Source: an uncultured Verrucomicrobiae bacterium
GTDB lineage: Bacteria; Verrucomicrobiota; Verrucomicrobiia; Limisphaerales; Palsa-1400
Length of the DNA stretch: 64,000 nt
NCBI GenBank assembly: GCA_963702845.1
Contig: OY969763.1
Coordinates: 4,256,001 to 4,320,000, forward strand
Direction of reading: 5' to 3'
Shown here in pieces: positions 1 to 64,000 of this stretch. Made by a program: the position numbers and the translations under genes. Position 1 is the first letter of the stretch. Each line of letters opens with the position of its first letter. The notes beneath the pieces were generated by a model. The model was given only the letters and a program-made list of their open reading frames with translations. It did not search any database and was not told the DNA's origin.

Positions 1-921
1 GGGCATAAAGTTGCGACGCTCGATATGGACGCGCTGGATAAATTCGACGCTGCCGTTTTTTTCGACCATCCCACGTTCCTGAACCCGTATTTGCGCAAAC
101 TGCGCCAGATGAAGAACAAGAAGCTTTACTTGTTCTTATGTGAAAATGCAGCGAACCGGCCGGATAATTATTGGCCTCGCAATCATCGCGATTTTGACAA
201 AGTCTTCACGTGGAACCCACATCTCGTAGATAACAAAAAATATTTCCAATTCCATCTGACCACACGCGTGCCGGAAAACTTTCGTATTAGCCAGCAAGGT
301 CGAACGAAATTCTGCGTCACGATCGCGAGCCAAAAATATAATCCGCACTCGAAAGAACTTTACACAGAACGCGTGCGTTCCATTCGTTGGTTCGAACAAA
401 ACCACCCCGATCAGTTTGACTTGTACGGAACCGAATGGGACCGGCGCTACATTGTGGGACGTTTCGCGCGCGCCAATCTCTTCCTCCAGCGTTTCTACAA
501 AATGACGGGGGAGACCTTCAAGAGCCGTCATTTTCCGTCCTGGCGCGGGACGGTGAAAAGGAAGCGGGACGTGATGCAGCAATACAAATTTGCGCTCACC
601 TATGAAAACGCGGTATTTCCGGGATACGTCACCGAAAAAATATTCGACGGACTTTTTGCTGGTTGCGTGCCGGTATATTTAGGGGCGCCGGACGTGACAG
701 ACTTTATTCCCGCCAACGTATTCATCGACCGCCGCAATTTCAAAAGCTACGACGAACTTTATCGGTACATGAATACGATGCCGACTCAGGAATACACCAA
801 CTATCTGGCGGCCATCGAAAATTTCGTCCGAGGCGACGCGATCAGGCCGTTCACAGTTGAAGCGTTATGTGATCTGTTCCTGCATCACGTCACGCAACCA
901 CAGCTTGAAGCTACGCGCTAA
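1..921 (+). CDS. Glycosyltransferase family 10 (alpha-1,3-fucosyltransferase-like), probably 5'-truncated by window edge
   Basis: YKFALTYEN...GYVTEKIFD...GCVPVYLGAP motif; frame is open from position 1 (ORF track starts at 25). Confidence 0.85.
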   Translation, partial: GHKVATLDMDALDKFDAAVFFDHPTFLNPYLRKLRQMKNKKLYLFLCENAANRPDNYWPRNHRDFDKVFTWNPHLVDNKKYFQFHLTTRVPENFRISQQGRTKFCVTIASQKYNPHSKELYTERVRSIRWFEQNHPDQFDLYGTEWDRRYIVGRFARANLFLQRFYKMTGETFKSRHFPSWRGTVKRKRDVMQQYKFALTYENAVFPGYVTEKIFDGLFAGCVPVYLGAPDVTDFIPANVFIDRRNFKSYDELYRYMNTMPTQEYTNYLAAIENFVRGDAIRPFTVEALCDLFLHHVTQPQLEATR

Positions 922-1261
922 CTTTACTCGAACGCGCGCGAGCTTTGGAGCGCGGCATATTTCGTTGAGGACGCACCCTGGTCAACCGGCGCTTCGAGCG
1001 CACCTGGTTTTCCAGGATGTAGCTAGGGGACTTTTTTAGGCGGCGACGGTATTTCAGCTTTTGGCGCATTCGTTCGCGGGCTGCGATGGTGTGTTTCAAG
1101 CAATACACACCGATGGCCGGTTCACCGCAGGTCAAACAAATGCCGCGCACTTTCTTGCGCAGCATATGAATCTGTTGTCGTGACATGGGGCTTCCGTCGG
1201 CTTTCACCATACCGGTAAACTCGTCACTAATCTTCTTTCTGCTCCAACTACTCTTTTTCAT
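911..1261 (-). CDS. Small basic hypothetical protein with CxxC..C..H motif
   Basis: 116-aa ORF with GAGG RBS-like sequence upstream; CLTCGEP..YCLKH. Confidence 0.5.
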   Translation of the reverse strand: MKKSSWSRKKISDEFTGMVKADGSPMSRQQIHMLRKKVRGICLTCGEPAIGVYCLKHTIAARERMRQKLKYRRRLKKSPSYILENQVRSKRRLTRVRPQRNMPRSKARARSSKVSA

Positions 1262-1419
1262 GATCTCGCCTCCTCACGGAAATTGTACTGTCAATATAGA
1301 CGGGTACGTGAATTACGCGAGGGCTTACAGTCAATTATTTTTGCAAATGTTTCTACCCTTTGACTATCGGGGATAAGGACGATTTTGGCTATGATAAAGA
1401 ACACTACGTATCGCGATGC

Positions 1420-2289
1420 CTAGGTGGCGGGAGCGAGCTTTTGGAGGAGTAGCGCCAGCACGAACCAGATTGGGAATAAGAAAATCCACGGCTGCGTTAA
1501 ATCTGCCGCTGCCAGAAGATCGACGAGAACAATCCCGGCCAGCAATTTTGCGACAGTCTTGCCGACCTGCGGTTGGGCGCGCCCGAATGTGAGGCGCAAG
1601 CTCGCGACGATCCAAAACACGAGAAGCGCAATGAGCAGGATGGCGCGGGTTCGAAGTTCGGTGTCATCGGCGAGCAGCGCCAAAAACACTGGCGCGGCGA
1701 GGAGAACCGCCGGCCATACATTGACTGGCGCCCACAGCGCCTCTTTACGCGCGAGATAGCTCAAGCCAACGATGTAAAGCGCCAACGCGCATCCGCTCCA
1801 AACCGCGAGTCCTGTCACGCCATTGACCGCCACCGACGCCGCAACAACATAAACCAGACAACGACACAGGCCCATGATCACCGGCGCCAGTCCGATCAAT
1901 TTGTGGAACGCGTCGTAAACGAGGATCGCGACAGCAAGCACTAGCGCGAGCACTGCGGTTGATTGTCCCATCCAACACAACGACGCGATACCTGCGATCA
2001 TCAGGATCACGCCCCAGGTCCACACTTCTCGCAACGTGACCGCACCCGATGGGATCGGCCGGCTGGAGCGATGTTGCCGGTCGAAATCAAAATCGAACGC
2101 ATCATTCAAAAACATTCCCGCGACATAAAGCAGGCTCGTGCCGACGCACGCCCACGCGAGCAACGCCCATCGACCACCGCCGCCGAGCCACCAGCCAGCG
2201 AGACAATTCGACCAAACGGTGGGTAAATTGGAAACACGCCCCAGCACGAGTAATGTGCGGAGTTTAGATGGCGGCGTGTGAACCAACAT
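1420..2289 (-). CDS. UbiA-family prenyltransferase (EboC-like)
   Basis: RVSNLPTVWSN, NDAFDFDFDRQHRSSRPIPSG and YD motifs; multiple TM helices. Confidence 0.9.
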   Translation of the reverse strand: MLVHTPPSKLRTLLVLGRVSNLPTVWSNCLAGWWLGGGGRWALLAWACVGTSLLYVAGMFLNDAFDFDFDRQHRSSRPIPSGAVTLREVWTWGVILMIAGIASLCWMGQSTAVLALVLAVAILVYDAFHKLIGLAPVIMGLCRCLVYVVAASVAVNGVTGLAVWSGCALALYIVGLSYLARKEALWAPVNVWPAVLLAAPVFLALLADDTELRTRAILLIALLVFWIVASLRLTFGRAQPQVGKTVAKLLAGIVLVDLLAAADLTQPWIFLFPIWFVLALLLQKLAPAT

Positions 2290-2454
2290 TGGCCCAGCAG
2301 GAAACCAACAATCGCCTGCCGATCAAAGGGAAAACTTCACTGGACACGCAAACACAGTGCTTTCAGCCCAGAAATCTTTACTTCGCTGGACTATTGCTGT
2401 ACAAGAGCTTTTCGAAAGCAGCTCAGCCTAAACCAACCTTTCGACCTCATTCTG

Positions 2455-5400
2455 ATGAATCTTTGGCGTTCTGGGATGTTCCTCAAAAGCTGCGTGGCAG
2501 CGCTTTGCCTCGTTGCAACCGCCAGGGCTGCGGACAACTGGGACAATCGATTCGTCCCCCCGCCGGACACGGACGGAGAAGTGTTCACCATGGCGGCCGT
2601 GGGCAACCAAGTCTATGCAGGCGGCTCGTTTTCGACAGTCAACGGCGTCGACGCTCCCGGCATTGCAAAATGGAACGGCACGGCGTGGGAACCGGTCGGT
2701 GGCGGCGTGGATGGCGAGGTCTACGCAATTACAGTCAGCGGCAATAATGTTTACATCGGTGGTTCGTTCACTCAGGCCGGCGATGCGGATGCGCTAAATA
2801 TCGCGGTGTGGAATGGGAACTACTGGACGAACCTAGCAGCAGGACTCGACGACGGCAACAGCGATGCAACCGTCAATGCATTGCTCGTCAGCGGCACGAC
2901 TCTTTTCGCCGCGGGCTACTTCGAAATGTCTGACACCAACGCGATGACAAATATCGCGAAGTGGAACGGCACAACCTGGTCACCGGTCGGACTCGGGATC
3001 AACTATACCCCCACTGGTCCGGACGACACGCAAGTCGCCTACGTCAACGCCCTTGCCGGCAATGCCGCGAACCTTTTTGTGGGCGGGTTCTTCAATCTCG
3101 CGGGAACAAACAGTGTAACCAACCTTTCACAATGGACGGGCACGGTTTGGAACGATGTCGGCGCTGGTCTCGATTACGTCCCTTTACTGCCGGACGATGA
3201 CACGACCGCCGAAGTCGTTTCGCTCGCTCTCCAGGGCACAAATCTTTATGCGGGCGGAATCTTCAATATTTCCGGAGCAACGGAAGTCGACAATTTCGCC
3301 GTGTGGAACGGCAGCACATGGTCGATGCTCGGCGGGCCGGCAGACGACAGCGTCAATGCCATCATTGCGACCAACAACGCGGTTTATATTGGTGGAGATT
3401 TCACGACCATCGACAGCGTCGCTGCGAACGGAATGACGCGCTGGACAAACAGCCATTGGGAACCACTCAGCGCTGGATTTGACGGCGGTTCGGTCGATTG
3501 TCTGACAGTAACCAGCAGTAATTTGTTTGCTGGCGGTTCGTTCACCAGCGCAGGAGGCGTTACCGCACTGAACATCGCACGGTGGAACAACGTGAATTGG
3601 AACACTCTCGCGACTGGGTCTGCCAATGCGCCAATCGGCGACGTCAATACCTTGCTGCTATCCGGGTCGAACGTTTATGTCGGTGGCGCGTTTGATATGG
3701 CGGGACCAATTGCCGCAACGAACGTCGCTATTTGGAATGGAAGTTCGTGGACGAATGTCGGCGGCGGCGTTGATGGCGCGGTATTCGCACTCGCTGGCAA
3801 CAGCACCAATCTGCTCGTGGGCGGTTCGTTTGATTTTGCGGGAGTTGTCCCGGCAACGAATGTGGCACGATGGAACGGCTCCACGTGGAGCGCTCTTGGA
3901 AACGGGCTGGACGACACCGTATCCGCTATCGCAACGAACGGCACAAATATTTTCATTGGCGGAGCTTTCACCGCGACTGGAAGCAATCTGTTAAACCACG
4001 TCGCGCAATGGAACGGAATCAATTGGTCACCAATCAGTGGCGGCGTAGTCGACACCAATGGCGGCGATTACGTTTCTACGCTGGCTGTCAGCGGTACGAA
4101 TTTGTTCGTCGGCGGAAATTTCCAAATCGCCGGCACGGTCGCCGCACCGTTCATCGCATGTTGGAACGGCAACACATGGTCGGCATTGGGAACGAATGCG
4201 ATCGACGTTGTGACGTCACTTGCCGTGAGTGGCTCGAACCTTTACGCCGGGGGCACCTTCGCGTTCGCCAACAGCACCAACGCCGTCGCGCGCTGGGACG
4301 GCACAGCATGGGCGCCGGTTGGCGATGAGTTCGATGTCGCCGGACCGCAAGTTGCCGTGGTGGGTTCGAACGTGTTCGCGGCGGGCCAATTTACGGCCAT
4401 CGGCACCAACGCGCCAAATTACATCGCAAAATTCGATGGGCAAACATGGATACCGTTGGCCGGCGGTCTCGATGATGTTGCGTCATGTGTTGCCGCAGAC
4501 GGGACGAATGTCTTTGTGGGTGGCGCATTCACTTTCGCAGGTGATAGTCCATCGTATCACTTCGGCGTCTGGAACGACCGCACGCCAAATATCTGGCTGC
4601 CTCCGTTAGACGGCCAAATCGTGACGGCAGGATCGAATTTGACATTCAGCGCGAGCGTCGCAGGCACGCAGCCCATCAGCTACCAATGGTTCCTCAACGG
4701 CGTCGCCATCGCAGGCGCGACCAACAGCACTTTATCCAAAACAAACGTGCAATCTGCGGATATGGGCAATTATACGTTGCTCGTCTCTAATATCTATGGC
4801 GCGGTGTTGAGTGATCCCGCCAACGTGCAACTCTATTCGGTTGTCATATTCTCCGATGACTTCGAGTCGGGAACAGTTTCGAATTGGACAACGATTTCGA
4901 AAGCCGCGCCCCTCGTCATTTCAACAAATTCCCATGGCGGCCAGTACGCTGCGCTCGTAACCAATTCTCTCGCCAAGATGTATCACACTCTCGGCAGCGA
5001 AGTTGAAGGCCACTCGATGGCCACGTTTTGGATTTACGACGATCAAGGAACTCAAACGCGCTGGTTAGGCGATGTCCGCAACTACAGTGGCGGCGGTTTT
5101 GGCAGCGGCACGCTCCAGCAACAATTGGCGATAGGTTTGTATGCGACGAACTTTGGCACCGGCACAGGTGATTTGCAGGGTGAAGTTATCGACACGAACA
5201 GTTATCAGGGCCAGATCCTCGCTGGCGACAGCACCGGATTTTTCAATTTGGACGACATGCCGTTCCCACGCACCGACGGCTGGCACAAATTCCAGATCGA
5301 ACGACAGGATGATCCGACCACAATCGATTTCTGGATCGATGACGACATCTACCGCGAAATTTCTGGCGCGGCAGGAAAGACCTGGGATTCCACGACCATT

Positions 5401-7836
5401 GGTTCTGTCGGATCCGGGACCGTTGCCGGCAGCGTTTGGTTCGACGATATCAAAATCGAATACCTCGACCCGCCCGACATCCTGACCAACCCAGTCAGCC
5501 AAACCGTTGATGCTGGCGCGAACGTTACTTTTACTGTCGCTGCCACGGGCAACATCCGCAGTTATCAATGGATTAAGAACGGCGCTTTGATCGCCGGTGC
5601 AACCAAGTCCGCTTTCACCGTCACGAACGCGCAACAGAAAGCGACTTACAACGCTCTCGTCGCAAACGGCATCGGTGTGAGCGAAAGCGATGACGCGACT
5701 TTGACACTGAATGACAAACCCACAATTTTGGGCCATCCTCAAAGCGTGACCGTGCCGGCGGGCGCAAATTTCGCGTTGAGCGTCACCGCCACAGGCTCGC
5801 CGTCGAATCTCGCCTATCAATGGCGTAAGAACGGCACTGCCATCATCAACGCCGTCACCAGCGACCTCGTATTTCTCGATTGCACCAATTCCAGTGCTGG
5901 CAGTTACACCGTGGTCATCACCAATATTGCCGGGGTTGTCACCAGCGCCGTAGCTGTCGTGACCATCACCAATTCGCGACCAGTCATCACATCGCCACCG
6001 ACCAGCCAAAACGTGAACCTCGGCGGCAACGCTACTTTCTTTGCCGCTGCGGCGGGATCGCAACCGCGCACTTATCAATGGCGCTTTAACGGCACGAACA
6101 TCGCAGGTGCAACGAATAGTTTTTATCGACGCAACAGCGTTCAAGCGACAAACGCCGGATCGTATTCAGTTGTTGTTTCCAATTCATTTGGCAGCGTGAC
6201 CAGCGCGCTCGCCGTGCTCACGCTTAACTTCCCGCCGAGTATTACCACGCAGCCTTTAGGCCAGGCGGTAGCCGCCGGTACGAACGTCACCTTATCTGTA
6301 GTGGCAACCGGCACCGCCCAGCTCGAATATCAATGGTATGCTCAGCTCGTTGGCGTTTCTCCCGCCGTTCCAGTCGCGCTGGATGGCGAAACGAGCGATA
6401 CATTGACGATCTTTAGTCCGGACTCATCCGATGCCGGTACATATTCCGTCCTCGTTTACAACCTGGCCGGGCATGTGATGAGTTCCAACGCGACGCTCGT
6501 CGTGAACGGTCCGCCAGTGGTGCTCGACGATCCGCAGGACATCACGGTTTCCGCCGGATCGAATGCTGTTTTCGCCGTGAACGCGGTTGGCAAAGCTCCC
6601 GTCACCTATCAATGGACGCGCAACGGCGCGAACATCGCGCTCGCCACCAATACTGTCTACGTGCGGACGAATGTGCAGCCGGCCGACGTCGGGCTGTATG
6701 CTGTGACAATTGCTAACTCATATGGATCGGTCACCAGCGGCAGCGCGGTTCTATCGCTCGATTCATTCTCAGTGTTCTTCGACAATTTCGAATCGGGCCT
6801 GGGCAATTGGACGACTGTTTCCGGTGCGAGGGCGCTCACAAATTCAATCGCGCAAGTCCATTCCGGCACCAACAGCGCGGCGTGCAATAGTTCGGCCGGA
6901 AAGATGTTCCACAACCTGTCGTTCGCCGTGGAAGGCCATGCCCGCGCGACATTCTGGATCTATGACAACAATGGTTCCCTTTCCAACTGGTTCGGCGAAA
7001 TGCGGAGTTATGTGGGCAGCACCAATGGAAAACCTGCGCAAATCCTCGGTTCGGGTGTGTTCACGTATCCGTTCCCGACCAATGCCACCGGTCAGTTTAT
7101 CGGCCTCACACCAGACACGAACAATTACCAGGGTTACATCCTGAGCGGCTACGATAGCGGCTACTTCGATTTCGGCGATCCAAGCGCCCCATTACGCACC
7201 AATGGCTGGCACCAGTTCGTCATGGAACGCAATGCTGATGAAACCACGATCAGTTTCTCCGTCGACGGCAACGAACTCGCGGTTGTTTATGACACGACTC
7301 CCGCAAACTGGGATTCCGTGTTCATTGGTTCGGCTGGCAAAGGCAATACAAATGGCAGCGTTTGGTTTGACGACATCAAGGTCGAATACCTCGACCCGCC
7401 CGTGATTCTAAGCGACCCCGCAGACGCGTCGGTAAACCCCGGCCAGGGCGCGTTCTTCAGCGTCAGCGCGCGCGGCAATGTTAACGGATACCAATGGCTC
7501 TTCAACGGTGCTGCGATCGCCAATGCGACCAACACCAGTTATACCATAGCCGGCGCACAAACGAACAACGCCGGTTTCTACTCGGCCATTGCTATAAATG
7601 GCGTTGGTGCGACGCAGAGTAACCCGGGATTGCTTACGATTGTTCCATATCCACCGACGCTGACGTTCGCAGCATCGAGTGGTTCGCTGCACTTCTCAGT
7701 CGACCAAAACTCCACGATTTTCAGTTCAACGAACCTGGTCGACTGGGTGGCGATTGGAACAAATCTGACAAACCTGGACGTACCGCTTACAAACAAAGTG
7801 CGGTTCTTCAAAGCAGGCGTGGCCACCTACCCCTGA
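2455..7836 (+). CDS. Large secreted protein: N-terminal beta-propeller repeats, multiple Ig-like domains, two concanavalin/LamG-like domains
   Basis: Signal peptide; repeated YVGGxF...IAxWNGxxWxxLGxG units; YQWxxNG..I..AT Ig motifs; two similar FxDxFESG..WFDDIKxEY domains; start at 2455 or 2476. Confidence 0.85.
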   Translation: MNLWRSGMFLKSCVAALCLVATARAADNWDNRFVPPPDTDGEVFTMAAVGNQVYAGGSFSTVNGVDAPGIAKWNGTAWEPVGGGVDGEVYAITVSGNNVYIGGSFTQAGDADALNIAVWNGNYWTNLAAGLDDGNSDATVNALLVSGTTLFAAGYFEMSDTNAMTNIAKWNGTTWSPVGLGINYTPTGPDDTQVAYVNALAGNAANLFVGGFFNLAGTNSVTNLSQWTGTVWNDVGAGLDYVPLLPDDDTTAEVVSLALQGTNLYAGGIFNISGATEVDNFAVWNGSTWSMLGGPADDSVNAIIATNNAVYIGGDFTTIDSVAANGMTRWTNSHWEPLSAGFDGGSVDCLTVTSSNLFAGGSFTSAGGVTALNIARWNNVNWNTLATGSANAPIGDVNTLLLSGSNVYVGGAFDMAGPIAATNVAIWNGSSWTNVGGGVDGAVFALAGNSTNLLVGGSFDFAGVVPATNVARWNGSTWSALGNGLDDTVSAIATNGTNIFIGGAFTATGSNLLNHVAQWNGINWSPISGGVVDTNGGDYVSTLAVSGTNLFVGGNFQIAGTVAAPFIACWNGNTWSALGTNAIDVVTSLAVSGSNLYAGGTFAFANSTNAVARWDGTAWAPVGDEFDVAGPQVAVVGSNVFAAGQFTAIGTNAPNYIAKFDGQTWIPLAGGLDDVASCVAADGTNVFVGGAFTFAGDSPSYHFGVWNDRTPNIWLPPLDGQIVTAGSNLTFSASVAGTQPISYQWFLNGVAIAGATNSTLSKTNVQSADMGNYTLLVSNIYGAVLSDPANVQLYSVVIFSDDFESGTVSNWTTISKAAPLVISTNSHGGQYAALVTNSLAKMYHTLGSEVEGHSMATFWIYDDQGTQTRWLGDVRNYSGGGFGSGTLQQQLAIGLYATNFGTGTGDLQGEVIDTNSYQGQILAGDSTGFFNLDDMPFPRTDGWHKFQIERQDDPTTIDFWIDDDIYREISGAAGKTWDSTTIGSVGSGTVAGSVWFDDIKIEYLDPPDILTNPVSQTVDAGANVTFTVAATGNIRSYQWIKNGALIAGATKSAFTVTNAQQKATYNALVANGIGVSESDDATLTLNDKPTILGHPQSVTVPAGANFALSVTATGSPSNLAYQWRKNGTAIINAVTSDLVFLDCTNSSAGSYTVVITNIAGVVTSAVAVVTITNSRPVITSPPTSQNVNLGGNATFFAAAAGSQPRTYQWRFNGTNIAGATNSFYRRNSVQATNAGSYSVVVSNSFGSVTSALAVLTLNFPPSITTQPLGQAVAAGTNVTLSVVATGTAQLEYQWYAQLVGVSPAVPVALDGETSDTLTIFSPDSSDAGTYSVLVYNLAGHVMSSNATLVVNGPPVVLDDPQDITVSAGSNAVFAVNAVGKAPVTYQWTRNGANIALATNTVYVRTNVQPADVGLYAVTIANSYGSVTSGSAVLSLDSFSVFFDNFESGLGNWTTVSGARALTNSIAQVHSGTNSAACNSSAGKMFHNLSFAVEGHARATFWIYDNNGSLSNWFGEMRSYVGSTNGKPAQILGSGVFTYPFPTNATGQFIGLTPDTNNYQGYILSGYDSGYFDFGDPSAPLRTNGWHQFVMERNADETTISFSVDGNELAVVYDTTPANWDSVFIGSAGKGNTNGSVWFDDIKVEYLDPPVILSDPADASVNPGQGAFFSVSARGNVNGYQWLFNGAAIANATNTSYTIAGAQTNNAGFYSAIAINGVGATQSNPGLLTIVPYPPTLTFAASSGSLHFSVDQNSTIFSSTNLVDWVAIGTNLTNLDVPLTNKVRFFKAGVATYP

Positions 7837-7843
7837 GGCGCCG

Positions 7844-8896
7844 CTATTCATCCAACAACTCCCGTTGCCAATGCATCAACCCTTTGCGATGCCCTTCGAA
7901 ATCCTGCGCCAACTGCAACATCGTCGCGCGACTCGCAATCAGCGTCGGATCAATTGCCAGCTCGACCGCATGTTTATCCCGGCGCTTCTGCAATGCTTCA
8001 AACCGCCGGCGCTCCTCCTCCGTCTGTCTACGTGGCATCGAGCGTAGCGGATGCGGGTGCTGTTGTGGTGGCAATGTCTGCGCAATCGTAATCGCATGAT
8101 GCAATGCATCGGCACGTCGCGATGAAAAATGTCGCGGCAAAGCAAACGAACGCTCTTCCGAAACTGCCCGGGCAATGTCCACCAGAGATTCGTGTGACAA
8201 AACAAAATACGGCGGTTTGTTCGCACGCACCGCCTCCGTTTCGCGCCACTGCCATATTTCCCGCATCACGGCCAACCCTGCTCGCGACAACGTGTGACTG
8301 CCTTTGACGCGCCAAACCGTTTCCGGATCAGGCGCCGACGGCAGCGCGCAATCCTGGATCAAGCGTTGGCAAGATTCTTCCAGCCATTTCAACCGATGCT
8401 TCTCCTTCAATTGAAACGCCAGCAAATCGCGCAATGGTTTCAAATAGTGCGTATCATTGCGGGCGTATTCTTCCATCCGCGATGTCAAAGGCCGACGCGC
8501 CCAATCAGCTTTTTGAGAACCTTTGTCGAGAGTGACATTGAGATATCTGGAAACGAGATTCGTCAGCCCGAACTCACGATCGCCAAGCAATCGCGACGCC
8601 AGCATCGTGTCGAAAATTCGGCTCGGCACGAACCCATGATTCTTCCGCAATAAACGCAGGTCGTAATCCGACCCATGCATGATCAGTTCATGCTGTTGCA
8701 AAACCGGCCAGATCGGCGTGAGGTCGATGCCACTGAGAGGATCGACCAGACGGTCAGCTCCTGGAACACTGATTTGCAGCAGGCAAAGCTTCTCCGGATA
8801 CGCGTGTAAGCTGTCCGCTTCGGTATCGAGCGCAACCCATTCGGCCGAACTCAGCTTCGGCAAAAAGTCTGCAAGGATCGGTTGGGCATCGATCAT
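7844..8896 (-). CDS. rnd: Ribonuclease D (3'-5' exonuclease + HRDC)
   Basis: ALDTEAD, HGSDYD, FDTMLASRLLG, DWARRPL...YARND motifs; HRDC region. Confidence 0.9.
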   Translation of the reverse strand: MIDAQPILADFLPKLSSAEWVALDTEADSLHAYPEKLCLLQISVPGADRLVDPLSGIDLTPIWPVLQQHELIMHGSDYDLRLLRKNHGFVPSRIFDTMLASRLLGDREFGLTNLVSRYLNVTLDKGSQKADWARRPLTSRMEEYARNDTHYLKPLRDLLAFQLKEKHRLKWLEESCQRLIQDCALPSAPDPETVWRVKGSHTLSRAGLAVMREIWQWRETEAVRANKPPYFVLSHESLVDIARAVSEERSFALPRHFSSRRADALHHAITIAQTLPPQQHPHPLRSMPRRQTEEERRRFEALQKRRDKHAVELAIDPTLIASRATMLQLAQDFEGHRKGLMHWQRELLDE

Positions 8897-9016
8897 GTCA
8901 AATCAAAGGTAAAACACCCGATTGAAATGGGAAAGCGCTTTATAGAGGGTCTCGGAATATCGCAAAGCAGATTCAATTCTCGAGATCTTTCGCGTTTTTC
9001 GCGGCCTTTGCGAGAC

Positions 9017-9812
9017 TCATGTTTGTGATTTCGCATTCAACTTTCCTGCAACCTTACCACTCAACATCGACGGCGAACACTTCGCCAATCCCACCAGAAT
9101 CCGGTTCATCATTCCTGGAATAACAATCGGTTTACCATTCATCATCGCTCGATATCCGATTTCCGCCACCGTCTGCGCCGACATCGCTTTCATCATCCCG
9201 TGCCGCATCAACTTGCTTCGGTCCAAACCGGCGCGTTTATGAAATTCCGTCGCAGTGGTTCCCGGGCAGATCGCAGTCACCGTCACGCCAGAGTTCTTAA
9301 GTTCGACGCTCAGCGCCGCGGAAAACGAAAGAACAAACGCTTTGGTCGCGCCATAAACACCCAGCAGCGGATCAGGCTGATAGGCGGCGACGGAAGCGAC
9401 GTTCAAGATTTTCCCTTCACGACGCGCGAGCATTTGTTTCAGGAACAACTTGGTCAGTCACAACCACCGATTCCATATTCAACCGCAGCACCGCGATGTC
9501 CCTGTCCAACGCCGTGTCGGCAAACGCGCCATACACTCCAGAGCCCGCATTATTAATCAGCACTGAAACTGGAAAGTTTTCCCGCTGGAGCCGATCATAA
9601 ATCTGTCGTGGCGTTTCCACTTTCGCCAAATCCGCCACAATCACCTTAACGTCACGTCCAAATTTCTGTTTCAGTTCAGCCGCCACCGTGTTCAACCGCT
9701 GCTCGTCCCGCGCCACCAACGCCAGATCAAAACCATGCGTAGCGAGGATGTGCGCAAGCTCGTATCCGATTCCCGTCGAAGCTCCCGTGATCAGCACTGA
9801 TTTTGTTGTCAT
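9017..9812 (-). CDS. SDR family oxidoreductase split by one apparent 1-bp insertion near 9458
   Basis: TGASTGIG and NNAG in ORF 9417..9839; YGATK in ORF 9017..9448; removing one base restores a continuous frame. Confidence 0.85.
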
Positions 9813-9864
9813 AGCTGGATACTCAAACGCTATACTCAAGCGCGTATACTAACTAGGCCATTCT

Positions 9865-10920
9865 ATGAAACGCTTGTTCATCACAATCGCGCTTCTTCTC
9901 GTCTGCATCGCCGCGCGTGCCGATTCAATCGACGACAAAGTCCGTGCCGCCATGGATAGGCAACGCATTCCCGGCCTCTCCCTCGCGATCATCAAAGATG
10001 GCAAGATCATCAAAGCCGCCGGATACGGTTTTGCGAACGTCGAAAAGAAAATCCCGGCGACACCCAAAACGATTTACCCACTCGCATCCGTCACCAAACA
10101 ATTCATAGCCGCAGGAACTTTGCTCTTAGTTGAACAAGGCAAGGTGAAGCTCGACGATCCAGTTTCAAAATACCTGCACAACACACCCGCGGCATGGACC
10201 AACATCACCGTTCGCCGACTTCTGTCACACACGGCTGGTTTGAAACGCGAAGATTCGCTCGGGTTGTTTTCGAATCCGACCGACGCAGAATTGCTCGAAG
10301 CAATCACCAAGATGCCGCTGCAATCCGAACCGGGCAAAGAATGGTCCTACAGCAATGCCGGTTTCAATTTGTGGTCCTTCGCGTTGGCCGAACAGGTCAA
10401 TGAAAGCTGGGACAAATATCTCGGCGAAAAAATTTTCCAGCCACTACACATGGACAACACGTTCCACATTCCCGCTCAACCAACGGGCACAAATTTCGCC
10501 ATCGGCTATACGACCAATCGCTCTGGCGAGTGGCAACGCGCACCGAAAATGGACCGCACCTTCGCTTCCGGCGGCATCGCCTCAACCGTGCTCGACATGG
10601 CCAAATGGGACGCCGCGCTTTACACCGAACAAATCTTGAAACGGTCCAGTTTCGACCAACTCGTCACCCGCACAAAACTCTCCAGCGGCGAATTAGTGAA
10701 AATCAGGACTGCCTGGAGCTACAGTCTCGGCTGGGGCGTCGGCACCAACGCATTAGGCCACAACGTAATGTCCCACAACGGCAGCCGCCCCGGTTTTTCC
10801 ACACATATAGTGCGCTGCTACGAAGACAAACTTACCGTTGTCATCCTCTGTAACGAGTGGCACGTCGATACCGCGCTGCCCATCCTCGCGCGGCGAATTT
10901 TGACGGAATATCTTCCGTGA
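9865..10920 (+). CDS. Serine hydrolase, beta-lactamase class C / PBP-like family
   Basis: Signal peptide; SVTK, LLSHTAG, YSN and HNG motifs. Confidence 0.9.
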   Translation: MKRLFITIALLLVCIAARADSIDDKVRAAMDRQRIPGLSLAIIKDGKIIKAAGYGFANVEKKIPATPKTIYPLASVTKQFIAAGTLLLVEQGKVKLDDPVSKYLHNTPAAWTNITVRRLLSHTAGLKREDSLGLFSNPTDAELLEAITKMPLQSEPGKEWSYSNAGFNLWSFALAEQVNESWDKYLGEKIFQPLHMDNTFHIPAQPTGTNFAIGYTTNRSGEWQRAPKMDRTFASGGIASTVLDMAKWDAALYTEQILKRSSFDQLVTRTKLSSGELVKIRTAWSYSLGWGVGTNALGHNVMSHNGSRPGFSTHIVRCYEDKLTVVILCNEWHVDTALPILARRILTEYLP

Positions 10921-10958
10921 TTGCTCGCTTACTAAATGGTGGGAGTTGCGATCGTCAA

Positions 10959-12434
10959 TTACGGCCCCTGCATCACCCGATATATCCGCATGCCGTCTCC
11001 TGAATTCGTATCAACGAAGATCGAGTCCGGGCCCATAACATTCGTCACCGCCAACGTGGTCCAGTTCGTCAGGTCGGTCGTAAATTGAATCGTGTAATTC
11101 CGATTGCTCATTCCGGCGAGATGCAATTGAAATTGCGAACCATCCAAAAACAGTGGCGCAATCAACCGCGGCGGAGGTGTCGGCAGTATATTGATCGTCA
11201 GGTTCGTCGTCGTTGTCTGCAGCAGGTTGTCCGTGACCTGAACCGTAAACGTGTATGCCCCCTCTTGCGTTGGTAAGCCGGTCAATTGATTAGGCTGATT
11301 TTGATTCGTCGCCAATCCCGGCGGCAATGTTCCACCTACGATGCTCCATGTGAACGGCCAGTAACCGCCGGAAGTGTACAGCCAGTCGCTGTATGGAAGT
11401 CCATTAGTGCCTGCGACCATGTTCGTGCCAATCTGCAGCGGCGCATTCGTGAAATACGTCAAAGTAATCGCAACGTTGGTGCTTGCCACAGTTACCGTGT
11501 TACTTTTGTAAATCTGACAGTCCAAATCCATCGCGTCCAGGGCGACGCAATCCGGATGCAACGACCACGACCCGTCGCACACATACAGCACCGCAATCCC
11601 GTTTGTATCGGTGCGTTGCGCGGTGGCAATGTATGCTGGAACACTTCCCAACAAATCCGCCGTCACCTCGATATTCGTGATCGGGAATCTAGTCGAAACA
11701 ATTGTCTCATCATAGTGAAAGTCAAAATGATTGGTTGGATAAATCGGATGAAACAAATTTGTTGGGCCAACGAAATTCGTTGGATCGTATATCGGACCGT
11801 AAATCACATTCGTATCATAGATGCCAATAATAATATTCGTATCGTAGGAGCTGGATATAACGTTGGTATTGAACGGGCCGTGTTTATTCGGATCATACAG
11901 ACCGATCCAATAGTTGGTGTCCGTCGAATCAAAGCTGTCGACGAGAACAGACCCGCCATTAAAAGTTATGGTACTTTTTGCTACCAACCCTCCGTGAAAT
12001 CCGTCCCTACCACCGTTCACGAGCGTCACTGTAATGCTTCCCGTAATTCGACGCGCCACCAAGTTGACATTTGTCACACTTGCACCCGAACTGATCGTTT
12101 CAAAAACTCGCGGACTAACTAACCCACGCGATAAGACGCCCACATCTGGATGGACATCCAATTGTAGAAAATAGCCGCCGCCGATGACGCCCATTTGAAA
12201 ATTACCATTGTCGTCCGTCAGTGCATTGAATTTGTTCGTGACGTCGTCCTGACCAAACGCAAACACGTTGATGTTTGTCAGCGGAACACCAAAATCATCC
12301 ACAACCCGTCCGGACAAAAACGCGTCCGTCGCCACAGGATCAGCATGCGACTGTCCTGCGAAAAGAAAACAAACACACATCGCGACCGCGAGGGCCGACG
12401 TACGTAGCTTTTCACTATGATTTTGCCAAATCAC
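10959..12434 (-). CDS. Secreted protein with carboxypeptidase-regulatory-like and putative Ig domains
   Basis: Signal peptide; SGRVVDDFGVPL; GTLPPGL...GLPTQEGAYTFTVQVTD; C-terminal IQFTTDLTNW motif. Confidence 0.7.
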   Translation of the reverse strand: MIWQNHSEKLRTSALAVAMCVCFLFAGQSHADPVATDAFLSGRVVDDFGVPLTNINVFAFGQDDVTNKFNALTDDNGNFQMGVIGGGYFLQLDVHPDVGVLSRGLVSPRVFETISSGASVTNVNLVARRITGSITVTLVNGGRDGFHGGLVAKSTITFNGGSVLVDSFDSTDTNYWIGLYDPNKHGPFNTNVISSSYDTNIIIGIYDTNVIYGPIYDPTNFVGPTNLFHPIYPTNHFDFHYDETIVSTRFPITNIEVTADLLGSVPAYIATAQRTDTNGIAVLYVCDGSWSLHPDCVALDAMDLDCQIYKSNTVTVASTNVAITLTYFTNAPLQIGTNMVAGTNGLPYSDWLYTSGGYWPFTWSIVGGTLPPGLATNQNQPNQLTGLPTQEGAYTFTVQVTDNLLQTTTTNLTINILPTPPPRLIAPLFLDGSQFQLHLAGMSNRNYTIQFTTDLTNWTTLAVTNVMGPDSIFVDTNSGDGMRIYRVMQGP

Positions 12435-12610
12435 GTGCTCTTGACAGGCAGCTTACATGCCAATGTCATTGCTGATAAACTGCATGTGTGTCAGTCTTCG
12501 CATCCGGCGAATCGTCGATTACTCGCATGCAATCGAGCGCGAACAATCGACCAGAACTTGCTGGTAAATCCATTGCTGATCAAACCGGGTTCGTGTAGTA
12601 TTCGTGTGTT

Positions 12611-12835
12611 ATGCGGACCATTACAATTGATGACGACGCCTACAAGCTGCTCTCTAAATTAAAACAGCATGGGGACTCCTTTACCAAGGTAATCAAACGT
12701 CACATCAGAATTCCTGCTGACACCTGCGGCGAACTCCTCGAGCGTTTGGAATCAGGACCACTTCCTGATGTGGATGAAACGATGTTTGAAGTTTTGGAAA
12801 AGGGTAAAGGCCGGCGCTCTCCGCGCCGCTTATGA
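12611..12835 (+). CDS. vapB: VapB-type antitoxin
   Basis: MRTITIDDDAYKLLSKLK..DSFTKVIKR; overlaps PIN gene by ATGA. Confidence 0.8.
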   Translation: MRTITIDDDAYKLLSKLKQHGDSFTKVIKRHIRIPADTCGELLERLESGPLPDVDETMFEVLEKGKGRRSPRRL

Positions 12836-13209
12836 TCGCAGATACTACGTTTCTAAGCGATCTAACCAGAGAGCAGCGTAACGGAATTCGCGGCGCTGCC
12901 AGTTTGTTTTTCAACAAGCACCGAACTCAGAAAATCCGCACGTCGATTATCAGTGCAGGCGAAATCTCTTTGTTGTTTCGGCGGACGGATCACGCGTGGG
13001 AGTGGCTAACGAATTGGACGATTTACAGGCTGCACGCAGGCATCGTCAACGCTGCTACTGAAATTGATCGCCACTTGATCAAGACCGGCCAACGTTTGGG
13101 TGAAAATGACAATTGGATTGCAGGTTTTGCGGCTTACTATCGCGAACCGTTGGTAAGCCGTGATGCGCGCTTCGACGATGCGCCCGGCGTGCGCAGAATT
13201 TCATATTGA
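12832..13209 (+). CDS. vapC: VapC PIN-domain toxin
   Basis: IADTTFLSD, E, NDNWIA, LVSRDARF PIN motifs. Confidence 0.9.
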   Translation: MIADTTFLSDLTREQRNGIRGAASLFFNKHRTQKIRTSIISAGEISLLFRRTDHAWEWLTNWTIYRLHAGIVNAATEIDRHLIKTGQRLGENDNWIAGFAAYYREPLVSRDARFDDAPGVRRISY

Positions 13210-13471
13210 TCGCGCAACCAATTAGTCAATCTCTTCCACTAGCAACATTGCCTGACGTTTCACTGCCGTCAGCCTGACGTTTATTTTCGGTCACAAACTC
13301 CTTTCCATCAACTGCTATGACACCCTGACGGCTTTTTATCCCCTGACTATTAGGTATACCAACTTCAAAACGTTCCAGGAAATACATGAAATACTTGTTG
13401 CATGGTGTTTCCGCCCTGCTATATTCCCCGCTCCGTTTCCCTTGGGGTTACGGGGATAAATTTACGTACCG

Positions 13472-13864
13472 ATGCCAACTATCAATCAACTCGTCCGTCA
13501 TGGACGCAATAAATTGCGCAGCAAGTCCAAAGCGCCGGCCTTGCAGAATTCGCCTTTTCGTCGCGGCGTGTGCATCCAGGTGATGACCCGTACGCCCAAG
13601 AAGCCAAACTCCGCCATGCGCAAAGTGGCGAAAGTCCGTTTGACCAACGGCTTTGAAATCATCGCCTACATTCCGGATGAAGGCCATAACTTGCAAGAAC
13701 ACTCCATCGTGCTCGTGCGCGGCGGCCGTGTTAAAGATTTACCCGGTGTGCGTTATCACATCGTGCGCGGCACCCTCGACGCCGCCGGCGTTGAAAAGCG
13801 CCGCGTCAGTCGCTCGAAATACGGCGTCAAACGCCCGAAGGCCGCTAAACCAGCCGCTGCGTAA
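13472..13864 (+). CDS. rpsL: 30S ribosomal protein S12
   Basis: MPTINQLVR...TPKKPNSA...[13 protein letters not shown]. Confidence 0.99.
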
Positions 13865-13922
13865 GTCATGGTGAAATACACCTAGATACACCTAAATACA
13901 CCTTTAACGAAATTTTTGGATT

Positions 13923-14396
13923 ATGTCACGTCGCCGTCGCGCAGTTAAAAGACCGTTAGTTGAAGATGCCAAGTTCCACAGTGCGTTGGTCACCCGTTTG
14001 GTGAACACCGTCATGATTGGTGGCAAGAAGACCACCGCCCAACGCATCGTCTATGGTGCCTTCGATGAAATTGCCATCAAGAACCCGAACACTAACCCGC
14101 TGGAAATCCTCCAACGCGCGGTTGACAACGCCAAGCCTCGCCTCGAGGTTAAGCCGCGTCGTGTCGGTGGTGCAACCTATCAGGTGCCGATGGAAGTTCC
14201 TGGCGATCGCCAGCTCTCGTTGGCCATGCGCTGGTTGGTAGATTTCGCCGACGCCCGCAAGGGACAAGCGATGAAAGAAGCTTTGGCAGCCGAAATCATG
14301 GAAGCCTTTCAAGGCCAGGGTAACGCCATTCGTAAACGTGACGAAGTGCACAAGATGGCTCAAGCCAACAAGGCTTTTGCGCATTTTCGTTGGTAA
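13923..14396 (+). CDS. rpsG: 30S ribosomal protein S7
   Basis: RRVGGATYQVP...MAQANKAFAHFRW. Confidence 0.99.
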   Translation: MSRRRRAVKRPLVEDAKFHSALVTRLVNTVMIGGKKTTAQRIVYGAFDEIAIKNPNTNPLEILQRAVDNAKPRLEVKPRRVGGATYQVPMEVPGDRQLSLAMRWLVDFADARKGQAMKEALAAEIMEAFQGQGNAIRKRDEVHKMAQANKAFAHFRW

Positions 14397-14416
14397 TTTA
14401 GTCAGCAATTTAAACC

Positions 14417-14452
14417 CGCCCCGACGGTTATGCCTACGGGGCGCTTTTTTTA
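14417..14452 (+). terminator. Intrinsic terminator/attenuator between rpsG and fusA
   Basis: CGCCCCG..CGGGGCG stem followed by a T8 tract. Confidence 0.6.
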
Positions 14453-14494
14453 ACAGAGCCGTGCGCGCGAGCAAGCGGTTCAACTAATTTTAAC

Positions 14495-16698
14495 ATGCAG
14501 AACACGACAACAGAGAAAAAGCCCGCTAATTCGCCCGATCGTCAATACACGATGGAGCGCACACGCAACATCGGTATCGCCGCGCACATTGACGCAGGTA
14601 AGACAACCACCACCGAGCGTATTCTGTTTTATACAGGCCTGATCCATAAGATCGGCGACGTCGATGACGGCAACACCGTTACCGACTGGATGGAGCAAGA
14701 ACGCGAACGTGGCATCACGATTACCTCAGCCGCCGTCACCTGCTTCTGGACGCAAAAGAAAGAAGAAGGGCTCCAAAAGCTTTTCACCAGCGTCGGCCAT
14801 CGCGTCAACATCATCGATACTCCCGGACACGTGGACTTCACCGCTGAAGTCGAGCGTTCCATGCGCGTTCTCGACGGCGCAGTCGCAGTGTTCTGCGGCG
14901 TTGCCGGCGTGCAGCCGCAATCCGAAACCGTCTGGCGTCAGGCCACCAAATACAAAGTTCCGCGCATCGCGTTCATCAACAAGATGGACCGCACCGGCGC
15001 GAACTTTGAAAACGCCCTCAACGACATGCGCAAAAAGCTCAATGCGTATGCCTATCCCATTTTCCTGCCTATCGGCGCGGAAGACCAATTTGCCGGGGTC
15101 GATCGACGTCGTAAATCAAAAGGCTATCAGTTGGGGAGAAGGAGAAGTCAAAACGGAAGGTCTCTGCTTACGAAATCACCGAAATTCCCGACAATCTGAA
15201 AGAAAAGGCCAAGACCGCTCTCGCCGAATTGATCGACGCCGTCTCCAATAAAGACGATGAAATCGCTGAGTCTGGTCATGAACGACAAGCCGGTCGAACC
15301 GCTGGTGCTCAAAGCCGCGATTCGCCGTTTGACCTGCAAAATCGAATTTATTCCGGTCACTCTGCGGTTCCGCTTTCAAAAAGAAAGGCGTGCAAGTTCT
15401 CGTTGACGCAGTCATCGATTACCTGCCGAGCCCGCTCGACGTTCCTCCAGCGACTGGTATGGAACCCGGAACACCCGGAAGCGAAGGCACTGTGGTCGTT
15501 GAATCCGACGACAACAACAAATTCTGCTCCTCGGCGTTCAAACTTTGGACCGATCCTTACGCTGGAAAACTCGTGTTCTTCCGCGTTTACTCCGGTCAGC
15601 TCAAGAAGGGCGACACGCATTTACAATCCGCGCACGCGCAAACGCGAGCGCATCAGCCGCCTCATGGTTATTCAAGGCAGCGAACGTAAAGACATCGACC
15701 ATGTTTACGCGGGCGACATCGCCGCACTCGTCGGCGTCCGCAACATCACCACCGGTGACACCCTTTGTAACGAAGATTACGACGTCATCCCTCGAACCGC
15801 CGACGTTCCCAGAACCGGTTATCAGCATGGCCGTCGAACCGAAGACCAAAGCCGACCGCGATAAGCTCGGCGAAGGCTTGCAACGTTTGGCTGAAGAAGA
15901 TCCGACGTTCCGTTGCTTTACCAACGAAGAAACCAGCCAGCTCATCATCGCTGGAATGGGTGAGCTTCACCTGGAAATCATCATCGACCGTTTGAAACGC
16001 GAATTCAAAGTGGACGCCAGCACTGGCGCGCCGCAGATCGCGTATCGCGAAACCATCACCAAGGGTGCCGAAGGCGAAGGCAAATACATCCGCCAATCCG
16101 GTGGTCGTGGTCAATACGGCCACGCTGTCGTCACTATCGAGCCGAATGAAAAGGGCAAAGGCATCGAAATCGTCAACAAGATCGTCGGCGGCGCGATTCC
16201 GAAGGAATACGTCCCGGCAGTCATCGACGGCATCGAAGAAGCCTGTAAGAGCGGCGTTTATGCTGGTTACCAGGTCATCGACATGAAGGTCGAGATCATC
16301 GACGGCAGCTTCCACGAAGTCGACTCGAACGAATTGGCGTTTAAGATGGCCGGTATTTTCGCGCTCAAAGAAGCCTTCAAGAAAGGCCGGCTCCGATCAT
16401 TCTCGAACCGCTCATGAAGGTCGAAGTAACCACGCCTGACGAATATCAAGGCGACCTCCTCGGCGACGTCAACCGCCGCCGCGGGACCATCATCGGCATC
16501 GACGCCAAGGGTGGCCAAACCATCCTGAACGCGCACGTGCCGCTGGCCGAAATGTTCGGTTACGCCACCGCGATCCGTTCGCTTTCCAAGGGCCGCGCCT
16601 CCTACTCAATGGAACCATTGAGCTTCGAGCAAGTCCCGAACAGCGTCTTGACCGTGATCATGGATGCCGCCGGCAAAAAGCCCGCCGCCCGCTGCTAA
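14495..16698 (+). CDS. fusA: Elongation factor G, broken across frames by >=7 single-base insertions (probable sequencing error)
   Basis: [49 protein letters not shown] motifs spread over ORFs 14495, 15390, 15545, 16414. Confidence 0.95.
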
Positions 16699-16734
16699 AA
16701 TTTAGGAGACGAGGTAACGAGTCTCCGACTATTG

Positions 16735-16766
16735 CAAAACTCCCGCACGAAAGTGCGGGAGTTTTG
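16735..16766 (+). terminator. Terminator hairpin after fusA
   Basis: CAAAACTCCCGCAC-GAAA-GTGCGGGAGTTTTG perfect stem. Confidence 0.85.
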
Positions 16767-16840
16767 TCCTTTAGTGCAATAAGGGTTGAGCCGGAATTGG
16801 CTTCTCGCCCGGCGGTGCTCTTCATTAACATTCGGACGAC

Positions 16841-19219
16841 ATGGCCAAACGGCGTATACCCAGTCCGAAACCCAAAGCTCCGTCGGCCAAGCCGATTTTT
16901 CGTAGCGCTGGGATCTGGCTCCTGTCGTTAGGTGTGGTGGTAGCGGCCGTCTCTGAGGTTTGGTGGCTGAAAACGGAAAAAAAGGGGGCCTCAATTCTTG
17001 GTGCCGGAGCAGGCCTGTCCATCGAGAGTGATCAAAGTGTCTTTGCTCAATACGGCGGTTCGCCCAGTTGCCGGGATTGCCATGAGGAAGCGTTCGACGC
17101 CTGGGAAAAATCGCATCACGCGTTCGCCGAACGTCCGGTGAAAGCGGACCTGGATCGCAGGGCTTTTGATCCACCGCGCACTTTTCACCATGGCACGCAA
17201 GACTCGGCGTCGCGCTGGACCAACGACACGGCAATCGTCACGGCGCTGGGGCTTTCAGGAAAACCGGAGGATTGCAACGTGGCGAGGGTCATCGGTCACG
17301 ATCCGTTGCGTCAGTTCCTCGTTCCTGCAGCCGGGGGGCGTTTCCAGACGCTCGAAGCCACCTATGATCCGCGCTCGAACCAGTGGTTCAACGTTTACGG
17401 CGACGAGGACAGGCGGCCCGGTGAATGGGGACATTGGACCGGACGGGGGATGAACTGGAATTTCATGTGCGCCGGATGCCACAACACGCGGTTGCGCAGG
17501 AATTATGATGAGATGACCGACAGCTATCACACGACCATGGCGGAGATGAGCGTTGGTTGTGAATCCTGTCACGGTCCGCTCAAGGCTCACAATGAATGGC
17601 AACGGCAATACGGGAAGTCGCAGCCCGGCAAAGATCCCACGATCAAAAAGATGCCCCGGACTCAAATCCTCGACACGTGCGGGTTTTGTCATGCGCGCCG
17701 CGGCGATCTCACCGGCGATTTCAAACCGGGCGACTCGTTCTCTGATCACTTCGATCTGACGGTCGTGGATACCAGCGAACGTTATTATGCAGACGGCCAG
17801 ATCCGGGAAGAGGATTATGAGTATGGATCATTTGTCGGCAGCAAGATGCATCAACGTGGCGTGATCTGCACCGATTGCCACGATCCTCACACGGCAAAAA
17901 CCAAATTGCCCGGCAACTGGCTTTGCCTGCGTTGCCATAATGGCAGCGAGACTAACGCGCCTCTTATCAATCCGGTCACTCACAGCAAACATAAGGTTTT
18001 CGGCTACGACACCAACGGCGTCCTCGTTAATAGCGATCTGACAAACTACAAAACGAAGGAAATCGTTGAGACCGGAGGCGAATGTGTGAATTGCCATATG
18101 CCGCAGACTCCCTACATGCAACGACACTGGCGGCATGACCACGGCTTCACCATTCCGGACCCGTTGCTGACCAAAAATCACAACATCCCGAATGCCTGCA
18201 ACCGCTGCCATCAGGACAAGACCACGGATTGGGCGTTGGAGGCTTGCAATAAATGGTACGGAACGAAGATGAATCGCCCGACTCGAACTCGCGCCGAATG
18301 GATTGCTCGCGCCCAGGAGGGTGACCCCGCTGCGCGCGAAGGGTTGCTCGCGGTGTTGAAGAATGAGCCGGCCCCGTATTGGCGCACGACGATTCTCGGA
18401 TTGCTGGGCCCCTGGGCGACGCAACCGGACATCGCGACAGTCCTTATGGAGAGTCTCGATAATACGAGCGCTTTGGTGCGCAGCACCGCTGCCCGCGTGA
18501 TCGAGCCCGCCTTGTCGATTCCCGGTGTGAACGAGGCTGTGCATCGATGTTTGGATGATCCGTCGCGCAGCGTGCGGCTCGCAGCCGCATGGAGTTTGCG
18601 CGCCACGCTTGATACCAACTCAATCGTTGCCCGCGAGCTTGAACAAATGATGGACCGGAGTTCCGACCAACCGGGCGGCCAGATGCGCAAAGGTGATTTT
18701 TTTGCGGCACGACACGATCCGCAGACCGCCCTGCTCCATTACCAAAAAGCAGTTTTATGGGACCCTTATTCCACACCGTTTCGCTACCGGGTGGCGGTGA
18801 CGCTGTTCCAATTAAACCGCCCACGCGAAGCGATTGAAACTTTGCAGGAAGCCTGCCGGATCAACCCGAAGGACGGAGAAGCACATTACCAACTCGGCCT
18901 GGCCTGGAATGAAACCGGCGACATCCAACGCGCGCGCCAGGAGTTGGAAGCGGCCGTTCAAGCGAATCCCCGGCTGGCTCCGGCATGGTATAATCTCGGA
19001 CTGGCCCAAAATGCTTTAGGCGAAAGCACGGCCGCAATTGGGTCTCTCCAACGCGGCGAATCGGCAGACCCTCACGACGCTCGAATTCCCTACGCCCGCG
19101 CGACCATTCACGCGCGGTTGGGAGAGAGAAACGCAGCCATCGTCGCGGCGCACAAGGCGCTGGAAATCGATCCGAATTACTCCGAAGCCCGGCAGTTCGT
19201 CCAAGAGCTCGAAAAATAA
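16841..19219 (+). CDS. Multiheme (8 x CxxCH) cytochrome c with C-terminal HEAT and TPR repeats
   Basis: CRDCH, CAGCH, CESCH, CGFCH, CTDCH, CLRCH, CVNCH, CNRCH; N-terminal TM; TPR-like AHYQLGLA/AWYNLGLA. Confidence 0.9.
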   Translation: MAKRRIPSPKPKAPSAKPIFRSAGIWLLSLGVVVAAVSEVWWLKTEKKGASILGAGAGLSIESDQSVFAQYGGSPSCRDCHEEAFDAWEKSHHAFAERPVKADLDRRAFDPPRTFHHGTQDSASRWTNDTAIVTALGLSGKPEDCNVARVIGHDPLRQFLVPAAGGRFQTLEATYDPRSNQWFNVYGDEDRRPGEWGHWTGRGMNWNFMCAGCHNTRLRRNYDEMTDSYHTTMAEMSVGCESCHGPLKAHNEWQRQYGKSQPGKDPTIKKMPRTQILDTCGFCHARRGDLTGDFKPGDSFSDHFDLTVVDTSERYYADGQIREEDYEYGSFVGSKMHQRGVICTDCHDPHTAKTKLPGNWLCLRCHNGSETNAPLINPVTHSKHKVFGYDTNGVLVNSDLTNYKTKEIVETGGECVNCHMPQTPYMQRHWRHDHGFTIPDPLLTKNHNIPNACNRCHQDKTTDWALEACNKWYGTKMNRPTRTRAEWIARAQEGDPAAREGLLAVLKNEPAPYWRTTILGLLGPWATQPDIATVLMESLDNTSALVRSTAARVIEPALSIPGVNEAVHRCLDDPSRSVRLAAAWSLRATLDTNSIVARELEQMMDRSSDQPGGQMRKGDFFAARHDPQTALLHYQKAVLWDPYSTPFRYRVAVTLFQLNRPREAIETLQEACRINPKDGEAHYQLGLAWNETGDIQRARQELEAAVQANPRLAPAWYNLGLAQNALGESTAAIGSLQRGESADPHDARIPYARATIHARLGERNAAIVAAHKALEIDPNYSEARQFVQELEK

Positions 19220-19287
19220 TCGCGTGTCACTTTGACAATATCTCAGCCCAGCGCTGGACGCTGCTGACGTGTTTCCGCGTGGAGAGA

Positions 19288-20346
19288 TTAATTCGGAGTT
19301 GGCTGCGATTGTTTAAACCGTTCCAGAAAATTCTCTGCGCGAATCGCGATGAATTCTTCGGGATCTTGTGCAGCGTACTCGAGTGCAGGAACGACATCAC
19401 CCGGCGTCGGGTAGTCGCGAATCAGAAATATCAACGCCTGGGCTCTGGTCCACCGGTCAACGGAGTGTAATCGGCGGGACAGAATGGGTAACGTGCGTTC
19501 CGGCGAAATTTGCAACATCGCCCGCAATGATGCCGATGCGATTTGCGAGCGCGGCGATTGGGAGGCGGCATTACTCAATGTTTCGAAAGCCGAAATTGCG
19601 TTGGTAGTGAAGTTGCCGATTTCCGTTGCGGCAATGGTGGCATCGTTTGTATTGCCGCGTTGGACAACTTCGACCAGCAACGGCAATGCATTGGCCTCTG
19701 TGCGTAGTTGCGTGCCTAGAATCTGGATTGCAACGGTACGCACCTCGGTGTCAGTGTCATTCAATCGATCCCTCACCAAACCCACTGCCTCGTCACGATT
19801 AGTGACAACGGCGGTTAAACTCGAAACGGCAAAACTGCGAATGGTGGCGTCACTGTTCGTAAGCGCGTGACAGATGACCGTGCTTGCCGCCGGGCCGATG
19901 CACGATAAGCAGCGGAAGGCGACCATCGCGTGCTGCGGTTCTTTGGCAATTTCCGCCAGCATTGGAACAGCGGAGGCTGCATTTGTTCCGAGCGCTTGAA
20001 ATCCCGCGACCGCCATGTCGCTCGGGTCGTCGCTTTGGTAGACTGGCCCGACGTAGATATTGAACTGTTGCGCCAAATCGAGCAGCAGCGAATGAAACGA
20101 CCTCTGTCTATCGGACGCGCGCACGAGCCGCAGCAAAACGGGAATGACCTCTTGCGGGCCCATTGCTTGAATGGCCATGCGTGCTTCGGTCAGTTTTTTG
20201 AGATGGCGAACCGGCTCGGTCCCCTGCTGCAACCAACTCGACAAGTTTCGTCCCTGGGACTCGGGCTCATGTGGACGCAGCAAAACAGCTACGCCAATCG
20301 CAACGCAGATCAGGAAAGCTATTCCAATCCAGTAGATGCGTCGCAT
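19288..20346 (-). CDS. Membrane-anchored HEAT-repeat protein
   Basis: N-terminal TM, EPESQGRNLSSWL, LGTNAASAVPML helical repeats. Confidence 0.75.
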   Translation of the reverse strand: MRRIYWIGIAFLICVAIGVAVLLRPHEPESQGRNLSSWLQQGTEPVRHLKKLTEARMAIQAMGPQEVIPVLLRLVRASDRQRSFHSLLLDLAQQFNIYVGPVYQSDDPSDMAVAGFQALGTNAASAVPMLAEIAKEPQHAMVAFRCLSCIGPAASTVICHALTNSDATIRSFAVSSLTAVVTNRDEAVGLVRDRLNDTDTEVRTVAIQILGTQLRTEANALPLLVEVVQRGNTNDATIAATEIGNFTTNAISAFETLSNAASQSPRSQIASASLRAMLQISPERTLPILSRRLHSVDRWTRAQALIFLIRDYPTPGDVVPALEYAAQDPEEFIAIRAENFLERFKQSQPTPN

Positions 20347-20506
20347 GAAACGAATGTAAATTGAGACGGCTAAAATTCGAGCCGGAAATCCTTGCCGCTC
20401 GAATTGCAAGCAGGCGCGCGAATAAATTGAGAAAAACAGAAGTAGGGGTTTGCCTTACAAAAACTAACCAGTATCCTCTTTGAACAGTGAGTCCATATTT
20501 TAGTTC

Positions 20507-21352
20507 ATGTTCCAGTTTAATCTTTTTCGTCGCGGACAGTTAGATCTCGATCGCATTCAAGTCAGTGTGGTTGTTTCGACTGGTAGAACCGGCACGCGCT
20601 TCCTCGCCGGCGTGTTAAACCGGCCGGAACTCGGTTTAGTCGCAACGCACGAGCCGTCACCTTCGCTAGGCGATCTCGGAAACGACTTCATCACCGGCAG
20701 GAAATCGCTGGAACAGGTCAAAAGCATCATCTTGCGTGATCGCGCAAATATATTCCGCAGCATCGGAGACAAAATGTATCTCGAGTCCAATGCTGGATTG
20801 ATTTTTTTACTGCCAGCTCTGAAAGAACTCATCAGGAACTTCAAAGTAATACACGTGGTCAGGCATCCGATCGATTTCGTGCGGTCCGGTGTCAACCGCA
20901 TTTATTACTCCAACGGAAAAGTGTTCCAAACCTACGCGGAAGAGAAAAACTGGAAACTCAGGGCAGAGGATTTTGCCGATGCCGGGGAAGACTGGAGCGC
21001 GTTGGACATCTATGAGCGGTTCATGTGGGCGTGGGCATTCAAGAACGATTACGCCGCTCGTTTTGTTCGAGAAAATCCGACGATTGCGTTGCGTGTCCGT
21101 TTCGAGGATATCTTTCACTGTGCCAATCACAGCGGATTTCATTCGATATTGGATTTTTTAAACCGTAAGGAGTTGGCACCGAAATTTAATGCGGATGATT
21201 TTAGACAAGTGGTGAACGCCTCTGAAGCCGCATTTGCCGAACCGTTCGAGGCTTGGCCGCCGCATCGAAAAGCTTCGCTGCAACGAATTTGCGGTCCTCT
21301 CGTTGGCGTTGCGAATTATCAGTACACCATTCCAAACGGCCAGCTAGCTTAG
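20507..21352 (+). CDS. Sulfotransferase family protein
   Basis: TGRTGTRFL 5'-PAPS loop, HEP, IHVVRHP..FVRS, VRFEDI. Confidence 0.8.
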   Translation: MFQFNLFRRGQLDLDRIQVSVVVSTGRTGTRFLAGVLNRPELGLVATHEPSPSLGDLGNDFITGRKSLEQVKSIILRDRANIFRSIGDKMYLESNAGLIFLLPALKELIRNFKVIHVVRHPIDFVRSGVNRIYYSNGKVFQTYAEEKNWKLRAEDFADAGEDWSALDIYERFMWAWAFKNDYAARFVRENPTIALRVRFEDIFHCANHSGFHSILDFLNRKELAPKFNADDFRQVVNASEAAFAEPFEAWPPHRKASLQRICGPLVGVANYQYTIPNGQLA

Positions 21353-21398
21353 ATTTGCTTCCAAGTTGGCGGTTGATTTCATTGTCCGCCGAAAAAAA

Positions 21399-21421
21399 TG
21401 GCGGGAGTGGCGGGGCTCGAA
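21399..21421 (-). other. Isolated tRNA 3'-end fragment (Asp-like) = att site bounding the integrated element
   Basis: Minus strand reads TTCGAGCCCCGCCACTCCCGCCA (T-loop, acceptor strand, G discriminator, CCA) but the rest of a tRNA is absent; tandem GTCAGGA repeats at 21540-21555 resemble integrase arm sites. Confidence 0.75.
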
Positions 21422-21560
21422 ACCAATTGAACAAAACGCACGTTTTGCCAGTTATACGCAAGCTGCTACAGCTACCGTATTTAAGCAGACTGCATTTTTT
21501 TCACTCAGACGGTGACATGCACGTTTGCGCAACTTTTTAGTCAGGAATTGTCAGGAGAAA

Positions 21561-22277
21561 TTACTTTCCCATCAGCCGCGAAACGGTCGCCTCCGCCGCG
21601 CCGGCCACACTCGTTTTATTTTGGGCGTCGACTGTTCCACGCAATTGCCCGTGACGATGAGCAAAAAACCAGCCGCCAACGCTGAGCGCTACAGCGGAAA
21701 GAATCAGCAACTCGTTGCCGACGATCAGTGACGGCAAGATCATTAGAGCGACTCCCCCGCCGACCATCGCCAGGCTTGTGGTGATGCTGCCGACGATTGC
21801 ACGCAATGGCGGATAAAACAGCGAAGCCAGGCCAAACAAAAACAAGCCGAGCCCAACCCACACGACACCTTTCAAGCTCGCGAGCTTCGCACCGAATTCC
21901 CGCGCCGTATCCTTTTGCGCCGCACCAATCATCGTGCCCGCTTTTTCAATGACACGCGTTTTTTGCACCGTCGGCGCGGACAGCACGATCGTTTTCTCCT
22001 GCTTCACCGGCTCACCACCAGCCTGCGCTGCAGGCGTGACAATGATCTCCTGCACCCTGCTCTGCGCCGGGATCGGCAACTCAGTTTCCATCGTGCGCTC
22101 AAAATTCTGAGTGGCGCTTTGCGCCGGATTCTCGGGCTGCTTCAAATCCGCGACAAACTCGCGCGCTCCGTTTGTCGACACATTCGATTGGATGCGCGCC
22201 ACACCGGGCTTAAGCGGTTTAACTGTGCCGCAGGCGACAAGCGCCAGCGCGGCGAACAATATAATCAATCTTCTCAT
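21561..22277 (-). CDS. Phage-encoded membrane lipoprotein (3 C-terminal TM segments)
   Basis: MRRLIILFAALALVAC lipobox; GGAG RBS; hydrophobic C-terminus. Confidence 0.65.
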   Translation of the reverse strand: MRRLIILFAALALVACGTVKPLKPGVARIQSNVSTNGAREFVADLKQPENPAQSATQNFERTMETELPIPAQSRVQEIIVTPAAQAGGEPVKQEKTIVLSAPTVQKTRVIEKAGTMIGAAQKDTAREFGAKLASLKGVVWVGLGLFLFGLASLFYPPLRAIVGSITTSLAMVGGGVALMILPSLIVGNELLILSAVALSVGGWFFAHRHGQLRGTVDAQNKTSVAGAAEATVSRLMGK

Positions 22278-22287
22278 ACTCTCCTTT

Positions 22288-22614
22288 TTAATGGCCGGTG
22301 CGGCTCGCACCCTGAAATCTGCGAAGTTCGAAACTGCATTCCTGTAACGCGGCCGTATTACGATCCAGGCAGACGGCAAGTTTCAACGCCGTCTCATTTT
22401 GAGTGTTGATGATTTCCTGCAGCGCGGCGTGGTGTTCATGGCGCAGCTCCTTGTGGTCCGCAATCAAGCTCTGCAATTGCCGCACGAGCCAATAAATCAC
22501 CAGGCCGCACAACAACAGCAGCAGGCAAAACGCCGCCAAAAATAACCACCGGTCATTCATCGCCGCCGCATGATCCACCGCTTTCAAAAATTCAGTTGCG
22601 TTCATGTTCGTCAT
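22288..22614 (-). CDS. Single-TM coiled-coil protein, possibly holin-like
   Basis: WLFLAAFCLLLLLCGLVIYWLV then coiled coil; position at end of late operon. Confidence 0.5.
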   Translation of the reverse strand: MTNMNATEFLKAVDHAAAMNDRWLFLAAFCLLLLLCGLVIYWLVRQLQSLIADHKELRHEHHAALQEIINTQNETALKLAVCLDRNTAALQECSFELRRFQGASRTGH

Positions 22615-22623
22615 CGTCTCCTT

Positions 22624-23208
22624 TCAAACTCGGACCAACTGCACCGCACCGCTCGCTCGACCAGGCAAATCGCCGAGCTTTGAGAGAAACGCTTGTGCCG
22701 CTTGAGAAATCGTCGGTCGCGTGTCGACCTTGCTGTATCGAGTCATCGAACTATTGCTGACGCTGCTCGAAGTTGTTCCGTCATTACTCGCGCTTGAGGC
22801 CGACGTCTGGGTCGTGTCAATTCCTTCGCCAAGCGGAGCGCCCGTTCGATCCAAAGCCAACAAGGCGCGCGCCATTTCACACGTAGCGTTAATCAAAGCA
22901 GCGGGAATCTGATCGCTCGCAAACACTGCGATGCCACTCGAATCAGGCGTCGCATCACGATCGGAACAATCAATCCTCGGCCACTGCAAAGCTTGCCCGG
23001 CAACGGTGCGAAGACCATGGAACCGATACTGCGAATCAATGACGCGAGTCGCGAACACGAGCGCTTTTTCCCTGTTCGCCGTCGTCGCGCCAGTCCAGAC
23101 CGTCGCGTACAAATGCCCATCGTGATAAGCATCGCCGTCGGCGGCGCTCGCGTAAGAATTCGCGCTCGCCAAACCGGTCCCATCTTCTTTTACGAGAACA
23201 AGCGCCAT
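22624..23208 (-). CDS. Head-tail adaptor / DnaT-like phage protein
   Basis: MALVLVKEDGTG..ANSYAS..D.Y, QALQWPR, ATCEMA family motifs. Confidence 0.8.
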   Translation of the reverse strand: MALVLVKEDGTGLASANSYASAADGDAYHDGHLYATVWTGATTANREKALVFATRVIDSQYRFHGLRTVAGQALQWPRIDCSDRDATPDSSGIAVFASDQIPAALINATCEMARALLALDRTGAPLGEGIDTTQTSASSASNDGTTSSSVSNSSMTRYSKVDTRPTISQAAQAFLSKLGDLPGRASGAVQLVRV

Positions 23209-23209
23209 A

Positions 23210-23527
23210 TTATCTATCCGGTAGCGTCACAATCTGTTTCAACCCAAGCCCCGCAATCGTGCGTTGCGGAAAGCCGGGATCCGTTGCGCCGTCGTAGTCC
23301 ACAACAACGGCATCAGGAAAAATCGCTTTGGCAGCAAGCAGCCGCTCAGGTCCCGTTCGAAAAAACAAAGCCGAGCACCAATAGTGCGTCGCCGGTGGCT
23401 TGCCGGTCGCAGACAAACCAATCGAAAACGTTTTCTCACCGCCATCGGAATCAAATTCTGATTTCGACAGAGCATTTGCTTGCGACTGATCCGCAGCGGG
23501 AATGATCACGAGATAGCGCACGCTCAT
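23210..23527 (-). CDS. Phage hypothetical protein
   Basis: Tightly coupled in operon; LSATGKPPATHYWCS. Confidence 0.6.
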   Translation of the reverse strand: MSVRYLVIIPAADQSQANALSKSEFDSDGGEKTFSIGLSATGKPPATHYWCSALFFRTGPERLLAAKAIFPDAVVVDYDGATDPGFPQRTIAGLGLKQIVTLPDR

Positions 23528-24279
23528 AACTTCAAGTAGTTGTATTCCTCCTGGAAATACGCGCGCACGCCGGCCGCCTCATCGTCCGAGAGAAAACGAT
23601 CGTAAATAAGAATCTCCGCACAATCGCAATTGCCCGGATAGCCGTTGCTGCCCGATGCTCCCAACATCACTTGATAAGGCACCCCCGACCCGCCGCCACT
23701 CATCCCAACCTGCACGCCGTTCAAACAAATATTGATTGGGCTGCTCCCAGGAACCACGCGCGCCTCGACCAAATAAAAATCCGAATCATTGACAGATGCG
23801 GCTGCGCTCCATCCTTCGAAATAACAAAGCATCTGCCCATTGATATTGCCCATGGTCCAGTCGGCTGAAGCGGACGACAGAATCGCGCCGCTAAACACAT
23901 CGGCATCGGCCAACCTCCACAACGTGAAAATCGAAAATGCACCAGCAATTACGACCGGCGTTTCCATCCCATCATCGACCGTGTCGAATCGCGCAACTGC
24001 AAACGTCTTTCCCGCGAACGTCACAGTCTGAAAAGTCGGCTGTTGCGAAACCGTGATTTGCGAAACGTCATTTGCGTTGCCGCTCAGATCAGGCCAGAAC
24101 GCAATCGAATCATCATCACCCAAAGCCAGCGTGCTCGCTTTCAAACGCAACACGCAATCACCCGGCACATTCGCCAGCGCTGGCCCGCCCGCCGCCAAAG
24201 AATTGCGACGACGCCGACGCTGCTGCTGCATCGCAAACCACACGGCGGCTTTGGCCGGAACTGGAGACGCATCAATCAT
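23524..24279 (-). CDS. LamG/concanavalin-like domain virion protein
   Basis: WPDLSGNAND..Q..QPTF, FD..DD, AEILIYDRFLSD..VRAYF. Confidence 0.7.
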   Translation of the reverse strand: MIDASPVPAKAAVWFAMQQQRRRRRNSLAAGGPALANVPGDCVLRLKASTLALGDDDSIAFWPDLSGNANDVSQITVSQQPTFQTVTFAGKTFAVARFDTVDDGMETPVVIAGAFSIFTLWRLADADVFSGAILSSASADWTMGNINGQMLCYFEGWSAAASVNDSDFYLVEARVVPGSSPINICLNGVQVGMSGGGSGVPYQVMLGASGSNGYPGNCDCAEILIYDRFLSDDEAAGVRAYFQEEYNYLKL

Positions 24280-24457
24280 CTGAGGTCGTCGGCGGGGCAT
24301 CTGTTTTCGTTTCAGGTTTCGCCAGTTGCGTAGGTGCGACAGGCGCGGCAACTTTCGCCGGCACGACCGCAGGAGCAGCCGTGCCGGCATCAGTAGGAAT
24401 CAGTGGACGGCGAACCCGCCGGATAATCGGATACAATTGGTCACGAGCCGGGTTCAT
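24272..24457 (-). CDS. Small Pro/Ala-rich phage protein
   Basis: Overlapping start/stop coupling with both neighbours. Confidence 0.5.
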   Translation of the reverse strand: MNPARDQLYPIIRRVRRPLIPTDAGTAAPAVVPAKVAAPVAPTQLAKPETKTDAPPTTSDD

Positions 24458-24681
24458 ATGGCGTTCGCTCCAATCGCAACCTGCTTCCAATTCGTGCCGT
24501 CGGAAATTGCGAGGCACGCCACAGAACCAGTTCCGCCAGCGCTCAAATAAATCATGCGTCGCGGAAACTTCGCGGCAGTAATGCCAGCAGCGTTCGCAGC
24601 GGCAACATTTGTGAACGTCGGGATCTGAATGACCTCACCCGACCGAATCTTTTCAGAACCCCAGGGAATCAGCTTGCCCAT
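24454..24681 (-). CDS. Small virion (head decoration/fibre-like) protein
   Basis: GAAAGGA RBS; LAISDGTNWKQV; immediately after capsid gene. Confidence 0.55.
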   Translation of the reverse strand: MGKLIPWGSEKIRSGEVIQIPTFTNVAAANAAGITAAKFPRRMIYLSAGGTGSVACLAISDGTNWKQVAIGANAI

Positions 24682-24751
24682 AAAATTTTCCTTTCTATTG
24701 GGGGAGCGCCACCCCGACACCATTTGGTGTGCGGGGTCGGCGCCCGGTTTG

Positions 24752-25762
24752 TTAATTGTTGTGAGTCACCGCGACGATGCGGACGTTTTTGTTTTCCCAA
24801 ACGCGGGTCCAGTTCGCGCCGGTTTCCAATTCGGCATTCGTGGGCGAATCGCCAGCAACAGAAGCGCTGGTAAACTTCACGCCACGCGGATGCAGAAGAT
24901 ACCGACGCCGATTGATCAGAATCGTATCGCTATCCAACGGAGCACGCGCAATCTCGACGCCTTCAGTGCCGATACCGCCTTGCAGCGGCGTCGAATCCAG
25001 TTTCGACGAGCCTTTCGCAAACGCGCCCTGGCCAAACAAGTAGGTCGTGTAGACCGTGCCATCAGTCGTGCCAGCCCGAGTGGGCAAGTTGTCATCGACA
25101 ACAACACGCCGACCTTGGAACACGCGCAAGAGCGGCTTGCCCTCGCTGTCCGGGATGAAGTCGATCAAGTCGAGCTTGCGCAACGCAGCTTCAGTTGCCG
25201 AGTGCATCGCAACGGCAGTGAGTCGATCAGCACGATCGCCCAACTTCGCGCAAGCATCCACGAACGTCGCACCAGTCAACTTCGTCGACGAAGCAGCGCC
25301 AGCCGCCGACTCCGAATGAATCGCGAGCAAATTGCCCGCCATCGAACCTGCCGCGAACATGCCCTTGAGACACGACACGACGAGGCCTTCATCCGTGCGC
25401 GCCCAATACTGCCCGACCAGGTCCACGATCGCCTGCATCACATCATCGCCCGAAATCACCTTTGCCAGGTGATTCACAGACCAAACCTGCGCATCGTTAT
25501 GAATGCGCGCGACATCTTGATCAGTGCCGATTTTATTAACCGTGAGCGGTGCCGAATCATTCAGCAACTGCCGCGTTGCCGTCAGGTCTTTCCAAAACGG
25601 CATCTTAACTTCGCGCCCACCTTCGGCCGCGATTGCATCGAACTCAGGCGATGCCTCGACAATACCGCACTCACCGAACGCCGCTAATTCAGCCGTGCGC
25701 TCGATTGCATATTTTTCAAACTCTGTGGGGATGATAATGTCCGCCACTGCTGTTTTTGCCAT
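24752..25762 (-). CDS. Major capsid protein
   Basis: DIIIPTEFEKY, GGREVKMPFWKDL, MHSAT..LRK, GRRVVVDD, RRRYLLHPRG, SPTNAELETGANWTRV. Confidence 0.9.
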   Translation of the reverse strand: MAKTAVADIIIPTEFEKYAIERTAELAAFGECGIVEASPEFDAIAAEGGREVKMPFWKDLTATRQLLNDSAPLTVNKIGTDQDVARIHNDAQVWSVNHLAKVISGDDVMQAIVDLVGQYWARTDEGLVVSCLKGMFAAGSMAGNLLAIHSESAAGAASSTKLTGATFVDACAKLGDRADRLTAVAMHSATEAALRKLDLIDFIPDSEGKPLLRVFQGRRVVVDDNLPTRAGTTDGTVYTTYLFGQGAFAKGSSKLDSTPLQGGIGTEGVEIARAPLDSDTILINRRRYLLHPRGVKFTSASVAGDSPTNAELETGANWTRVWENKNVRIVAVTHNN

Positions 25763-25837
25763 AAACGTTTTTTCTCCGGTTTATCCTTCATTACGAAGGG
25801 GGTTAAGATCCGTGCGCGAAGCGCCTTGGCCGGCACG

Positions 25838-26650
25838 CTAGTGCCCCGACGCCTGTAAGCGCGCGGCGAGTTGCGGATCAGTTTTTTGCAGTCTCATTTG
25901 CTCCGTCAAATTCCAGCTTTCCTTGCGGAAGGGATTTTTGACGGACCGACCTTGTCGTGAGCCAGCGCCTCCACCGGAAGCGTCGCCAGCGGCACCGCCA
26001 CCAGCATTGGATTCGAACAAGTGAGGAGCGTCGGAAACTTGCGAATCCACCCACTCCTCTAAAGTCATCGGCGTCACGCCATCCTTGCCGTAACGCACAG
26101 TCTGGCCATCAGCCTCGAATGCGCGCGGCGCACCGTTCACCAACTTGAAAACATTTCGCGCGCGTGCGGTGATGTCCGTAAGCGCAGTTGCACGCAGCCC
26201 TCTCTTTGTCGCAGCGCCAACCACACCTTGATCAATCTGAATCGCAGTGAGCCGAGCATTAAGGGAATCACGCTCCGAAGTGAGAGTGGTGAGTTGCTTG
26301 TCCCAATCCGCTTTCAAACCCTTCACACGATTTTCAACAACCTTCTCCAACTCACCCGCCTTGAGTTGCTGCGCTTCTTCGAGTTGGCGTTTTTCGTCAG
26401 CGAGCTTCCGGAACTCATCCGGATCAATCCCGTCGAATCGGGTCTTTTGCTCTTCGATCTGTTTCAGCAACGCCAAATTGCTCTGGCGAAACTCATCCAG
26501 CCGGGCTTTGAGGGCATCGTGGCCGTGTGCTAACACTTTGTCGGCATCGCCGTCGGCTTCCAAAACCCAAGCGCCGTCGCGCTCGACATAATGCGCAGCC
26601 AACTCAGCCGGAATTTCGCTCTTCGAATTAAACTTAAACTTCAGTGCCAT
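25838..26650 (-). CDS. Capsid scaffolding protein
   Basis: Coiled coil, APHLFESNAGGGA, KNPFRKESWNLTEQ; between portal and capsid. Confidence 0.8.
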   Translation of the reverse strand: MALKFKFNSKSEIPAELAAHYVERDGAWVLEADGDADKVLAHGHDALKARLDEFRQSNLALLKQIEEQKTRFDGIDPDEFRKLADEKRQLEEAQQLKAGELEKVVENRVKGLKADWDKQLTTLTSERDSLNARLTAIQIDQGVVGAATKRGLRATALTDITARARNVFKLVNGAPRAFEADGQTVRYGKDGVTPMTLEEWVDSQVSDAPHLFESNAGGGAAGDASGGGAGSRQGRSVKNPFRKESWNLTEQMRLQKTDPQLAARLQASGH

Positions 26651-26662
26651 AATCGTTCGTAG

Positions 26663-28360
26663 TTATGCCGCAATCGGTTGGTTCGTCGGCACAGCAGCAG
26701 CGGCAGATGCCGGAGCCGACGTTTGTCTTGGTTTTTGCCCCGGGTCGCTGGGACCGGAATCGGAAGTGCGACTCGCACCGCTGGGACCGGATTGGGAACC
26801 GCGACTCGAGGTGATGAGCGCCACCTCGTCTTCATTCGAGCGCCCATCCGGCAAAATTTCTCCACGCCGGAAAAGCTCCAGCATCGTGTCCTGGCTGATT
26901 GCACCCGCTTGCCATGCAGCGACGATCTCGCGCAGCTCATTACTATCCATCCCGGCCGTCGTGAAATCCGTGTTCAGCGACATCACAACAACGTTGTCAG
27001 TCAGCGCTTCGGGAGTTTCTTCGGTGGAATTCCACCAGTAAACCCAGCGCAAAACCTGCGTCAGCGACTCGCTCAAACTCGTCGCCACATTCGCCAGCAC
27101 GCTGTTCTCACCGCTCTGCCGCAGCTCGATCGCTTGCGCCGTTTCACCCACGCGCTTCTGCGACTCCAACAATCGCGAACCAAGCACAGCCAAAAGCTTT
27201 TCATCACGATCCATCGCGCGCTCGAAAGTGGTGAGCCCTTGGCCCGTAAATTCCAGGAAGCCAGCAGTTGCCCCCGGCGCTTCCGAATGCCAGGCAGTGC
27301 TTGAACCGATGCGCAGCGGCTCACTTTTATCGAAACCACTCACCCACGCCGTCGGCAATGCGGTAAAATGCATGCCGTGCTTGTAATCGGCATTGAGCCG
27401 GTAGTGATCCAGATTCACTGCGATCAAATCAGTCAGCGGCAACTTATCGACAGCCGGCAAAGAATTGCGCGGTCCATGAAAAACAAACGGGATCAGCGGC
27501 AGCGGTTTACCAAGGCGTAGAGGCGTGCGCGTTTCAACCAAGGTCCATTCAGCCTTGCTGCCTTTTTTCGACGCAGAGCCTTGGCCGCGTGCTAACGCCT
27601 GCCAGATTTCAACTTGATACGCGAACGAAGCCTTCCGTGAATTCGGGTCGCGGGTCGTGGAACGACCAAGCTCTTGTGTTGTTCCAATCTCAGGACCGGA
27701 ATCGGAGGTGCGACTCGCACTCGCACTGCGGACCAACTTGAGCACACGAATCTGCTCCACAACCTCAGGAGCAAATTCATCTACGCCAACGCCGCCGGCT
27801 GCAATGTGGCCGTGTGCTAACACTTCCGACAACACGATCAACGTTGGCAAGTTGCGACCATTTACACGTTCCACTCGCCAATTGATGATTTGCTCAGCCT
27901 GATACAGCGAGACATAGGCGCGGTTTTCAAAATCCCCTTCCCAATCAACCAACGTCCCGGCTCGGCCTACGCCGATAACCTCAGTGACCAAATCCTTTGC
28001 GTAGCCAGTCAGCGACGTGCCCAGCATATCGCAGTCGTTAACGAACTGCCCGAGCGCGGAAGCGAGCGCAGATGGAGCCCCTCCGGATGGTGCCCGTCCG
28101 GAAGGACCTTCAGGAATTTTGACAAAAGGCGCGCGACGAAATATTAACCCGCTGTAGCCATCGAGCGTTCGGCCCGTCGCATTGAAGAACGAAGCGCGAT
28201 CGCGATAAGCTTTGAATTCGTCATCCGATTGCGAATCCAACTTTGGCAAATAACGCTCGCCCGCAGCTTTGACGGCATCCTCACCAGCCAAAATATCGCG
28301 CGCACGAATCCATGCGGATACGCTTGCGTCATATTCGATGTGTGTAGAGTTAACCGGCAC
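26663..28360 (-). CDS. Portal protein (DUF4055-type)
   Basis: YLPKL..Y..RASFFNATGRT, EQIINWR, IPFVF, NLDHYRLNADY, ETAQA; probable GTG start at 28360. Confidence 0.85.
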   Translation of the reverse strand: MPVNSTHIEYDASVSAWIRARDILAGEDAVKAAGERYLPKLDSQSDDEFKAYRDRASFFNATGRTLDGYSGLIFRRAPFVKIPEGPSGRAPSGGAPSALASALGQFVNDCDMLGTSLTGYAKDLVTEVIGVGRAGTLVDWEGDFENRAYVSLYQAEQIINWRVERVNGRNLPTLIVLSEVLAHGHIAAGGVGVDEFAPEVVEQIRVLKLVRSASASRTSDSGPEIGTTQELGRSTTRDPNSRKASFAYQVEIWQALARGQGSASKKGSKAEWTLVETRTPLRLGKPLPLIPFVFHGPRNSLPAVDKLPLTDLIAVNLDHYRLNADYKHGMHFTALPTAWVSGFDKSEPLRIGSSTAWHSEAPGATAGFLEFTGQGLTTFERAMDRDEKLLAVLGSRLLESQKRVGETAQAIELRQSGENSVLANVATSLSESLTQVLRWVYWWNSTEETPEALTDNVVVMSLNTDFTTAGMDSNELREIVAAWQAGAISQDTMLELFRRGEILPDGRSNEDEVALITSSRGSQSGPSGASRTSDSGPSDPGQKPRQTSAPASAAAAVPTNQPIAA

Positions 28361-28657
28361 GTGCGCATTTGTAGCACACGTTTTTCCGAAAGCTTTTGAA
28401 GGCAACTAGACGACACGAACCAACGCGAATCTCCGTACACTCTTCGCGAACCAACGCGAAAATTTTTGGCGAAAAAAAGTTTTGACAGGGTTTCAGACAA
28501 CCCCAAAGCGGGTTGAAGCATCCAGCCCAGGTGTTGAGGAGGGATGCGGGGCTCTACCCTGGGTAACCCGCCTCAACCGCAGATTCACTTTGCCGAAGGC
28601 GCGACGAAGGAGTTAAAAACCCATCTTCAGCAAGAGCCGCAACCTGCGCTAAAACGC

Positions 28658-28709
28658 TTGTTCGCGGATTAAAAATATGCGCACTGTTGGCGCAGATTAA
28701 TTGTTCGGT
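28658..28709 (+). repeat. attI-like repeat type A, copy 1 of 11
   Basis: Consensus TTGTTCGCGGATTAAAAAYATGCGAACWGTTGTCGCAKATTAATT-GTTRRRY; copies start at 28658, 29175, 30412, 30807, 32551, 38672 (partial), 53704, 54134, 62192, 62758 (partial), 63095. Confidence 0.8.
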
Positions 28710-28721
28710 GAAGGAGATCCT

Positions 28722-29051
28722 ATGAAGAAAATCTTGCTGTCTGTTTCGTTGATCGCCATGTGCATCTTGATGATCGCGGCCGAGTCTACGCAATCCACAG
28801 TCGACGAGAAGACCGCTCGGAAGCTGGCGGCTGAGCAGTATAATCAATTGTTCCTCGGTGCGTATTTGCTTCTAGGCTCGAACTATATTCAGTTTCCAAA
28901 GCTCGACCCAACATCCTTCGACACGGTTAAGGTCAAAGATGGATGCTGGCAGGTGGTTATGGATCCACCACAAGGCTGGTATGTCGATTCGAAGGTGTCG
29001 CTGGATGGTAAGTGGGTACAAATCACCCGTGCTGGTTTCTCTCCGGATTGA
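28722..29051 (+). CDS. Cassette-like secreted hypothetical protein
   Basis: AAGGAG RBS right after type A repeat; signal peptide. Confidence 0.65.
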   Translation: MKKILLSVSLIAMCILMIAAESTQSTVDEKTARKLAAEQYNQLFLGAYLLLGSNYIQFPKLDPTSFDTVKVKDGCWQVVMDPPQGWYVDSKVSLDGKWVQITRAGFSPD

Positions 29052-29236
29052 GACGACAAATTTCACGCGGGGACTGCGGCGGCAACGAAGGCGTTCTCGG
29101 TGGATGCGGGTTTCGGCACCACCACCGTCTTCATGACCTCCATCGCGCCAAACCTGCGCGCCACCTTTAAAACATTGTTCGCGGATTAAAAATATGCGAA
29201 CTGTTGGCGGATGTTAACTGGTAGACCTGCGCTAGC

Positions 29237-29782
29237 ATGAAGAAAGCGATTCCATTCGTTGCCTTGATCGTTGCTGGCATCTGCATGGTGGTAGCCGTTT
29301 ACTTTTGCCACTTCTATTACACCCGCGAATTGGAGAGCCGCCTCAATTACTTCGACCACCGGCTTGCCACTCTCGAAGCTCACAAGTCTCGACAGCTTAC
29401 CCCAGTCCGCGTTTGGGCAGTGATTTCCACCAGTGACAAGCCAGCCGACGAGGGTCTTCGGTTTTATCTTTCTTCGGAGAAGCACCGGGACGATTTCTTC
29501 GAGGCCATTGGCGCGAAAGGCGGCCCTCTGGTTCGACCAGAGCTTCGCTTGCCCGCTGGCTCGATCACCAACTGTACGTATGATATTCAGGTTGGGAGCC
29601 AGTTTGGTATTGTGGCTGATGCCTGGCTGTCGCACGCCGCGCCATATCAGGATTTGGCCGCATTCGACGAGTTTCGCGTCTACTCTCCGAATAGGACGAA
29701 CATCGTGAGACTAATTGCACGACCCAAACCCGGTGCTTCCGTCCAGATGCGGTTTAATATTGTGCTGTTGTGTGAGCAGTAA
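29237..29782 (+). CDS. Cassette-like membrane-anchored hypothetical protein
   Basis: Starts 11 bp after type A repeat; N-terminal TM. Confidence 0.65.
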   Translation: MKKAIPFVALIVAGICMVVAVYFCHFYYTRELESRLNYFDHRLATLEAHKSRQLTPVRVWAVISTSDKPADEGLRFYLSSEKHRDDFFEAIGAKGGPLVRPELRLPAGSITNCTYDIQVGSQFGIVADAWLSHAAPYQDLAAFDEFRVYSPNRTNIVRLIARPKPGASVQMRFNIVLLCEQ

Positions 29783-29794
29783 TTTGACGACGGA

Positions 29795-29953
29795 TCAGCT
29801 CGTCCATTTCCAATCGCGGATCTCCGGCATGTCGTCGCCGTGCTCGCGGATGTAATGTTTGTGTTCCATGAGTTTGTTTTGGATGGCCTGTTTGGCGTAG
29901 GCGGCCCGCGCGCCCAGTTGCGGCAGGCGGTCGATCACGTCGGCGAAGAGATG
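29795..29953 (-). pseudogene. xfp: 3'-terminal fragment of phosphoketolase (xfp)
   Basis: HLFADVIDRLPQLGARAAYAKQAIQNKLMEHKHYIREHGDDMPEIRDWKW matches the phosphoketolase C-terminus. Confidence 0.8.
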
Positions 29954-30007
29954 CGTTTTGTTGCGCTTGATTCGCAGCGGCAGCAGAACAATAGTCTGCT
30001 CAACCAA

Positions 30008-30070
30008 TATGAACCAACCGTTCGTATATCAAAATGACCGCGATACCCCGTCGCATAATCATTGTTAGGC
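30008..30070 (+). repeat. attI-like repeat type B, copy 1 of 5
   Basis: TATGAACCAACCGTTCGTATATCAAAATNACCGCGAYACCCCGTCGCATAATCATT-GTTRRR; copies start at 30008, 31302, 50664, 54816, 55589, with GTT always 56 nt downstream. Confidence 0.8.
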
Positions 30071-30082
30071 GGATTTCAAGTT

Positions 30083-30382
30083 ATGCGCTTTATCGGATAC
30101 GTTTTGCTGTTAGTTGGTTTTTTGTGGCTGGTTGTTTGGTGCGCTGGCTCGGTTGTGCCGTTGATTCGGAATATCGGGATTGGACATTTCAAGCAGTATT
30201 CTCCCACAAAGACATATTCTGGCAGTGAAGTTTGCGATGGGATTCGTAGTGCGCTCATTGAGTATCAGGACAATGCGCACGGAGTTGTTTTGCCAGCCAC
30301 GCTAATGCTGGGTGGCGGAGTTTTGCTGGATTTAGCTGGCCGCCGGAAAATCAAACAAGGAGATGAGAAGCGATCCGCCTAA
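30083..30382 (+). CDS. Integron cassette membrane protein
   Basis: Bounded by GTTAGGC (30064) and GCCTAAC (30377), which contains the stop codon. Confidence 0.7.
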   Translation: MRFIGYVLLLVGFLWLVVWCAGSVVPLIRNIGIGHFKQYSPTKTYSGSEVCDGIRSALIEYQDNAHGVVLPATLMLGGGVLLDLAGRRKIKQGDEKRSA

Positions 30383-30477
30383 CCATGCGCGGCGCGCCAC
30401 CTTTAAAACCCTTGTTCGCGTCTTAAAAATATGCGAACTGTGGTCGTGTATTAATTGTAGGTTGTTGCCGCCCTTTT

Positions 30478-30762
30478 ATGCCAAAGCCAGATCACATTTT
30501 GAGTTTCGCGACGGACACGGACGGCGATCAGTTGTTCATTCACGCCGACGCTAAGGGCTTGGACCATTTGATTCGTTCGCTTACGCATATCCGGAAGAAG
30601 CTCGACGAAAATTATTGTGACCACGACCACCTAATGACTGACGCTTGGGGAGGCAGGGAGCTTTCAGAGCGGAGCATGCCAGACGGCATTCATTTGATTC
30701 ATCACGTCAAGATTTATGGCTGGACTGCAGAGTGGGTCCAGAAACATGGGTTATCGTCCTAA
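30478..30762 (+). CDS. Imm32-like immunity protein (cassette)
   Basis: IHADAKGL..L, HDHLMTDAWGGRELSE; stop lies in TCCTAAC. Confidence 0.7.
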   Translation: MPKPDHILSFATDTDGDQLFIHADAKGLDHLIRSLTHIRKKLDENYCDHDHLMTDAWGGRELSERSMPDGIHLIHHVKIYGWTAEWVQKHGLSS

Positions 30763-30866
30763 CGGATGACGCCCGCGCTGATGGCGTAACACGTCGTTTT
30801 AAACCCTTGTTCGCGGATTAAAAATATGCGAACTGTTGGCGCAGATATAATTATCAAAACAGCAAA

Positions 30867-31181
30867 ATGAAGGTAGCTGAATACATATCCAGGACTGCCG
30901 GTTGGCTTCTGATTGCTGCAGTGCTTGCGATCGGCTTTGGCTTTATGTTTGGCGTGCCACAGTCGGGACTATATCGACGTGTCTTTGATTTCCTTTTTGT
31001 CGACTTGTCCTATGAACTCTTAAAGACTGGCGTCCCACAGTCAATTGTCTCAACTGCAGGACACATTCCGCACTTTACCGTTGTAGGGGTGCTTTTATTC
31101 TTTGTGCTGCCGGCAATTTGTTGTTTCGTTGTAGCCGGGCGACTCCACAGGCAACTTGGGCTAAACGATAAACGCCCGTAA
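30867..31181 (+). CDS. Cassette-like membrane protein
   Basis: Follows type A repeat; two TM segments. Confidence 0.55.
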   Translation: MKVAEYISRTAGWLLIAAVLAIGFGFMFGVPQSGLYRRVFDFLFVDLSYELLKTGVPQSIVSTAGHIPHFTVVGVLLFFVLPAICCFVVAGRLHRQLGLNDKRP

Positions 31182-31378
31182 GAGCGGCGCTACGCGCTCC
31201 ATTTCCAATTGTGGATCTCCGGCATGTCGTCGCCGTGCTCGCGAGCGCGTTTTGTTGCGCTTGATTCGCAGCGGCCGCAGAACAATAGTCTCCTCAACCA
31301 ATATGAACCAACCGTTCGTATATCAAAATCACCGCGACACCCCGTCGCCTAATCATGGTTAGGCCGCTGCGACATATC

Positions 31379-31954
31379 ATGCGAACATTCCGAAATTTGT
31401 TTATCCTCATGGGCCTTCTCTCATTTCTCTTCAGCGGTTGCATCAAGCGGCCAGAGGCACAGAGCCCAGCGAGTTCCAACAGATCGTCCGGGGAGGTGTC
31501 GTTCGAGAGGACAACGGGACTGCGTGACAAGGTCATTGCCAACTCAAAAGACCAAGCCAGCCTCCGCGAACTCGTGAGTCTGCTGGATGACAGCTCCGCC
31601 CTTAACAGGGCCAATGCGGCGGGATGCCTGCGTCAGCTTGGGCATAATAGAGTGACGCGAGATCAAGTTGCGCCGATCGCCGTTCCGGCGTTAGCTAGTC
31701 GAATCGACTCCGTAGGTCGCGAAGCACCGATTGCTCTGGGCGCTTATGGATCGCTTGCGGCGCCCGCGGTGCCTCAGTTGATACGAGCAGTCGAGCAGTA
31801 TCCAACGCAAGATACAGGGTGGTTTGCCGCAGAAGCGTTGGGTGACATCGGCCCCGCTGCGAAGGACGCAATTCCAGTACTCACGGCCGTTAAAGACAAG
31901 AAGTGGATCGGCGAATACGCGGCGAAGGCGTTGCGGAAAATCAACGGCATATAA
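31379..31954 (+). CDS. HEAT-repeat lipoprotein (cassette)
   Basis: LFSGC lipobox; AAEALGDIGPAAKDAIPVL; follows type B repeat. Confidence 0.7.
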   Translation: MRTFRNLFILMGLLSFLFSGCIKRPEAQSPASSNRSSGEVSFERTTGLRDKVIANSKDQASLRELVSLLDDSSALNRANAAGCLRQLGHNRVTRDQVAPIAVPALASRIDSVGREAPIALGAYGSLAAPAVPQLIRAVEQYPTQDTGWFAAEALGDIGPAAKDAIPVLTAVKDKKWIGEYAAKALRKINGI

Positions 31955-32103
31955 CGTAACCAGAGTCCTACAGCGGACGGCGGGTTGACCTGAGTTTGCA
32001 ATCCACGAAACGCTCCTACGCCGCAGCCGTCCGCTCTCGGCGATTGCGACGATAGGCGGGTTGGTGATATACAACCCGCTGTTCGTTGATTAATTGTTAG
32101 CTG

Positions 32104-32415
32104 ATGGAAGCGCTAAATAGATTGCAGCAATGGTATCGCTCCCAATGCGACGGCGTCTGGGAGCATTCATGGAGCGTTAGGATCGCCACCCTCGACAACC
32201 CTGGTTGGAGCGTCGATGTTAATCTTTGCGATACACCACTTGAGGGCAAGTCATTTAAGGAACACAGCTATGGGGTTGGCAGCGCCGCGACGACTAGCGG
32301 AGATGAGTGGATCGTATGCAAAGTCGAACAGAACGTATTCAAGGGTCGCGGCGGCCCTTTCAAGTTGCAGGAGTTGATTGAGGTGTTTCTTGATTGGGCG
32401 GAAAAGAACGGCTAA
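32104..32415 (+). CDS. Imm53-like immunity protein (cassette)
   Basis: LQQWYRSQCDGVWEH...IATLDNPGW; bounded by GTTAGCT (32096) and GGCTAAC (32410). Confidence 0.85.
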   Translation: MEALNRLQQWYRSQCDGVWEHSWSVRIATLDNPGWSVDVNLCDTPLEGKSFKEHSYGVGSAATTSGDEWIVCKVEQNVFKGRGGPFKLQELIEVFLDWAEKNG

Positions 32416-32611
32416 CCACCTATTAAGCCCGCGCGGTCGTTAGGCGCATTCCCGCTTTGCGCCTTGAAGTTTAACCCATCCGGTTTCACCTTCGCGCCAT
32501 CGGCGGCACCGACCCACGGTTTGCCTTCAATCATTGCCCCGTTAAATCCCTTGTTCGCGTCTTAAAACTATGCGAACAGTTGTCGCATATTAATCGTTAG
32601 TCGCGCACCAC

Positions 32612-32917
32612 ATGAGAGCCAAAATGCCAGAGTCTCCGTTAGAGTTTTGGATATGGTTCGCCGTTATTGCCATTGTTTGTGTCGGAGCCTGTCGGTTTTC
32701 TCGTCGTTGCTATTGGCTCGCTGCCCCTTTCGCAAGTTTTCTGCTTTATCAGGGGTGGAGCCTTCTTTATGCAAACGTTAGCTTCAGCGGCGAATTACTG
32801 TCGCAACTAGGATTTAGCTACTGGCTTCAGTTCGCCCTATCGTATGCGCTCCCATTGATTAGCATTGCAGTTTACGCCATCTACGATTTCAGGTATCGAA
32901 AGAAACATGCGGACTAA
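32612..32917 (+). CDS. Integron cassette membrane protein
   Basis: GTTAGTC (32596) matched by GACTAAC (32912). Confidence 0.7.
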   Translation: MRAKMPESPLEFWIWFAVIAIVCVGACRFSRRCYWLAAPFASFLLYQGWSLLYANVSFSGELLSQLGFSYWLQFALSYALPLISIAVYAIYDFRYRKKHAD

Positions 32918-33004
32918 CCAAAGCGTTCCAGCGGCCGGCGGGACGACGCTGTATTTTCAATCCTTGAGTCAGTGGCCCGCCACCGCTGAGTTTGTGTGTT
33001 AGGC
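32912..33004 (+). other. attC site (complete)
   Basis: GACTAAC...CAGCGGCCGGCGGG...CCCGCCACCGCTGAG...GTTAGGC, imperfect palindrome of 93 bp. Confidence 0.8.
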
Positions 33005-33014
33005 GACTCAATTT

Positions 33015-33305
33015 ATGTCTCGAAGCGTTCACACCTCACGTCCGAAGTTCCGGAAAGCAGCGAAATATGATTATTCGTCCGAGGGCGAGCGTATTCGCGT
33101 GCTCGGGAAGATCGCCGATGAGATTATGCTTAAACGAACGATGAAGGCAAACGCTCGAATCGAGAAACAGGGCCAGAAGGCTGGCCTCAAGCGATCGCGC
33201 ATTTATGTGGAGCACCGCGCCGCCGCGTCGAAAAAGAGTCCGCCAACACCGGAAGCACAGGAGTTGGTGAAGAAGAATTACCTCGGGAGTAAGAGTTATG
33301 GTTGA
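33015..33305 (+). CDS. Basic hypothetical protein (cassette)
   Basis: Starts 11 bp after attC core; degenerate attC at 33321-33366. Confidence 0.55.
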   Translation: MSRSVHTSRPKFRKAAKYDYSSEGERIRVLGKIADEIMLKRTMKANARIEKQGQKAGLKRSRIYVEHRAAASKKSPPTPEAQELVKKNYLGSKSYG

Positions 33306-33376
33306 GTGGAACGAGCGTAGGCCAAACCAGGCTGGTTCTGAGTGCCACTGACAAGCATTGTTAGGGCATCATTCAT

Positions 33377-33661
33377 ATGGCCAGAACCTTGAAGGTCGAA
33401 CTCGCGGTGCCGAATGCGCTCTCCGTTCAAGACTTGGTTCCCCAATTCCAGAATTTCGGTGAGGATGTTTATCGCGCTTTGCGAAATCAGTGTGAAATCT
33501 CTATTGAAGAGATTGACCATTTCGCTGGCGCGTTCCATTTGCGGGGCATTGACAAGCGTGATGTTCGGACCATCGCTGCAGACGTGCGCAAGATCCTTGA
33601 GAAGCATCATGGGCTCACAGATGTTAAGATTTACGAAGTTCTAGATGACCCAGATGCCTAA
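33377..33661 (+). CDS. Hypothetical protein (cassette)
   Basis: GTTAGGG at 33360; stop in GCCTAAC (33656); attC extends to about 33746. Confidence 0.65.
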   Translation: MARTLKVELAVPNALSVQDLVPQFQNFGEDVYRALRNQCEISIEEIDHFAGAFHLRGIDKRDVRTIAADVRKILEKHHGLTDVKIYEVLDDPDA

Positions 33662-34633
33662 CTTTTGCTCTAGCCAACCCGCCGATTGTCATCATGCGTT
33701 CATCCGGGCACTTCGTGCGGCGCGTGGCTGAACCGATTCGTTCGGGTCCGCTCTCGGTAATTCGAACGCTGATTACATAACAAAGTCAGTTGCGCGCCTG
33801 TCATCTGCGCTGCGTTGTTTTAATCATCGCTGTCGTGAGCAGCGCAGCCGCCAGTCGCTCAAGTTGGTACGAACCTTCGGCATCAGTTAGCCGCCAATAA
33901 AACCCAACGTCACAGGTTATCCAACGTCCCACGCTTCGCACGCACGACACCAATCGTGCTTCTTAATACCTCAACTTGTCGAACGCCCACCCGGCACGCG
34001 CTGTGCAGCCGGGCAGCAGATGCGCCAGGGCACTGAGATAATTGATTTTTAAATTAGTCAGTCAGTGCCCTGTCACATTTGCTGCTAATCCGTCTGCACA
34101 CCGCTTAGCCTCCGCTGCTTGGAAGTCAGAGGTCCAAAAGATTGTTTTGATGCTCGCGATTGGAGCGCTGGGTTGTCTGACGTTGGTTTCCGCGATCTAC
34201 CGCACCAGTTTTATTTTTTGATTTTTTTCAAAGTCAATGTGATGAAAAAAATACAAAAAATAAAACAGGCGCTAGTCGGGTTTCGTGGTTCGGTGTTGCG
34301 GTTTTATAATGATGGTGTTCATAAGCCAGTTCAGTTCTGGATGTCGTGCGGGTCGCCTCAGTGGTGCCTGCCGCGTTTGCCGTGGTGGGCGCAGTATTTG
34401 TGGGTGTTCATCGTGGTTATGGGTTGGTCCCGGTATTTTCCCCGTTCGCGTCAGCCGTGGCGGTATCGTTCGCGGCGGCGTTAGTCGCCCACGCGCAACC
34501 GTATTCCAACCACCCTCTTTGCCGCCTCGATGCTCGGCAGCAGTGCTCCACACGATTTCAGTTAGTGCGCAACAATCGCTCTGCGGGGATCCGGCTGGGC
34601 GGGGGTGAGCTAATCAGGCACGAAATATTTCAC

Positions 34634-35092
34634 TCATTTTTTATAAACCTGACGCTGCTCCAAGCTGGCGCGACTATCTAGAATATAGACGCCAGCGTGA
34701 CAGGTCTGACCGTGAAAAATAGCGCCCTCTTTAGCAATACACATGCTCAATTCAAAGTCGACGAAGCCGCCGGTCCAGCCCACTTCGATGTTGTTCGTAT
34801 TAAGCCATACGTTACCAGGCCTTAACGGCACCAAGAGCGCCGGCCACTGATTTGACTCGACGTTAGAAACATTAGTCGGTTGCAACGCTGAAATCAGGCT
34901 CATGCTTTGACTGTAAAGGTTGCTCCAGTCTTGTTGTGTATAAGTGGCAATACCCTGTGTGGCTTCTTTGATCTGTTTTTCGTAGGCGGCATTGCCAGCG
35001 GACATCGCCGCAAAATAGCCAATAACGTGAAGCACAGGGATTAATACGACTGTCGCAAGAACGACAATGATGCCTATTTTTAGAACTTTCAC
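34634..35092 (-). CDS. Membrane-anchored hypothetical protein
   Basis: 152 aa, N-terminal TM, lower GC than flanks. Confidence 0.55.
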   Translation of the reverse strand: MKVLKIGIIVVLATVVLIPVLHVIGYFAAMSAGNAAYEKQIKEATQGIATYTQQDWSNLYSQSMSLISALQPTNVSNVESNQWPALLVPLRPGNVWLNTNNIEVGWTGGFVDFELSMCIAKEGAIFHGQTCHAGVYILDSRASLEQRQVYKK

Positions 35093-35623
35093 GTGCGGCT
35101 GTTAGTTGCTCCTACAAGCAAAGTATCGTTACGGGGCGCGGTTATAAAGACAACATTTGTTCGCTTTGCTCAGAATATTGAGCGTCTCACGCCGCCTTGA
35201 TTTCCCCGCCGCACGCCGGCGGCACCCGCCCATTTTCCCCCTCGCGCACCAGCGCATTGCCCCCCTCGCGCGCTCCCCGCTCCCGCCCCCGCGCCCCCTC
35301 CCCCAGACCACGTTTACAGTTCCGCATTCGCGGTCGACGCGCGCCGCTGGGGGAGGGGGCAGGCGCGCTCGGAATAGCTAGCAACACTTCGCCCCCTCCC
35401 CCGCTAGGGAACGCGCGCCAACGCGAGCCCGTAAAGACAACCACCTCGCCTCCCGGCTCGCCCCGAAGACAAAGACAAAGACAGCCCAAAGACACCCGCT
35501 ACGCCCGGCGCAGGGTTGCTCTGGCACGCAGTTGAATCGCCAAGGCGATTCGCTGCTTAGCCGTTTTCAATCTCAGACGGCAGTCCAGCTTGAACTCTCC
35601 CTTCTTTCTGCCAACCTCCGTTC

Positions 35624-36181
35624 ATGCGGCAAAAAGCGAAGGTTGCGACCGTGATCCTTTTTGTCCTGGTATTGGTAATTGCCGCAGTTTGGTCGATGAC
35701 TCGTTCTGCACCGGTTACGGTCATGATCCCAAACGGTCCAACACTCACGTTGGTCGACACGACATTCAACGAACCACGTCATGCCGCTCCAAAAAGCAAC
35801 CCAGTAGCACGTGTATTGCAAAAGCTTTTCCTTCGCGTTCCAGAATCTTACCGCCCTCGTTTTTTGCAAAGGCAGTTCAAAATGGGTTTCCTCCACGCCG
35901 TAGACGATACAGCAGTATTTTGGTTCACCGAAAACCCAAGTAAAACCAACGGCGCCCTTCGCACGTGGTGCCCTGTTCAAGGCCGCATATGGGAGCTGGA
36001 TTTCAGATTCCCGAACACTCCAGGAATAGTCGGCATCGTATGCCACCATTGCCCAACAAACGAACCAACGTTGACCATATCATTTTACCGCGCGAACGAA
36101 GGCGTTGTACTGAGGAGCGACATGATCGAATCGAACCTATTGGCCCAAATTTCAGTTAAAAATCCAGCGTATCAGAAATGA
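35624..36181 (+). CDS. Membrane-anchored hypothetical protein
   Basis: N-terminal TM; PVTVMIPNGPTLTLVDTTF. Confidence 0.55.
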   Translation: MRQKAKVATVILFVLVLVIAAVWSMTRSAPVTVMIPNGPTLTLVDTTFNEPRHAAPKSNPVARVLQKLFLRVPESYRPRFLQRQFKMGFLHAVDDTAVFWFTENPSKTNGALRTWCPVQGRIWELDFRFPNTPGIVGIVCHHCPTNEPTLTISFYRANEGVVLRSDMIESNLLAQISVKNPAYQK

Positions 36182-37280
36182 CAACCCCCGCCGCGCAAGC
36201 GTGAGTCCATCGACTCGCTCGTCGCTTGCTTCGCCTCTCCGGCGTGCCAAGGCACCGTCGATGTCCTCACCCTTGCGCAGCCCCACAGAGCCAGACTCCG
36301 GCAGTTGATCCGCTACACTCCGCTAACGTTGCGCGAGCGCCAATCGAACCGCTCCGATTGGCTTGCTCGCTTCACTACCGCTCCGTTTCGCTTCTCAGCC
36401 TCCGGAGACTGGCCATTTCCCCAAGGCCAGCACATCACTGCAACTAGCTCCAGAAACGCTCGCAAGCTTGCTGACTTCCGCTGCGTCGCAGTCATGTGCA
36501 GGCCTCCCGAATCTAGTCTGACCTCTGCGCAAAAGCCTGCGGTATCGCCGAACACTGGCCACGTCTCCCACTCCAGCACGGCGACATCCTCAGCTTCCGC
36601 GCACACGTCAGAGAGCCGCGACCACCGCGAGCCCGTTACGAAGCGACCCCGCGAGAAATTGCTAAGCTCCGTTCAGAACGTGGCCGTGTGCAAACACTCA
36701 TGAAGGATGCTTCCGATCTACAGACACAAGTGACGTTATATTACGTGCCGCCCCACGGTGGCAGCGTGCAAACGCCCGGTATCCGCTGCGCAGAACCTCC
36801 GGCCGTGGGTCCCCGCCGTTTCACTGAGTCGCGTGAACGCTCCCACTCAACGGCCCGGTTCACTAAGATATAACATCGTCTTGTGTCCATAGACCTGGCT
36901 CGCTTGGCACGCTCACATGCTTAAACGCTGATCTTCCCCGCCATCAGCGTTGCAGTGCGCGCGCCAATCGAGCCTCGCATCCTTCACGCCACGCCTCCAC
37001 TCCGCAGCTGAAGCAGGCAGGCGGGGTCGCTTTGTTTGACTAAACGCGCTCAGTCGGCGCTCGCCATTCCCCTGAGCCCTAAAGGTGAGTCCAGACACCG
37101 TCTGGTTCCTTTTCACCCTCTGCTGGCCACTCGACCATCGCCCTCACCGGGCCGCTTTCCGTCAGGGGACAACGTGGCGCCTTCTGAAGACTACTTCCAC
37201 TGTCCGCCTGCCAACGCGGCCTTTCTCGGATGAAGGGCGACAGTCCGAGAGCGCACAGCAGAGCAGTCAAAAAAAAGAAC

Positions 37281-37628
37281 ATGAAAACAAATAAGAAAAA
37301 TAAAAAATCAGAAACGCCAGGGCTCGAGAACCGGATCGCACAACCGAGCAATCAAACAAACACCACTGCGCAGCAGGCGCAGGCCTCCTCCACGTGGCGT
37401 GCAGTGTTTTTCCGTGGCCCGGAGCAAACCAAAGACAAGACAGGTGCAGACGTTCAACGTTGGTCAGTCTACGTCGGAGACGACCAAGGCGAGCCCGTCA
37501 AAACCGTTTACGGTGTCTATGACTTCCGCCGCGCTTCATCGCTCGCGCGTGTCATGTCTGCCGAGCGAAAGCTTGAGCTCATTAATGAGGCACATCCGCC
37601 CATCGAAGTAGAAGCCGCAGCAGCATAG
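37281..37628 (+). CDS. Hypothetical protein
   Basis: ORF followed directly by hairpin TGGCTCGCG...CGCGAGCCA (37636-37664). Confidence 0.5.
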   Translation: MKTNKKNKKSETPGLENRIAQPSNQTNTTAQQAQASSTWRAVFFRGPEQTKDKTGADVQRWSVYVGDDQGEPVKTVYGVYDFRRASSLARVMSAERKLELINEAHPPIEVEAAAA

Positions 37629-38105
37629 TCCCACCTGGCTCGCGTCCGCCCAGGGCGCGAGCCATTCACCTATGAAAAATCCATTACTCGACAACTCTCC
37701 GCGCTGGCGGCAGTGCCTCTTTCAGCTCACCCGCATTGTTACCATCGAGACCCGACGCCGTTGCATGTGCATTCCCACGCGGGAAGAAGCCAAGGACGAA
37801 GCAATCGCCTCCGTCGCCAACATGGCGCGGCGCTCGTTGCCGTCAGAATCTCGAAAAACGGCACCGGCAAGACGGCGACCTACACGTGCGCATACACCTT
37901 GCGCGAGACCCGCTCCGAGGAATTATTCTGACCTACAAACGCGGCTGGCCCTACAGGCCTGCCACTTTTTTGGAGACTCACGTCGCCTCCAAACCTCCAC
38001 GCCAGAGATTTGCAACCTCTGGACTCCGCTCTCGCGGCCTTCCCCTTTGTGAGAACTTCCGTTGCGCTAAATCCTACAACATGCAACGCTCTGTCGTTGC
38101 ACCTT

Positions 38106-38489
38106 ATGACGCACATACAATTCTTGCGCGAATACTTCCAAGCCCGTACAGATCAAATCAAGGCAGAGATCGAACGCCGCTCGCCGTTCCGGCAGAAATA
38201 TTTTGCAGCAGACTGCCTATACGATAGTCGTCGGGGCATTGTTGAGAGTAGCCAAGCAGAGAATATTCTCGACGTTTCCGAGGTAGACGGTGAGGTGCTG
38301 GTGAATACGACAGGCACTTCCGCAAATAAAATGGCCTTCCCACTACGCTACCATTTACGTCGTAACGGTGAGAGTTGGCTGATTCACCAAATAGAGTTTC
38401 GTTGCTCCGCTTGCAACGGCACGGGCAAGTCGCCGTATGCGGAGTCCGGTACCGCCTGCCAATTTTGCGATGGCAAAGGCTGGAGGTAG
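38106..38489 (+). CDS. Hypothetical protein with C-terminal DnaJ-like CxxCxGxG zinc finger
   Basis: CSACNGTG...CQFCDGKG. Confidence 0.65.
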   Translation: MTHIQFLREYFQARTDQIKAEIERRSPFRQKYFAADCLYDSRRGIVESSQAENILDVSEVDGEVLVNTTGTSANKMAFPLRYHLRRNGESWLIHQIEFRCSACNGTGKSPYAESGTACQFCDGKGWR

Positions 38490-38502
38490 CGCAGCTGCTT
38501 AG

Positions 38503-38595
38503 TCACAAACCCCTCAACTTCCGTTGAACCACCACACGCGACTTCGTCGCGACCAAATACCGCGACGCATCCGCTACATCATCTTCGCCGCCTCC
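38503..38595 (-). pseudogene. Duplicated, diverged 3' end of terminase large subunit
   Basis: Encodes GGGEDDVADASRYLVATKSRVVVQRKLRGL*; last 19 aa identical to the intact terminase. Confidence 0.85.
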
Positions 38596-38747
38596 AGGGG
38601 CCAGTGCGGCTCGCACCCTCCACGCCAGAGATTTGCAACCTCTGGACTCCGCTCCTTTGCCACTAGACAGAATGCGAACCGTTGTCGCATATTAACCGTT
38701 AGTTGCTGATTGTGACGTTAGGGCGGCTGCGCTGACCAAGGAAAACC

Positions 38748-39479
38748 ATGAGAACAGCCAATTTCAAATACGCCGTTGTATTTTTCCTATTGCTCGGCCT
38801 GCTGGTCTTCATTGCTTGTCAACACTTCCGGGCAGCTGATTTGGCCGATGAAAATGCCCGGCTTAAGAATGAAATGGCGCAGCACAAAGAGGCGGAAGAA
38901 ACCAACAACATATCTGAATCGCAACTTGCCCAAGCACAATCCGTGAATCGTGCTCAGCTAAAGGAATTACTCCGCCTGCGCACGCAGGTGACCTCGCTAA
39001 GAGCACAGTTGCCGCAACCGACGAGGCAGCCATTGAAGGCGCCGCCGTCGTCCCCGGTTCAAAAGGCGGACCCAGATGTGTCCAGTGAGGAACGTTACGC
39101 GGAGGACATCATCCCTCGGGCCACCTTCGCGCACCAGTGGATGGCCGCACTCAATGAATATGCAACCAAGAATCAGGGACGTTTTCCCACGAATTTCGAT
39201 CAAGCGGCACCATTTCTGTCGGCTGACGCCCAGGGGCAGACTAATGTCGCCACCAACGAATTCGAAATCGTTTTCCAAGGCTCCCAGAACGCTCTTACCA
39301 ACCAGGGTGACGATGAGGTGATCGTCCTGCGAGAGCGCCAGCTACGCCATAGATACGACGGCAAATGGGGGAGAGTTTACGGTCTTGCCGACGGCTCATC
39401 CCTTCAACGTTTCTTCGAAACCCAAGACGCCCTAACGCAGTGGGAGCAGGATCATCTACGAAACACCGCCTCGCCGTAG
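38748..39479 (+). CDS. Membrane-anchored coiled-coil hypothetical protein
   Basis: AAGGA RBS; ELLRLRTQVTSLR; follows partial type A repeat. Confidence 0.65.
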   Translation: MRTANFKYAVVFFLLLGLLVFIACQHFRAADLADENARLKNEMAQHKEAEETNNISESQLAQAQSVNRAQLKELLRLRTQVTSLRAQLPQPTRQPLKAPPSSPVQKADPDVSSEERYAEDIIPRATFAHQWMAALNEYATKNQGRFPTNFDQAAPFLSADAQGQTNVATNEFEIVFQGSQNALTNQGDDEVIVLRERQLRHRYDGKWGRVYGLADGSSLQRFFETQDALTQWEQDHLRNTASP

Positions 39480-39519
39480 CGCTGCGACATGCACAACCGG
39501 AAGGGACAAGCCCTTTTGT

Positions 39520-40914
39520 TTACAACCCGCGCAGCTTCCGTTGAACCACAACGCGCGACTTCGTCGCAACCAGATACCGCAACGCGTCGGCGGTGTCATC
39601 GCCTCCGACCCCTTCATCCGCATCCACCTTCATCACATCCTCGGGCCGATTCGGATCACGTTGCAGCGCCGGCAGACAATCAATCAGCCGCGCGCAACGC
39701 CGATGAATAAACAGCGTCGGTTTGATGCAGGCCTCCACATCACCAAACCTGTGCAAAATCTCCGCCCATCCATTCACGCGATCGGTGTTCGCACACCGCA
39801 GCGTGATTCCTTCGCGCGCATACTGCGCCGCGACCGTGGTGCCGTCGCTCTGTCGACCGAACACATCCGCGCCGGCCACGAACCGTTTCAAATCCGAAAT
39901 CTCCAATTTGCGATTTCCGATCGTCCGCCGATTCACCATCGCCTTGATCGCAAGCGCATGCCGTTGCGGCAACCAAAGCCGATCCGCATGCTCATCCACA
40001 ACGAACATATTCCCGTCGCCATCCGTGCAGCCGAGATAAACGACCGTGTAATGGTTAAAACCATAATCCAGCGCGCAGAACCACTCTCGCGCCCGCTTAT
40101 CATCGAAATCATCGATGACATGCACGTCGCGCCGGAACGTCGTGAAGAATTGCCCCGCCGCAACATCCCAATCACCATCCAGCCAAAGCCGCCGCTGCCA
40201 TGCTGGCAGCCCTTCCAAAACCCGCACATACTCCGGATTGTTGTAACGGTTATCAGTCACGCGCGCCGCGATAAAGCGCGTGTCCGTTTCCTTTCCGTCG
40301 CGGAAAGGAACAATGTATTTCGACTTATACCACTGATGCCCGATGCCGCCCGGATTCGTCGTCGAATAAATCCTCGGTCTCCAATTCGGCTTGCTCGTGC
40401 GGCAACATGTCGAAATGTCCTGATACTTGCGCGACGACAACGTCGTCGCTTCTTCAATCCCAATCACGTCGTATTCAAGCCCGAGATACGCGTCGATGTC
40501 CTTCTCGTTCTGGAAATGCCCCGCGATGATGCGCGACCCGTTCGCAAACGTCAGGATCCCGCGATAGGCCGAGAACTCATGCTTGAGTTTCCCAAACAAA
40601 CGCCGACGCAAATCCTCAAAGTGTTCCGTGTTCGCCTTGCCAACTTTGCGCAACAGCAAACACTTCAACCCAGGCACGCGCTGACAATCATCAGCGCCCA
40701 TTTGCGCGAGCAGCCAATGCGACTTACCACCACCGCGAGCGCCGCCGTAGCCGATCGCCGTTGGCCCATCGCGCCGATCACAAAGCCGCGCGGCCGCTGA
40801 CGCGGCCAGCTGCCGCTCCTGCAGGTAAATTTCTCCACGGAGGAAATTTTCCATCTGCTCGCGCGGACATCCAGCCTTGCGCCCATCGGTCAAATACGCC
40901 TTAACCGAATTCAC
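39520..40914 (-). CDS. terL: Terminase large subunit
   Basis: YGGARGGGKS Walker A, IGIEEA Walker B, TTNPGGIGH, ALDYGF, DDTADALRY nuclease motifs. Confidence 0.93.
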   Translation of the reverse strand: MNSVKAYLTDGRKAGCPREQMENFLRGEIYLQERQLAASAAARLCDRRDGPTAIGYGGARGGGKSHWLLAQMGADDCQRVPGLKCLLLRKVGKANTEHFEDLRRRLFGKLKHEFSAYRGILTFANGSRIIAGHFQNEKDIDAYLGLEYDVIGIEEATTLSSRKYQDISTCCRTSKPNWRPRIYSTTNPGGIGHQWYKSKYIVPFRDGKETDTRFIAARVTDNRYNNPEYVRVLEGLPAWQRRLWLDGDWDVAAGQFFTTFRRDVHVIDDFDDKRAREWFCALDYGFNHYTVVYLGCTDGDGNMFVVDEHADRLWLPQRHALAIKAMVNRRTIGNRKLEISDLKRFVAGADVFGRQSDGTTVAAQYAREGITLRCANTDRVNGWAEILHRFGDVEACIKPTLFIHRRCARLIDCLPALQRDPNRPEDVMKVDADEGVGGDDTADALRYLVATKSRVVVQRKLRGL

Positions 40915-41483
40915 AGCTTCCCTCCCGGCAACGCTTTCGGTTCCGCAACAATCTCCGCTTCGATCGGTTTGCCATAGACATCGTCAAGCGCCTGGACGAA
41001 TTCGACACGCAGCGTCGCGGCAACTTCCCCGGTCACTTCCGTTTTGTCCGTCGCCATACCCGACGACAACCGCCCGAGCCTGCTCGCCAGATCCAGCAAC
41101 CGCGCAATCCCTTCCAACGATCCGCACCGTTGTGGCGCCTTCTTCCACCGCGCAATCGCCTCCCGCGCCAGCTCGATCAACTCCCCGCGCGTCCGCCACT
41201 CCTCCTCGCGATGCTCCTCTTGCCGGCTGACCCATTGCGCCGCCTTGCCGCGCGTCAAAGCTTCAGTCGCTTCCCGCTCAACAATCGCAAGATGCGCCGC
41301 ATGCGCCTGCACCCGCGCCGGCCAATCAAACTTCGCCGACCACCTTCCCAACATCGTCACACTCTTGTGTAACTTCTGTGCAACCGTAGCCAGCGACCGC
41401 TCAGCACCGAGGTTCAGATACAAACTGAACGCCGCAAACGCTTTGTCCGATTCACGTGGTTGTTGTTCAAAAGGGAGAGGCAT
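40911..41483 (-). CDS. Terminase small subunit-like HTH protein
   Basis: FEQQPRESDKAFAAF..Y...RSLA...RWSAKFDW..R; overlaps terL start. Confidence 0.7.
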   Translation of the reverse strand: MPLPFEQQPRESDKAFAAFSLYLNLGAERSLATVAQKLHKSVTMLGRWSAKFDWPARVQAHAAHLAIVEREATEALTRGKAAQWVSRQEEHREEEWRTRGELIELAREAIARWKKAPQRCGSLEGIARLLDLASRLGRLSSGMATDKTEVTGEVAATLRVEFVQALDDVYGKPIEAEIVAEPKALPGGKL

Positions 41484-41673
41484 TGTTTTTCTTTCAGTAA
41501 TCGAAGGTGGCCGTGCGCAAGCACCTTTCTCGAATTTCGGCGATGGTTTCGTCCACTGACAGCCGCTGCCCTGTCTTCCACCAGTGATAGCGTTCTGGCG
41601 AATCAGTCGGGATCACCAGCGTCCCATCAGCCTTCAAATACGGCAGGTTGTCGGTGGCCGTGTGCAAACACTC

Positions 41674-41885
41674 TCGGACGCTTCGGACGGGGGGACGAAA
41701 CTCCTTTAGCGTGTACGTATTAATATTCTCTTTTTTTGTGCCCCGTACAATGAGTTTTGAATACCCGTCCGAAGCGTCCGAGAATCTTCAACAGTTTCGT
41801 CGTTGGACTTTGAAACAGGCGTCCGAGGCGTCCGAACTTTCTCAAAGCTCATTTCGACTTGCGAAGAGGCGTCCGAAGCGTCCGA
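41674..41885. repeat. Iteron-like repeats, candidate replication origin
   Basis: CGTCCGARGCGTCCGA at 41766, 41820, 41870 and inverted at 41674, around an AT-rich core (41718-41738). Confidence 0.65.
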
Positions 41886-42194
41886 ACCAAATAACGGCCC
41901 TAATCGGCTGAAGATCGTGGTTGCCACCCGCTGTTGGTTCGTCGGACTCGCTACTTTGACAGCAATCTCGCGCCGAGGCACCGGTCCTGACCGCTCCCCA
42001 GCCAGCGCAAACACCCTTTTGCGATGCTCCTTGTCCTTCGGATGCACACAGCAACCGAACCGCCCGTCTGGATACACGCGAAGATGCACACCCGTTTTGT
42101 CGTTGCCACTTTCGGCGCACGCCGGGCAGCGCGCGCGCTTCATCCCGTTGCTTAGATCGACAACCTTTTCCAACTTCGACAAATCAAGGCTCAT
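41706..42194 (-). CDS. Zn-binding hypothetical protein downstream of primase
   Basis: ARCPACAESGNDKTGVHL..GCC; overlaps primase stop. Confidence 0.6.
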   Translation of the reverse strand: MSLDLSKLEKVVDLSNGMKRARCPACAESGNDKTGVHLRVYPDGRFGCCVHPKDKEHRKRVFALAGERSGPVPRREIAVKVASPTNQQRVATTIFSRLGPLFGSDASDASSQVEMSFEKVRTPRTPVSKSNDETVEDSRTLRTGIQNSLYGAQKKRILIRTR

Positions 42195-44152
42195 GCGCGA
42201 ACCTCGCCTTCATCGATGCGAAACTTCACCCCGTTGAAACCGCGTTGATTCTTATCCTCGCGTTTGATGTCATGCCGTTTGGTCACGCCAAACATTTCCA
42301 GCATCAACCCCTCCAGCTTGCCTTGCACCTCAGTGATCGGCAGCGGTTGCCACCGACGCTCTGGACAGAAGGCGGCATACGCCTCAACAAGCTCGCTCGT
42401 TGTCACATCGCCAAAACTGTCCGCAATAACGCGCTCCTCCAGGAAGCACCGCAAGCTATCGCTCTCAGCCAGCAACGAGTCCACAATCCCGCGCTGTCGC
42501 GCTGTTAAAACCAAATCGCCACCTTCGTCCGGGATCTCCGTCAGAACTTTGCGCGCACCCTCCAGCGCCCAATTCAAAATGCCGCTGCCTTCCGTGCGAA
42601 TGAGATAGCCGCCAAAGTCAGGAATCTTCTTCGCAGGAGGCGGCGATTCGTAGCGCACGATGTTGAGCCGCCGGCGCCATGCGCCAACGTCGCCCTGCAA
42701 TCGAACACGCAAACGCGCGTTCGACGTGATCAACACGTTGAACGTCCCTTGCACCTGGAATGAACCCGTGCCGCCTTTTTGTTCGGCATCGAACCAGTCA
42801 CCACCAACCAACCCTTTCAAAACCGCCGCACCTTTGGTGCTCAGAAAATCTGCTTCCACGTCGACGCCGACGAGCAGCGTCTTTTTCAAGTAGCGAAACA
42901 ACTCAAACCGCTCCGCCAACTGCTTCGTGCGCAGTTGAGTGACGTTGGTCATGCCGATAAGACCCTGCATGACATTGGCGAACTGCGTTTTGCCGCGACC
43001 GGCTTCACCGTCCAAAATCAAAAACCGCTGCGCTCGGTTCTGACCGAGCAACATCATGCCGGCAAACCGTTGCAGAAGACTGACGTCCTCGGGATCCACC
43101 GCCGGCATGACCAGCTCATTCAGGAATCGCTCGCACTTTGCGTTCTCATCGAACGCAATCGGCGAGCGGTTGCGCGATCGGAACTCAGGCGAGAACGGCT
43201 GCAGCTCTGCTTCGCTGCCGTTGAAGACAACGACGCCGTTGGCCAGGTGAATCGTTTTGCGCTTCTCCTTAAACGCGTCGCGCTTTTCGGTGAGTCCGCG
43301 CAAATGCGCGATCACCGAATTGAGCGTCTTTGCCGTGCGCCGCTTCTCGAGGTCGAACACCTTCGCTTGCCGCGACGCTTCAAGCATGCGGCTCGAAATC
43401 TTATTGCGGATCGCATCGCTGGACTGAACTTCGTAAAGCCCGGTGCTCGCTTGATACGCGTAAAACTCCAGCTCCTCGGGCTCGAAAAGAATCTCGTTCT
43501 CCGCGGCGTGCAAGCCCGCCCAATACTCTTCGTTGATGCCGGTGACCGCTCCTTTGTCAGTCGTGTAGAAGGGCTCACCGTGCCGCTCGCGCAACTTTTC
43601 ATCGCTCGCGGTGAGCCATGGCAATTCCCATTCCTTCGGCCAAACGATCTCCGCAAAGGGCAAAGACACTGGCGCGACATCGACGACAAGCTGGTAATCC
43701 ATGCCTGCCGGATGCCGGCCGTAAATTGTTGAAAGCCGTCCATCCGCCCGCCATTCGAAATGCTTGTGCTCCGGATTGCAGCTCTTCGGAAAATCAGCTT
43801 GAATGCGCACCCACAACATCGCGCCGCGACTGCCGCGCGAGCGCGTCGTCGCTTCCAGTTTCGGATTGAGCGCGAGAAACGTCGCAAGGTCTTCATCCGA
43901 ATCAAAATCAATCGCGCACAACCCGCCCGAAATCTTGCCGAGGTAAATGGCAATGTTCGTTTCTCGTGCGGCAAAGATTGCACGATACGCTTCGGTTTTC
44001 GTGCCCTCAAACGGCCGCGCCACATACGTGACCAGCGGTCTCTTTGTCCCGAATTCACACGGAACAAAGAAAACATCCTCCCCGAAAAGCTCAACGAACC
44101 TTTGCAGGCCATTACTTCGGGAAACGGGTTGCAACGACTCAGGAGCGCTCAT
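42191..44152 (-). CDS. Bifunctional primase-polymerase / D5-type SF3 helicase (P4-family primase)
   Basis: CAIDFD prim-pol motif, GRHPAG; GEAGRGKT Walker A; ITSN motif C; AWRRRL. Confidence 0.88.
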   Translation of the reverse strand: MSAPESLQPVSRSNGLQRFVELFGEDVFFVPCEFGTKRPLVTYVARPFEGTKTEAYRAIFAARETNIAIYLGKISGGLCAIDFDSDEDLATFLALNPKLEATTRSRGSRGAMLWVRIQADFPKSCNPEHKHFEWRADGRLSTIYGRHPAGMDYQLVVDVAPVSLPFAEIVWPKEWELPWLTASDEKLRERHGEPFYTTDKGAVTGINEEYWAGLHAAENEILFEPEELEFYAYQASTGLYEVQSSDAIRNKISSRMLEASRQAKVFDLEKRRTAKTLNSVIAHLRGLTEKRDAFKEKRKTIHLANGVVVFNGSEAELQPFSPEFRSRNRSPIAFDENAKCERFLNELVMPAVDPEDVSLLQRFAGMMLLGQNRAQRFLILDGEAGRGKTQFANVMQGLIGMTNVTQLRTKQLAERFELFRYLKKTLLVGVDVEADFLSTKGAAVLKGLVGGDWFDAEQKGGTGSFQVQGTFNVLITSNARLRVRLQGDVGAWRRRLNIVRYESPPPAKKIPDFGGYLIRTEGSGILNWALEGARKVLTEIPDEGGDLVLTARQRGIVDSLLAESDSLRCFLEERVIADSFGDVTTSELVEAYAAFCPERRWQPLPITEVQGKLEGLMLEMFGVTKRHDIKREDKNQRGFNGVKFRIDEGEVRA

Positions 44153-44163
44153 ACGCTTCCTCC

Positions 44164-44568
44164 ATGGCGACACCCAACCACAAACATGGCAACAGCTACC
44201 CGTTCGAGCAGATTCGCGAGGCATACGGAGCCGACGCGCCGAATGCGGCGAAATCGCCTTATCTTCTGTTCAATGGCGACGAGATCGTAGCGCTGTGCCT
44301 GCAACACAGGTTCAATCCGGAACCTGGCGAAATTTGGGTTGGTGACGATGCGCCCCTCGCAGAATCGGGCAAGCAACTCGCAGCGCTTAAAGACAAGAAA
44401 ACGCTTCCGCTTTATTTCCGAGCGCGCGGCCGCAAGTTTTTTGAGTTTAAGGGCCACCATTTCATCACAGGCGACACCGCAGACCCGCAGGAACTCGCCA
44501 AGCGCAAAGGCCCGGTTCCTCTCTCGCGAATCGTCTTTATCAGGCCGGTTCCTCACAAAGCTGTTTAG
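44164..44568 (+). CDS. Hypothetical protein, antisense to operon (moron-like)
   Basis: 134-aa ORF filling the gap between minus-strand genes. Confidence 0.55.
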   Translation: MATPNHKHGNSYPFEQIREAYGADAPNAAKSPYLLFNGDEIVALCLQHRFNPEPGEIWVGDDAPLAESGKQLAALKDKKTLPLYFRARGRKFFEFKGHHFITGDTADPQELAKRKGPVPLSRIVFIRPVPHKAV

Positions 44569-44618
44569 TGCCGCCGGCGGCGCAGCAAGTCCGGAAGTTG
44601 TTTCGTGCGCTTCCATTC

Positions 44619-45035
44619 TCACTCCGCTTCGCTCCGGTCAGAGTCAAACTCCGCGCTCAACTGCGGCCAGTGGTAGCTAAACCCCGGCTCCTCATCCCAT
44701 TGGCCATGCGCATTTCTTGCAAATCTCTCTGGCCTCAGCACCCCCCTCATCATCACAACGAAAGCTTTGATTTCCTCTCGGACGTGTTCCGCAGTCGTCA
44801 ATTCCGCCGCCTCGACCAGATTTATGAAAAGGTTGTTAATATCGATTAGAAACACTGGCCGAGGATGCTCCTCCGCGCGGAGCCAGACATCATCTTCGAT
44901 AAAAGGAACGTCTCGCGGCGACACCCAAAACTCGCCAGCGGGACCAACGCCAGCCCAAACGAGCTTTGCCTGACGGTTCTCATCAAGCTGTAGTGACCGA
45001 AACCATTTTATGTCTTTTCTGTTCGCAGTATTCAT
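44619..45035 (-). CDS. Phage hypothetical protein
   Basis: AAGGAG RBS; start overlaps helicase stop. Confidence 0.55.
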   Translation of the reverse strand: MNTANRKDIKWFRSLQLDENRQAKLVWAGVGPAGEFWVSPRDVPFIEDDVWLRAEEHPRPVFLIDINNLFINLVEAAELTTAEHVREEIKAFVVMMRGVLRPERFARNAHGQWDEEPGFSYHWPQLSAEFDSDRSEAE

Positions 45036-46327
45036 AAACTCTCCTTGTAGAATTGAATCGCTTCCGGCGACACGTGGACACCCTTGAACCAATCCTTGAA
45101 ATGCAAGCCGGCCAGTGATCGCACCCGCGACACCGCCACGTAAGCCTGCCCAGGATCACGCGCCGCGCGGATGTCCAGATAAGCGGCGTCCAACGTGAGC
45201 CCTTGTGATTTGTGAATTGTCATCGCCCAGGCGAGACGTAGCGGAAATTGCGTGAACGTTCCTGACTCGGGATCATCTTGCGCATAGCGCCAAGTGAACG
45301 GTTCGACATTCACTTCGTCGCCATTCGGCGCGCGCACCACAACAAGGCCGGGATCAATCTTCTCAACGGTACCAACCTGCCCATTTACAAACAGCGGCGT
45401 CATTCGCCCGGGCTCATTCCGGTTGATGGTAAACATCACCATTGCGCCGAGCTTCAACCGCAGCGTTTCCGGTGTGAGCAAATTCTTTTTCAAGAATTCG
45501 CGTTGCTGCTCAGGACCGCTTTGTTCCGCAACCAAGACCGTTTCAACGCCGGGCAATTCGGACAGCTGAAACTCGTTCCACTTGTCCACTTGCACGTTGT
45601 GCGTGTAGAGCCGCGTCAAATTCGCGGGCGGAAAATTGCGAATGCGCGATTGCAGAATCCGCGCCGTCTCTACCCAAACATTTCCGACGCGGAAATTTCC
45701 CAACGCGCGAACAAAGGACGGCTCATCTTGCCGCCGCACCTTTTCGAGAATGATCGTTTTGAACTCAGCGCGTTCCCACGTTTGCGATTGAAACGCCCAA
45801 TCGTAAGGGAGCTCTTCGCCATGTGGCCCACACGCTAGTGTGCGCACGGGTGGCAGTTGGAGAAAGTCACCAATCACGATGACCTGCACGCCGCCGAACG
45901 GCTCATCGCTTCCGCGCAATCGCCGAAAGAGATATTCGATAAAATCCAATTGCCGACCCGGCAGCATCGAGATTTCGTCAATGACGAGGATCTCGCATCG
46001 CTTCACCCGATTAAACCCGGCGAGGATCGACTTGCGCGGATCGCGACGAAGCACGCCGTAGTAATCTTCGTTCGATTGCCCAAGTTGCGGCCCGAGCATC
46101 ATCCCGCAAAACCGGTGAATCGTCATCCCTGACACGTTCAGCGCCGCGACACCCGTTGGCGCGGTGACATCGACTTTGCGCGCGCACTCTCCAATGAAAG
46201 TGCGCAGCAACGTACTTTTGCCCGTGCCGGCCATGCCGGTAAGGAACACGTTGCGCCCGCCGTGCGCCGCACCGAGGAAACGATTTTCCTCGGTAACGAC
46301 CAAATCAATTTCTTCGCTGAACGTCAT
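45032..46327 (-). CDS. PIF1/RecD-like SF1 helicase
   Basis: GMAGTGKS, APTGVAA, TIHRF, IDEISM, GDFLQLPPV, QFPLRLAWAMTIHKSQG, QAYVAVSR. Confidence 0.93.
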   Translation of the reverse strand: MTFSEEIDLVVTEENRFLGAAHGGRNVFLTGMAGTGKSTLLRTFIGECARKVDVTAPTGVAALNVSGMTIHRFCGMMLGPQLGQSNEDYYGVLRRDPRKSILAGFNRVKRCEILVIDEISMLPGRQLDFIEYLFRRLRGSDEPFGGVQVIVIGDFLQLPPVRTLACGPHGEELPYDWAFQSQTWERAEFKTIILEKVRRQDEPSFVRALGNFRVGNVWVETARILQSRIRNFPPANLTRLYTHNVQVDKWNEFQLSELPGVETVLVAEQSGPEQQREFLKKNLLTPETLRLKLGAMVMFTINRNEPGRMTPLFVNGQVGTVEKIDPGLVVVRAPNGDEVNVEPFTWRYAQDDPESGTFTQFPLRLAWAMTIHKSQGLTLDAAYLDIRAARDPGQAYVAVSRVRSLAGLHFKDWFKGVHVSPEAIQFYKESL

Positions 46328-46343
46328 GCGTCTCCTTTGCGAT

Positions 46344-47195
46344 TCAGTTGAGATCAGGACGCATCGAGTTCAACGCCGTCTCGTTCGGCGAGTAACACTT
46401 GATGTATTTCCAAGCGAGATATGCCGCGCCGAAGATTTTCGGATAATCAATATTCTGCGGCCACTCCTTCACATGGACCGGACCAGGCTCAACGCTGTCG
46501 ACAACAACCGAAACCAAGCCGACAACGTTTTTGCCCGTCGACGCATTGATTGCTTCGCGATATGCCGCGAGCTGTAGCGGCCACGTTTCATAGAACGCCG
46601 CTTTCGCTTCACCTTTCGCCGATCGCTTCACCTTCTGCGTTTTGAAATCCACGACGCACCATTGAGAGCCAGTGGCGCTGCCACCTTTGAGCTTTGCGAC
46701 CATGTCGACGCGACCGGCATAAGCGGCCGTTGGATGCACAACCACTTGCTCAATGCAATCAATACGCTCCACGTTCTCGTCGAACCAGCGCACCCAATCC
46801 TGAATGAACGCGAGTAACTTTGGATCGGTGGGAAGTTCTTTGTTGATTGCGTAAGCCTCGCACGCCGCATGAATCGCCGTGCCGAAGTCGGCCGCCTTTT
46901 CAACTTGCTCGCTCATGTCGGTGACAACGCGCCGAGCAAACGTGTCGAGCGGTTCGTCCGCTCTAGGCGGCAATGTCAGCGCCGCCATGATGCCCTGCTC
47001 AATTTTCCAAGCATCCAGCCCAGGTTTGGCGAGCACACCCAAAATGTTCGTGACGCTCGGAAGCGCGAGCACCTTGCGTGCATCGGCCAGCGTGACGGCG
47101 CGGTTGCCGCTGCCGTCCTTCTTCGCGATTTGATGAAATGGCCGACCATCTTGCAGGTACCAATGACTCGGCGCTTGTCGTTCAATCAGTGTCAT
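46344..47195 (-). CDS. PD-(D/E)XK phage exonuclease (Cas4-like fold)
   Basis: PSVTNIL, GTAIH, YAGRVD, VVDFKT, QLAAY. Confidence 0.85.
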   Translation of the reverse strand: MTLIERQAPSHWYLQDGRPFHQIAKKDGSGNRAVTLADARKVLALPSVTNILGVLAKPGLDAWKIEQGIMAALTLPPRADEPLDTFARRVVTDMSEQVEKAADFGTAIHAACEAYAINKELPTDPKLLAFIQDWVRWFDENVERIDCIEQVVVHPTAAYAGRVDMVAKLKGGSATGSQWCVVDFKTQKVKRSAKGEAKAAFYETWPLQLAAYREAINASTGKNVVGLVSVVVDSVEPGPVHVKEWPQNIDYPKIFGAAYLAWKYIKCYSPNETALNSMRPDLN

Positions 47196-47262
47196 AAAAA
47201 TTCCTTTCCAAGAACGCGGGACCAGCCGTTCGACTGGCCCCGCATGACCTTGGCGTCATGGG

Positions 47263-48003
47263 TTAAAACTGGAGATCATCCTTCTTTTCTTGGCCGACGA
47301 ACCACTCGAGCGCAGCAATCAGCCGCTTATCATCGGCTGTCTGCTTTGCCGCTGACTTCGCACCTGGCAGCCATTTTTCCACCAGCGCGTTGACTTGTTC
47401 TTCGCTCAGGTCGCGCAGTTCCAAACCGGCGCAACGACCGACGTGGATTTTCACAGCGCCATGCTCAGTCGCGCCGGCGCCGGCAGGCTGTTGCGAACGG
47501 CGATAGCCGCCGCCATTGCTCGCGCCAGCGGGCGCAGCTTCGGCTTGTTCGCCGGCGTCGCTATCAGTGCGGTCCTTCCTGCGGACGAATGTCCCCGATG
47601 GTTGCAACGGATTGCCGCTCTTATCAGGAGTGCAGGCGATGAGGTTCGAGTAAACCTTGCCATCCTTGTGCTCATGCAGGACGACGAGGTTCGCGGTCTT
47701 GCCGATCAGCGTTTCCGTATCGAAATCGCTCAACTCAGCTTGCGTGAGATCGCGACCAAACCAGCCGCGCAGGAATTTGCGGAAGTTCGCCTTCTCGTTC
47801 AGCGTCGGCGTGAAATTCTTGGACCAGACCGCGAAACGCGTTTTGTCCTCGCGCTCCTTGTCGACCTCGAAAACGACTTTGAACACGTTGCGTTCGCCGA
47901 ATTCGCTTTGCTGCTTGCGCAGCGGGGTTACATCTACACAAACCGCGCGGCCCGTAAATTCGGGACATGGTTCGAAGTTTCCATTGCTAGCATTGATTTT
48001 CAT
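47263..48003 (-). CDS. Phage ssDNA-binding / replication-organiser-like protein
   Basis: FEPCPE..GRAVCVDV, TPTLNEKANFRKFLRGWFGR, acidic DDLQF tail. Confidence 0.65.
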   Translation of the reverse strand: MKINASNGNFEPCPEFTGRAVCVDVTPLRKQQSEFGERNVFKVVFEVDKEREDKTRFAVWSKNFTPTLNEKANFRKFLRGWFGRDLTQAELSDFDTETLIGKTANLVVLHEHKDGKVYSNLIACTPDKSGNPLQPSGTFVRRKDRTDSDAGEQAEAAPAGASNGGGYRRSQQPAGAGATEHGAVKIHVGRCAGLELRDLSEEQVNALVEKWLPGAKSAAKQTADDKRLIAALEWFVGQEKKDDLQF

Positions 48004-48604
48004 TACTGTCTTCTTTCCTTTCAGGTTCAGGGGTTTCGTTAGTGACTGGCGGCAACGTGCCGCGCAGAAATTTGAAAAATGTTTCAGCGGTGAGCGTGAC
48101 GAGCCAGCGGCCCTCGGGGCGGCGGTGAGCGATGACAGCCACCATCGCACCCGCTTCTCGCTCCGCACTTCCCAACGTTTCACGGATATTCAGATGCTTC
48201 CGCTCCCACGCCTCCAAAAACATCCAGGGAAACTTGTCGTGCACAAAATCCAGCAATGCTGCTGCAATCGGGTCTGCCCATTTGCCAGTCACATCTATGC
48301 TGAGAAACCGATAGAATTGCTCGGCCTCCATCGTCACCAGCCAAGGGCAGAAATTCCGTTTGTGCGCAACGATCGGAGCCTTCCCCAATCCGCAATCGCG
48401 TCTCGCCTGCTCCATCGCAGCCTCGATGTTCAGTTGCTGAACGCACTTCACTTCGAAATGGATCCAACTCAGTTCGTCACACACGACGTCTGGTGAATCC
48501 GGCGAGCCGCTGAACTGCTGCCCGCGCCGCGCGATGAACCCTTGCGCACGCAGCTCATCACGCCACAATCGCTCTCCGCGTTTGCCTTTGTTCCTGGAAT
48601 TCAT
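47987..48604 (-). CDS. Holliday junction resolvase (Hjc-like) with duplicated C-terminal half
   Basis: NSRNKGKRGER, ARRGQQFSGSPDSPDV, IHFEVK. Confidence 0.8.
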   Translation of the reverse strand: MNSRNKGKRGERLWRDELRAQGFIARRGQQFSGSPDSPDVVCDELSWIHFEVKCVQQLNIEAAMEQARRDCGLGKAPIVAHKRNFCPWLVTMEAEQFYRFLSIDVTGKWADPIAAALLDFVHDKFPWMFLEAWERKHLNIRETLGSAEREAGAMVAVIAHRRPEGRWLVTLTAETFFKFLRGTLPPVTNETPEPERKEDSNENQC

Positions 48605-48631
48605 TCGCGTCCTTTGCGTCCTTCGCGAGAC

Positions 48632-48859
48632 TCAGTTCCGCCACCCGTGCCGGCACGTTTGTTTCAAGTGCGTATCCACATCGCTCCACTTGAAGAGCAC
48701 AGAATGACCGATCTTGTAGTAAGGAATCATTCCGCGCCGCATCCAGTTATCCACCGTGCGCAGCTTTTTGTTCATTCGTTTGGCGAGTTCCTGCTTGTTG
48801 ATATAAGGCTCAGCAGGAGCGGTCCCGTTATCCAGTTGTGTTTGACTTTCCGTTTTCAT
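48632..48859 (-). CDS. Excisionase/Cro-like HTH protein
   Basis: INKQELAKRM..KLRTVDNW..RGMIPYYKIG.SVLF. Confidence 0.85.
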   Translation of the reverse strand: MKTESQTQLDNGTAPAEPYINKQELAKRMNKKLRTVDNWMRRGMIPYYKIGHSVLFKWSDVDTHLKQTCRHGWRN

Positions 48860-49154
48860 AATTAAATTGCTTCACCTATTGCGCTACTGTTTTCGCGAAC
48901 GAGCCAGTTATAGCGCACGTTTTGAATTTTCTTTTTTGATGCTGAAAACCCCTTGCGAAGATTCGCGCAAAGACGCGCCAGTACGCGACAGGCGCTACAC
49001 TTTTCGCGCATGAAAAAGGTTTTGAAAAAATGTTGACGCGAATTTTTTGTGATTTGCGGCTCGTTGCTTCCGTTCGCGCGCAAATTGTTGTCAGCCCAAG
49101 CGTTGCAATCGCGTAGCAGGCGCATAAACTGCGCACGCAAAGGTAAAAAATTTT

Positions 49155-49607
49155 ATGAGCTTTCTCGGAACCGCCCTGCAACGCATCAGCGACGAACGCG
49201 GACTGACCCACGCCGAAATTGCCCGCCAATCCGGCGTCTCCCGCAGCTTCATCAGCCGCGTGTGCGCCGGCGAATCCCGCGACTTCAGTGATCAACATTT
49301 CGTCGCGATACTCAAAGTCTTCGCTGCCGATCCCAAGTCCCAGGCTGAGATCATCGCAGCACGTTGCACCGATGCCCGGCATCCAGCAGAAGCCGCCGAC
49401 GTCGCCGGTGCTGCTTTGGTTGAAATCACAATCAAACCCACCGGAAAGGCCGAGAAGGGCGAAATCGATCTGACGAACAGGAGCGAAAAATTTCATCTTA
49501 CAAAGGAAGTTGAGGACGCGATTGATTGGTTACGCAGTCAATGTCCAGTTAACCCCGAGCTCCAGCGCCACCTTGTTGGTTACGCCCGTTTGTTGCGCGG
49601 AAAGTAG
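49155..49607 (+). CDS. XRE-family repressor
   Basis: RGLTHAEIARQSGVSRSFISRV HTH; divergent from excisionase-like gene. Confidence 0.85.
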   Translation: MSFLGTALQRISDERGLTHAEIARQSGVSRSFISRVCAGESRDFSDQHFVAILKVFAADPKSQAEIIAARCTDARHPAEAADVAGAALVEITIKPTGKAEKGEIDLTNRSEKFHLTKEVEDAIDWLRSQCPVNPELQRHLVGYARLLRGK

Positions 49608-50079
49608 CGTCTGACCGGCTCGAGAAGCGGACTTTCCGCCGGTTGATTAAGCGTGTCCTGATAAAGCAGCAAATACTTACGTCCCATTTTTGAGCCTCGT
49701 CAGCTATTTGCCGCGACCGGCTTTTCTTCAACGTGCGAATTGCGTTGATAACATTTCGGATGACCGTTTTTTCTGTTTCGGGCAGTGCCGCCCACCACTC
49801 TGGTAACTGTGAGACATTTGTTTTCATGCCGTCCATTTTACAGAGGGGGGTTGGACAGTTACGGGGTGTCACCCCATGAAAGTTATTCACAATTCTGCCT
49901 CGGGTTACGGAAACCACTGATAGTTAACCGGTAATCGTAACAAAAACACTACGCGAACCCTTCCTGATGCTTAGTTCGAATTTCAGGAGGGATGACCTGC
50001 CGCATAACGTCTGCTCATTCTACAAAACCTTTCTTAGCCTTGCGGTCGAGTCCCGGCGCTGTCAAAAGTGCCCAGCATT

Positions 50080-50571
50080 TCACCGCTTGAACTTCCACTT
50101 ACGATTATGGACATCGACAGCCTCAATTTTTCGTTCATCCGTGACGGCCATCATCGTTCCATTAAGAATTGGGACTGAAATGTACCGACCTCCTGGCATT
50201 CTGTATCGGCGATAGCGATTAGGATAATAAAGATATCCAGCGTCATCGCCTGCCGTCGACCAGTCTATTTTGAACGGCCCGAAAGCAACGAATGTCGCGT
50301 TAGACACACGCCCGCTGCTAACACCGGAATCATTTGTGTTGAACGTCGACTTTCCATCAGCGCGCAGGAACCAAGTATAATCTATGACCTCGGGAGACAC
50401 GCTCTGTCTGGTCAGTAAAAATGCGCCATTTGTTCCACCCATCCGCAGCAAGATAACATTGTTGCACGCAATAAGCTCTGGGCCAGTGTTGCTCGGCCGG
50501 CATTTCATCACTGAAAACCAGACCGCCGCCCAGGAGGCAACGAAAAACAATAATATCCACCGTTTCCTCAC
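50080..50571 (-). CDS. Secreted hypothetical protein
   Basis: N-terminal hydrophobic segment; next to attC-like right end at 50581-50601. Confidence 0.55.
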   Translation of the reverse strand: MRKRWILLFFVASWAAVWFSVMKCRPSNTGPELIACNNVILLRMGGTNGAFLLTRQSVSPEVIDYTWFLRADGKSTFNTNDSGVSSGRVSNATFVAFGPFKIDWSTAGDDAGYLYYPNRYRRYRMPGGRYISVPILNGTMMAVTDERKIEAVDVHNRKWKFKR

Positions 50572-50736
50572 GTGGGCGAAGCCTCGCAGCTCAGCGTTAG
50601 ACGTTCAAGGATCAATGGTCGCTTGCATTTGTCTGCACCAGAGCCATCATTTGGAAATTCAGGTATGAACCGGCCGTTCGTATATCAAAATTACCGCGAC
50701 ACCTCGTCGCATAATCATTGTTAGGCAGCTTGCTCT

Positions 50737-51036
50737 ATGCTCGCACTAGGAAACATCAACCCAATCGTACTAGTCGGTGCTGTTTTCCTTATGTTCAATA
50801 TCGCGGCTATCGTAACGCTAATCAGAAGTTTCACCGGCAAGCGTGCAAGCCTTACTCTTTGGATATGGGCAGCGACTGCGTTCGTATTCGGATTAGGTAT
50901 TTCAGTTTTATTTCTCACAGACGGAACAGATTTTTCTGATGACTGGCCGGATTGGCTTCTTGCAATTGTGCCATTGGTTTGCGGTGGTGTTACGTGTTTA
51001 AGAATGCTATTCCTGCGACATGAAAAGGCGGCCTAA
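50737..51036 (+). CDS. Integron cassette membrane protein
   Basis: GTTAGGC (50720) matched by GCCTAAC (51031). Confidence 0.7.
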   Translation: MLALGNINPIVLVGAVFLMFNIAAIVTLIRSFTGKRASLTLWIWAATAFVFGLGISVLFLTDGTDFSDDWPDWLLAIVPLVCGGVTCLRMLFLRHEKAA

Positions 51037-51051
51037 CGATGGCGCTCCAGC

Positions 51052-52708
51052 GCCTATGAGGTTTGTCAATACGTAGTGTGCGTCGATGATAGTTTTTTTG
51101 GGGTTGATCGCGCGGAGCGCAGTGGAACGAAGCGCAGTCGCGCGCGGCAGGCGGTTGGACATTGGTTCAATCCGCACCTGTTGTTCTTCTCGAGTCTCCG
51201 CTTATCTGTTCCTCTTCAAAGTTCCTTTCTTATTTCTCTCAAAGCAGGTTGCGTGAAGTTTGCTGCATCGGTGTCGCCGCGTTTTGTGTGTCGGGAGTTT
51301 GTCCCGCACCAGCTCCTATCCGGACAGTTGAGATAAGACTCAACGCCCACTGTGTCTTACTTGCCTGACTGCGGCGACCGGGGAGTCCGCCCCTTCTAAC
51401 GGACGGATGAACGCAAGGTTCACCAGCTGAAGCTACGGACTGGACTCGCCCGATCGCAAATTGTTTCACGCTCTTAACTCTGGAGGTTCTACTCACGAAA
51501 AAATTAAATGTGGTTCACACGCCGACCCAGCCGAGGTCTGCCATGGTGCAACGGCCGGTTCGCCAGCGCCAGAGGTCCACGGCCAGTTGCCGGGCAAGGG
51601 CAATGACAGTTTTCTTCTTCATGGCCGTGCCGGCGGCAAGTTTGGTTTTCATTTTAAGTGCGGCCTTCCACCCCGGTTGCCACATCAGAAAACGCCAGAC
51701 CGCTTCCACCAGGATCGCTCTGACTCGTCCGTTGCCCATGCGATCGATGCTGCCGACGCGCCGTTTGCCTCCTGAACTGTGTTCGCCCGGGCAACATCCG
51801 GTGTAGCTGCCAATCTGTTTGCGATTGTGGAAGCGCTGCCAGTCGCACACTTCGCCTTCCAGTGTCACAAGAGTGATCTCGCCAAGGCCCTTGGGCCGTG
51901 GTTGTTCTTTGACCCGCGCAATCAGTTCCTCTTCCAGTTCCTGCCGTTGTGTCTCCATGGCGACGAGGACCTCGCGGAGCTTTTCGAGAACACCGAGCAG
52001 CCACGGATCGAGGGTGGAAAGTTTTTTCCAGTTGCGCGCTCCCCACCAGCGATGGGGCAGTTTGACGTGGCTGTATTCGGCGGCTTGGCCGTGACCGCGA
52101 TTGGCGAGCATGCGAATGGCTTTGTTGAGGAACTGTCTTCGTCGCGTGCCTTCGCGCTGGCGCTGCTCTTTGTCCGAAGGAATGCGGATGGGTGCAAGTT
52201 CGTTGATGTTGCCATCAACCCAGCGAGAGAGGCGCAGGCAAAGAGCGCGCGCGTCCAGCTTGTCGGTCTTGCGCTGGCCGTTGAGGGCAATCGGCGTGAT
52301 CAGAAAACTTTGCGCACCGGCGGCGACTAGTTCGCGATGGAGCACGAAGCCGAACCCACAGCTTTCCTGCACGCAGAAAACTTGCAGGCCTTCGCTGGTC
52401 CACTTCTGAACCTGGGCGATGAGTTGCTCACGGCTGAATTTGCGTGGCGCTTGGGGTGAAGCGTGATCACGTTGGGCTACCGCCATGATGAACTCCAGAT
52501 GCACGTCCAGGCCAAGCTTGAGAGCCGGTTTGCCGGCAAGCAGCACAGGACGTGGCAAAGGCTGGCGCGGCGGCACGTTTGCCAGCTTGCCCGCGGCAGG
52601 CACGCTGGTTAGGGTTGGGACTGTCATGTGGGGTTTGAGTAAATATGTTTTCATTTTCAAAAACATCGTGACCCCGTGTGGGGCTGCGACTCAACCCTTC
52701 ATGACATC
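51052..52708 (-). mobile_element. IS110-family (IS1111-attC type) insertion sequence inside an attC site
   Basis: Removing it rebuilds attC GCCTAAC...CTCCAGC|TGACGGCGGG...GCTGAGC...GTTATGC; sub-terminal IRs ATGAGGTTTG (51056) and CAACCCTTCAT (52692); about 460-bp non-coding end downstream of transposase. Confidence 0.85.
51515..52666 (-). CDS. IS110-family DEDD recombinase/transposase
   Basis: LGLDVH, QESCGFG, KTDKLDA, YTGCCPGEHSSG, ALARQL. Confidence 0.93.
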   Translation of the reverse strand: MFLKMKTYLLKPHMTVPTLTSVPAAGKLANVPPRQPLPRPVLLAGKPALKLGLDVHLEFIMAVAQRDHASPQAPRKFSREQLIAQVQKWTSEGLQVFCVQESCGFGFVLHRELVAAGAQSFLITPIALNGQRKTDKLDARALCLRLSRWVDGNINELAPIRIPSDKEQRQREGTRRRQFLNKAIRMLANRGHGQAAEYSHVKLPHRWWGARNWKKLSTLDPWLLGVLEKLREVLVAMETQRQELEEELIARVKEQPRPKGLGEITLVTLEGEVCDWQRFHNRKQIGSYTGCCPGEHSSGGKRRVGSIDRMGNGRVRAILVEAVWRFLMWQPGWKAALKMKTKLAAGTAMKKKTVIALARQLAVDLWRWRTGRCTMADLGWVGV

Positions 52709-52792
52709 TGACGGCGGGACGCCGCTGGATTTGCAATTCTCGTGTCAGTGGCCCGCCGCCGCTGAGCTGAAACGTTATGCTCTGAGCACCTT

Positions 52793-53341
52793 GTGAAAAC
52801 AGCGACGAAATACTTTCTTCTCGCGGTTGGCGCAGTGACCGTGGTGCTTGTCGGCCTCGCCATTTGGCCGTCGGAGTTGGTCGCCTCGCCACGCACAACA
52901 CTTCGGATCATTGACCAAGATGCAAAACCGCTGGTCGGCGTCCGAGTCACGCGGCACTGGGATACATCCGAGCGGCAGAAGGGCGAAGATCAGCAGGTTA
53001 CCGACAACAGCGGTCAGGTCGCGTTCGCGCGAGTTGCTTTTGCCATCAGCCACCTCCAGCGCATCACCAGACCGTTGCTCATTTTTGTGCCGGTATCCTG
53101 TGGTCCCGGTTGGGAAATCTATGGCCATGCGGAGTTCGACATCTACTGGCCGGATGGTTACACGCTCAAATTCGACGACGGAGCATGGCGAAAAGCCAAT
53201 GCAACCTATGAGAACGACGACGGCATTCACATCTACGACCCGTTGCAGGCCCCGGACAAGAGTTACGTCGGGCTTTATACGTGGAACAAGAAAAGTGATT
53301 TTGCATACACACTTATGCTGTACAAGAGTGGACAGAAATGA
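52793..53341 (+). CDS. Secreted hypothetical protein (cassette)
   Basis: GTTATGC (52774) matched by GCATAAC (53343); shortened attC to 53376. Confidence 0.7.
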   Translation: MKTATKYFLLAVGAVTVVLVGLAIWPSELVASPRTTLRIIDQDAKPLVGVRVTRHWDTSERQKGEDQQVTDNSGQVAFARVAFAISHLQRITRPLLIFVPVSCGPGWEIYGHAEFDIYWPDGYTLKFDDGAWRKANATYENDDGIHIYDPLQAPDKSYVGLYTWNKKSDFAYTLMLYKSGQK

Positions 53342-53397
53342 AGCATAACCCGCCGCCGCTGAGCTGTGTGTTAGGCAGCAAACAAACCGGAGCACGT

Positions 53398-53607
53398 ATG
53401 AACATGAAAAGCATCATTTCGAGAACCGAGTCTCTGCAGATTCTCAAGAATCAGCTTCGGAAGGATGCGCTGGAAAAGCGGGCGGCTGAGCTGAAGGACG
53501 CCAACGCGGAAAAGCGCGAGGCGATACTCGCTGAGATTGAGCGCAATATTCAGAGGGAAGTTAAGGAACGCGCATGGACCCCCGGCTTCGGCAGAGTGAT
53601 CCACTGA
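53398..53607 (+). CDS. Small coiled-coil protein (cassette)
   Basis: After GTTAGGC (53370); GCCCAAC at 53622; 5' part duplicated at 60809-60922. Confidence 0.65.
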   Translation: MNMKSIISRTESLQILKNQLRKDALEKRAAELKDANAEKREAILAEIERNIQREVKERAWTPGFGRVIH

Positions 53608-53767
53608 AGTATGCAAACCGAGCCCAACAATCGTGCTGGAGCGGCCGCCGGGACAACGCTGCGTTTTGAATCCTGCCTTCAATCATTGCCCCGTTAAAAC
53701 CCCTTGTTTGCCTATTAAAAACATGCGAACAGTTGTTGTATATTAATTGTTAAGCTTTTGTAGGGAA

Positions 53768-54052
53768 ATGCGATTTCATCAATCCAATTCACGATGGGGC
53801 ACGGGGCGACAAATTGCGGCAAGCATCATGGGCCTCTTGCTCGGCTTATGGCTCGACCTTCGCTACTTCCACCTCGGGCGTGTGCGAGGCTATCTACTTC
53901 TCATCTTCTGCATGCTTGGCAGCTACCTTGTGTTAACGCTGTTCTCCTTGGCATGGACCGGAATCGTAAGATTGTGGCGCAGCATCTTTCCCGCACGTCA
54001 GACCAAGGTCCATTTACCAGAATCAAAAAGGCATGACAGCACCTCGGCTTAA
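53768..54052 (+). CDS. Membrane protein (cassette)
   Basis: GTTAAGC (53749) matched by GCTTAAC (54047). Confidence 0.65.
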   Translation: MRFHQSNSRWGTGRQIAASIMGLLLGLWLDLRYFHLGRVRGYLLLIFCMLGSYLVLTLFSLAWTGIVRLWRSIFPARQTKVHLPESKRHDSTSA

Positions 54053-54195
54053 CATGCGCTGAGCTTGGTCGTTAAACATTCTTCACCCGCACGCTGCTCT
54101 CGATGATGCCCGCGCTGATGGCGTTTTAAACCCTTGTTCGCGGATTAAAAACATGCAAACTGTTGTCGCAGATAAATTGGTAGGCCAAAGTCTCC

Positions 54196-54684
54196 GTGAA
54201 AAACATCGTAAAAATTCCACTCGGCATTTTTCTCGGACTTTGTGTGGTCCTGACAGGTATTCTCACAGTAAGCGGGCTCTGGTATTCCCTGCCCAAGCAG
54301 TGGCACTTCCACAAGGTTCTGAGAACCGTGGACTGCGCGGAAATCATCCGCAGTGCGAGTGGCGTGATTAGCCGGTCGCCGACAAATGAAATTTATTACA
54401 GGGGGAATGGTCTAACAAACTTGCCGCTATCTATTGTCGAATTAAAACCGGTTGGCGTGTATGTGCATTCCAACCACATGGTAATTGAGTTTCATGGCGG
54501 GGCTGAAGATTTTGGTTTATGGGTGGACGATTTGAAGGATGCGTGGGGTATCCATTCATATCCAATCCGTCCAACCGACAAATATTATGTTTCTCTTGTC
54601 GTCAAAAAAGATCCGAAGACGGGCGAACCAAGCGGTCCAGCGTACGGAAGCCAACCGTTCCGCCTAGACGCAAATCGAAAGTAA
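54196..54684 (+). CDS. Membrane-anchored hypothetical protein (cassette)
   Basis: Starts 11 bp after type A repeat core. Confidence 0.6.
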   Translation: MKNIVKIPLGIFLGLCVVLTGILTVSGLWYSLPKQWHFHKVLRTVDCAEIIRSASGVISRSPTNEIYYRGNGLTNLPLSIVELKPVGVYVHSNHMVIEFHGGAEDFGLWVDDLKDAWGIHSYPIRPTDKYYVSLVVKKDPKTGEPSGPAYGSQPFRLDANRK

Positions 54685-54887
54685 GGACCGATTAATTCCC
54701 TCGTTACGCACTCCATTTCCAATCGCGGATTTCCGGCATGTCGTCGCCGTGCTCGCGAGCGCGTTGTGTTGCGCTTGCTTCGCAGCGCCAGCATAACAAT
54801 AATCTCCTCAACCAATATGAACCAACCGTTCGTATATCAAAATCACCGCGACAGCGTGTCGCATAATCATAGTTGGCCTGTGAGCGC

Positions 54888-55358
54888 ATGGTGACATTTC
54901 ACACAGCCCTAAAGTTCGTCGTGGGACACGTTCTCGCGGGCGCGGTTGTGATTCTTGGGACGCTGCTTGTGGCGTTGGCTTGCTACGTTATTGGGCTTGC
55001 CACCGCACCTCATGGCATTGACACCCCGGCGGCGGTGATCCCCGAGTTCCTCACGTTGATGTTCATGGTTGGAGTTTTTGCTTTGGTTGCTTCTACCGCT
55101 TCATTCCTGATCTCCGTGCTGCTGACATGGCTTCGCACGAAGCGGCACTTTCCGGCCTGGCTTCCAGTGGTCACCATTCCGCTCCTCACTTTCGTTGTCG
55201 TTCTGGTGATTTTTGGACGGACGCGCGACATGAGTTTTGTGGCGGTCGTGACGGGCATGGCATTTGTCTACTTTGGGATTTACTGGGTGCTTCTTACATC
55301 CTCGGGGGCCGTGCTGGACTTCCTCCGCAGGAAGTTATTTCGCCAAAAAGCAACATGA
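54888..55358 (+). CDS. Multi-TM membrane protein (cassette)
   Basis: GTTGGCC (54872) matched by GGCCAAC (55369); full attC 55369-55461. Confidence 0.7.
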   Translation: MVTFHTALKFVVGHVLAGAVVILGTLLVALACYVIGLATAPHGIDTPAAVIPEFLTLMFMVGVFALVASTASFLISVLLTWLRTKRHFPAWLPVVTIPLLTFVVVLVIFGRTRDMSFVAVVTGMAFVYFGIYWVLLTSSGAVLDFLRRKLFRQKAT

Positions 55359-55652
55359 GAATCGTGGAGGCCAACAAGCGTGCTGGAGGCACGGGCCGGA
55401 TTGCCTCTTCGTTCCATGTTTTACATCCTCGGCTGGCCCTGCCTCAGCACCATCGTTAGACTGCTTCGCCCTTTCCCTACGAACTCCATTTCCAATCGCG
55501 GATCTCCGGCATGTCGTCGCCGTGCTCGCGAGCGCGTTCTGTTGCGCTTGATTTGCAGCGGCAGCAGAACAATAGTCTCCTCAACCAATATGAACCAACC
55601 GTTCGTATATCAAAATCACCGCGATACCCCGTCGCATAATTATAGTTAGAAG

Positions 55653-55871
55653 ATGGGACACGCGATGGCGAACCAAGAGGATGATCCAGATGCCGCAGCA
55701 CTCGCCGAGCGCTACCCGAGCTTGCGCCGAATCGGCGAGCGGATGAAGATTGAGTCCGGCCCACTGGCTGGAGAGCCGGTTGTGATTCGCAGGCGGCTCA
55801 CCGAGCGCGGAGTATTATTCACATTCAGATATGATGACGGAAAGGTTCGAGAGTGGGAGTGGTGGGATTGA
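55653..55871 (+). CDS. Small hypothetical protein (cassette)
   Basis: GTTAGAA (55645) matched by TTCTAAC (55881); full attC 55881-55973. Confidence 0.65.
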   Translation: MGHAMANQEDDPDAAALAERYPSLRRIGERMKIESGPLAGEPVVIRRRLTERGVLFTFRYDDGKVREWEWWD

Positions 55872-55990
55872 GACCGCTTGTTCTAACTATCGTGCTACAC
55901 TCGACGCGGCGATGACGCTTCTGTTTCAGTTCGAACATCGCGGACGCCGCGCGAGTGAGCGCCGGCGTTAGACCACTTCGGGAGGCACCA

Positions 55991-56641
55991 ATGCTTTTCG
56001 CAATTCTGGACTACATAAACTACAGACGCAGACGGGGACATTACAGCGATGAGAGTATCCGCAAAGAAGGTGGGCGTTTGGCCGCACCGGAGAACTTTCC
56101 CATGCTTCTAGATCTGGGTCCTCGGCACAGGTTTGTCTATCACACGCGGGACTCGTTTTTGAGTTGGCTGGTCATGTATTATACGGCGAGCGTTTGGAGT
56201 CACGTAGGAAACTTCACCGAGCGGGGACATATTATCGATGCAACGACGGCAGGTGTCATTGAGCATCCACTCTCAGACTACTTCGACGGAAAGAGCTACA
56301 TTATCATACTAGCGGCTAAAAAGGGCCTGGTTTCCGACGAGCAGCTTGCCAAATCTCTTGAGTGGGGACGTAGACAGATTGGCTGCGGATTCAATTGGCC
56401 GGGATTGCGGCGCTTCTTCTGGAGCATTGTCTTCGGTGCGCATGCTAATTATCGATTCCGTGTTTCTGGCGATATACTCATTTTGCTGTTGGTGCTATGT
56501 CCCCTGGCATATCTCAGTCACACCTTTGGCGTATTGCTTTTGCTCGTCTCAAGCCTATACGTTTTTATTGTTGTGATGAATACAACAAAGAGAAGGGCCA
56601 TGCGTCGGATGCTCACGGAGTCGGGCGTCAATTTGCGATGA
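55991..56641 (+). CDS. Permuted papain-like (YiiX/YebB-like) domain protein with C-terminal TMs (cassette)
   Basis: WSHVG..IIDAT..GV; GTTAGAC (55967) matched by GTCTAAC (56646). Confidence 0.55.
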   Translation: MLFAILDYINYRRRRGHYSDESIRKEGGRLAAPENFPMLLDLGPRHRFVYHTRDSFLSWLVMYYTASVWSHVGNFTERGHIIDATTAGVIEHPLSDYFDGKSYIIILAAKKGLVSDEQLAKSLEWGRRQIGCGFNWPGLRRFFWSIVFGAHANYRFRVSGDILILLLVLCPLAYLSHTFGVLLLLVSSLYVFIVVMNTTKRRAMRRMLTESGVNLR

Positions 56642-56758
56642 CTGGGTCTAACAAAATCACTGCAGCCAACGCCGGATGGTGCAGTCAGTTCCGCTTTCGC
56701 GGTTCACGTCATCGGCCCGGCGCGGTTGAGTTCTATCGGCCCTACACTTGATACGTAT

Positions 56759-57220
56759 ATGAAACGAGCTTTCTATTTGCTGTTGCTGATTTCGGGTATC
56801 TGCACCGCTCAAACGAAGTTTACCTTTTATCCCACGCAACACATTTTCACATTAGAAGGCAAAAGATACGCCACATCCATTGATGAAGCTGCACTTGAGG
56901 CAAGTCCGACATGGGACATGAGCAAACCTCCGCCGATCAGTTTCAAACAAGTAGTTGAGGTCGCTCGCAATGAGTTTGGAAAACGGCTGCGGGCCAAACC
57001 CGAATGGAGGGTTCGTTCGATCGAGCTTTACCCGGCGAACTCGCCGCACGAGGGAAAATGGTACTACGTAGTTTTGCTGGAACCTCAACCAAACGGAGGC
57101 CATACCGGAGAAAGTTTTACCACGCTGGTCGATTTTTCTGGCAAGCCGGGAAAGATAATATTGGACAGCGGCGACTCGTGGACGCAGCGCGAAAGCAAAG
57201 CGAACGGCAAAAGTCCCTAA
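56759..57220 (+). CDS. Secreted hypothetical protein (cassette)
   Basis: Signal peptide; stop in CCCTAAC (57215) followed by GTTAGGA (57229). Confidence 0.65.
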   Translation: MKRAFYLLLLISGICTAQTKFTFYPTQHIFTLEGKRYATSIDEAALEASPTWDMSKPPPISFKQVVEVARNEFGKRLRAKPEWRVRSIELYPANSPHEGKWYYVVLLEPQPNGGHTGESFTTLVDFSGKPGKIILDSGDSWTQRESKANGKSP

Positions 57221-57249
57221 CGTAGTTCGTTAGGAGCATCCCAGCCATC

Positions 57250-57534
57250 ATGACAAATTCGGAGTGGAAGAACTGCATGAGGATCCTTCTTGCTGAACTC
57301 GAAGACGAGTTACCTTCCACCGTGTCCGCCGAAACCAAAACAGTGTTGCGGACATTTCGGAGTCGCCTTGACCTCAGGCATATGTCACCCGCAAACGTAA
57401 GCGGTTTGAGCGATCGTTGGAGGCGTGCATTCAGAGCAGCGCATCACTGCGAGGATCTGCGGAGCGATATATCAGCAAAGTTTTGCCGCAGACACTTGAG
57501 AGAGCGACGACCGCAGTCAATAGCGCTAGGTTAG
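57250..57534 (+). CDS. Hypothetical protein (cassette-like)
   Basis: Starts shortly after core site 57229. Confidence 0.4.
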   Translation: MTNSEWKNCMRILLAELEDELPSTVSAETKTVLRTFRSRLDLRHMSPANVSGLSDRWRRAFRAAHHCEDLRSDISAKFCRRHLRERRPQSIALG

Positions 57535-57653
57535 CGCTTGCGGGCTGTCGCTCTTGAGCTGCGTTATGATTCCTCCGAAACATATCGCCTCCCCAAACTG
57601 ATTCACCGTCGCCCCAATCCACTCAATCGCATTCACCGCAGTGGCACGGGAGT

Positions 57654-58637
57654 TTACTCAACGGGCGTAAATTCGGTATCCAAACTGAATTCTGAACCGC
57701 CGGCGGCAACGGGTTCGCGAATATTCTTCAATGCGGCTTCCGCTCTCTGGAAAAGAACAACATTTTCGCGGGCCGTTATCAAAACTGCCTCGGCGTCCGA
57801 AGCCAGGGATCCAAACGCGCCCACAGCGACGATTGCTTTTTTCTGAACGACTAAGGGCGGTTGTTGAATTGCAAGAATCAGTGCTGGAACGGCGATCTCT
57901 GGATGTCGCTGAATCCGGCCAAGCGTTTCGGCAGCCGCACCTGCGACGTTTGAATCCATGTCTTGCAAGCAAACGACCACGTTGCTGACAACGCCGCTTG
58001 CCGGGGAGCCTATGGTGCCCAAGGCATTGAGAATTTCAACGCGACGGACTGAATTGTTGTTTTTGCGCAGCGCATTCGCAAGTGAAGGAACGGCGGCGGG
58101 CCCAATGGACATAAGCAGATGCGTCGCATCGTCATCTGCCGTCGAGCGTGAAGCCATTTCTTCCAGTTGCGGAATGGCGGGCACGGCCAAAGGCCCCAAC
58201 GTCTTCAATACATTAAATGCGATCAGGTTCTTCAGGTGACCGTGATTATAAACGCTACCGGCGAGCTGGCTTCGCCATGAACGAGGCACATACTTCGAGC
58301 TTCCAAAACAACGAAGTGCAAGTTTTTCGAAGGGATTTGGTCTGGCGGTGAGCCACTGCATCAACATCGGAACGGCATTCGTTCCGATGTTGATCAGGGC
58401 GTCTTCCGCTTCATGTTCGCGCGGCTTCAATGCCTGCCCAGGCTGCCCGGGAAACATAGGCAGGCCATACGTGTGGGTGATGTGCACATGGTAAAGCTGG
58501 AGCCATTCCGAAAGACGGATGTCTTTGTAGACCGGATCGGGAGCTTTGGGACGGCAGAAAGCGAACGCGAGCGCAGACGCAATACCGACAACGAGTAGAA
58601 GCAGCCATTTGGATTTGCGCGCCCAACTCATCTGCAC
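57654..58637 (-). CDS. Membrane-anchored HEAT-repeat protein
   Basis: PDPVYKDIRLSEWL, IGTNAVPML, LGPLAVPAIPQL; same style as 19288-20346. Confidence 0.75.
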   Translation of the reverse strand: MQMSWARKSKWLLLLVVGIASALAFAFCRPKAPDPVYKDIRLSEWLQLYHVHITHTYGLPMFPGQPGQALKPREHEAEDALINIGTNAVPMLMQWLTARPNPFEKLALRCFGSSKYVPRSWRSQLAGSVYNHGHLKNLIAFNVLKTLGPLAVPAIPQLEEMASRSTADDDATHLLMSIGPAAVPSLANALRKNNNSVRRVEILNALGTIGSPASGVVSNVVVCLQDMDSNVAGAAAETLGRIQRHPEIAVPALILAIQQPPLVVQKKAIVAVGAFGSLASDAEAVLITARENVVLFQRAEAALKNIREPVAAGGSEFSLDTEFTPVE

Positions 58638-58691
58638 AGGAGCCTAGCGAAGTCATATGAAAATGAAAGAGTGATCAAAACAACCGGCCGT

Positions 58692-59867
58692 TCATTGCGG
58701 AGCGATCGCGTTGGGGGCACGATACCGGAGCAACAGTTGTTCGGCGGTGTCTGCGATTCGCGTTCGCAACGCTTCCGGTGCAACCACCGTCGCACGCGTC
58801 CCCCAACTCAACACCCATCGCTCGACTTCTTCCAACCCACTCAACCGCATCCGCATTCGTGATGCACCGCCCGGCATTTCCGTAATCTCCTGACTTGAAT
58901 GCCATTTCCGGCCGCGCAGTTGGTCCGTTGCAAAGGCGTCGAAGTCAATCACCACCTCATAATCACCGTCACCCTTCATCATCCCGAGGCTGTCGCGAAA
59001 ATAGTTTGCGGCATCGAATCTATTCGGTCGCGTGAACCGCTCAGCTAAAACCTGCGCCTTCCCCATGCGCGCCAGCGCGAAAGTCCGAATATCCGCACGC
59101 AACTCATCATGTCCCAGGAAATACCACCGATTATCAGAACACATCACATGATACGGATGCACCCGCCGCACGATCGCATCCTTCTCGCCTGCGTTCCGAT
59201 AAACAAACTCCATCACCTTCCGTTCCCGACGCGCCCGCGTCACCATCTCGAACAATTCCAGATCCGCGTCCTCCGGCGCAAACGGCCGAAACGACAACGC
59301 CTCTGCAAAATCCTCAACTGAAAACCGCTCCTTGCTATCCAACTGCGCTAACATCTTCTTGAACGCAGTCGCCAACAGCGGATGGAACGGCGTGCCGCGA
59401 TACTGCTCAATCGCTTTGTTCGCAACCAACCATGCAAACATCTCCTTCTCCGTAAGAGCCGACGCACCGGGAAATCCATTCACCTGCTTCGAATAATAAT
59501 ACCCGTGCCGCACCGCATCATATTCGATCGGCAGCGCGTAATGATCGCGCATGTAATCAATGTCCCGACAAATTGTTTTGTGCCCGATCTCAAGCTCTGC
59601 CGCCAACTGCATCGCGTTAACGCATCTGCCATCGGCAATCACCTGGTGAATCTTGAACATCCGTTCCAGCGGCCCGCGCCGCACCCGCTCCGGCTCCAAC
59701 TCCGCATCCTGTTTGCGTACACGCCGCAGCAACGCCTTTTCAGCCCTGCCGACATCCAGCCGCACCGTTTGTTTTGTTTCGTTTGTTTGACTCCCCTCGC
59801 CCATGTCCGAGAACAGTGAATCTGCGCGTTGAACCGAACCAATCTGTAGCTTTTTTATCATTTTCAT
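58692..59867 (-). CDS. HTH-WYL-WCX transcriptional regulator (PafBC/BrxR/CapW-like)
   Basis: LAAELEIGHKTICRDIDYMR HTH; RRVHPY..RWYFLG..RTFALARM WYL; WVLSWG...PEALR. Confidence 0.9.
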   Translation of the reverse strand: MKMIKKLQIGSVQRADSLFSDMGEGSQTNETKQTVRLDVGRAEKALLRRVRKQDAELEPERVRRGPLERMFKIHQVIADGRCVNAMQLAAELEIGHKTICRDIDYMRDHYALPIEYDAVRHGYYYSKQVNGFPGASALTEKEMFAWLVANKAIEQYRGTPFHPLLATAFKKMLAQLDSKERFSVEDFAEALSFRPFAPEDADLELFEMVTRARRERKVMEFVYRNAGEKDAIVRRVHPYHVMCSDNRWYFLGHDELRADIRTFALARMGKAQVLAERFTRPNRFDAANYFRDSLGMMKGDGDYEVVIDFDAFATDQLRGRKWHSSQEITEMPGGASRMRMRLSGLEEVERWVLSWGTRATVVAPEALRTRIADTAEQLLLRYRAPNAIAPQ

Positions 59868-60097
59868 CCCCGAATCCTACCAACCTCACTTGGACAAAGG
59901 CTGTCCAAGTGAAAATCTTTTTTTGGGGGCACCAGCGCGTGGCGACAGACGTAAAAGAACGTTACCCGACTATTGGCTCAAGGGCTGCAATGGCTGGCCA
60001 CTCCCAGTTGACTGTCCACACTCAGAGGCGCAGCATACACCACGTAAATCAACCCGATGTGAGGTAATATGTTGTTGGTTAGACTGCGAGTATTTCT

Positions 60098-60286
60098 ATG
60101 AACAACAAAACGTCCGCGCAAAGTGCCCGAAGGTGGGGATGGCCGATTCTCGGTATCATCGCTTTCGGAGTTTTGATGGGCGCACGAAAGCAGTTTCACT
60201 CTATTTGGTTGCGTTCGTTGGTCGCAGCGTGCGCGTTCGCAGTTCTCGCAGTTTCGTTACCGTTATTTCGGAGGACCAGAAATTGA
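60098..60286 (+). CDS. Small membrane protein (cassette)
   Basis: GTTAGAC (60078) matched by GTCTAAC (60294). Confidence 0.6.
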   Translation: MNNKTSAQSARRWGWPILGIIAFGVLMGARKQFHSIWLRSLVAACAFAVLAVSLPLFRRTRN

Positions 60287-60693
60287 AAACGCTGTCTAAC
60301 AAAAGCGCCCCAACTTCGCTCAAAGTTCTATGCGCCGTCGTCATAATTTTGCTTCTCGCTTGCGTTGGCTTTTTGGCGAACGCCGTTTGGACGAATTTCT
60401 GGTGGAAGCAGCAGGTTTACGGGCTCGCACGATATCAAGGTGCCACCCGAGCGCTGCACGATTTTCAGTCTGGCAGGCTGCGACTCTTTGTCGTTGCGGG
60501 CGAGCGCGACACCGATAAATTTTCCGGCACAAATGAGGGTCCGTTTGATATTCGGTTTCCGCAGTATTATCAGAAGTCATTCCCTATGCGTTATTCGGTC
60601 GAGCAGATGGTTGACATGTATAACGAAAAAATGCGCTATATGCGTGAGCGTCCAGACAAGTTCCTGAGCACGACAAACAGCCCGAAAAAATGA
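60283..60693 (+). CDS. Membrane-anchored hypothetical protein (cassette)
   Basis: C-terminal part of ORF 59890..60693; followed by attC 60704-60796. Confidence 0.55.
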   Translation: MKTLSNKSAPTSLKVLCAVVIILLLACVGFLANAVWTNFWWKQQVYGLARYQGATRALHDFQSGRLRLFVVAGERDTDKFSGTNEGPFDIRFPQYYQKSFPMRYSVEQMVDMYNEKMRYMRERPDKFLSTTNSPKK

Positions 60694-60982
60694 CACGTCC
60701 CCACCCTAACTTTCGCGCTCCATCGAACGGCTGGTTGACGCTACGTTTGCAATCCATGAGTCAGTGGCCCGCCGCCGCTAATCTGAATTGTTGGGCAGGA
60801 AAAAAGTCGGAGCACGTATGAACATGAAAAGCATCATTTCGAGAACCGAGTCTCTGCAGATTCTCAAGAATCAGCTTCGGAAGGATGCGCTGGAAAAGCG
60901 GGCGGCTGAGCTGAAGGACGCCTGTTTAACCCAACCAATTTCGCCTTTGCGCCGACCAATTCACCACCGTCGTTTCGCGCCT

Positions 60983-62021
60983 CTATCCTTTCTTACTGGT
61001 TGTTTTTTGAAGTTTTAGGTATAGCGCCGCTGCCCCGAGACTTAGCACTGTAAACAAAATATAAACACCCAACCGATCCGATTTCGGTGTTTGACCGTGC
61101 ATCGCAACGTGGGCTGGTTGTCGCGGTTTAACCAAAACCCCATTTGTATTGCGGACGAAGAGCACGTTATTGCTATAGAAATTGGTAAGCTGGATGTTCG
61201 TTGTTGCGAGCCGTGCAACAGAAAAAAAGTCGTTCGGCAACCCAGCAGGGGCAGTTTTTACTTCAAGAAGTGCCAATTCCAAAATGGCCTTCATTTCACC
61301 TTCCACTGGTGACGAGATAGTCATGCGTTCAGGGAACCCACCGAGCTGGGTAGCAAGAACGGGAAATACATACGAAATTATCCTGAACGGCTTCACTCTT
61401 CCCTTTAATCGCAGGGAAAGTTTAACAGGCACATCGTTCGATAAGCTAAGCTCGCCCAGAACCTCGTTTCCACTCGGCGCAATAGCAGTTAATTCAGTGC
61501 CATGCCACTCGATTTTCTGAAGGTCGAAATCGGGAACTCCCATGTTCAAAAACTGACCAACATAAGCGGCAAATACACCCCCTGAAGAATCTACCGCGTT
61601 TTCCGAGTTAGAAACGCCAACAGATACCAACTTGCCAGCAACCTGATAGGTTTTTCCTTCATTCCGACCAACTAATTGAGTCCGATCTTCCCAACGAGGA
61701 CCATTTGAATCGCTCGCAACTATCGAGAAAAAAAAGTCGTTCCCTTGTCGACCGCCCTCGCAAAAGAATGTGATCGGCATCTCTACCTTCGGTGCTTTTG
61801 GCCCAACACTGAATGTAGGTACTCTTGCCGCGAAACCGTTCTACCGGAACAGGAGAGGTAAGCGCTCGCTTGAAAAAGGAAACTAAATCCAGGTCTCCGG
61901 ATTGGATTGTAGCAGCGCCAGCACTATGTGTAATGCCCAGAGAAGCAACGATAAAAACAAAGATTAGGGTAACATGCCGCCAAAGAGGGAACCTAATACC
62001 AGACAACGAGTCAAATATCAT
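60983..62021 (-). CDS. Low-GC secreted/membrane protein split by a frameshift near 61780-61830
   Basis: ORF 61659..62021 (signal peptide) and ORF 60983..61780 (C-terminal TM) are contiguous. Confidence 0.45.
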
Positions 62022-62237
62022 ACGCCAATTGCCGCAATTTTCGACAAAAAAACAATGTATTGCTCAAGACCTAATCGTGTCAAAACAACGGTCACGCGTA
62101 TATCACTCAATTGGGGTATTCTTACGATGCAAGATCCACGGCCACCTTGTCTATCCACCCGAAGCGTCAGGAGTTTGAACCTCAAAAACCCTTGTTCGCG
62201 GATTAAAATTATGCGAACAGTTGTCGCATTAATTGTT

Positions 62238-62630
62238 ATGCCTAAGCGTCACAAAATCCCTTTTGCCAATCGGAACCACTCCGGATGGTGGATTTTTCGT
62301 GAGGTGGAGCAGTGGGTATCGAAGAACAAGAAGCCATCGCCCCGAAGTCGTTATCCGATCTGGGAGAACACCCGATTGCTCCGCGCGAAGAACCGGAAGG
62401 AAGCATACCGCAAAGCATTGAAGCTGGGCCGCGAAGGGCATCCGTCTAAAACCAAGGAGGGCGAGTGGCGCTTCGCAGGCATTTCCATGCTCCTGCCGGT
62501 CTATGAAGACATCGAAGACGGAGCAGAGATTCTCTGGGTGGATCGTGGCTCTCTGCGACTCAGCAGCATCCGGAAGCTGGTCAAATCTAAGCGCCAGCTC
62601 CCCATTTTCGATGACAACGAAGAAGCATAA
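62238..62630 (+). CDS. DUF4288-like protein (cassette)
   Basis: WENTRLLRAKNRKEAYRKALKLG..WRFAGI..EDGAEI; GTTATGC (62235) and GCATAAT (62625). Confidence 0.7.
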   Translation: MPKRHKIPFANRNHSGWWIFREVEQWVSKNKKPSPRSRYPIWENTRLLRAKNRKEAYRKALKLGREGHPSKTKEGEWRFAGISMLLPVYEDIEDGAEILWVDRGSLRLSSIRKLVKSKRQLPIFDDNEEA

Positions 62631-63290
62631 TTATCGCGCTGCATTTCACGCGGGGACTCCGCCAGCAACGAAGGCGTTCTCAGTAGATGCAGGTTTCGGC
62701 ACCACCACCGTCTTCGCAACCTCCATCGCGCCAAACCTGCGCGCCACCTCCAAACACTTGTTCGCGGATTAAAAATGTGCGAACTATTGGCGTATGGCCA
62801 CATTGATTTACTGACTGGGGAGGCAGTGCTTGAAGGAGATGTCGTAAAACTCCACACTTGGTCATGTGTTGTCGTTACGGTCGTTCAGCCAGGTAGCCCG
62901 GACTGGGATGATTACGGAGGCATTTCACTGAAATGTTTGGAAGGCGGGCCGATTCGACTTGAGCGCGTCAATGAGGATCTCATTTTAGTCAGTCGGAAGG
63001 CTTCGCGATGAATTGCCTAACGAGACTATAGTTTCGGCACCACACCGTCTTCGCAACCTCCATCGCGCCAAACCTGCGCGCCACCTTTAAAACATTGTTC
63101 GCCGATAAAAACTATGCGAACAGTTGTCGCAGATTAATGGTTAAGCCGGCACTCCATATGTCCCCGAAACGCTTATTCAAATTTGCGCTTTTCACCATAG
63201 CTATCGTCGGGTTTGTCGTTTACCGCACGTTCGCAAACAACCGTTACTGCATCTCGGGAAAATGCGGGTTGCAGAAATCTTGAACGATCG

Positions 63291-64000
63291 ATGCGCACCT
63301 TCCTCACAGCCAACTGGCGGTATTTGTTGATGCTTAACTACGCTGTCGATCCAGAACTACTCCGCCCCAACATTCCACCTGGCGTCGAACTGGATACTTG
63401 GAACGGCGAGAACTATCTGAGCGTTGTTGGCTTTCTTTTCCTGAGCACCAAAGTGTTCGGTGTTTCCCTGCCGCTACACTCCGATTTCGAAGAGGTGAAT
63501 CTCCGTTTCTATGTGCGACGCCGCGCTCCGGACGGCTGGCGACGTGGCGTTGTTTTTATCAAAGAAATCGTACCTCGACGTCTAATCGCGACCGTCGCTC
63601 GAACCTGCTACAACGAACCTTACGCCGTAATGCCAATGACCCACGCCATTGAGACGGTGAACGACAAATTACGCAACGGCGGGTCGGTAGAATACGCATG
63701 GCGTTATCAAGGTAAGTGGAACTCAATCTCCGCCAAGACCGTTGGCCCTCTGCAGCCGGTGATTGAAGGTTCAAAAGAAGATTTCATCACCAAGCACCAC
63801 TGGGGCTACACAGCCCAACCGAATGGCACGTGTAAAGAATACCACGTCGCGCACGAACCTTGGAATATTTGGCAGGTTGAAAAAGCCGTTTTGAATTGCG
63901 ACATTGCGCCAATTTACGGCGCGCAGTTCGTAAAACCATTAAGCGCACTTCCGGATTCAGCGTTTGTGGCGGACGGTTCACCCATAACCGTTAGTGCCGG
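63291..64000 (+). CDS. DUF2071/YqjF family protein, 3'-truncated by window
   Basis: Manual translation MRTFLTANWRYLLMLNYAVDP...FEEVNLRFYVRR...RGVVFIKEIVP. Confidence 0.85.
   Translation, partial: MRTFLTANWRYLLMLNYAVDPELLRPNIPPGVELDTWNGENYLSVVGFLFLSTKVFGVSLPLHSDFEEVNLRFYVRRRAPDGWRRGVVFIKEIVPRRLIATVARTCYNEPYAVMPMTHAIETVNDKLRNGGSVEYAWRYQGKWNSISAKTVGPLQPVIEGSKEDFITKHHWGYTAQPNGTCKEYHVAHEPWNIWQVEKAVLNCDIAPIYGAQFVKPLSALPDSAFVADGSPITVSA

Follow-up and report, generated by a model that had tools for sequence, protein, structure and literature searches.

The closest described counterparts of the repeat analysed here are the single-strand initiation (ssi) sites ssiA and ssiB of the IncQ plasmid RSF1010, which the primase RepB' reads together with the RepA helicase and in which six conserved bases lie 5' of a strand-specific DNA hairpin with a G-N(-N)-A loop (PMC8567376, PMC13037366). 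At ssiA, RepB' is described as binding the six-base sequence on the 5' side of the hairpin, starting on its 3' side and copying into it; the primers, of 10-12 nt, begin five bases away and their synthesis probably ends at the hairpin tip (PMC8567376). GNNA-type loops occur in the DNA mini-hairpins of priming sites, and the vRNAP promoters of phage N4 and the G4-type primase origins are likewise template-strand single-stranded DNA (ssDNA) mini-hairpins read by a polymerase (PMC13037366). REPs form classes with covarying stems (PMC3686654); a Marinomonas REP has a 5-bp stem two bases from its tag and a 4-base loop (PMC8266576), while a GTGG family with many intragenic copies is reported from O. 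terrae, and Rickettsia palindromic elements (RPEs) are palindromes inserted in frame in genes, giving working proteins additional peptides (PMC3733652). The mechanism by which short hairpin repeats such as REPs insert in vivo is open (PMC8266576, PMC3686654).

The window, the whole 64-kb stretch of DNA from an uncultured Verrucomicrobiae bacterium that was analysed, contains E4 (21561-49917, ends approximate), a tailless prophage-like element that is one of five paralogous elements in the source genome. Protein annotation identifies head genes, a terminase and a replication module, and places on the minus strand the scaffold gene (25838-26650), the portal gene (26663-28405), a prim-pol/D5-type helicase (42191-44224) and a Pif1/Dda-like helicase (45032-46327). 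A pattern search recovered eight hairpins of the form TGGCC-stem-GCWA-stem, all on the plus strand and with the coordinates, stems and loops given in the original prediction, against 0.01 expected under a fourth-order Markov model of the window (mean of 300 simulations). No other copy of this pattern occurs on either strand of the window, and a ninth plus-strand copy with one leader change (GTGGCA GCGT GCAA ACGC) lies at 36758-36775. The prediction had noted the motif by eye only in 25.8-45.8 kb, which holds within the window but not beyond it: the source genome contains 30 perfect copies, 24 of them in the five related tailless prophage-like elements, a 180-fold enrichment.

The consensus proved wider than first described: (T)(G)GTGGCC, a stem of 4 or 5 bp, a GC[ATC]A loop and the returning stem. 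Perfect pairing was found in 25 of the 73 genomic matches to GTGGCC-N4-GCHA-N4, against 0.29 expected, and in 0-1 of 51-82 matches for five control leaders; the earlier proposal that structure matters is thus upheld, the pairing being well beyond chance. Motif copies have 29 different stems. The third loop base is T, A or C in 79 of 79 exact-leader copies and never G, and to judge from these bases the loop looks like the GNNA loop of single-stranded DNA and not the GNRA loop of RNA. The first G of the leader is present in 78 of 93 copies and varies in 15, the invariant letters being TG-C, and a paired GTAG version was found neither in the source genome (0) nor among 17 matches in five genomes (0/17). 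In decayed stems, G-T and C-A mismatches are about equally frequent (8 versus 10) and therefore mark no strand, and folding energies, from a model without mini-hairpin terms, fail to separate the two strands of the motif. Double changes at shared sites keep the stems perfect, as in the scaffold (GTGT/ACAC versus GTGC/GCAC) and at the capsid and primase stop-codon sites. Some stems incorporate target bases, for example those of the capsid stop codon (CTGAC, TTAAC, CTAAC, GAGGC), which leaves no possibility of a fixed donor and requires either selection afterwards or repair by fold-back. Behind a single primase stop codon (locus L550), partial copies that differ in their stems lie in layers, an arrangement that shows that this place was written to repeatedly.

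Comparison with homologues and with paralogous elements established that the motif copies are insertions of about 20 nt and not a fixed part of the phage element. The copy at 25826-25845, with a 5-bp GGCAC stem and a TTGGCC leader, supplies from its loop the stop codon of the scaffold gene; a second small hairpin module precedes it, and both are absent in the sister element E2. Within the scaffold gene, the copy at 26519-26536 is part of a 30-nt in-frame insertion of 10 residues that four paralogues of the source genome have and 52 other homologues lack. The two portal copies lie in a variable linker (ALARGQ, 27581-27598), where E2 has a degenerate look-alike of the same length, and in a hypervariable loop (VLAHGH, 27806-27823), where the copy is common to E2 only. 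The Pif1/Dda-like helicase contains a copy with a 5-bp CACAC stem (45823-45842), which corresponds to an insertion of six residues common to E2 and absent in six other homologues. All four copies predicted to lie in frame in scaffold (26519), portal (27581, 27806) and helicase (45823) therefore do so, and the alignment of portal and scaffold homologues that had been proposed as a check resolved the scaffold peptide as an insertion and the portal sites as variable regions. A non-coding block common to the paralogous elements (36200-37700, ends approximate) is a frequent landing place of the motif; its copies at 36680-36697 and 36758-36775 represent net gains of 16 and 17 nt, respectively, relative to element E3. 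Finally, one copy lies directly upstream of the small terminase start (41507-41524) and another beside iteron-like repeats at 41749-41887 (41654-41671); both are absent in E2, which retains the iteron-like repeats without the hairpin.

In 28 pairs of filled and empty sites, the net gain is 12-20 nt (15-17 nt in 22 of them), about 20 nt ((TG)GTGGCC-stem-GCHA-stem) taking the place of about 2-7 target bases, with no target duplication. The junction is exact at the hairpin base and ragged at the leader end. A first impression of microhomology at the hairpin-side junction was discarded, as 23 of the 28 pairs share no base there. In 253 of 284 sites the hairpin is followed by C or T, compared with a flank background of 0.52, CTC being the commonest triplet, and the base before the junction in empty sites is mostly a purine. 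Copies survive at tolerant places, such as gaps after stop codons, protein loops, non-coding blocks, tRNA arrays and dead gene fragments, and share landing places with other oriented micro-repeats. An artefact was rejected because diverged paralogues have the motif at corresponding sites and it is found again in independent assemblies and viral contigs.

The motif is present in 193 of the 401 genomes of the order and occurs at chance level elsewhere in the phylum. Most carriers have 1-4 copies (maximum 27), many of them inside genes; elements have 0 to 12 scattered copies, nearly all on the same strand. Copies are mostly single, with genome-specific variants, tandem copies and close pairs also found. 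Polarity (antisense to sense, relative to the phage genes) is 32:0 in the five elements of the source genome and 79:4 across 56 loci of the tailless element family. The both-strand genome search suggested with the original prediction thus confirmed a strict polarity in the phage family, but host copies lie on both strands. We found no replichore rule for the latter (7 lagging, 5 leading), no strand rule in host contigs (mixed strands on single contigs of genome G065) and no gene-orientation rule in G065 or the pooled set, as assessed with a rough gene caller. In an unbiased viral set collected by capsid homology, 3 of 55 loci carry a copy, and the exact GTGT-type pattern had zero matches in viral contigs. 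A 17-nt scan of all genome contigs, used as a lead only, gave mostly chance matches outside Verrucomicrobia. In two DNA sequencing runs, 5-6% of words matched, and the contigs came from relatives only. Clustering of 434 nearby ORFs returned target and phage genes only, with no recurring transposase family, and Rfam searches of E4 and of 20 motif loci gave no match apart from tRNAs.

The ssi sites of RSF1010 are 40 nt long, essential and present in a single copy per strand at the origin, whereas the motif is about 20 nt long, multi-copy and dispensable, and is inserted in genes and also in host DNA; no self-copying ssi site is known from the literature searched. RPEs are far longer than the motif, and we know of no phage enrichment or polarity among them. 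Mycobacteriophage stoperators are likewise short sites repeated in one orientation through the phage, also in genes; they are fixed asymmetric repressor sites, however, which have no covarying stems and did not arise as insertions.

The original prediction took the motif for a cis signal of E4 (a priming site for its prim-pol, a packaging signal or a template-strand promoter) that had arisen and been kept by selection. The strict polarity fits this proposal, and selection for a folded site should produce just such double changes, with stems kept perfect, at shared positions; we nevertheless consider it improbable, for the copies are recent insertions absent from close relatives or from most homologues, there are none in five prim-pol elements from other genomes, few loci of the capsid-homology set have one, and the motif also occurs in dead fragments of host genes. 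The filled/empty pairs rule out a fixed phage cis signal, and a signal built into E4 is hard to reconcile with a motif that roughly half of the order's genomes carry, on either strand of host DNA as well. Packaging and an N4-type hairpin promoter are unsupported because the motif is missing from many elements and a scan of 63 window proteins revealed no RNA polymerase; unlike N4 promoters, which lie upstream of early genes, the sites are scattered and inserted, some within late genes. Priming is still the best guess, but the five related prim-pol elements without the motif make the E4 prim-pol an unlikely reader; the sister element with a prim-pol of 87% identity has neither of the two copies near the candidate origin. 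Retro-insertion, in which a reverse transcriptase would jump from the 3' terminus of a DNA strand to that of a small hairpin RNA, is very improbable. Target-primed reverse transcription does yield an exact 3' junction, a ragged 5' end and small deletions, similar to the junctions described above; however, no reverse transcriptase (PF00078) was found in the source genome (90% complete), the loops are non-GNRA, the 29 stems would require many templates, and Rfam recognised only tRNAs.

Two other writers deserve more weight. The copies could be host repair scars, an unlikely but tenable explanation in which a discrete, nuclease-resistant hairpin oligonucleotide of about 20 nt would be captured or copied at breaks by LigD polymerase, ligase and Ku, without any function; phage-like elements, being frequently broken or in single-stranded form, would accumulate copies. 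End-joining typically leaves a ragged end and small deletions of the target, and both are seen here. Of the 8 richest genomes tested, 7 have a LigD polymerase, versus 81 of 376 others, and 59 of 88 LigD-positive versus 125 of 296 LigD-negative genomes contain any copy of the motif, with p values inflated by kinship. LigD lies in ordinary split modules, with Ku adjoining in two, and the restriction of the motif to one order and the landing places shared with other micro-repeats point in the same direction. To our knowledge, end-joining has no strand preference, so the 79:4 polarity is unexpected; genomes G178 and G320, both with motif-rich elements, have no LigD match, the source of the oligonucleotide was not found (beside LigD genes there is one poor motif match only), and perfect stems made partly of target bases are left unexplained. 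Foreign-DNA uptake through bacterial NHEJ is the subject of PMC6379672. Somewhat more doubtful is the idea of a minimal REP, in which a RAYT-type HUH transposase would mobilise the GTGG-tagged hairpin in trans as one unit. A GTGG tag, which most motif copies carry, followed by 2 nt, a short perfect stem and a 4-nt loop is the anatomy of group 3 REPs (GTAG/GTGG tag), with which the motif also shares covarying stem classes, genome-specific variants, some tandem or paired copies and in-frame copies in genes. Yet it has no flanking RAYT and flanks none of 37 Y1-transposase loci (in five genomes; six were searched), although two of these loci have a single perfect copy at least about a kilobase away; no transposase family recurs near it, the GTAG form is missing and the first G varies. 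Target bases are lost, and the mostly purine base before the junction is unlike the C at which TnpA-REP cuts (C|T, C|A or C|C). REPs are high-copy, extragenic and mostly arranged as inverted doublets on the chromosome, whereas the motif consists mainly of low-copy singlets concentrated and polarised in phage-like elements (24 of 30 copies here), many in genes. Y2 transposases (IS91/Helitron type) were not found in the 90% complete source genome and gave two matches in five genomes.

We favour, with a probability of roughly 0.4, the view that the motif is a miniature ssi site copied by template switching. The fuller proposition of a self-replicating priming site, in which a phage primase-polymerase would bind a 20-nt ssDNA hairpin and write it at new positions by template switching without transposase, integrase or reverse transcriptase, is slightly more tentative. 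An element-encoded RepB'-like primase-polymerase would bind the folded hairpin together with the six bases of its leader. A nascent strand synthesised in the same direction as the phage genes would stall, or would have just started, at a pyrimidine-rich site; the enzyme would then extend it on the bound copy, from the hairpin base through the hairpin to the leader, and the extended strand would re-anneal a few bases further along. If binding and copying were restricted to copies that still fold, stems would stay paired while their sequence drifts, and because every event would yield a new site of the same polarity, the site would spread itself. On E4, the enzyme would act in trans. The host copies on both strands argue against template switching.

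A candidate enzyme is encoded by the sister element E1, whose 328-aa primase gene lies beside an AAA_25 helicase gene. E1 and 12 relatives encode this RSF1010-like pair of a RepB'-fold primase and an AAA_25 helicase, whereas E4 encodes the prim-pol/D5 protein instead. The model of the E1 primase (pLDDT 94.5) is most similar to RepB' bound to ssiA DNA (Z 11.2, rmsd 3.0, 143 residues), with the S-2L PrimPol domain (Z 10.4) tied within 1; Foldseek returned zero matches for it at E below 0.001, and an earlier, poor model (pLDDT 58.6) had no fold match. This predicted common fold is no proof of function, and RepB' itself, with its short primers and probable stop at the hairpin tip, would not copy the whole site. 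The motif is present in 8 of 13 elements with an E1-type primase versus 1 of 10 elements outside the source genome with other or unresolved modules (p 0.017), a small tally of non-independent kin in which one positive locus, L514, was first picked for its motif. Since 5 of the 13 primase elements lack a clear copy, the site is neither essential nor an origin. When whole genomes are compared, presence of the close primase clade is no predictor of the motif (10/15 versus 181/384, p 0.19), and none of the 8 richest genomes has a member; a profile of 101 primase sequences detected no member in three motif-rich genomes. The priming enzyme is a candidate writer only.

Direct tests of the candidate enzymes are possible because the family offers numerous matched sites with and without the insert, junctions of a clear type and strict strandedness within a phage-like element. 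If LigD or a RAYT writes the motif, its copies would be a natural record of the insertions made by these enzymes. If a primase does, this would be a new route of DNA mobility and a new primase activity, one of programmed short insertion, and a self-replicating priming site would be among the smallest selfish DNA units, adding short peptides to phage proteins. The motif also contributes short in-frame insertions, so far uncounted, to phage and host proteins across an order abundant in soil and freshwater.

All eight hairpins originally predicted in the window between 25827 and 45842 are present at their positions, where a Markov model expects 0.01, and a ninth, with the leader GTGGCA, lies at 36758; hairpins that follow TGGCC with other loops (GGCTC, ATGCT) occur at 22292 and 44856 and were left out of this count. 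In the element around them (E4, 21561-49917), the head, terminase and replication genes lie on the minus strand; a scan of 63 window proteins found neither tail genes nor an integrase. This genome holds five copies of such a head-only, prophage-like element (portal, scaffold, capsid and adaptor genes, with no sign of tail genes or of a neighbouring integrase), the other four being at 126-149 kb, 1706-1742 kb, 2234-2253 kb and 4820-4844 kb. Replication modules are swappable among these elements, and homologues of their capsid are present in 66 of the 401 genomes of the order.

Other features of the window were recorded in passing. A non-coding block (36200-37700) is conserved between terminase and portal in paralogues and relatives, has 17 matches in the genome and none in Rfam, and is possibly an RNA gene or an origin. 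The prim-pol module probably has its origin at 41667-41887, where iteron-like repeats accompany an inverted repeat of 40 nt; both are kept in the sister element E2. At 28600-36200 and 50660-55700, small ORFs on the plus strand (Imm32, Imm53, HEAT) resemble integron cassettes, but without an adjoining integrase; each has a leader repeat of about 60 nt ending near GTT (29 matches in the genome), with RYYYAAC or attC-like palindromes behind. These cassettes contain reversed 3' ends of other genes (29803-30068, 31190-31362, 54704-54876, 55477-55649 and 38505-38595), including a phosphoketolase-like end, read by eye, with 39 genome matches, and terminase ends that are duplicated and scattered through the genome. 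The gene for elongation factor G is broken into three ORFs (14495-16698) by frameshifts that may be long-read errors, and an IS110-family transposase with several genome copies lies at 51515-52666.

The motif, which had not been seen by eye outside the phage core of the window, reaches beyond this element: the genome contains 30 perfect TGGCC-stem-GCWA-stem copies (<1 expected), 24 of them within the five paralogous elements (131 kb in total, a 180-fold enrichment). Across the order, the GTGGCCGYSYGCWARSRC pattern has 530 matches in 193 of 401 genomes (one of them, G334, unpublished), its reversed control never exceeding 3 per genome; in the rest of the phylum it was found in 6 of 300 genomes, the control level. 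Variants are genome-specific, with GTCC/GCAA dominant in one genome and GCTA loops in another. Some host copies lie in tRNA arrays, also within the tRNA genes themselves, and others in dead partial duplicates of genes such as thrS and carB; gaps occupied by short tandem repeats hold copies too, and some copies form tandem runs. Large tRNA arrays were seen at L099, L103, L070, L506, L510, L512 and L513; the motif breaks up several of their tRNAs, TROVE/Ro60 genes adjoin two of the arrays, and a tRNA with a UUA anticodon is among their members. Three motif copies have landed in members of a host family of palindromic repeats that contain GTAG (around 3772600 and in about 15 other places).

Strand polarity holds inside the elements, where all 32 copies in this genome (one mismatch allowed) are antisense to phage genes, but not outside, where 12 copies split 7:5 by replichore. 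In the phage family (56 loci, 918 kb), exact-leader hairpins are antisense in 79 cases versus 4 sense; five of these loci come from the window's genome, a few were first found via the motif, and some sites are common to paralogues. In another genome (G065), the motif lies on the pyrimidine-rich strand of neighbouring tandem repeats at 24 of 27 sites. The proposed stem pairing is confirmed as non-random (25 of 73 perfectly paired vs 0.29 expected), and when up to one change in the leader is allowed, the 93 antisense copies show 29 stems. The loop is GCTA, GCAA or GCCA, with GCGA absent from the exact-leader set, which fits a single-stranded DNA loop of GNNA type in the plus strand, as the motif is written here, and not the GNRA loop of RNA (PMC13037366).

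The motif is an insertion. For 28 of 284 distinct perfect sites, a homologue lacking the motif was found whose flanks are at least 80% identical on either side (at least three of the 28 pairs are not independent). The net gain is 12-20 nt (15-17 nt in 22 pairs), about 2-7 target bases are lost, and no target duplication was found in these pairs. The target resumes exactly at the hairpin base, where 23 of the 28 pairs show no microhomology, and the last 2-5 bases 5' of GTGGCC are often foreign to the target (TG, TTG). The base after the hairpin is C or T at 253 of the 284 sites, CTC being the top triplet. Alignment had been proposed as a check on whether the peptides encoded by in-frame copies are insertions: in the scaffold, the copy lies within a +10-residue insertion found in four paralogues and in none of 52 other homologues; the portal copies fall in variable loops. 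The helicase copy lies within a +6-residue insertion missing in six homologues, and E2 lacks the copies at 41507 and 41654. Where the motif meets the capsid stop codon, some stems include bases of that codon. At the stop codon of one primase gene, the stem differs in each of four lineages, one of which shows partial copies in layers. Such target-built stems are impossible from a fixed donor; they would require later selection on the folded structure, or fold-back repair. In relatives, the gaps after the capsid and scaffold stops and the portal loop also hold a wide variety of fillers, short tandem repeats with an orientation and small hairpins capped by GNA, some of them translated in frame.

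Our preferred reading, tentative at a probability of about 0.4, is that the motif is a mini priming site that a hairpin-binding primase would copy by template switching. The sister element E1 encodes a 328-aa protein without Pfam or PHROG family, placed close to RepB primases in the Atlas. In a good structural model, its closest match is RepB' bound to ssiA DNA (Z 11.2), level with a cyanophage PrimPol domain; Foldseek puts the same RepB' family on top with an E of only 0.01. AAA_25 is the family of the RepA helicase, and the E1 primase adjoins an AAA_25 helicase gene as RepB' accompanies RepA in the RSF1010-type ssi system. According to PMC8567376, RepB' contacts six bases on the 5' side of the hairpin and enters the hairpin from its 3' side when copying. 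The motif has the same layout, and on the nascent strand the insert runs from the hairpin base to a ragged end within the leader. The motif is present in 8 of 13 elements with the E1-type primase versus 1 of 10 others (p 0.017, a test that kin inflate; one borderline copy uncounted). Evidence against this reading is that the close clade of this primase is found in none of the eight motif-richest genomes, that no member of the wider family was found in three motif-rich genomes, and that RepB' makes primers of just 10-12 nt. A long conserved inverted repeat preceded by short direct repeats follows the AAA_25 gene in E1-type modules (read by eye at L531, L553, L549 and L529), and would be a more plausible true origin than the motif.

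Capture of the motif by host end-joining through LigD (related literature: PMC6379672) is less probable. LigD is encoded in seven of the eight richest genomes, and the motif occurs in 59 of 88 LigD-positive versus 125 of 296 LigD-negative genomes, but LigD is missing from two hosts of motif-rich elements. Its genes sit in ordinary end-joining modules, and the phage family also predicts the motif (36 of 48 genomes with it, 155 of 351 without), kin inflating both tests. Copying by the primase and sealing by end-joining could act together in host DNA. Mobilization as a REP by a RAYT transposase is somewhat more doubtful still: none of 37 Y1-transposase loci from five genomes is flanked by the motif, and no GTAG form of it was found. 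That the motif is purely a cis signal of the element seems improbable; the original prediction named the window's prim-pol as one possible reader, which is not sustained, five elements with this module in other genomes all lacking a copy, while one viral contig with the module has one. Retro-insertion is very improbable, no reverse transcriptase being found in the window's genome, where no Y2 transposase was found either.

In the literature covered, which includes few subscription papers, we found neither this motif nor a priming site that copies itself. Compared with accounts of REPs (PMC3733652, PMC8266576, PMC3686654) and with ssi sites, the motif is REP-like in its spread and ssi-like in its layout, but departs from both in defining features. 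Our results show an order-specific micro-insertion that keeps its structure; tailless prophage-like elements of one family are enriched in it and carry it with strand polarity.

Follow-up and report, generated by a model that had tools for sequence, protein, structure and literature searches.

Putative attI-type modules with flanking-gene scars in the cassette arrays of a capsid-gene island

The docking site attI is normally present once per integron. The nearest known systems to the locus described here are the unusual cassettes of the ΔattI type and the CALINs. ΔattI-type cassettes have been described in mobile integrons of classes 1 and 2 (Partridge et al. 2009, cited via PMC12901181), and 110 of them were reported in 1,742 integrons (Gonzales Machuca et al. 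2026, PMC12901181); according to that account, one has a complete attI1 on both sides, one carries 244 nt of attI2, and IntI1 was shown to recombine such cassettes. CALINs are clusters of attC sites without an integron integrase (Cury et al. 2016, PMC4889954); as stated there, half of the surveyed CALINs lay in genomes without IntI, and attI was unknown for most integrons and hence not searchable. Phages and prophages are described as carriers of cassette arrays, attC and attI sites, and CALINs (Qi et al. 2023, PMC9892861).

The window analyzed here is the whole stretch of 64,000 nt, and coordinates refer to it unless marked as genome positions. A capsid-gene island of 46.9 kb, integrated at tRNA-Asp, spans the window from approximately 21400 and ends 4.3 kb beyond it. 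The island is flanked by direct repeats of 24 nt from the tRNA-Asp 3′ end (left copy, 21398..21421, no strand assigned, found as a sequence repeat; right copy, 4.3 kb beyond the window at genome 4324275-4324298, beside a 451-aa integrase), which upholds the predicted mobile-element setting of the whole system. The minus-strand head module (22624..28405; PHROGs, Pfam) comprises a head-tail adaptor (22624-23208), a virion protein (23524-24390), a scaffold (25838-26650), and the portal (26663-28405). Further minus-strand backbone encodes the large and small terminase subunits, a Prim-Pol primase, a Dda/PIF1-type helicase, and a PD-(D/E)XK exonuclease (39520..47195; Pfam, PHROGs), and, between arrays 2a and 2b, a HEAT-repeat protein and a WYL/WCX regulator (57654..59867; Pfam). 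The segment 58783-59915, with the WYL/WCX gene inside it, has 96.6% identity to island copy 1, one of at least four island paralogues in the genome. Head and packaging genes are present; no tail genes were recognized. Both cassette arrays lie inside the island, which has three cassette hot spots: the portal-terminase interval, a site adjoining the terminase, and the region beyond the replication genes. The span given in the original prediction, 28650-63290, does not form a single array; approximately 33750-50660 is island backbone (terminase, primase, helicase, and exonuclease).

The two array stretches hold approximately 26 short plus-strand ORFs (approximately 25 had been claimed), and all nine pairs of start and end heptamers listed earlier are exact reverse complements (GTTRRRY/RYYYAAC type). 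The cassette boundaries are seven recognizable attCs, several internally deleted ones, and 15–16 copies of two repeats, types A and B. The earlier counts for the window (11 type A, 5 type B) were reproduced by repeat search (type A as families D2/D3, 9–10 copies; type B as family D5, 5 copies) and by profiles built from the window copies and then run across the genome; by profile, the 11 type A copies are 10 full copies and a tail-only copy at 38672-38705. Genome-wide, 38 A copies (E ≤ 1e-6) and 31 B copies (E ≤ 1.3e-11) were found at no fewer than 20 loci. The tail GTCGCAKAWTMATNGTT, common to A and B, has five exact matches in the window and eight more with 1–3 mismatches, each ending at a cassette start; genome-wide there are 23 exact matches, against approximately 0.02 expected by our own arithmetic. 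Of two proposed variants, that near 32060-32102 was confirmed, with 3 mismatches and its GTT at 32096; the other, at 60040-60084, is weak and was missed by the profile. The GTT is lost in 5 of the 10 full A copies of the window. The left half of A (TTGTTCGC...TGCGAAC) has 31 matches here, 3 and 1 in two genomes of the same genus, and none in the other 28 genomes of the family; judged by these matches it is genus-specific, and nothing in the relatives' attI corresponds to it.

Neither repeat behaves as an attC, as had been proposed: A and B lack end-to-end folding and covariance-model matches. The bottom strands of four canonical attCs paired end to end; eight A/B units formed small local hairpins only (z-scores −0.02 to −1.94). 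The attC model, built from six seeds from relatives and six from this genome (partly the window's own sites), recovered its own five seeds in the window plus two non-seed attCs (E = 2.4e-11 and 0.003). None of 15 A/B cores matched at E < 1, with one clipping exception (E = 0.42, 53622-53712), an attC left half that overlaps only the first 21 nt of A#6.

Array 1 (plus strand throughout) opens with A#1 (28646..28705, GTT 28703-28705; repeat search and profile), an attI-like backbone site at which homology with island copy 1 ends. After a cassette gene with no attC behind it (28722..29051) comes a module (29056..29222) made of a Ser/Thr kinase 3′ scar (29056-29147; 3′ end of the full gene at genome ~2346020-2346104) and A#2, the tail of which is decayed. 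The next module (29803..30066) joins a long-form phosphoketolase 3′ scar (XFP_C, 40.8 bits on the minus strand) to B#1 (GTT 30064); the cassette gene behind it (30083..30383) ends in R″ GCCTAAC, the exact reverse complement of the start heptamer at 30064, and A#3 (30392..30462, GTT decayed to GTA) lies directly after R″. There follow an Imm32 cassette (30478-30762), a LuxR-type 3′ scar with A#4 (30763..30850; tail decayed, no GTT), a 46-nt short-form phosphoketolase scar with B#2 (31190..31360, GTT 31358), a HEAT-repeat cassette (31379-31954), a hybrid site in which the left and central parts of an attC run into an A-type tail (31952..32098, GTT 32096), and an Imm53 cassette (32104-32415), the three cassettes being assigned by Pfam. 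The segment 32410..32598 consists of an internally deleted mini-attC (32410-32446) and a module without a gene that is closed by A#5 (32539-32598, GTT 32596). A canonical attC with an end-to-end fold (32912..33004; 84.7 bits, model seed) and the last attC of the array (33655..33745; 21.7 bits, E = 0.003, non-seed) complete it, and from 33755 the sequence is again homologous to another island copy. In the third hot spot (38505..38700, plus strand), the gene 38748-39479 adjoins the terminase gene and is headed by a three-part segment: a terminase 3′ scar (38505-38595, with 78% identity to 39522-39612), then a hairpin unit, then an A-type tail with its GTT at 38698.

Array 2 is headed by B#3 (50664..50722, GTT 50720) and lies on the plus strand, except for the stretch 51031..52780 (minus), where an IS110-family element sits just after a cassette R″ (transposase 51515-52666, minus strand, Pfam) and is followed by an attC (52688-52780). 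Next come an attC left half fused to A#6 (53622..53751; A#6 53692-53751, GTT 53749), a mini-attC with a LuxR-type scar and A#7 (54047..54183, GTT decayed to GGT), and a short phosphoketolase scar with B#4 (54704..54874, GTT 54872); a second copy of the block 54128-54874 lies at genome 179051-178306 (96%). The attC at 55369-55461 is followed by a complete attI-type module (together 55369..55647) with G|TT at both bounds, containing TTAGAC, the native phosphoketolase intergenic sequence, the scar, and B#5 (GTT 55645). Two canonical attCs (55881-55973 and 56646-56740; 55881..56740) surround one cassette, and array 2b has another (60704..60796). Farther on, A#8 (62180-62243) heads a DUF4288 gene, a kinase scar and A#9, the tail of which is decayed, together span 62643-62806, and a partial kinase scar and A#10 (GTT 63140) together span 63031-63142, A#10 heading the conserved DUF2071 gene.

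The attI-like character claimed for the tail was borne out in related genera: complete integrons there carry, between intI and the first cassette, an attI with homology to the A tail. In relatives G027, G025, and G015, the sequence from the intI start codon to the first cassette is TTGGCCAWTGTAATAYACGAACAACCTGTTGTATATYAATTGTTAGGC; the 48 nt from integrase start to GTTAGGC are near-identical across the three and are followed by cassettes with homogeneous attCs of approximately 99 nt. The G027 integrase scores 278.3 bits (integron-integrase cut-off, 265). Aligned by eye, the window copy at 53733-53751 matches the last 19 nt of the relatives' attI at 19/19 positions, and the A consensus aligns with that attI over approximately 40 nt. 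The array of the IntI-positive relative G013 contains, 2.4 kb in, a second attI accompanied by 267 nt from the 5′ end of intI (89% identity with the first copy). The expected position beside intI thus holds for the A tail but not for type B, which was found beside an intI in none of the sequences searched; B-like tails in seven other genomes of the order are all on contigs without intI, and one of these is a complete genome without IntI.

Conservation was predicted to stop at the GTT, and it does so both between copies and between paralogous islands. Over the 1.9 kb leading to A#1, the window shares 92% identity with island copy 1, and within approximately 6 nt of the GTT the two become unrelated; island copies 4 and 5 show the same break. 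The homologous islands have common sequence up to the A#1 GTT and different cassettes after it. In a set of nine B units, the core is 90% identical and the sequence beyond the GTT 35%. A and B appear to be two related double-strand sites derived from an integron attI.

Each internal A or B copy lies within a noncoding module composed of a flanking-gene scrap and attI, the scrap being the 3′ remnant of a former array-flanking gene. Scars of four different flanking genes (phosphoketolase, kinase, LuxR-type, and terminase) support the predicted stacking of units, which come from several loci. For phosphoketolase, eight 3′ fragments and one full gene were found; at the full locus a B core is followed by a cassette, an attC, and the gene end, an order of which the array units are circular permutations. 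Native sequence is retained over the 31-nt intergenic stretch up to the attC G|TT in 8–9 of 20 phosphoketolase fragments, which are preceded by differing attC halves; these modules start exactly at the attC crossover and would therefore have moved as cassettes. Eleven of the 20 scars start elsewhere than G|TT, at junctions with microhomology, so part of the shuffling would have needed illegitimate or homologous recombination. The kinase, LuxR-type, and terminase scars show the same pattern. A unit of cassette, flank scar, and attI reads better than the [attI + first cassette] layout of the original prediction, with attI replacing attC at the 3′ end of the mobile module.

We consider it likely that the attI-derived A and B sites, with their scars, spread as attI-type modules among the cassette hot spots of the capsid island. 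What is seen directly is the anatomy, the homology to a genuine attI, the breaks at GTT, the scars, and the lack of intI; from the anatomy alone we infer how events followed one another and that IntI was the agent, and any activity of the sites today, or service as promoters, would be hypothetical. The backbone A copy would act, or have acted, as the attI of the island, and the internal copies would be the 3′ ends of attI-type modules. An attI with one or more cassettes and the start of the neighboring convergent gene may have been duplicated or circularized through 1–3 nt of microhomology, joining a right-flank gene scrap to the left flank of attI. Integron integrase would then have cut such units out and placed them in other attI or attC sites at G|TT, so that attI and scar were copied in the manner of a cassette and the genes ahead of them were exchanged. 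Neither a TIGR02249 match over the cut-off nor a tblastn remnant of intI was found in the genome, which lends no support to a host IntI acting in trans; the arrays would thus be a recent fossil, or movable only by an IntI on foreign DNA.

An adaptive poly-attI platform, the reading of the original prediction, with copies kept by selection as promoters and cassette landing sites, is unlikely. It would account for a −10-like hexamer 4–5 nt before the GTT (CATAAT in B, CATATT in A, TATATT in the relatives' attI), for ORF starts 8–21 nt after the GTT in most units, and for A copies heading single genes at 8 or more other chromosomal loci. However, the −35 regions are poor, the plus strand of A/B within 28400-34000 has no sigma-70-type consensus match, the tails of 5 of the 10 full A copies in the window are decayed, and there is no IntI to use landing sites. 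Among the nine B units, moreover, the functionless phosphoketolase scar is better conserved than the B core (96.1% vs. 90.2%), so recency alone explains the conservation, which points to recent spread rather than selection.

Less probable still is shuffling without an integrase, with A and B as regulatory promoter/terminator repeats between which genes are exchanged by homologous or microhomology-mediated recombination. Gene exchange between repeated promoter stem-loops has been proposed for the hyperplastic regions of T4-type phages. The lack of an integrase, the 1–3 nt microhomology at junctions, and the weak-terminator look of the minus-strand A and B cores (a 5–8 bp stem, then a T run) are in line with it, but it leaves unexplained the homology stop at G|TT of a GTTRRRY box, the exact reverse-complement heptamers of cassettes, the scar-module starts at attC crossovers, and the occurrence of this tail beside intI in relatives.

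That A and B are substrates of another recombinase, either host XerC/XerD or the island integrases of 450–490 aa, is very improbable. As predicted, the window has no tyrosine recombinase: searching the genome in six frames with PF00589 gave no match inside it, and a Pfam scan of 87 window ORFs found none. The genome has two Xer-type genes and at least seven island-type tyrosine recombinases, and each island copy carries its own integrase. The arm before the crossover (TCGCATAA/T) presumably resembles the XerC arm of dif, which we count in favor of this reading; the arm-to-GTTA spacing, which we take to be 5 nt shorter than in dif, counts against it. No dif-like site was found in the genome within 7 mismatches of an approximate dif consensus. 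The nearest PF00589 match, the 451-aa island integrase, is 2.9 kb past the window end and adjoins tRNA-Asp; it uses the tRNA-Asp repeat and, having no similarity to IntI, was rejected as an IntI candidate. An unusual attC family is hardly credible. In its favor, A and B end in GTTRRRY and take the place of attC after the cassette gene, and homogeneous attCs are described for chromosomal integrons (PMC12901181). Against it, A and B lack an R″ partner, an end-to-end bottom-strand hairpin, and any attC-model match at E < 1 covering a core, and their units contain gene fragments.

The attI-type modules favored here resemble ΔattI-type cassettes, as described in PMC12901181, in having a 3′ site derived from attI rather than attC and in their attI-ORF-attI or attC-ORF-attI layouts. 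They differ from those described there in that the attI pieces are full length (approximately 60 nt or more), host flanking-gene scars are carried along, approximately 69 copies occur per genome at a minimum of 20 loci, the genome lacks IntI, and the setting is the backbone of a capsid-gene island. Like CALINs, the locus has cassette arrays with attC sites and no intI nearby; unlike the attC-only definition of PMC4889954, approximately two thirds of the boundaries are of attI type, and attC-based tools would miss them. The complete-integron attIs of G027, G025, G015, and G013 are homologous over approximately 40 nt up to G|TT, and G013 likewise has a second attI and an intI 5′ scar inside its own array; unlike here, those attIs lie 48 nt from a working intI, occur once or twice in the DNA examined around it, and are accompanied by uniform attCs of approximately 99 nt at the remaining boundaries. 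With the phage-borne integron parts of PMC9892861, the locus has in common cassette arrays on a virus-like carrier; relative to those described there, its carrier is a multicopy island with head and packaging genes and no recognized tail genes, and the attI-like site is a conserved backbone feature of the four island copies compared.

The inverted heptamers that had been put forward as the cassette signature were exact reverse complements at the start and end of all nine pairs named in the original prediction (9/9). Profiles derived from the window and run over the genome (a single contig of 6.03 Mb, with the window at G000:C1:4256001-4320000) returned the 11 type A and 5 type B repeats that had been counted there. 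Genome-wide, type A gave 49 matches at E ≤ 1 (38 of them at E ≤ 1e-6) and type B gave 35 (31 of them at E ≤ 1.3e-11), and copies of the two types were spread over at least 20 genome loci. In a repeat search of the window, type A corresponded to families D2/D3 and type B to D5, D4 was a 154-nt long form of A, D1 was a 173-nt long form of B, and D6 was a 91-nt attC-like family. No Rfam family was found anywhere in the window at gathering score.

An attC site has R''-L''...L'-R' inverted homology, giving a bottom-strand hairpin, and is 57-141 nt long. A purely geometric attC finder, tried first, was too noisy; the sites reported here are from a covariance model seeded with six attCs from IntI-positive relatives and six from this genome and run with filters off. 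In the window, this model recovered five seeds and two non-seed attCs (56646-56740, E = 2.4e-11; 33655-33745, E = 0.003), seven in all, every one on the plus strand and within arrays. The bottom strands of four canonical attCs (32909-33006, 55366-55464, 55878-55975, and 60702-60798) paired end to end when folded. Weak partial matches to the model marked internally deleted mini-attCs at 32410-32445, 53342-53376, and 54020-54077, and also two hybrids of an attC left half and an A tail.

The arrays share with complete integrons their attC-bounded cassettes with matching R''/R' heptamers (nine of nine pairs, seven attCs, four of which fold end to end). The intI gene that a complete integron has beside its array, encoding a tyrosine recombinase with the IntI-specific insertion, is absent, and the arrays are not complete integrons. 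No PF00589 match was found within the window, in agreement with the earlier reading that it holds no tyrosine recombinase. Across the genome, no match to TIGR02249 exceeded the 265-bit cut-off (the best was Xer-like, 85.9 bits), and tblastn with the IntI of relative G027 found no intI remnant, only Xer genes at 28-29% identity. The host IntI that the original prediction had assumed is therefore missing by both searches. The only strong tyrosine recombinases in the genome were two Xer-type genes and several island integrases. Among 61 genomes (60 relatives and this genome), 16 had an IntI over the cut-off. Four genomes of the same family, from four genera, encoded a 316-aa IntI scoring 277-281 bits; these proteins were 84-93% identical across the genera, and the DNA encoding them had no counterpart in this genome. 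In a synteny test for intI loss, the intI flanks of the four relatives matched nothing in this genome by blastn or tblastx, and no intI deletion scar could be located from those flanks.

If A and B were themselves attC sites, they should fold and score as such. Eight folded A/B units gave small local hairpins only, with unpaired ends and no R'' partner, and none of the 15 full A/B cores was covered by an attC-model match at E < 1; a match at 53622-53712 (E = 0.42) was an attC left half that clips only the first 21 nt of A#6, one of the numbered A copies. A and B are not attC sites, and the description of both as non-attC repeats holds. A dif/pdif site is 28 bp long, with two 11-bp arms around a 6-bp center, and is similar to the host dif; Xer sites are an improbable reading of A and B. 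A dif consensus (≤7 mismatches) and looser sub-patterns found no dif-like site in the genome, and the arm-to-GTTA spacing of A/B differed by 5 nt from that of dif.

In three IntI-positive relatives (G027, G025, and G015), intI and its first cassette are separated, from the start codon on, by 48 nt that were nearly identical among the three and ended ...ACGAACAACCTGTTGTATATYAATTGTTAGGC. Aligned by eye, the A tail matched this attI over approximately 40 nt, and the window copy at 53733-53751 matched it at 19 of 19 positions. The sequences downstream of attI in G025 and G027 were textbook integrons with uniform attCs of ~99 nt. The expectation that the repeats would lie between intI and the first cassette of complete integrons was borne out in these three genomes for a homologue of type A's tail; this genome has no intI for its own copies to adjoin. 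B-like tails occurred in seven other genomes of the order, none of them on a contig seen to carry intI. The left half of A was genus-specific, with 31 matches in this genome, three and one in two genomes of the same genus, and none in 28 other genomes of the family. Beyond the species set, one metagenome scan for A beside intI gave three contigs, all of a close relative, and intI was on none of them. We infer from these sequences that A and B are attI-derived. Sites of this type made up approximately two thirds of the cassette boundaries in the window.

The window arrays lie in an island carrying capsid genes, and comparison of this island with its closest paralogue showed 92% identity over the 1.9 kb up to A#1 and unrelated sequence within approximately 6 nt of the GTT. 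A second island pair lost homology at the same position, and only the ~62-nt A core was common to the two pairs. Nine B units with the same scar (a 3' fragment of an array-flanking gene joined to the repeat) had a mean pairwise identity of 90.2% across the core, against 34.8% over the 20 nt past the GTT. As in an attI, where the crossover is at G|TT of a GTTRRRY box with variable sequence to its right, the predicted crossover of both A and B is the GTT.

Every long B unit carried the 3' end of a phosphoketolase gene on the minus strand, and eight such fragments were found alongside one full gene of 808 codons. The order at the full locus was B core, one cassette, attC, and convergent gene end; the order in the array units was gene-end scrap, junction, left flank of B, and B core, so the array units are circular permutations of that locus. 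Long A units had the same arrangement, with the 3'-terminal 85 nt of a Ser/Thr kinase gene, other A units had the end of a LuxR-type gene, and an A-type tail adjoining the terminase gene had a 91-nt duplicate of that gene's 3' end in front of it. The scar junctions showed microhomology of 1-3 nt. The native 31-nt intergenic stretch was intact up to the attC G|TT in 8-9 of 20 phosphoketolase fragments, each behind a different attC half (the module at 55455-55647 is a window example), so the module [TT... scar ... attI ... G] was mobilized as a cassette lacking a gene. The remaining 11 of the 20 fragments start later than the attC G|TT, and not all joints are site-specific. Genes with an A or B module in place of attC were found, for example, at 28722-29051, 29237-29782, 30867-31181, and 54196-54684.

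In the IntI-positive relative G013, a cassette array contained a second attI accompanied by a truncated intI copy of 267 nt, approximately 88 codons from the 5' end (positions 972-1279 of L028, a stretch of its DNA). This copy lay 2.4 kb into the array and was 89% identical to the first; the first intI was followed by an attC-like hybrid in place of the usual attI. The second attI with its intI 5' end is the same kind of product as the scar modules of the window. In a metagenome contig of a close relative (L046, around 3001-3100), an A site directly adjoined the kinase orthologue at its 3' end, without an intervening cassette, and the point at which the two kinase genes diverged coincided with the scar junction of the window's long A units. 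Outside the window, genome positions 2197900-2198075 and 5448600-5448930 had in common a region of >300 nt with tandem repeats of ~40 nt upstream of the B core, part of which (CGCGTTTGTGCCAAAGGCCCAAGG...) also preceded an A core at 2346 kb.

Within the nine B units, conservation was highest in the functionless scar (96.1%), ahead of the left flank (91.7%) and the core (90.2%). The GTT was lost in 5 of the 10 full A copies of the window, and many attCs were internally deleted. The A and B sequences carry no apparent sign of selection on these sites, and the conservation of scar and core, the loss of the GTT, and the attC deletions would fit a recent multiplication followed by decay after integrase loss. 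A sigma-70 consensus scan of 28400-34000 gave 2 matches compared with 4.1 expected, neither of them within plus-strand A or B sequence. The tail has a -10-like box, a candidate promoter element for the cassettes. Immediately ahead of the crossover box, type A has an inverted repeat of 8-7-8 layout, ATATGCGA-N7-TCGCATAT (e.g., 32566-32588), which, read on the minus strand, precedes a T run and resembles a weak terminator. Among 38 A copies this repeat had 3 compensatory cells, and many of its outer pairs were mismatched, which is too weak for a claim of a conserved hairpin. A GTTCGC/GCGAAC repeat in A was almost invariant.

Positions 1-21400 of the window held ordinary chromosomal genes. The island is 46.9 kb long and extends from 21398-21421, where 24 nt from the 3' end of tRNA-Asp are repeated, to tRNA-Asp itself, 4.3 kb beyond the window end and beside a 451-aa integrase that is not IntI. 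Its genes included portal, scaffold, head-tail adaptor, small and large terminase subunits, primase, helicase, and exonuclease. With an integrase by a tRNA, direct repeats, and head and packaging genes, it is an integrated phage-like island. No tail gene was recognized inside it among the ORFs scanned (46 window-wide), so it is called phage-like from its head and packaging genes and not a complete prophage. The genome had at least four paralogous islands, and the backbone position of A#1 was identical in all four of the island copies compared. Portal and terminase flanked array 1 (28646-33745), a small hot spot was found at 38505-39480, and array 2 (50664-63142) lay beyond the replication genes and was interrupted by a conserved WYL regulator gene; all three were inside the island.

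An IS110-family element (51031-52780; transposase 51515-52666) directly followed the R'' heptamer of a cassette and was itself followed by a full attC. It had five other genome copies at 95-99.5% identity, at least one of which (near genome position 3665664) was in the same attC context. Three tandem repeats of ~50 nt ending GCGTCCGARGCGTCCGA (41752-41885, family D10) lie a short way past the small terminase gene and may be a site at which the island is packaged or replicated. The cassettes included members of the Imm32 and Imm53 immunity-protein families (30478-30762 and 32104-32415), and a single-copy A site near genome position 1547250 was accompanied by a protein that was TIR-like in appearance, by eye; these suggest conflict-system cargo. 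An EF-G-like gene was split in three ORFs (14495-16698) and a short-chain dehydrogenase in two overlapping ORFs (9017-9839), either by frameshifts or by assembly indel errors. The cumulative GC skew of the whole genome had its maximum near 2.21 Mb, and next to this peak were one island copy (2.22-2.25 Mb) and the locus at 2.185-2.199 Mb where the full phosphoketolase gene stands with its B arrays.

Integron theory takes each integron to have one attI, next to intI. It is conceivable, although we consider it improbable, that the genome holds a distributed integron, in which attI would be self-propagating, spread via arrays and capsid islands, served by an enzyme in trans, and with a -10 box on each copy. 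Modules bearing attI would then spread as cassettes through chromosomal arrays and capsid-forming islands, and islands with a backbone attI could package arrays and deliver them to new cells. The sites would be kept usable by in-trans integrases from integrons moving between genera, or by a non-IntI recombinase, and a -10 box on each copy would allow expression of the gene behind it. Platform and enzyme would be physically uncoupled. If an in-trans IntI can use these sites, then genomes without intI would be active cassette exchangers and not dead ends. The backbone attI in a multi-copy capsid-gene island also points to a transduction-like way in which whole cassette arrays could pass from cell to cell. 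The scars are a readable record of how array-flanking DNA can be packaged and copied like a cassette, which bears on the question of the origin of cassettes and their sites. To our knowledge, integron detection tools look only for intI and attC; with approximately two thirds of the window boundaries being attI-type, such arrays would be under-called or split by these tools.

A limited literature search returned no published account of genome-wide multiplication of complete attI sites. The window arrays, which have attCs without intI (by a custom-built attC model, not that of IntegronFinder), fall within the definition of a CALIN as worded in the available part of PMC4889954, and integron parts in phages are reported in PMC9892861. 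The closest described elements, as far as the available text of PMC12901181 extends, are the "unusual" gene cassettes of the ΔattI type in class 1/2 mobile integrons, in which part or all of attI replaces attC and which IntI1 recombines. In those cassettes, as here, attC is replaced by an attI-derived sequence ending at the crossover; theirs occupy the variable region of integrons that possess IntI, whereas this genome has no IntI. Compared with ΔattI cassettes, CALINs, and phage integron parts, as these are presented in the available sections of the three sources, the genome differs in having no IntI at all, in its approximately 69 copies with full-length sites and host-gene scars, and in the backbone attI of a capsid-gene island.
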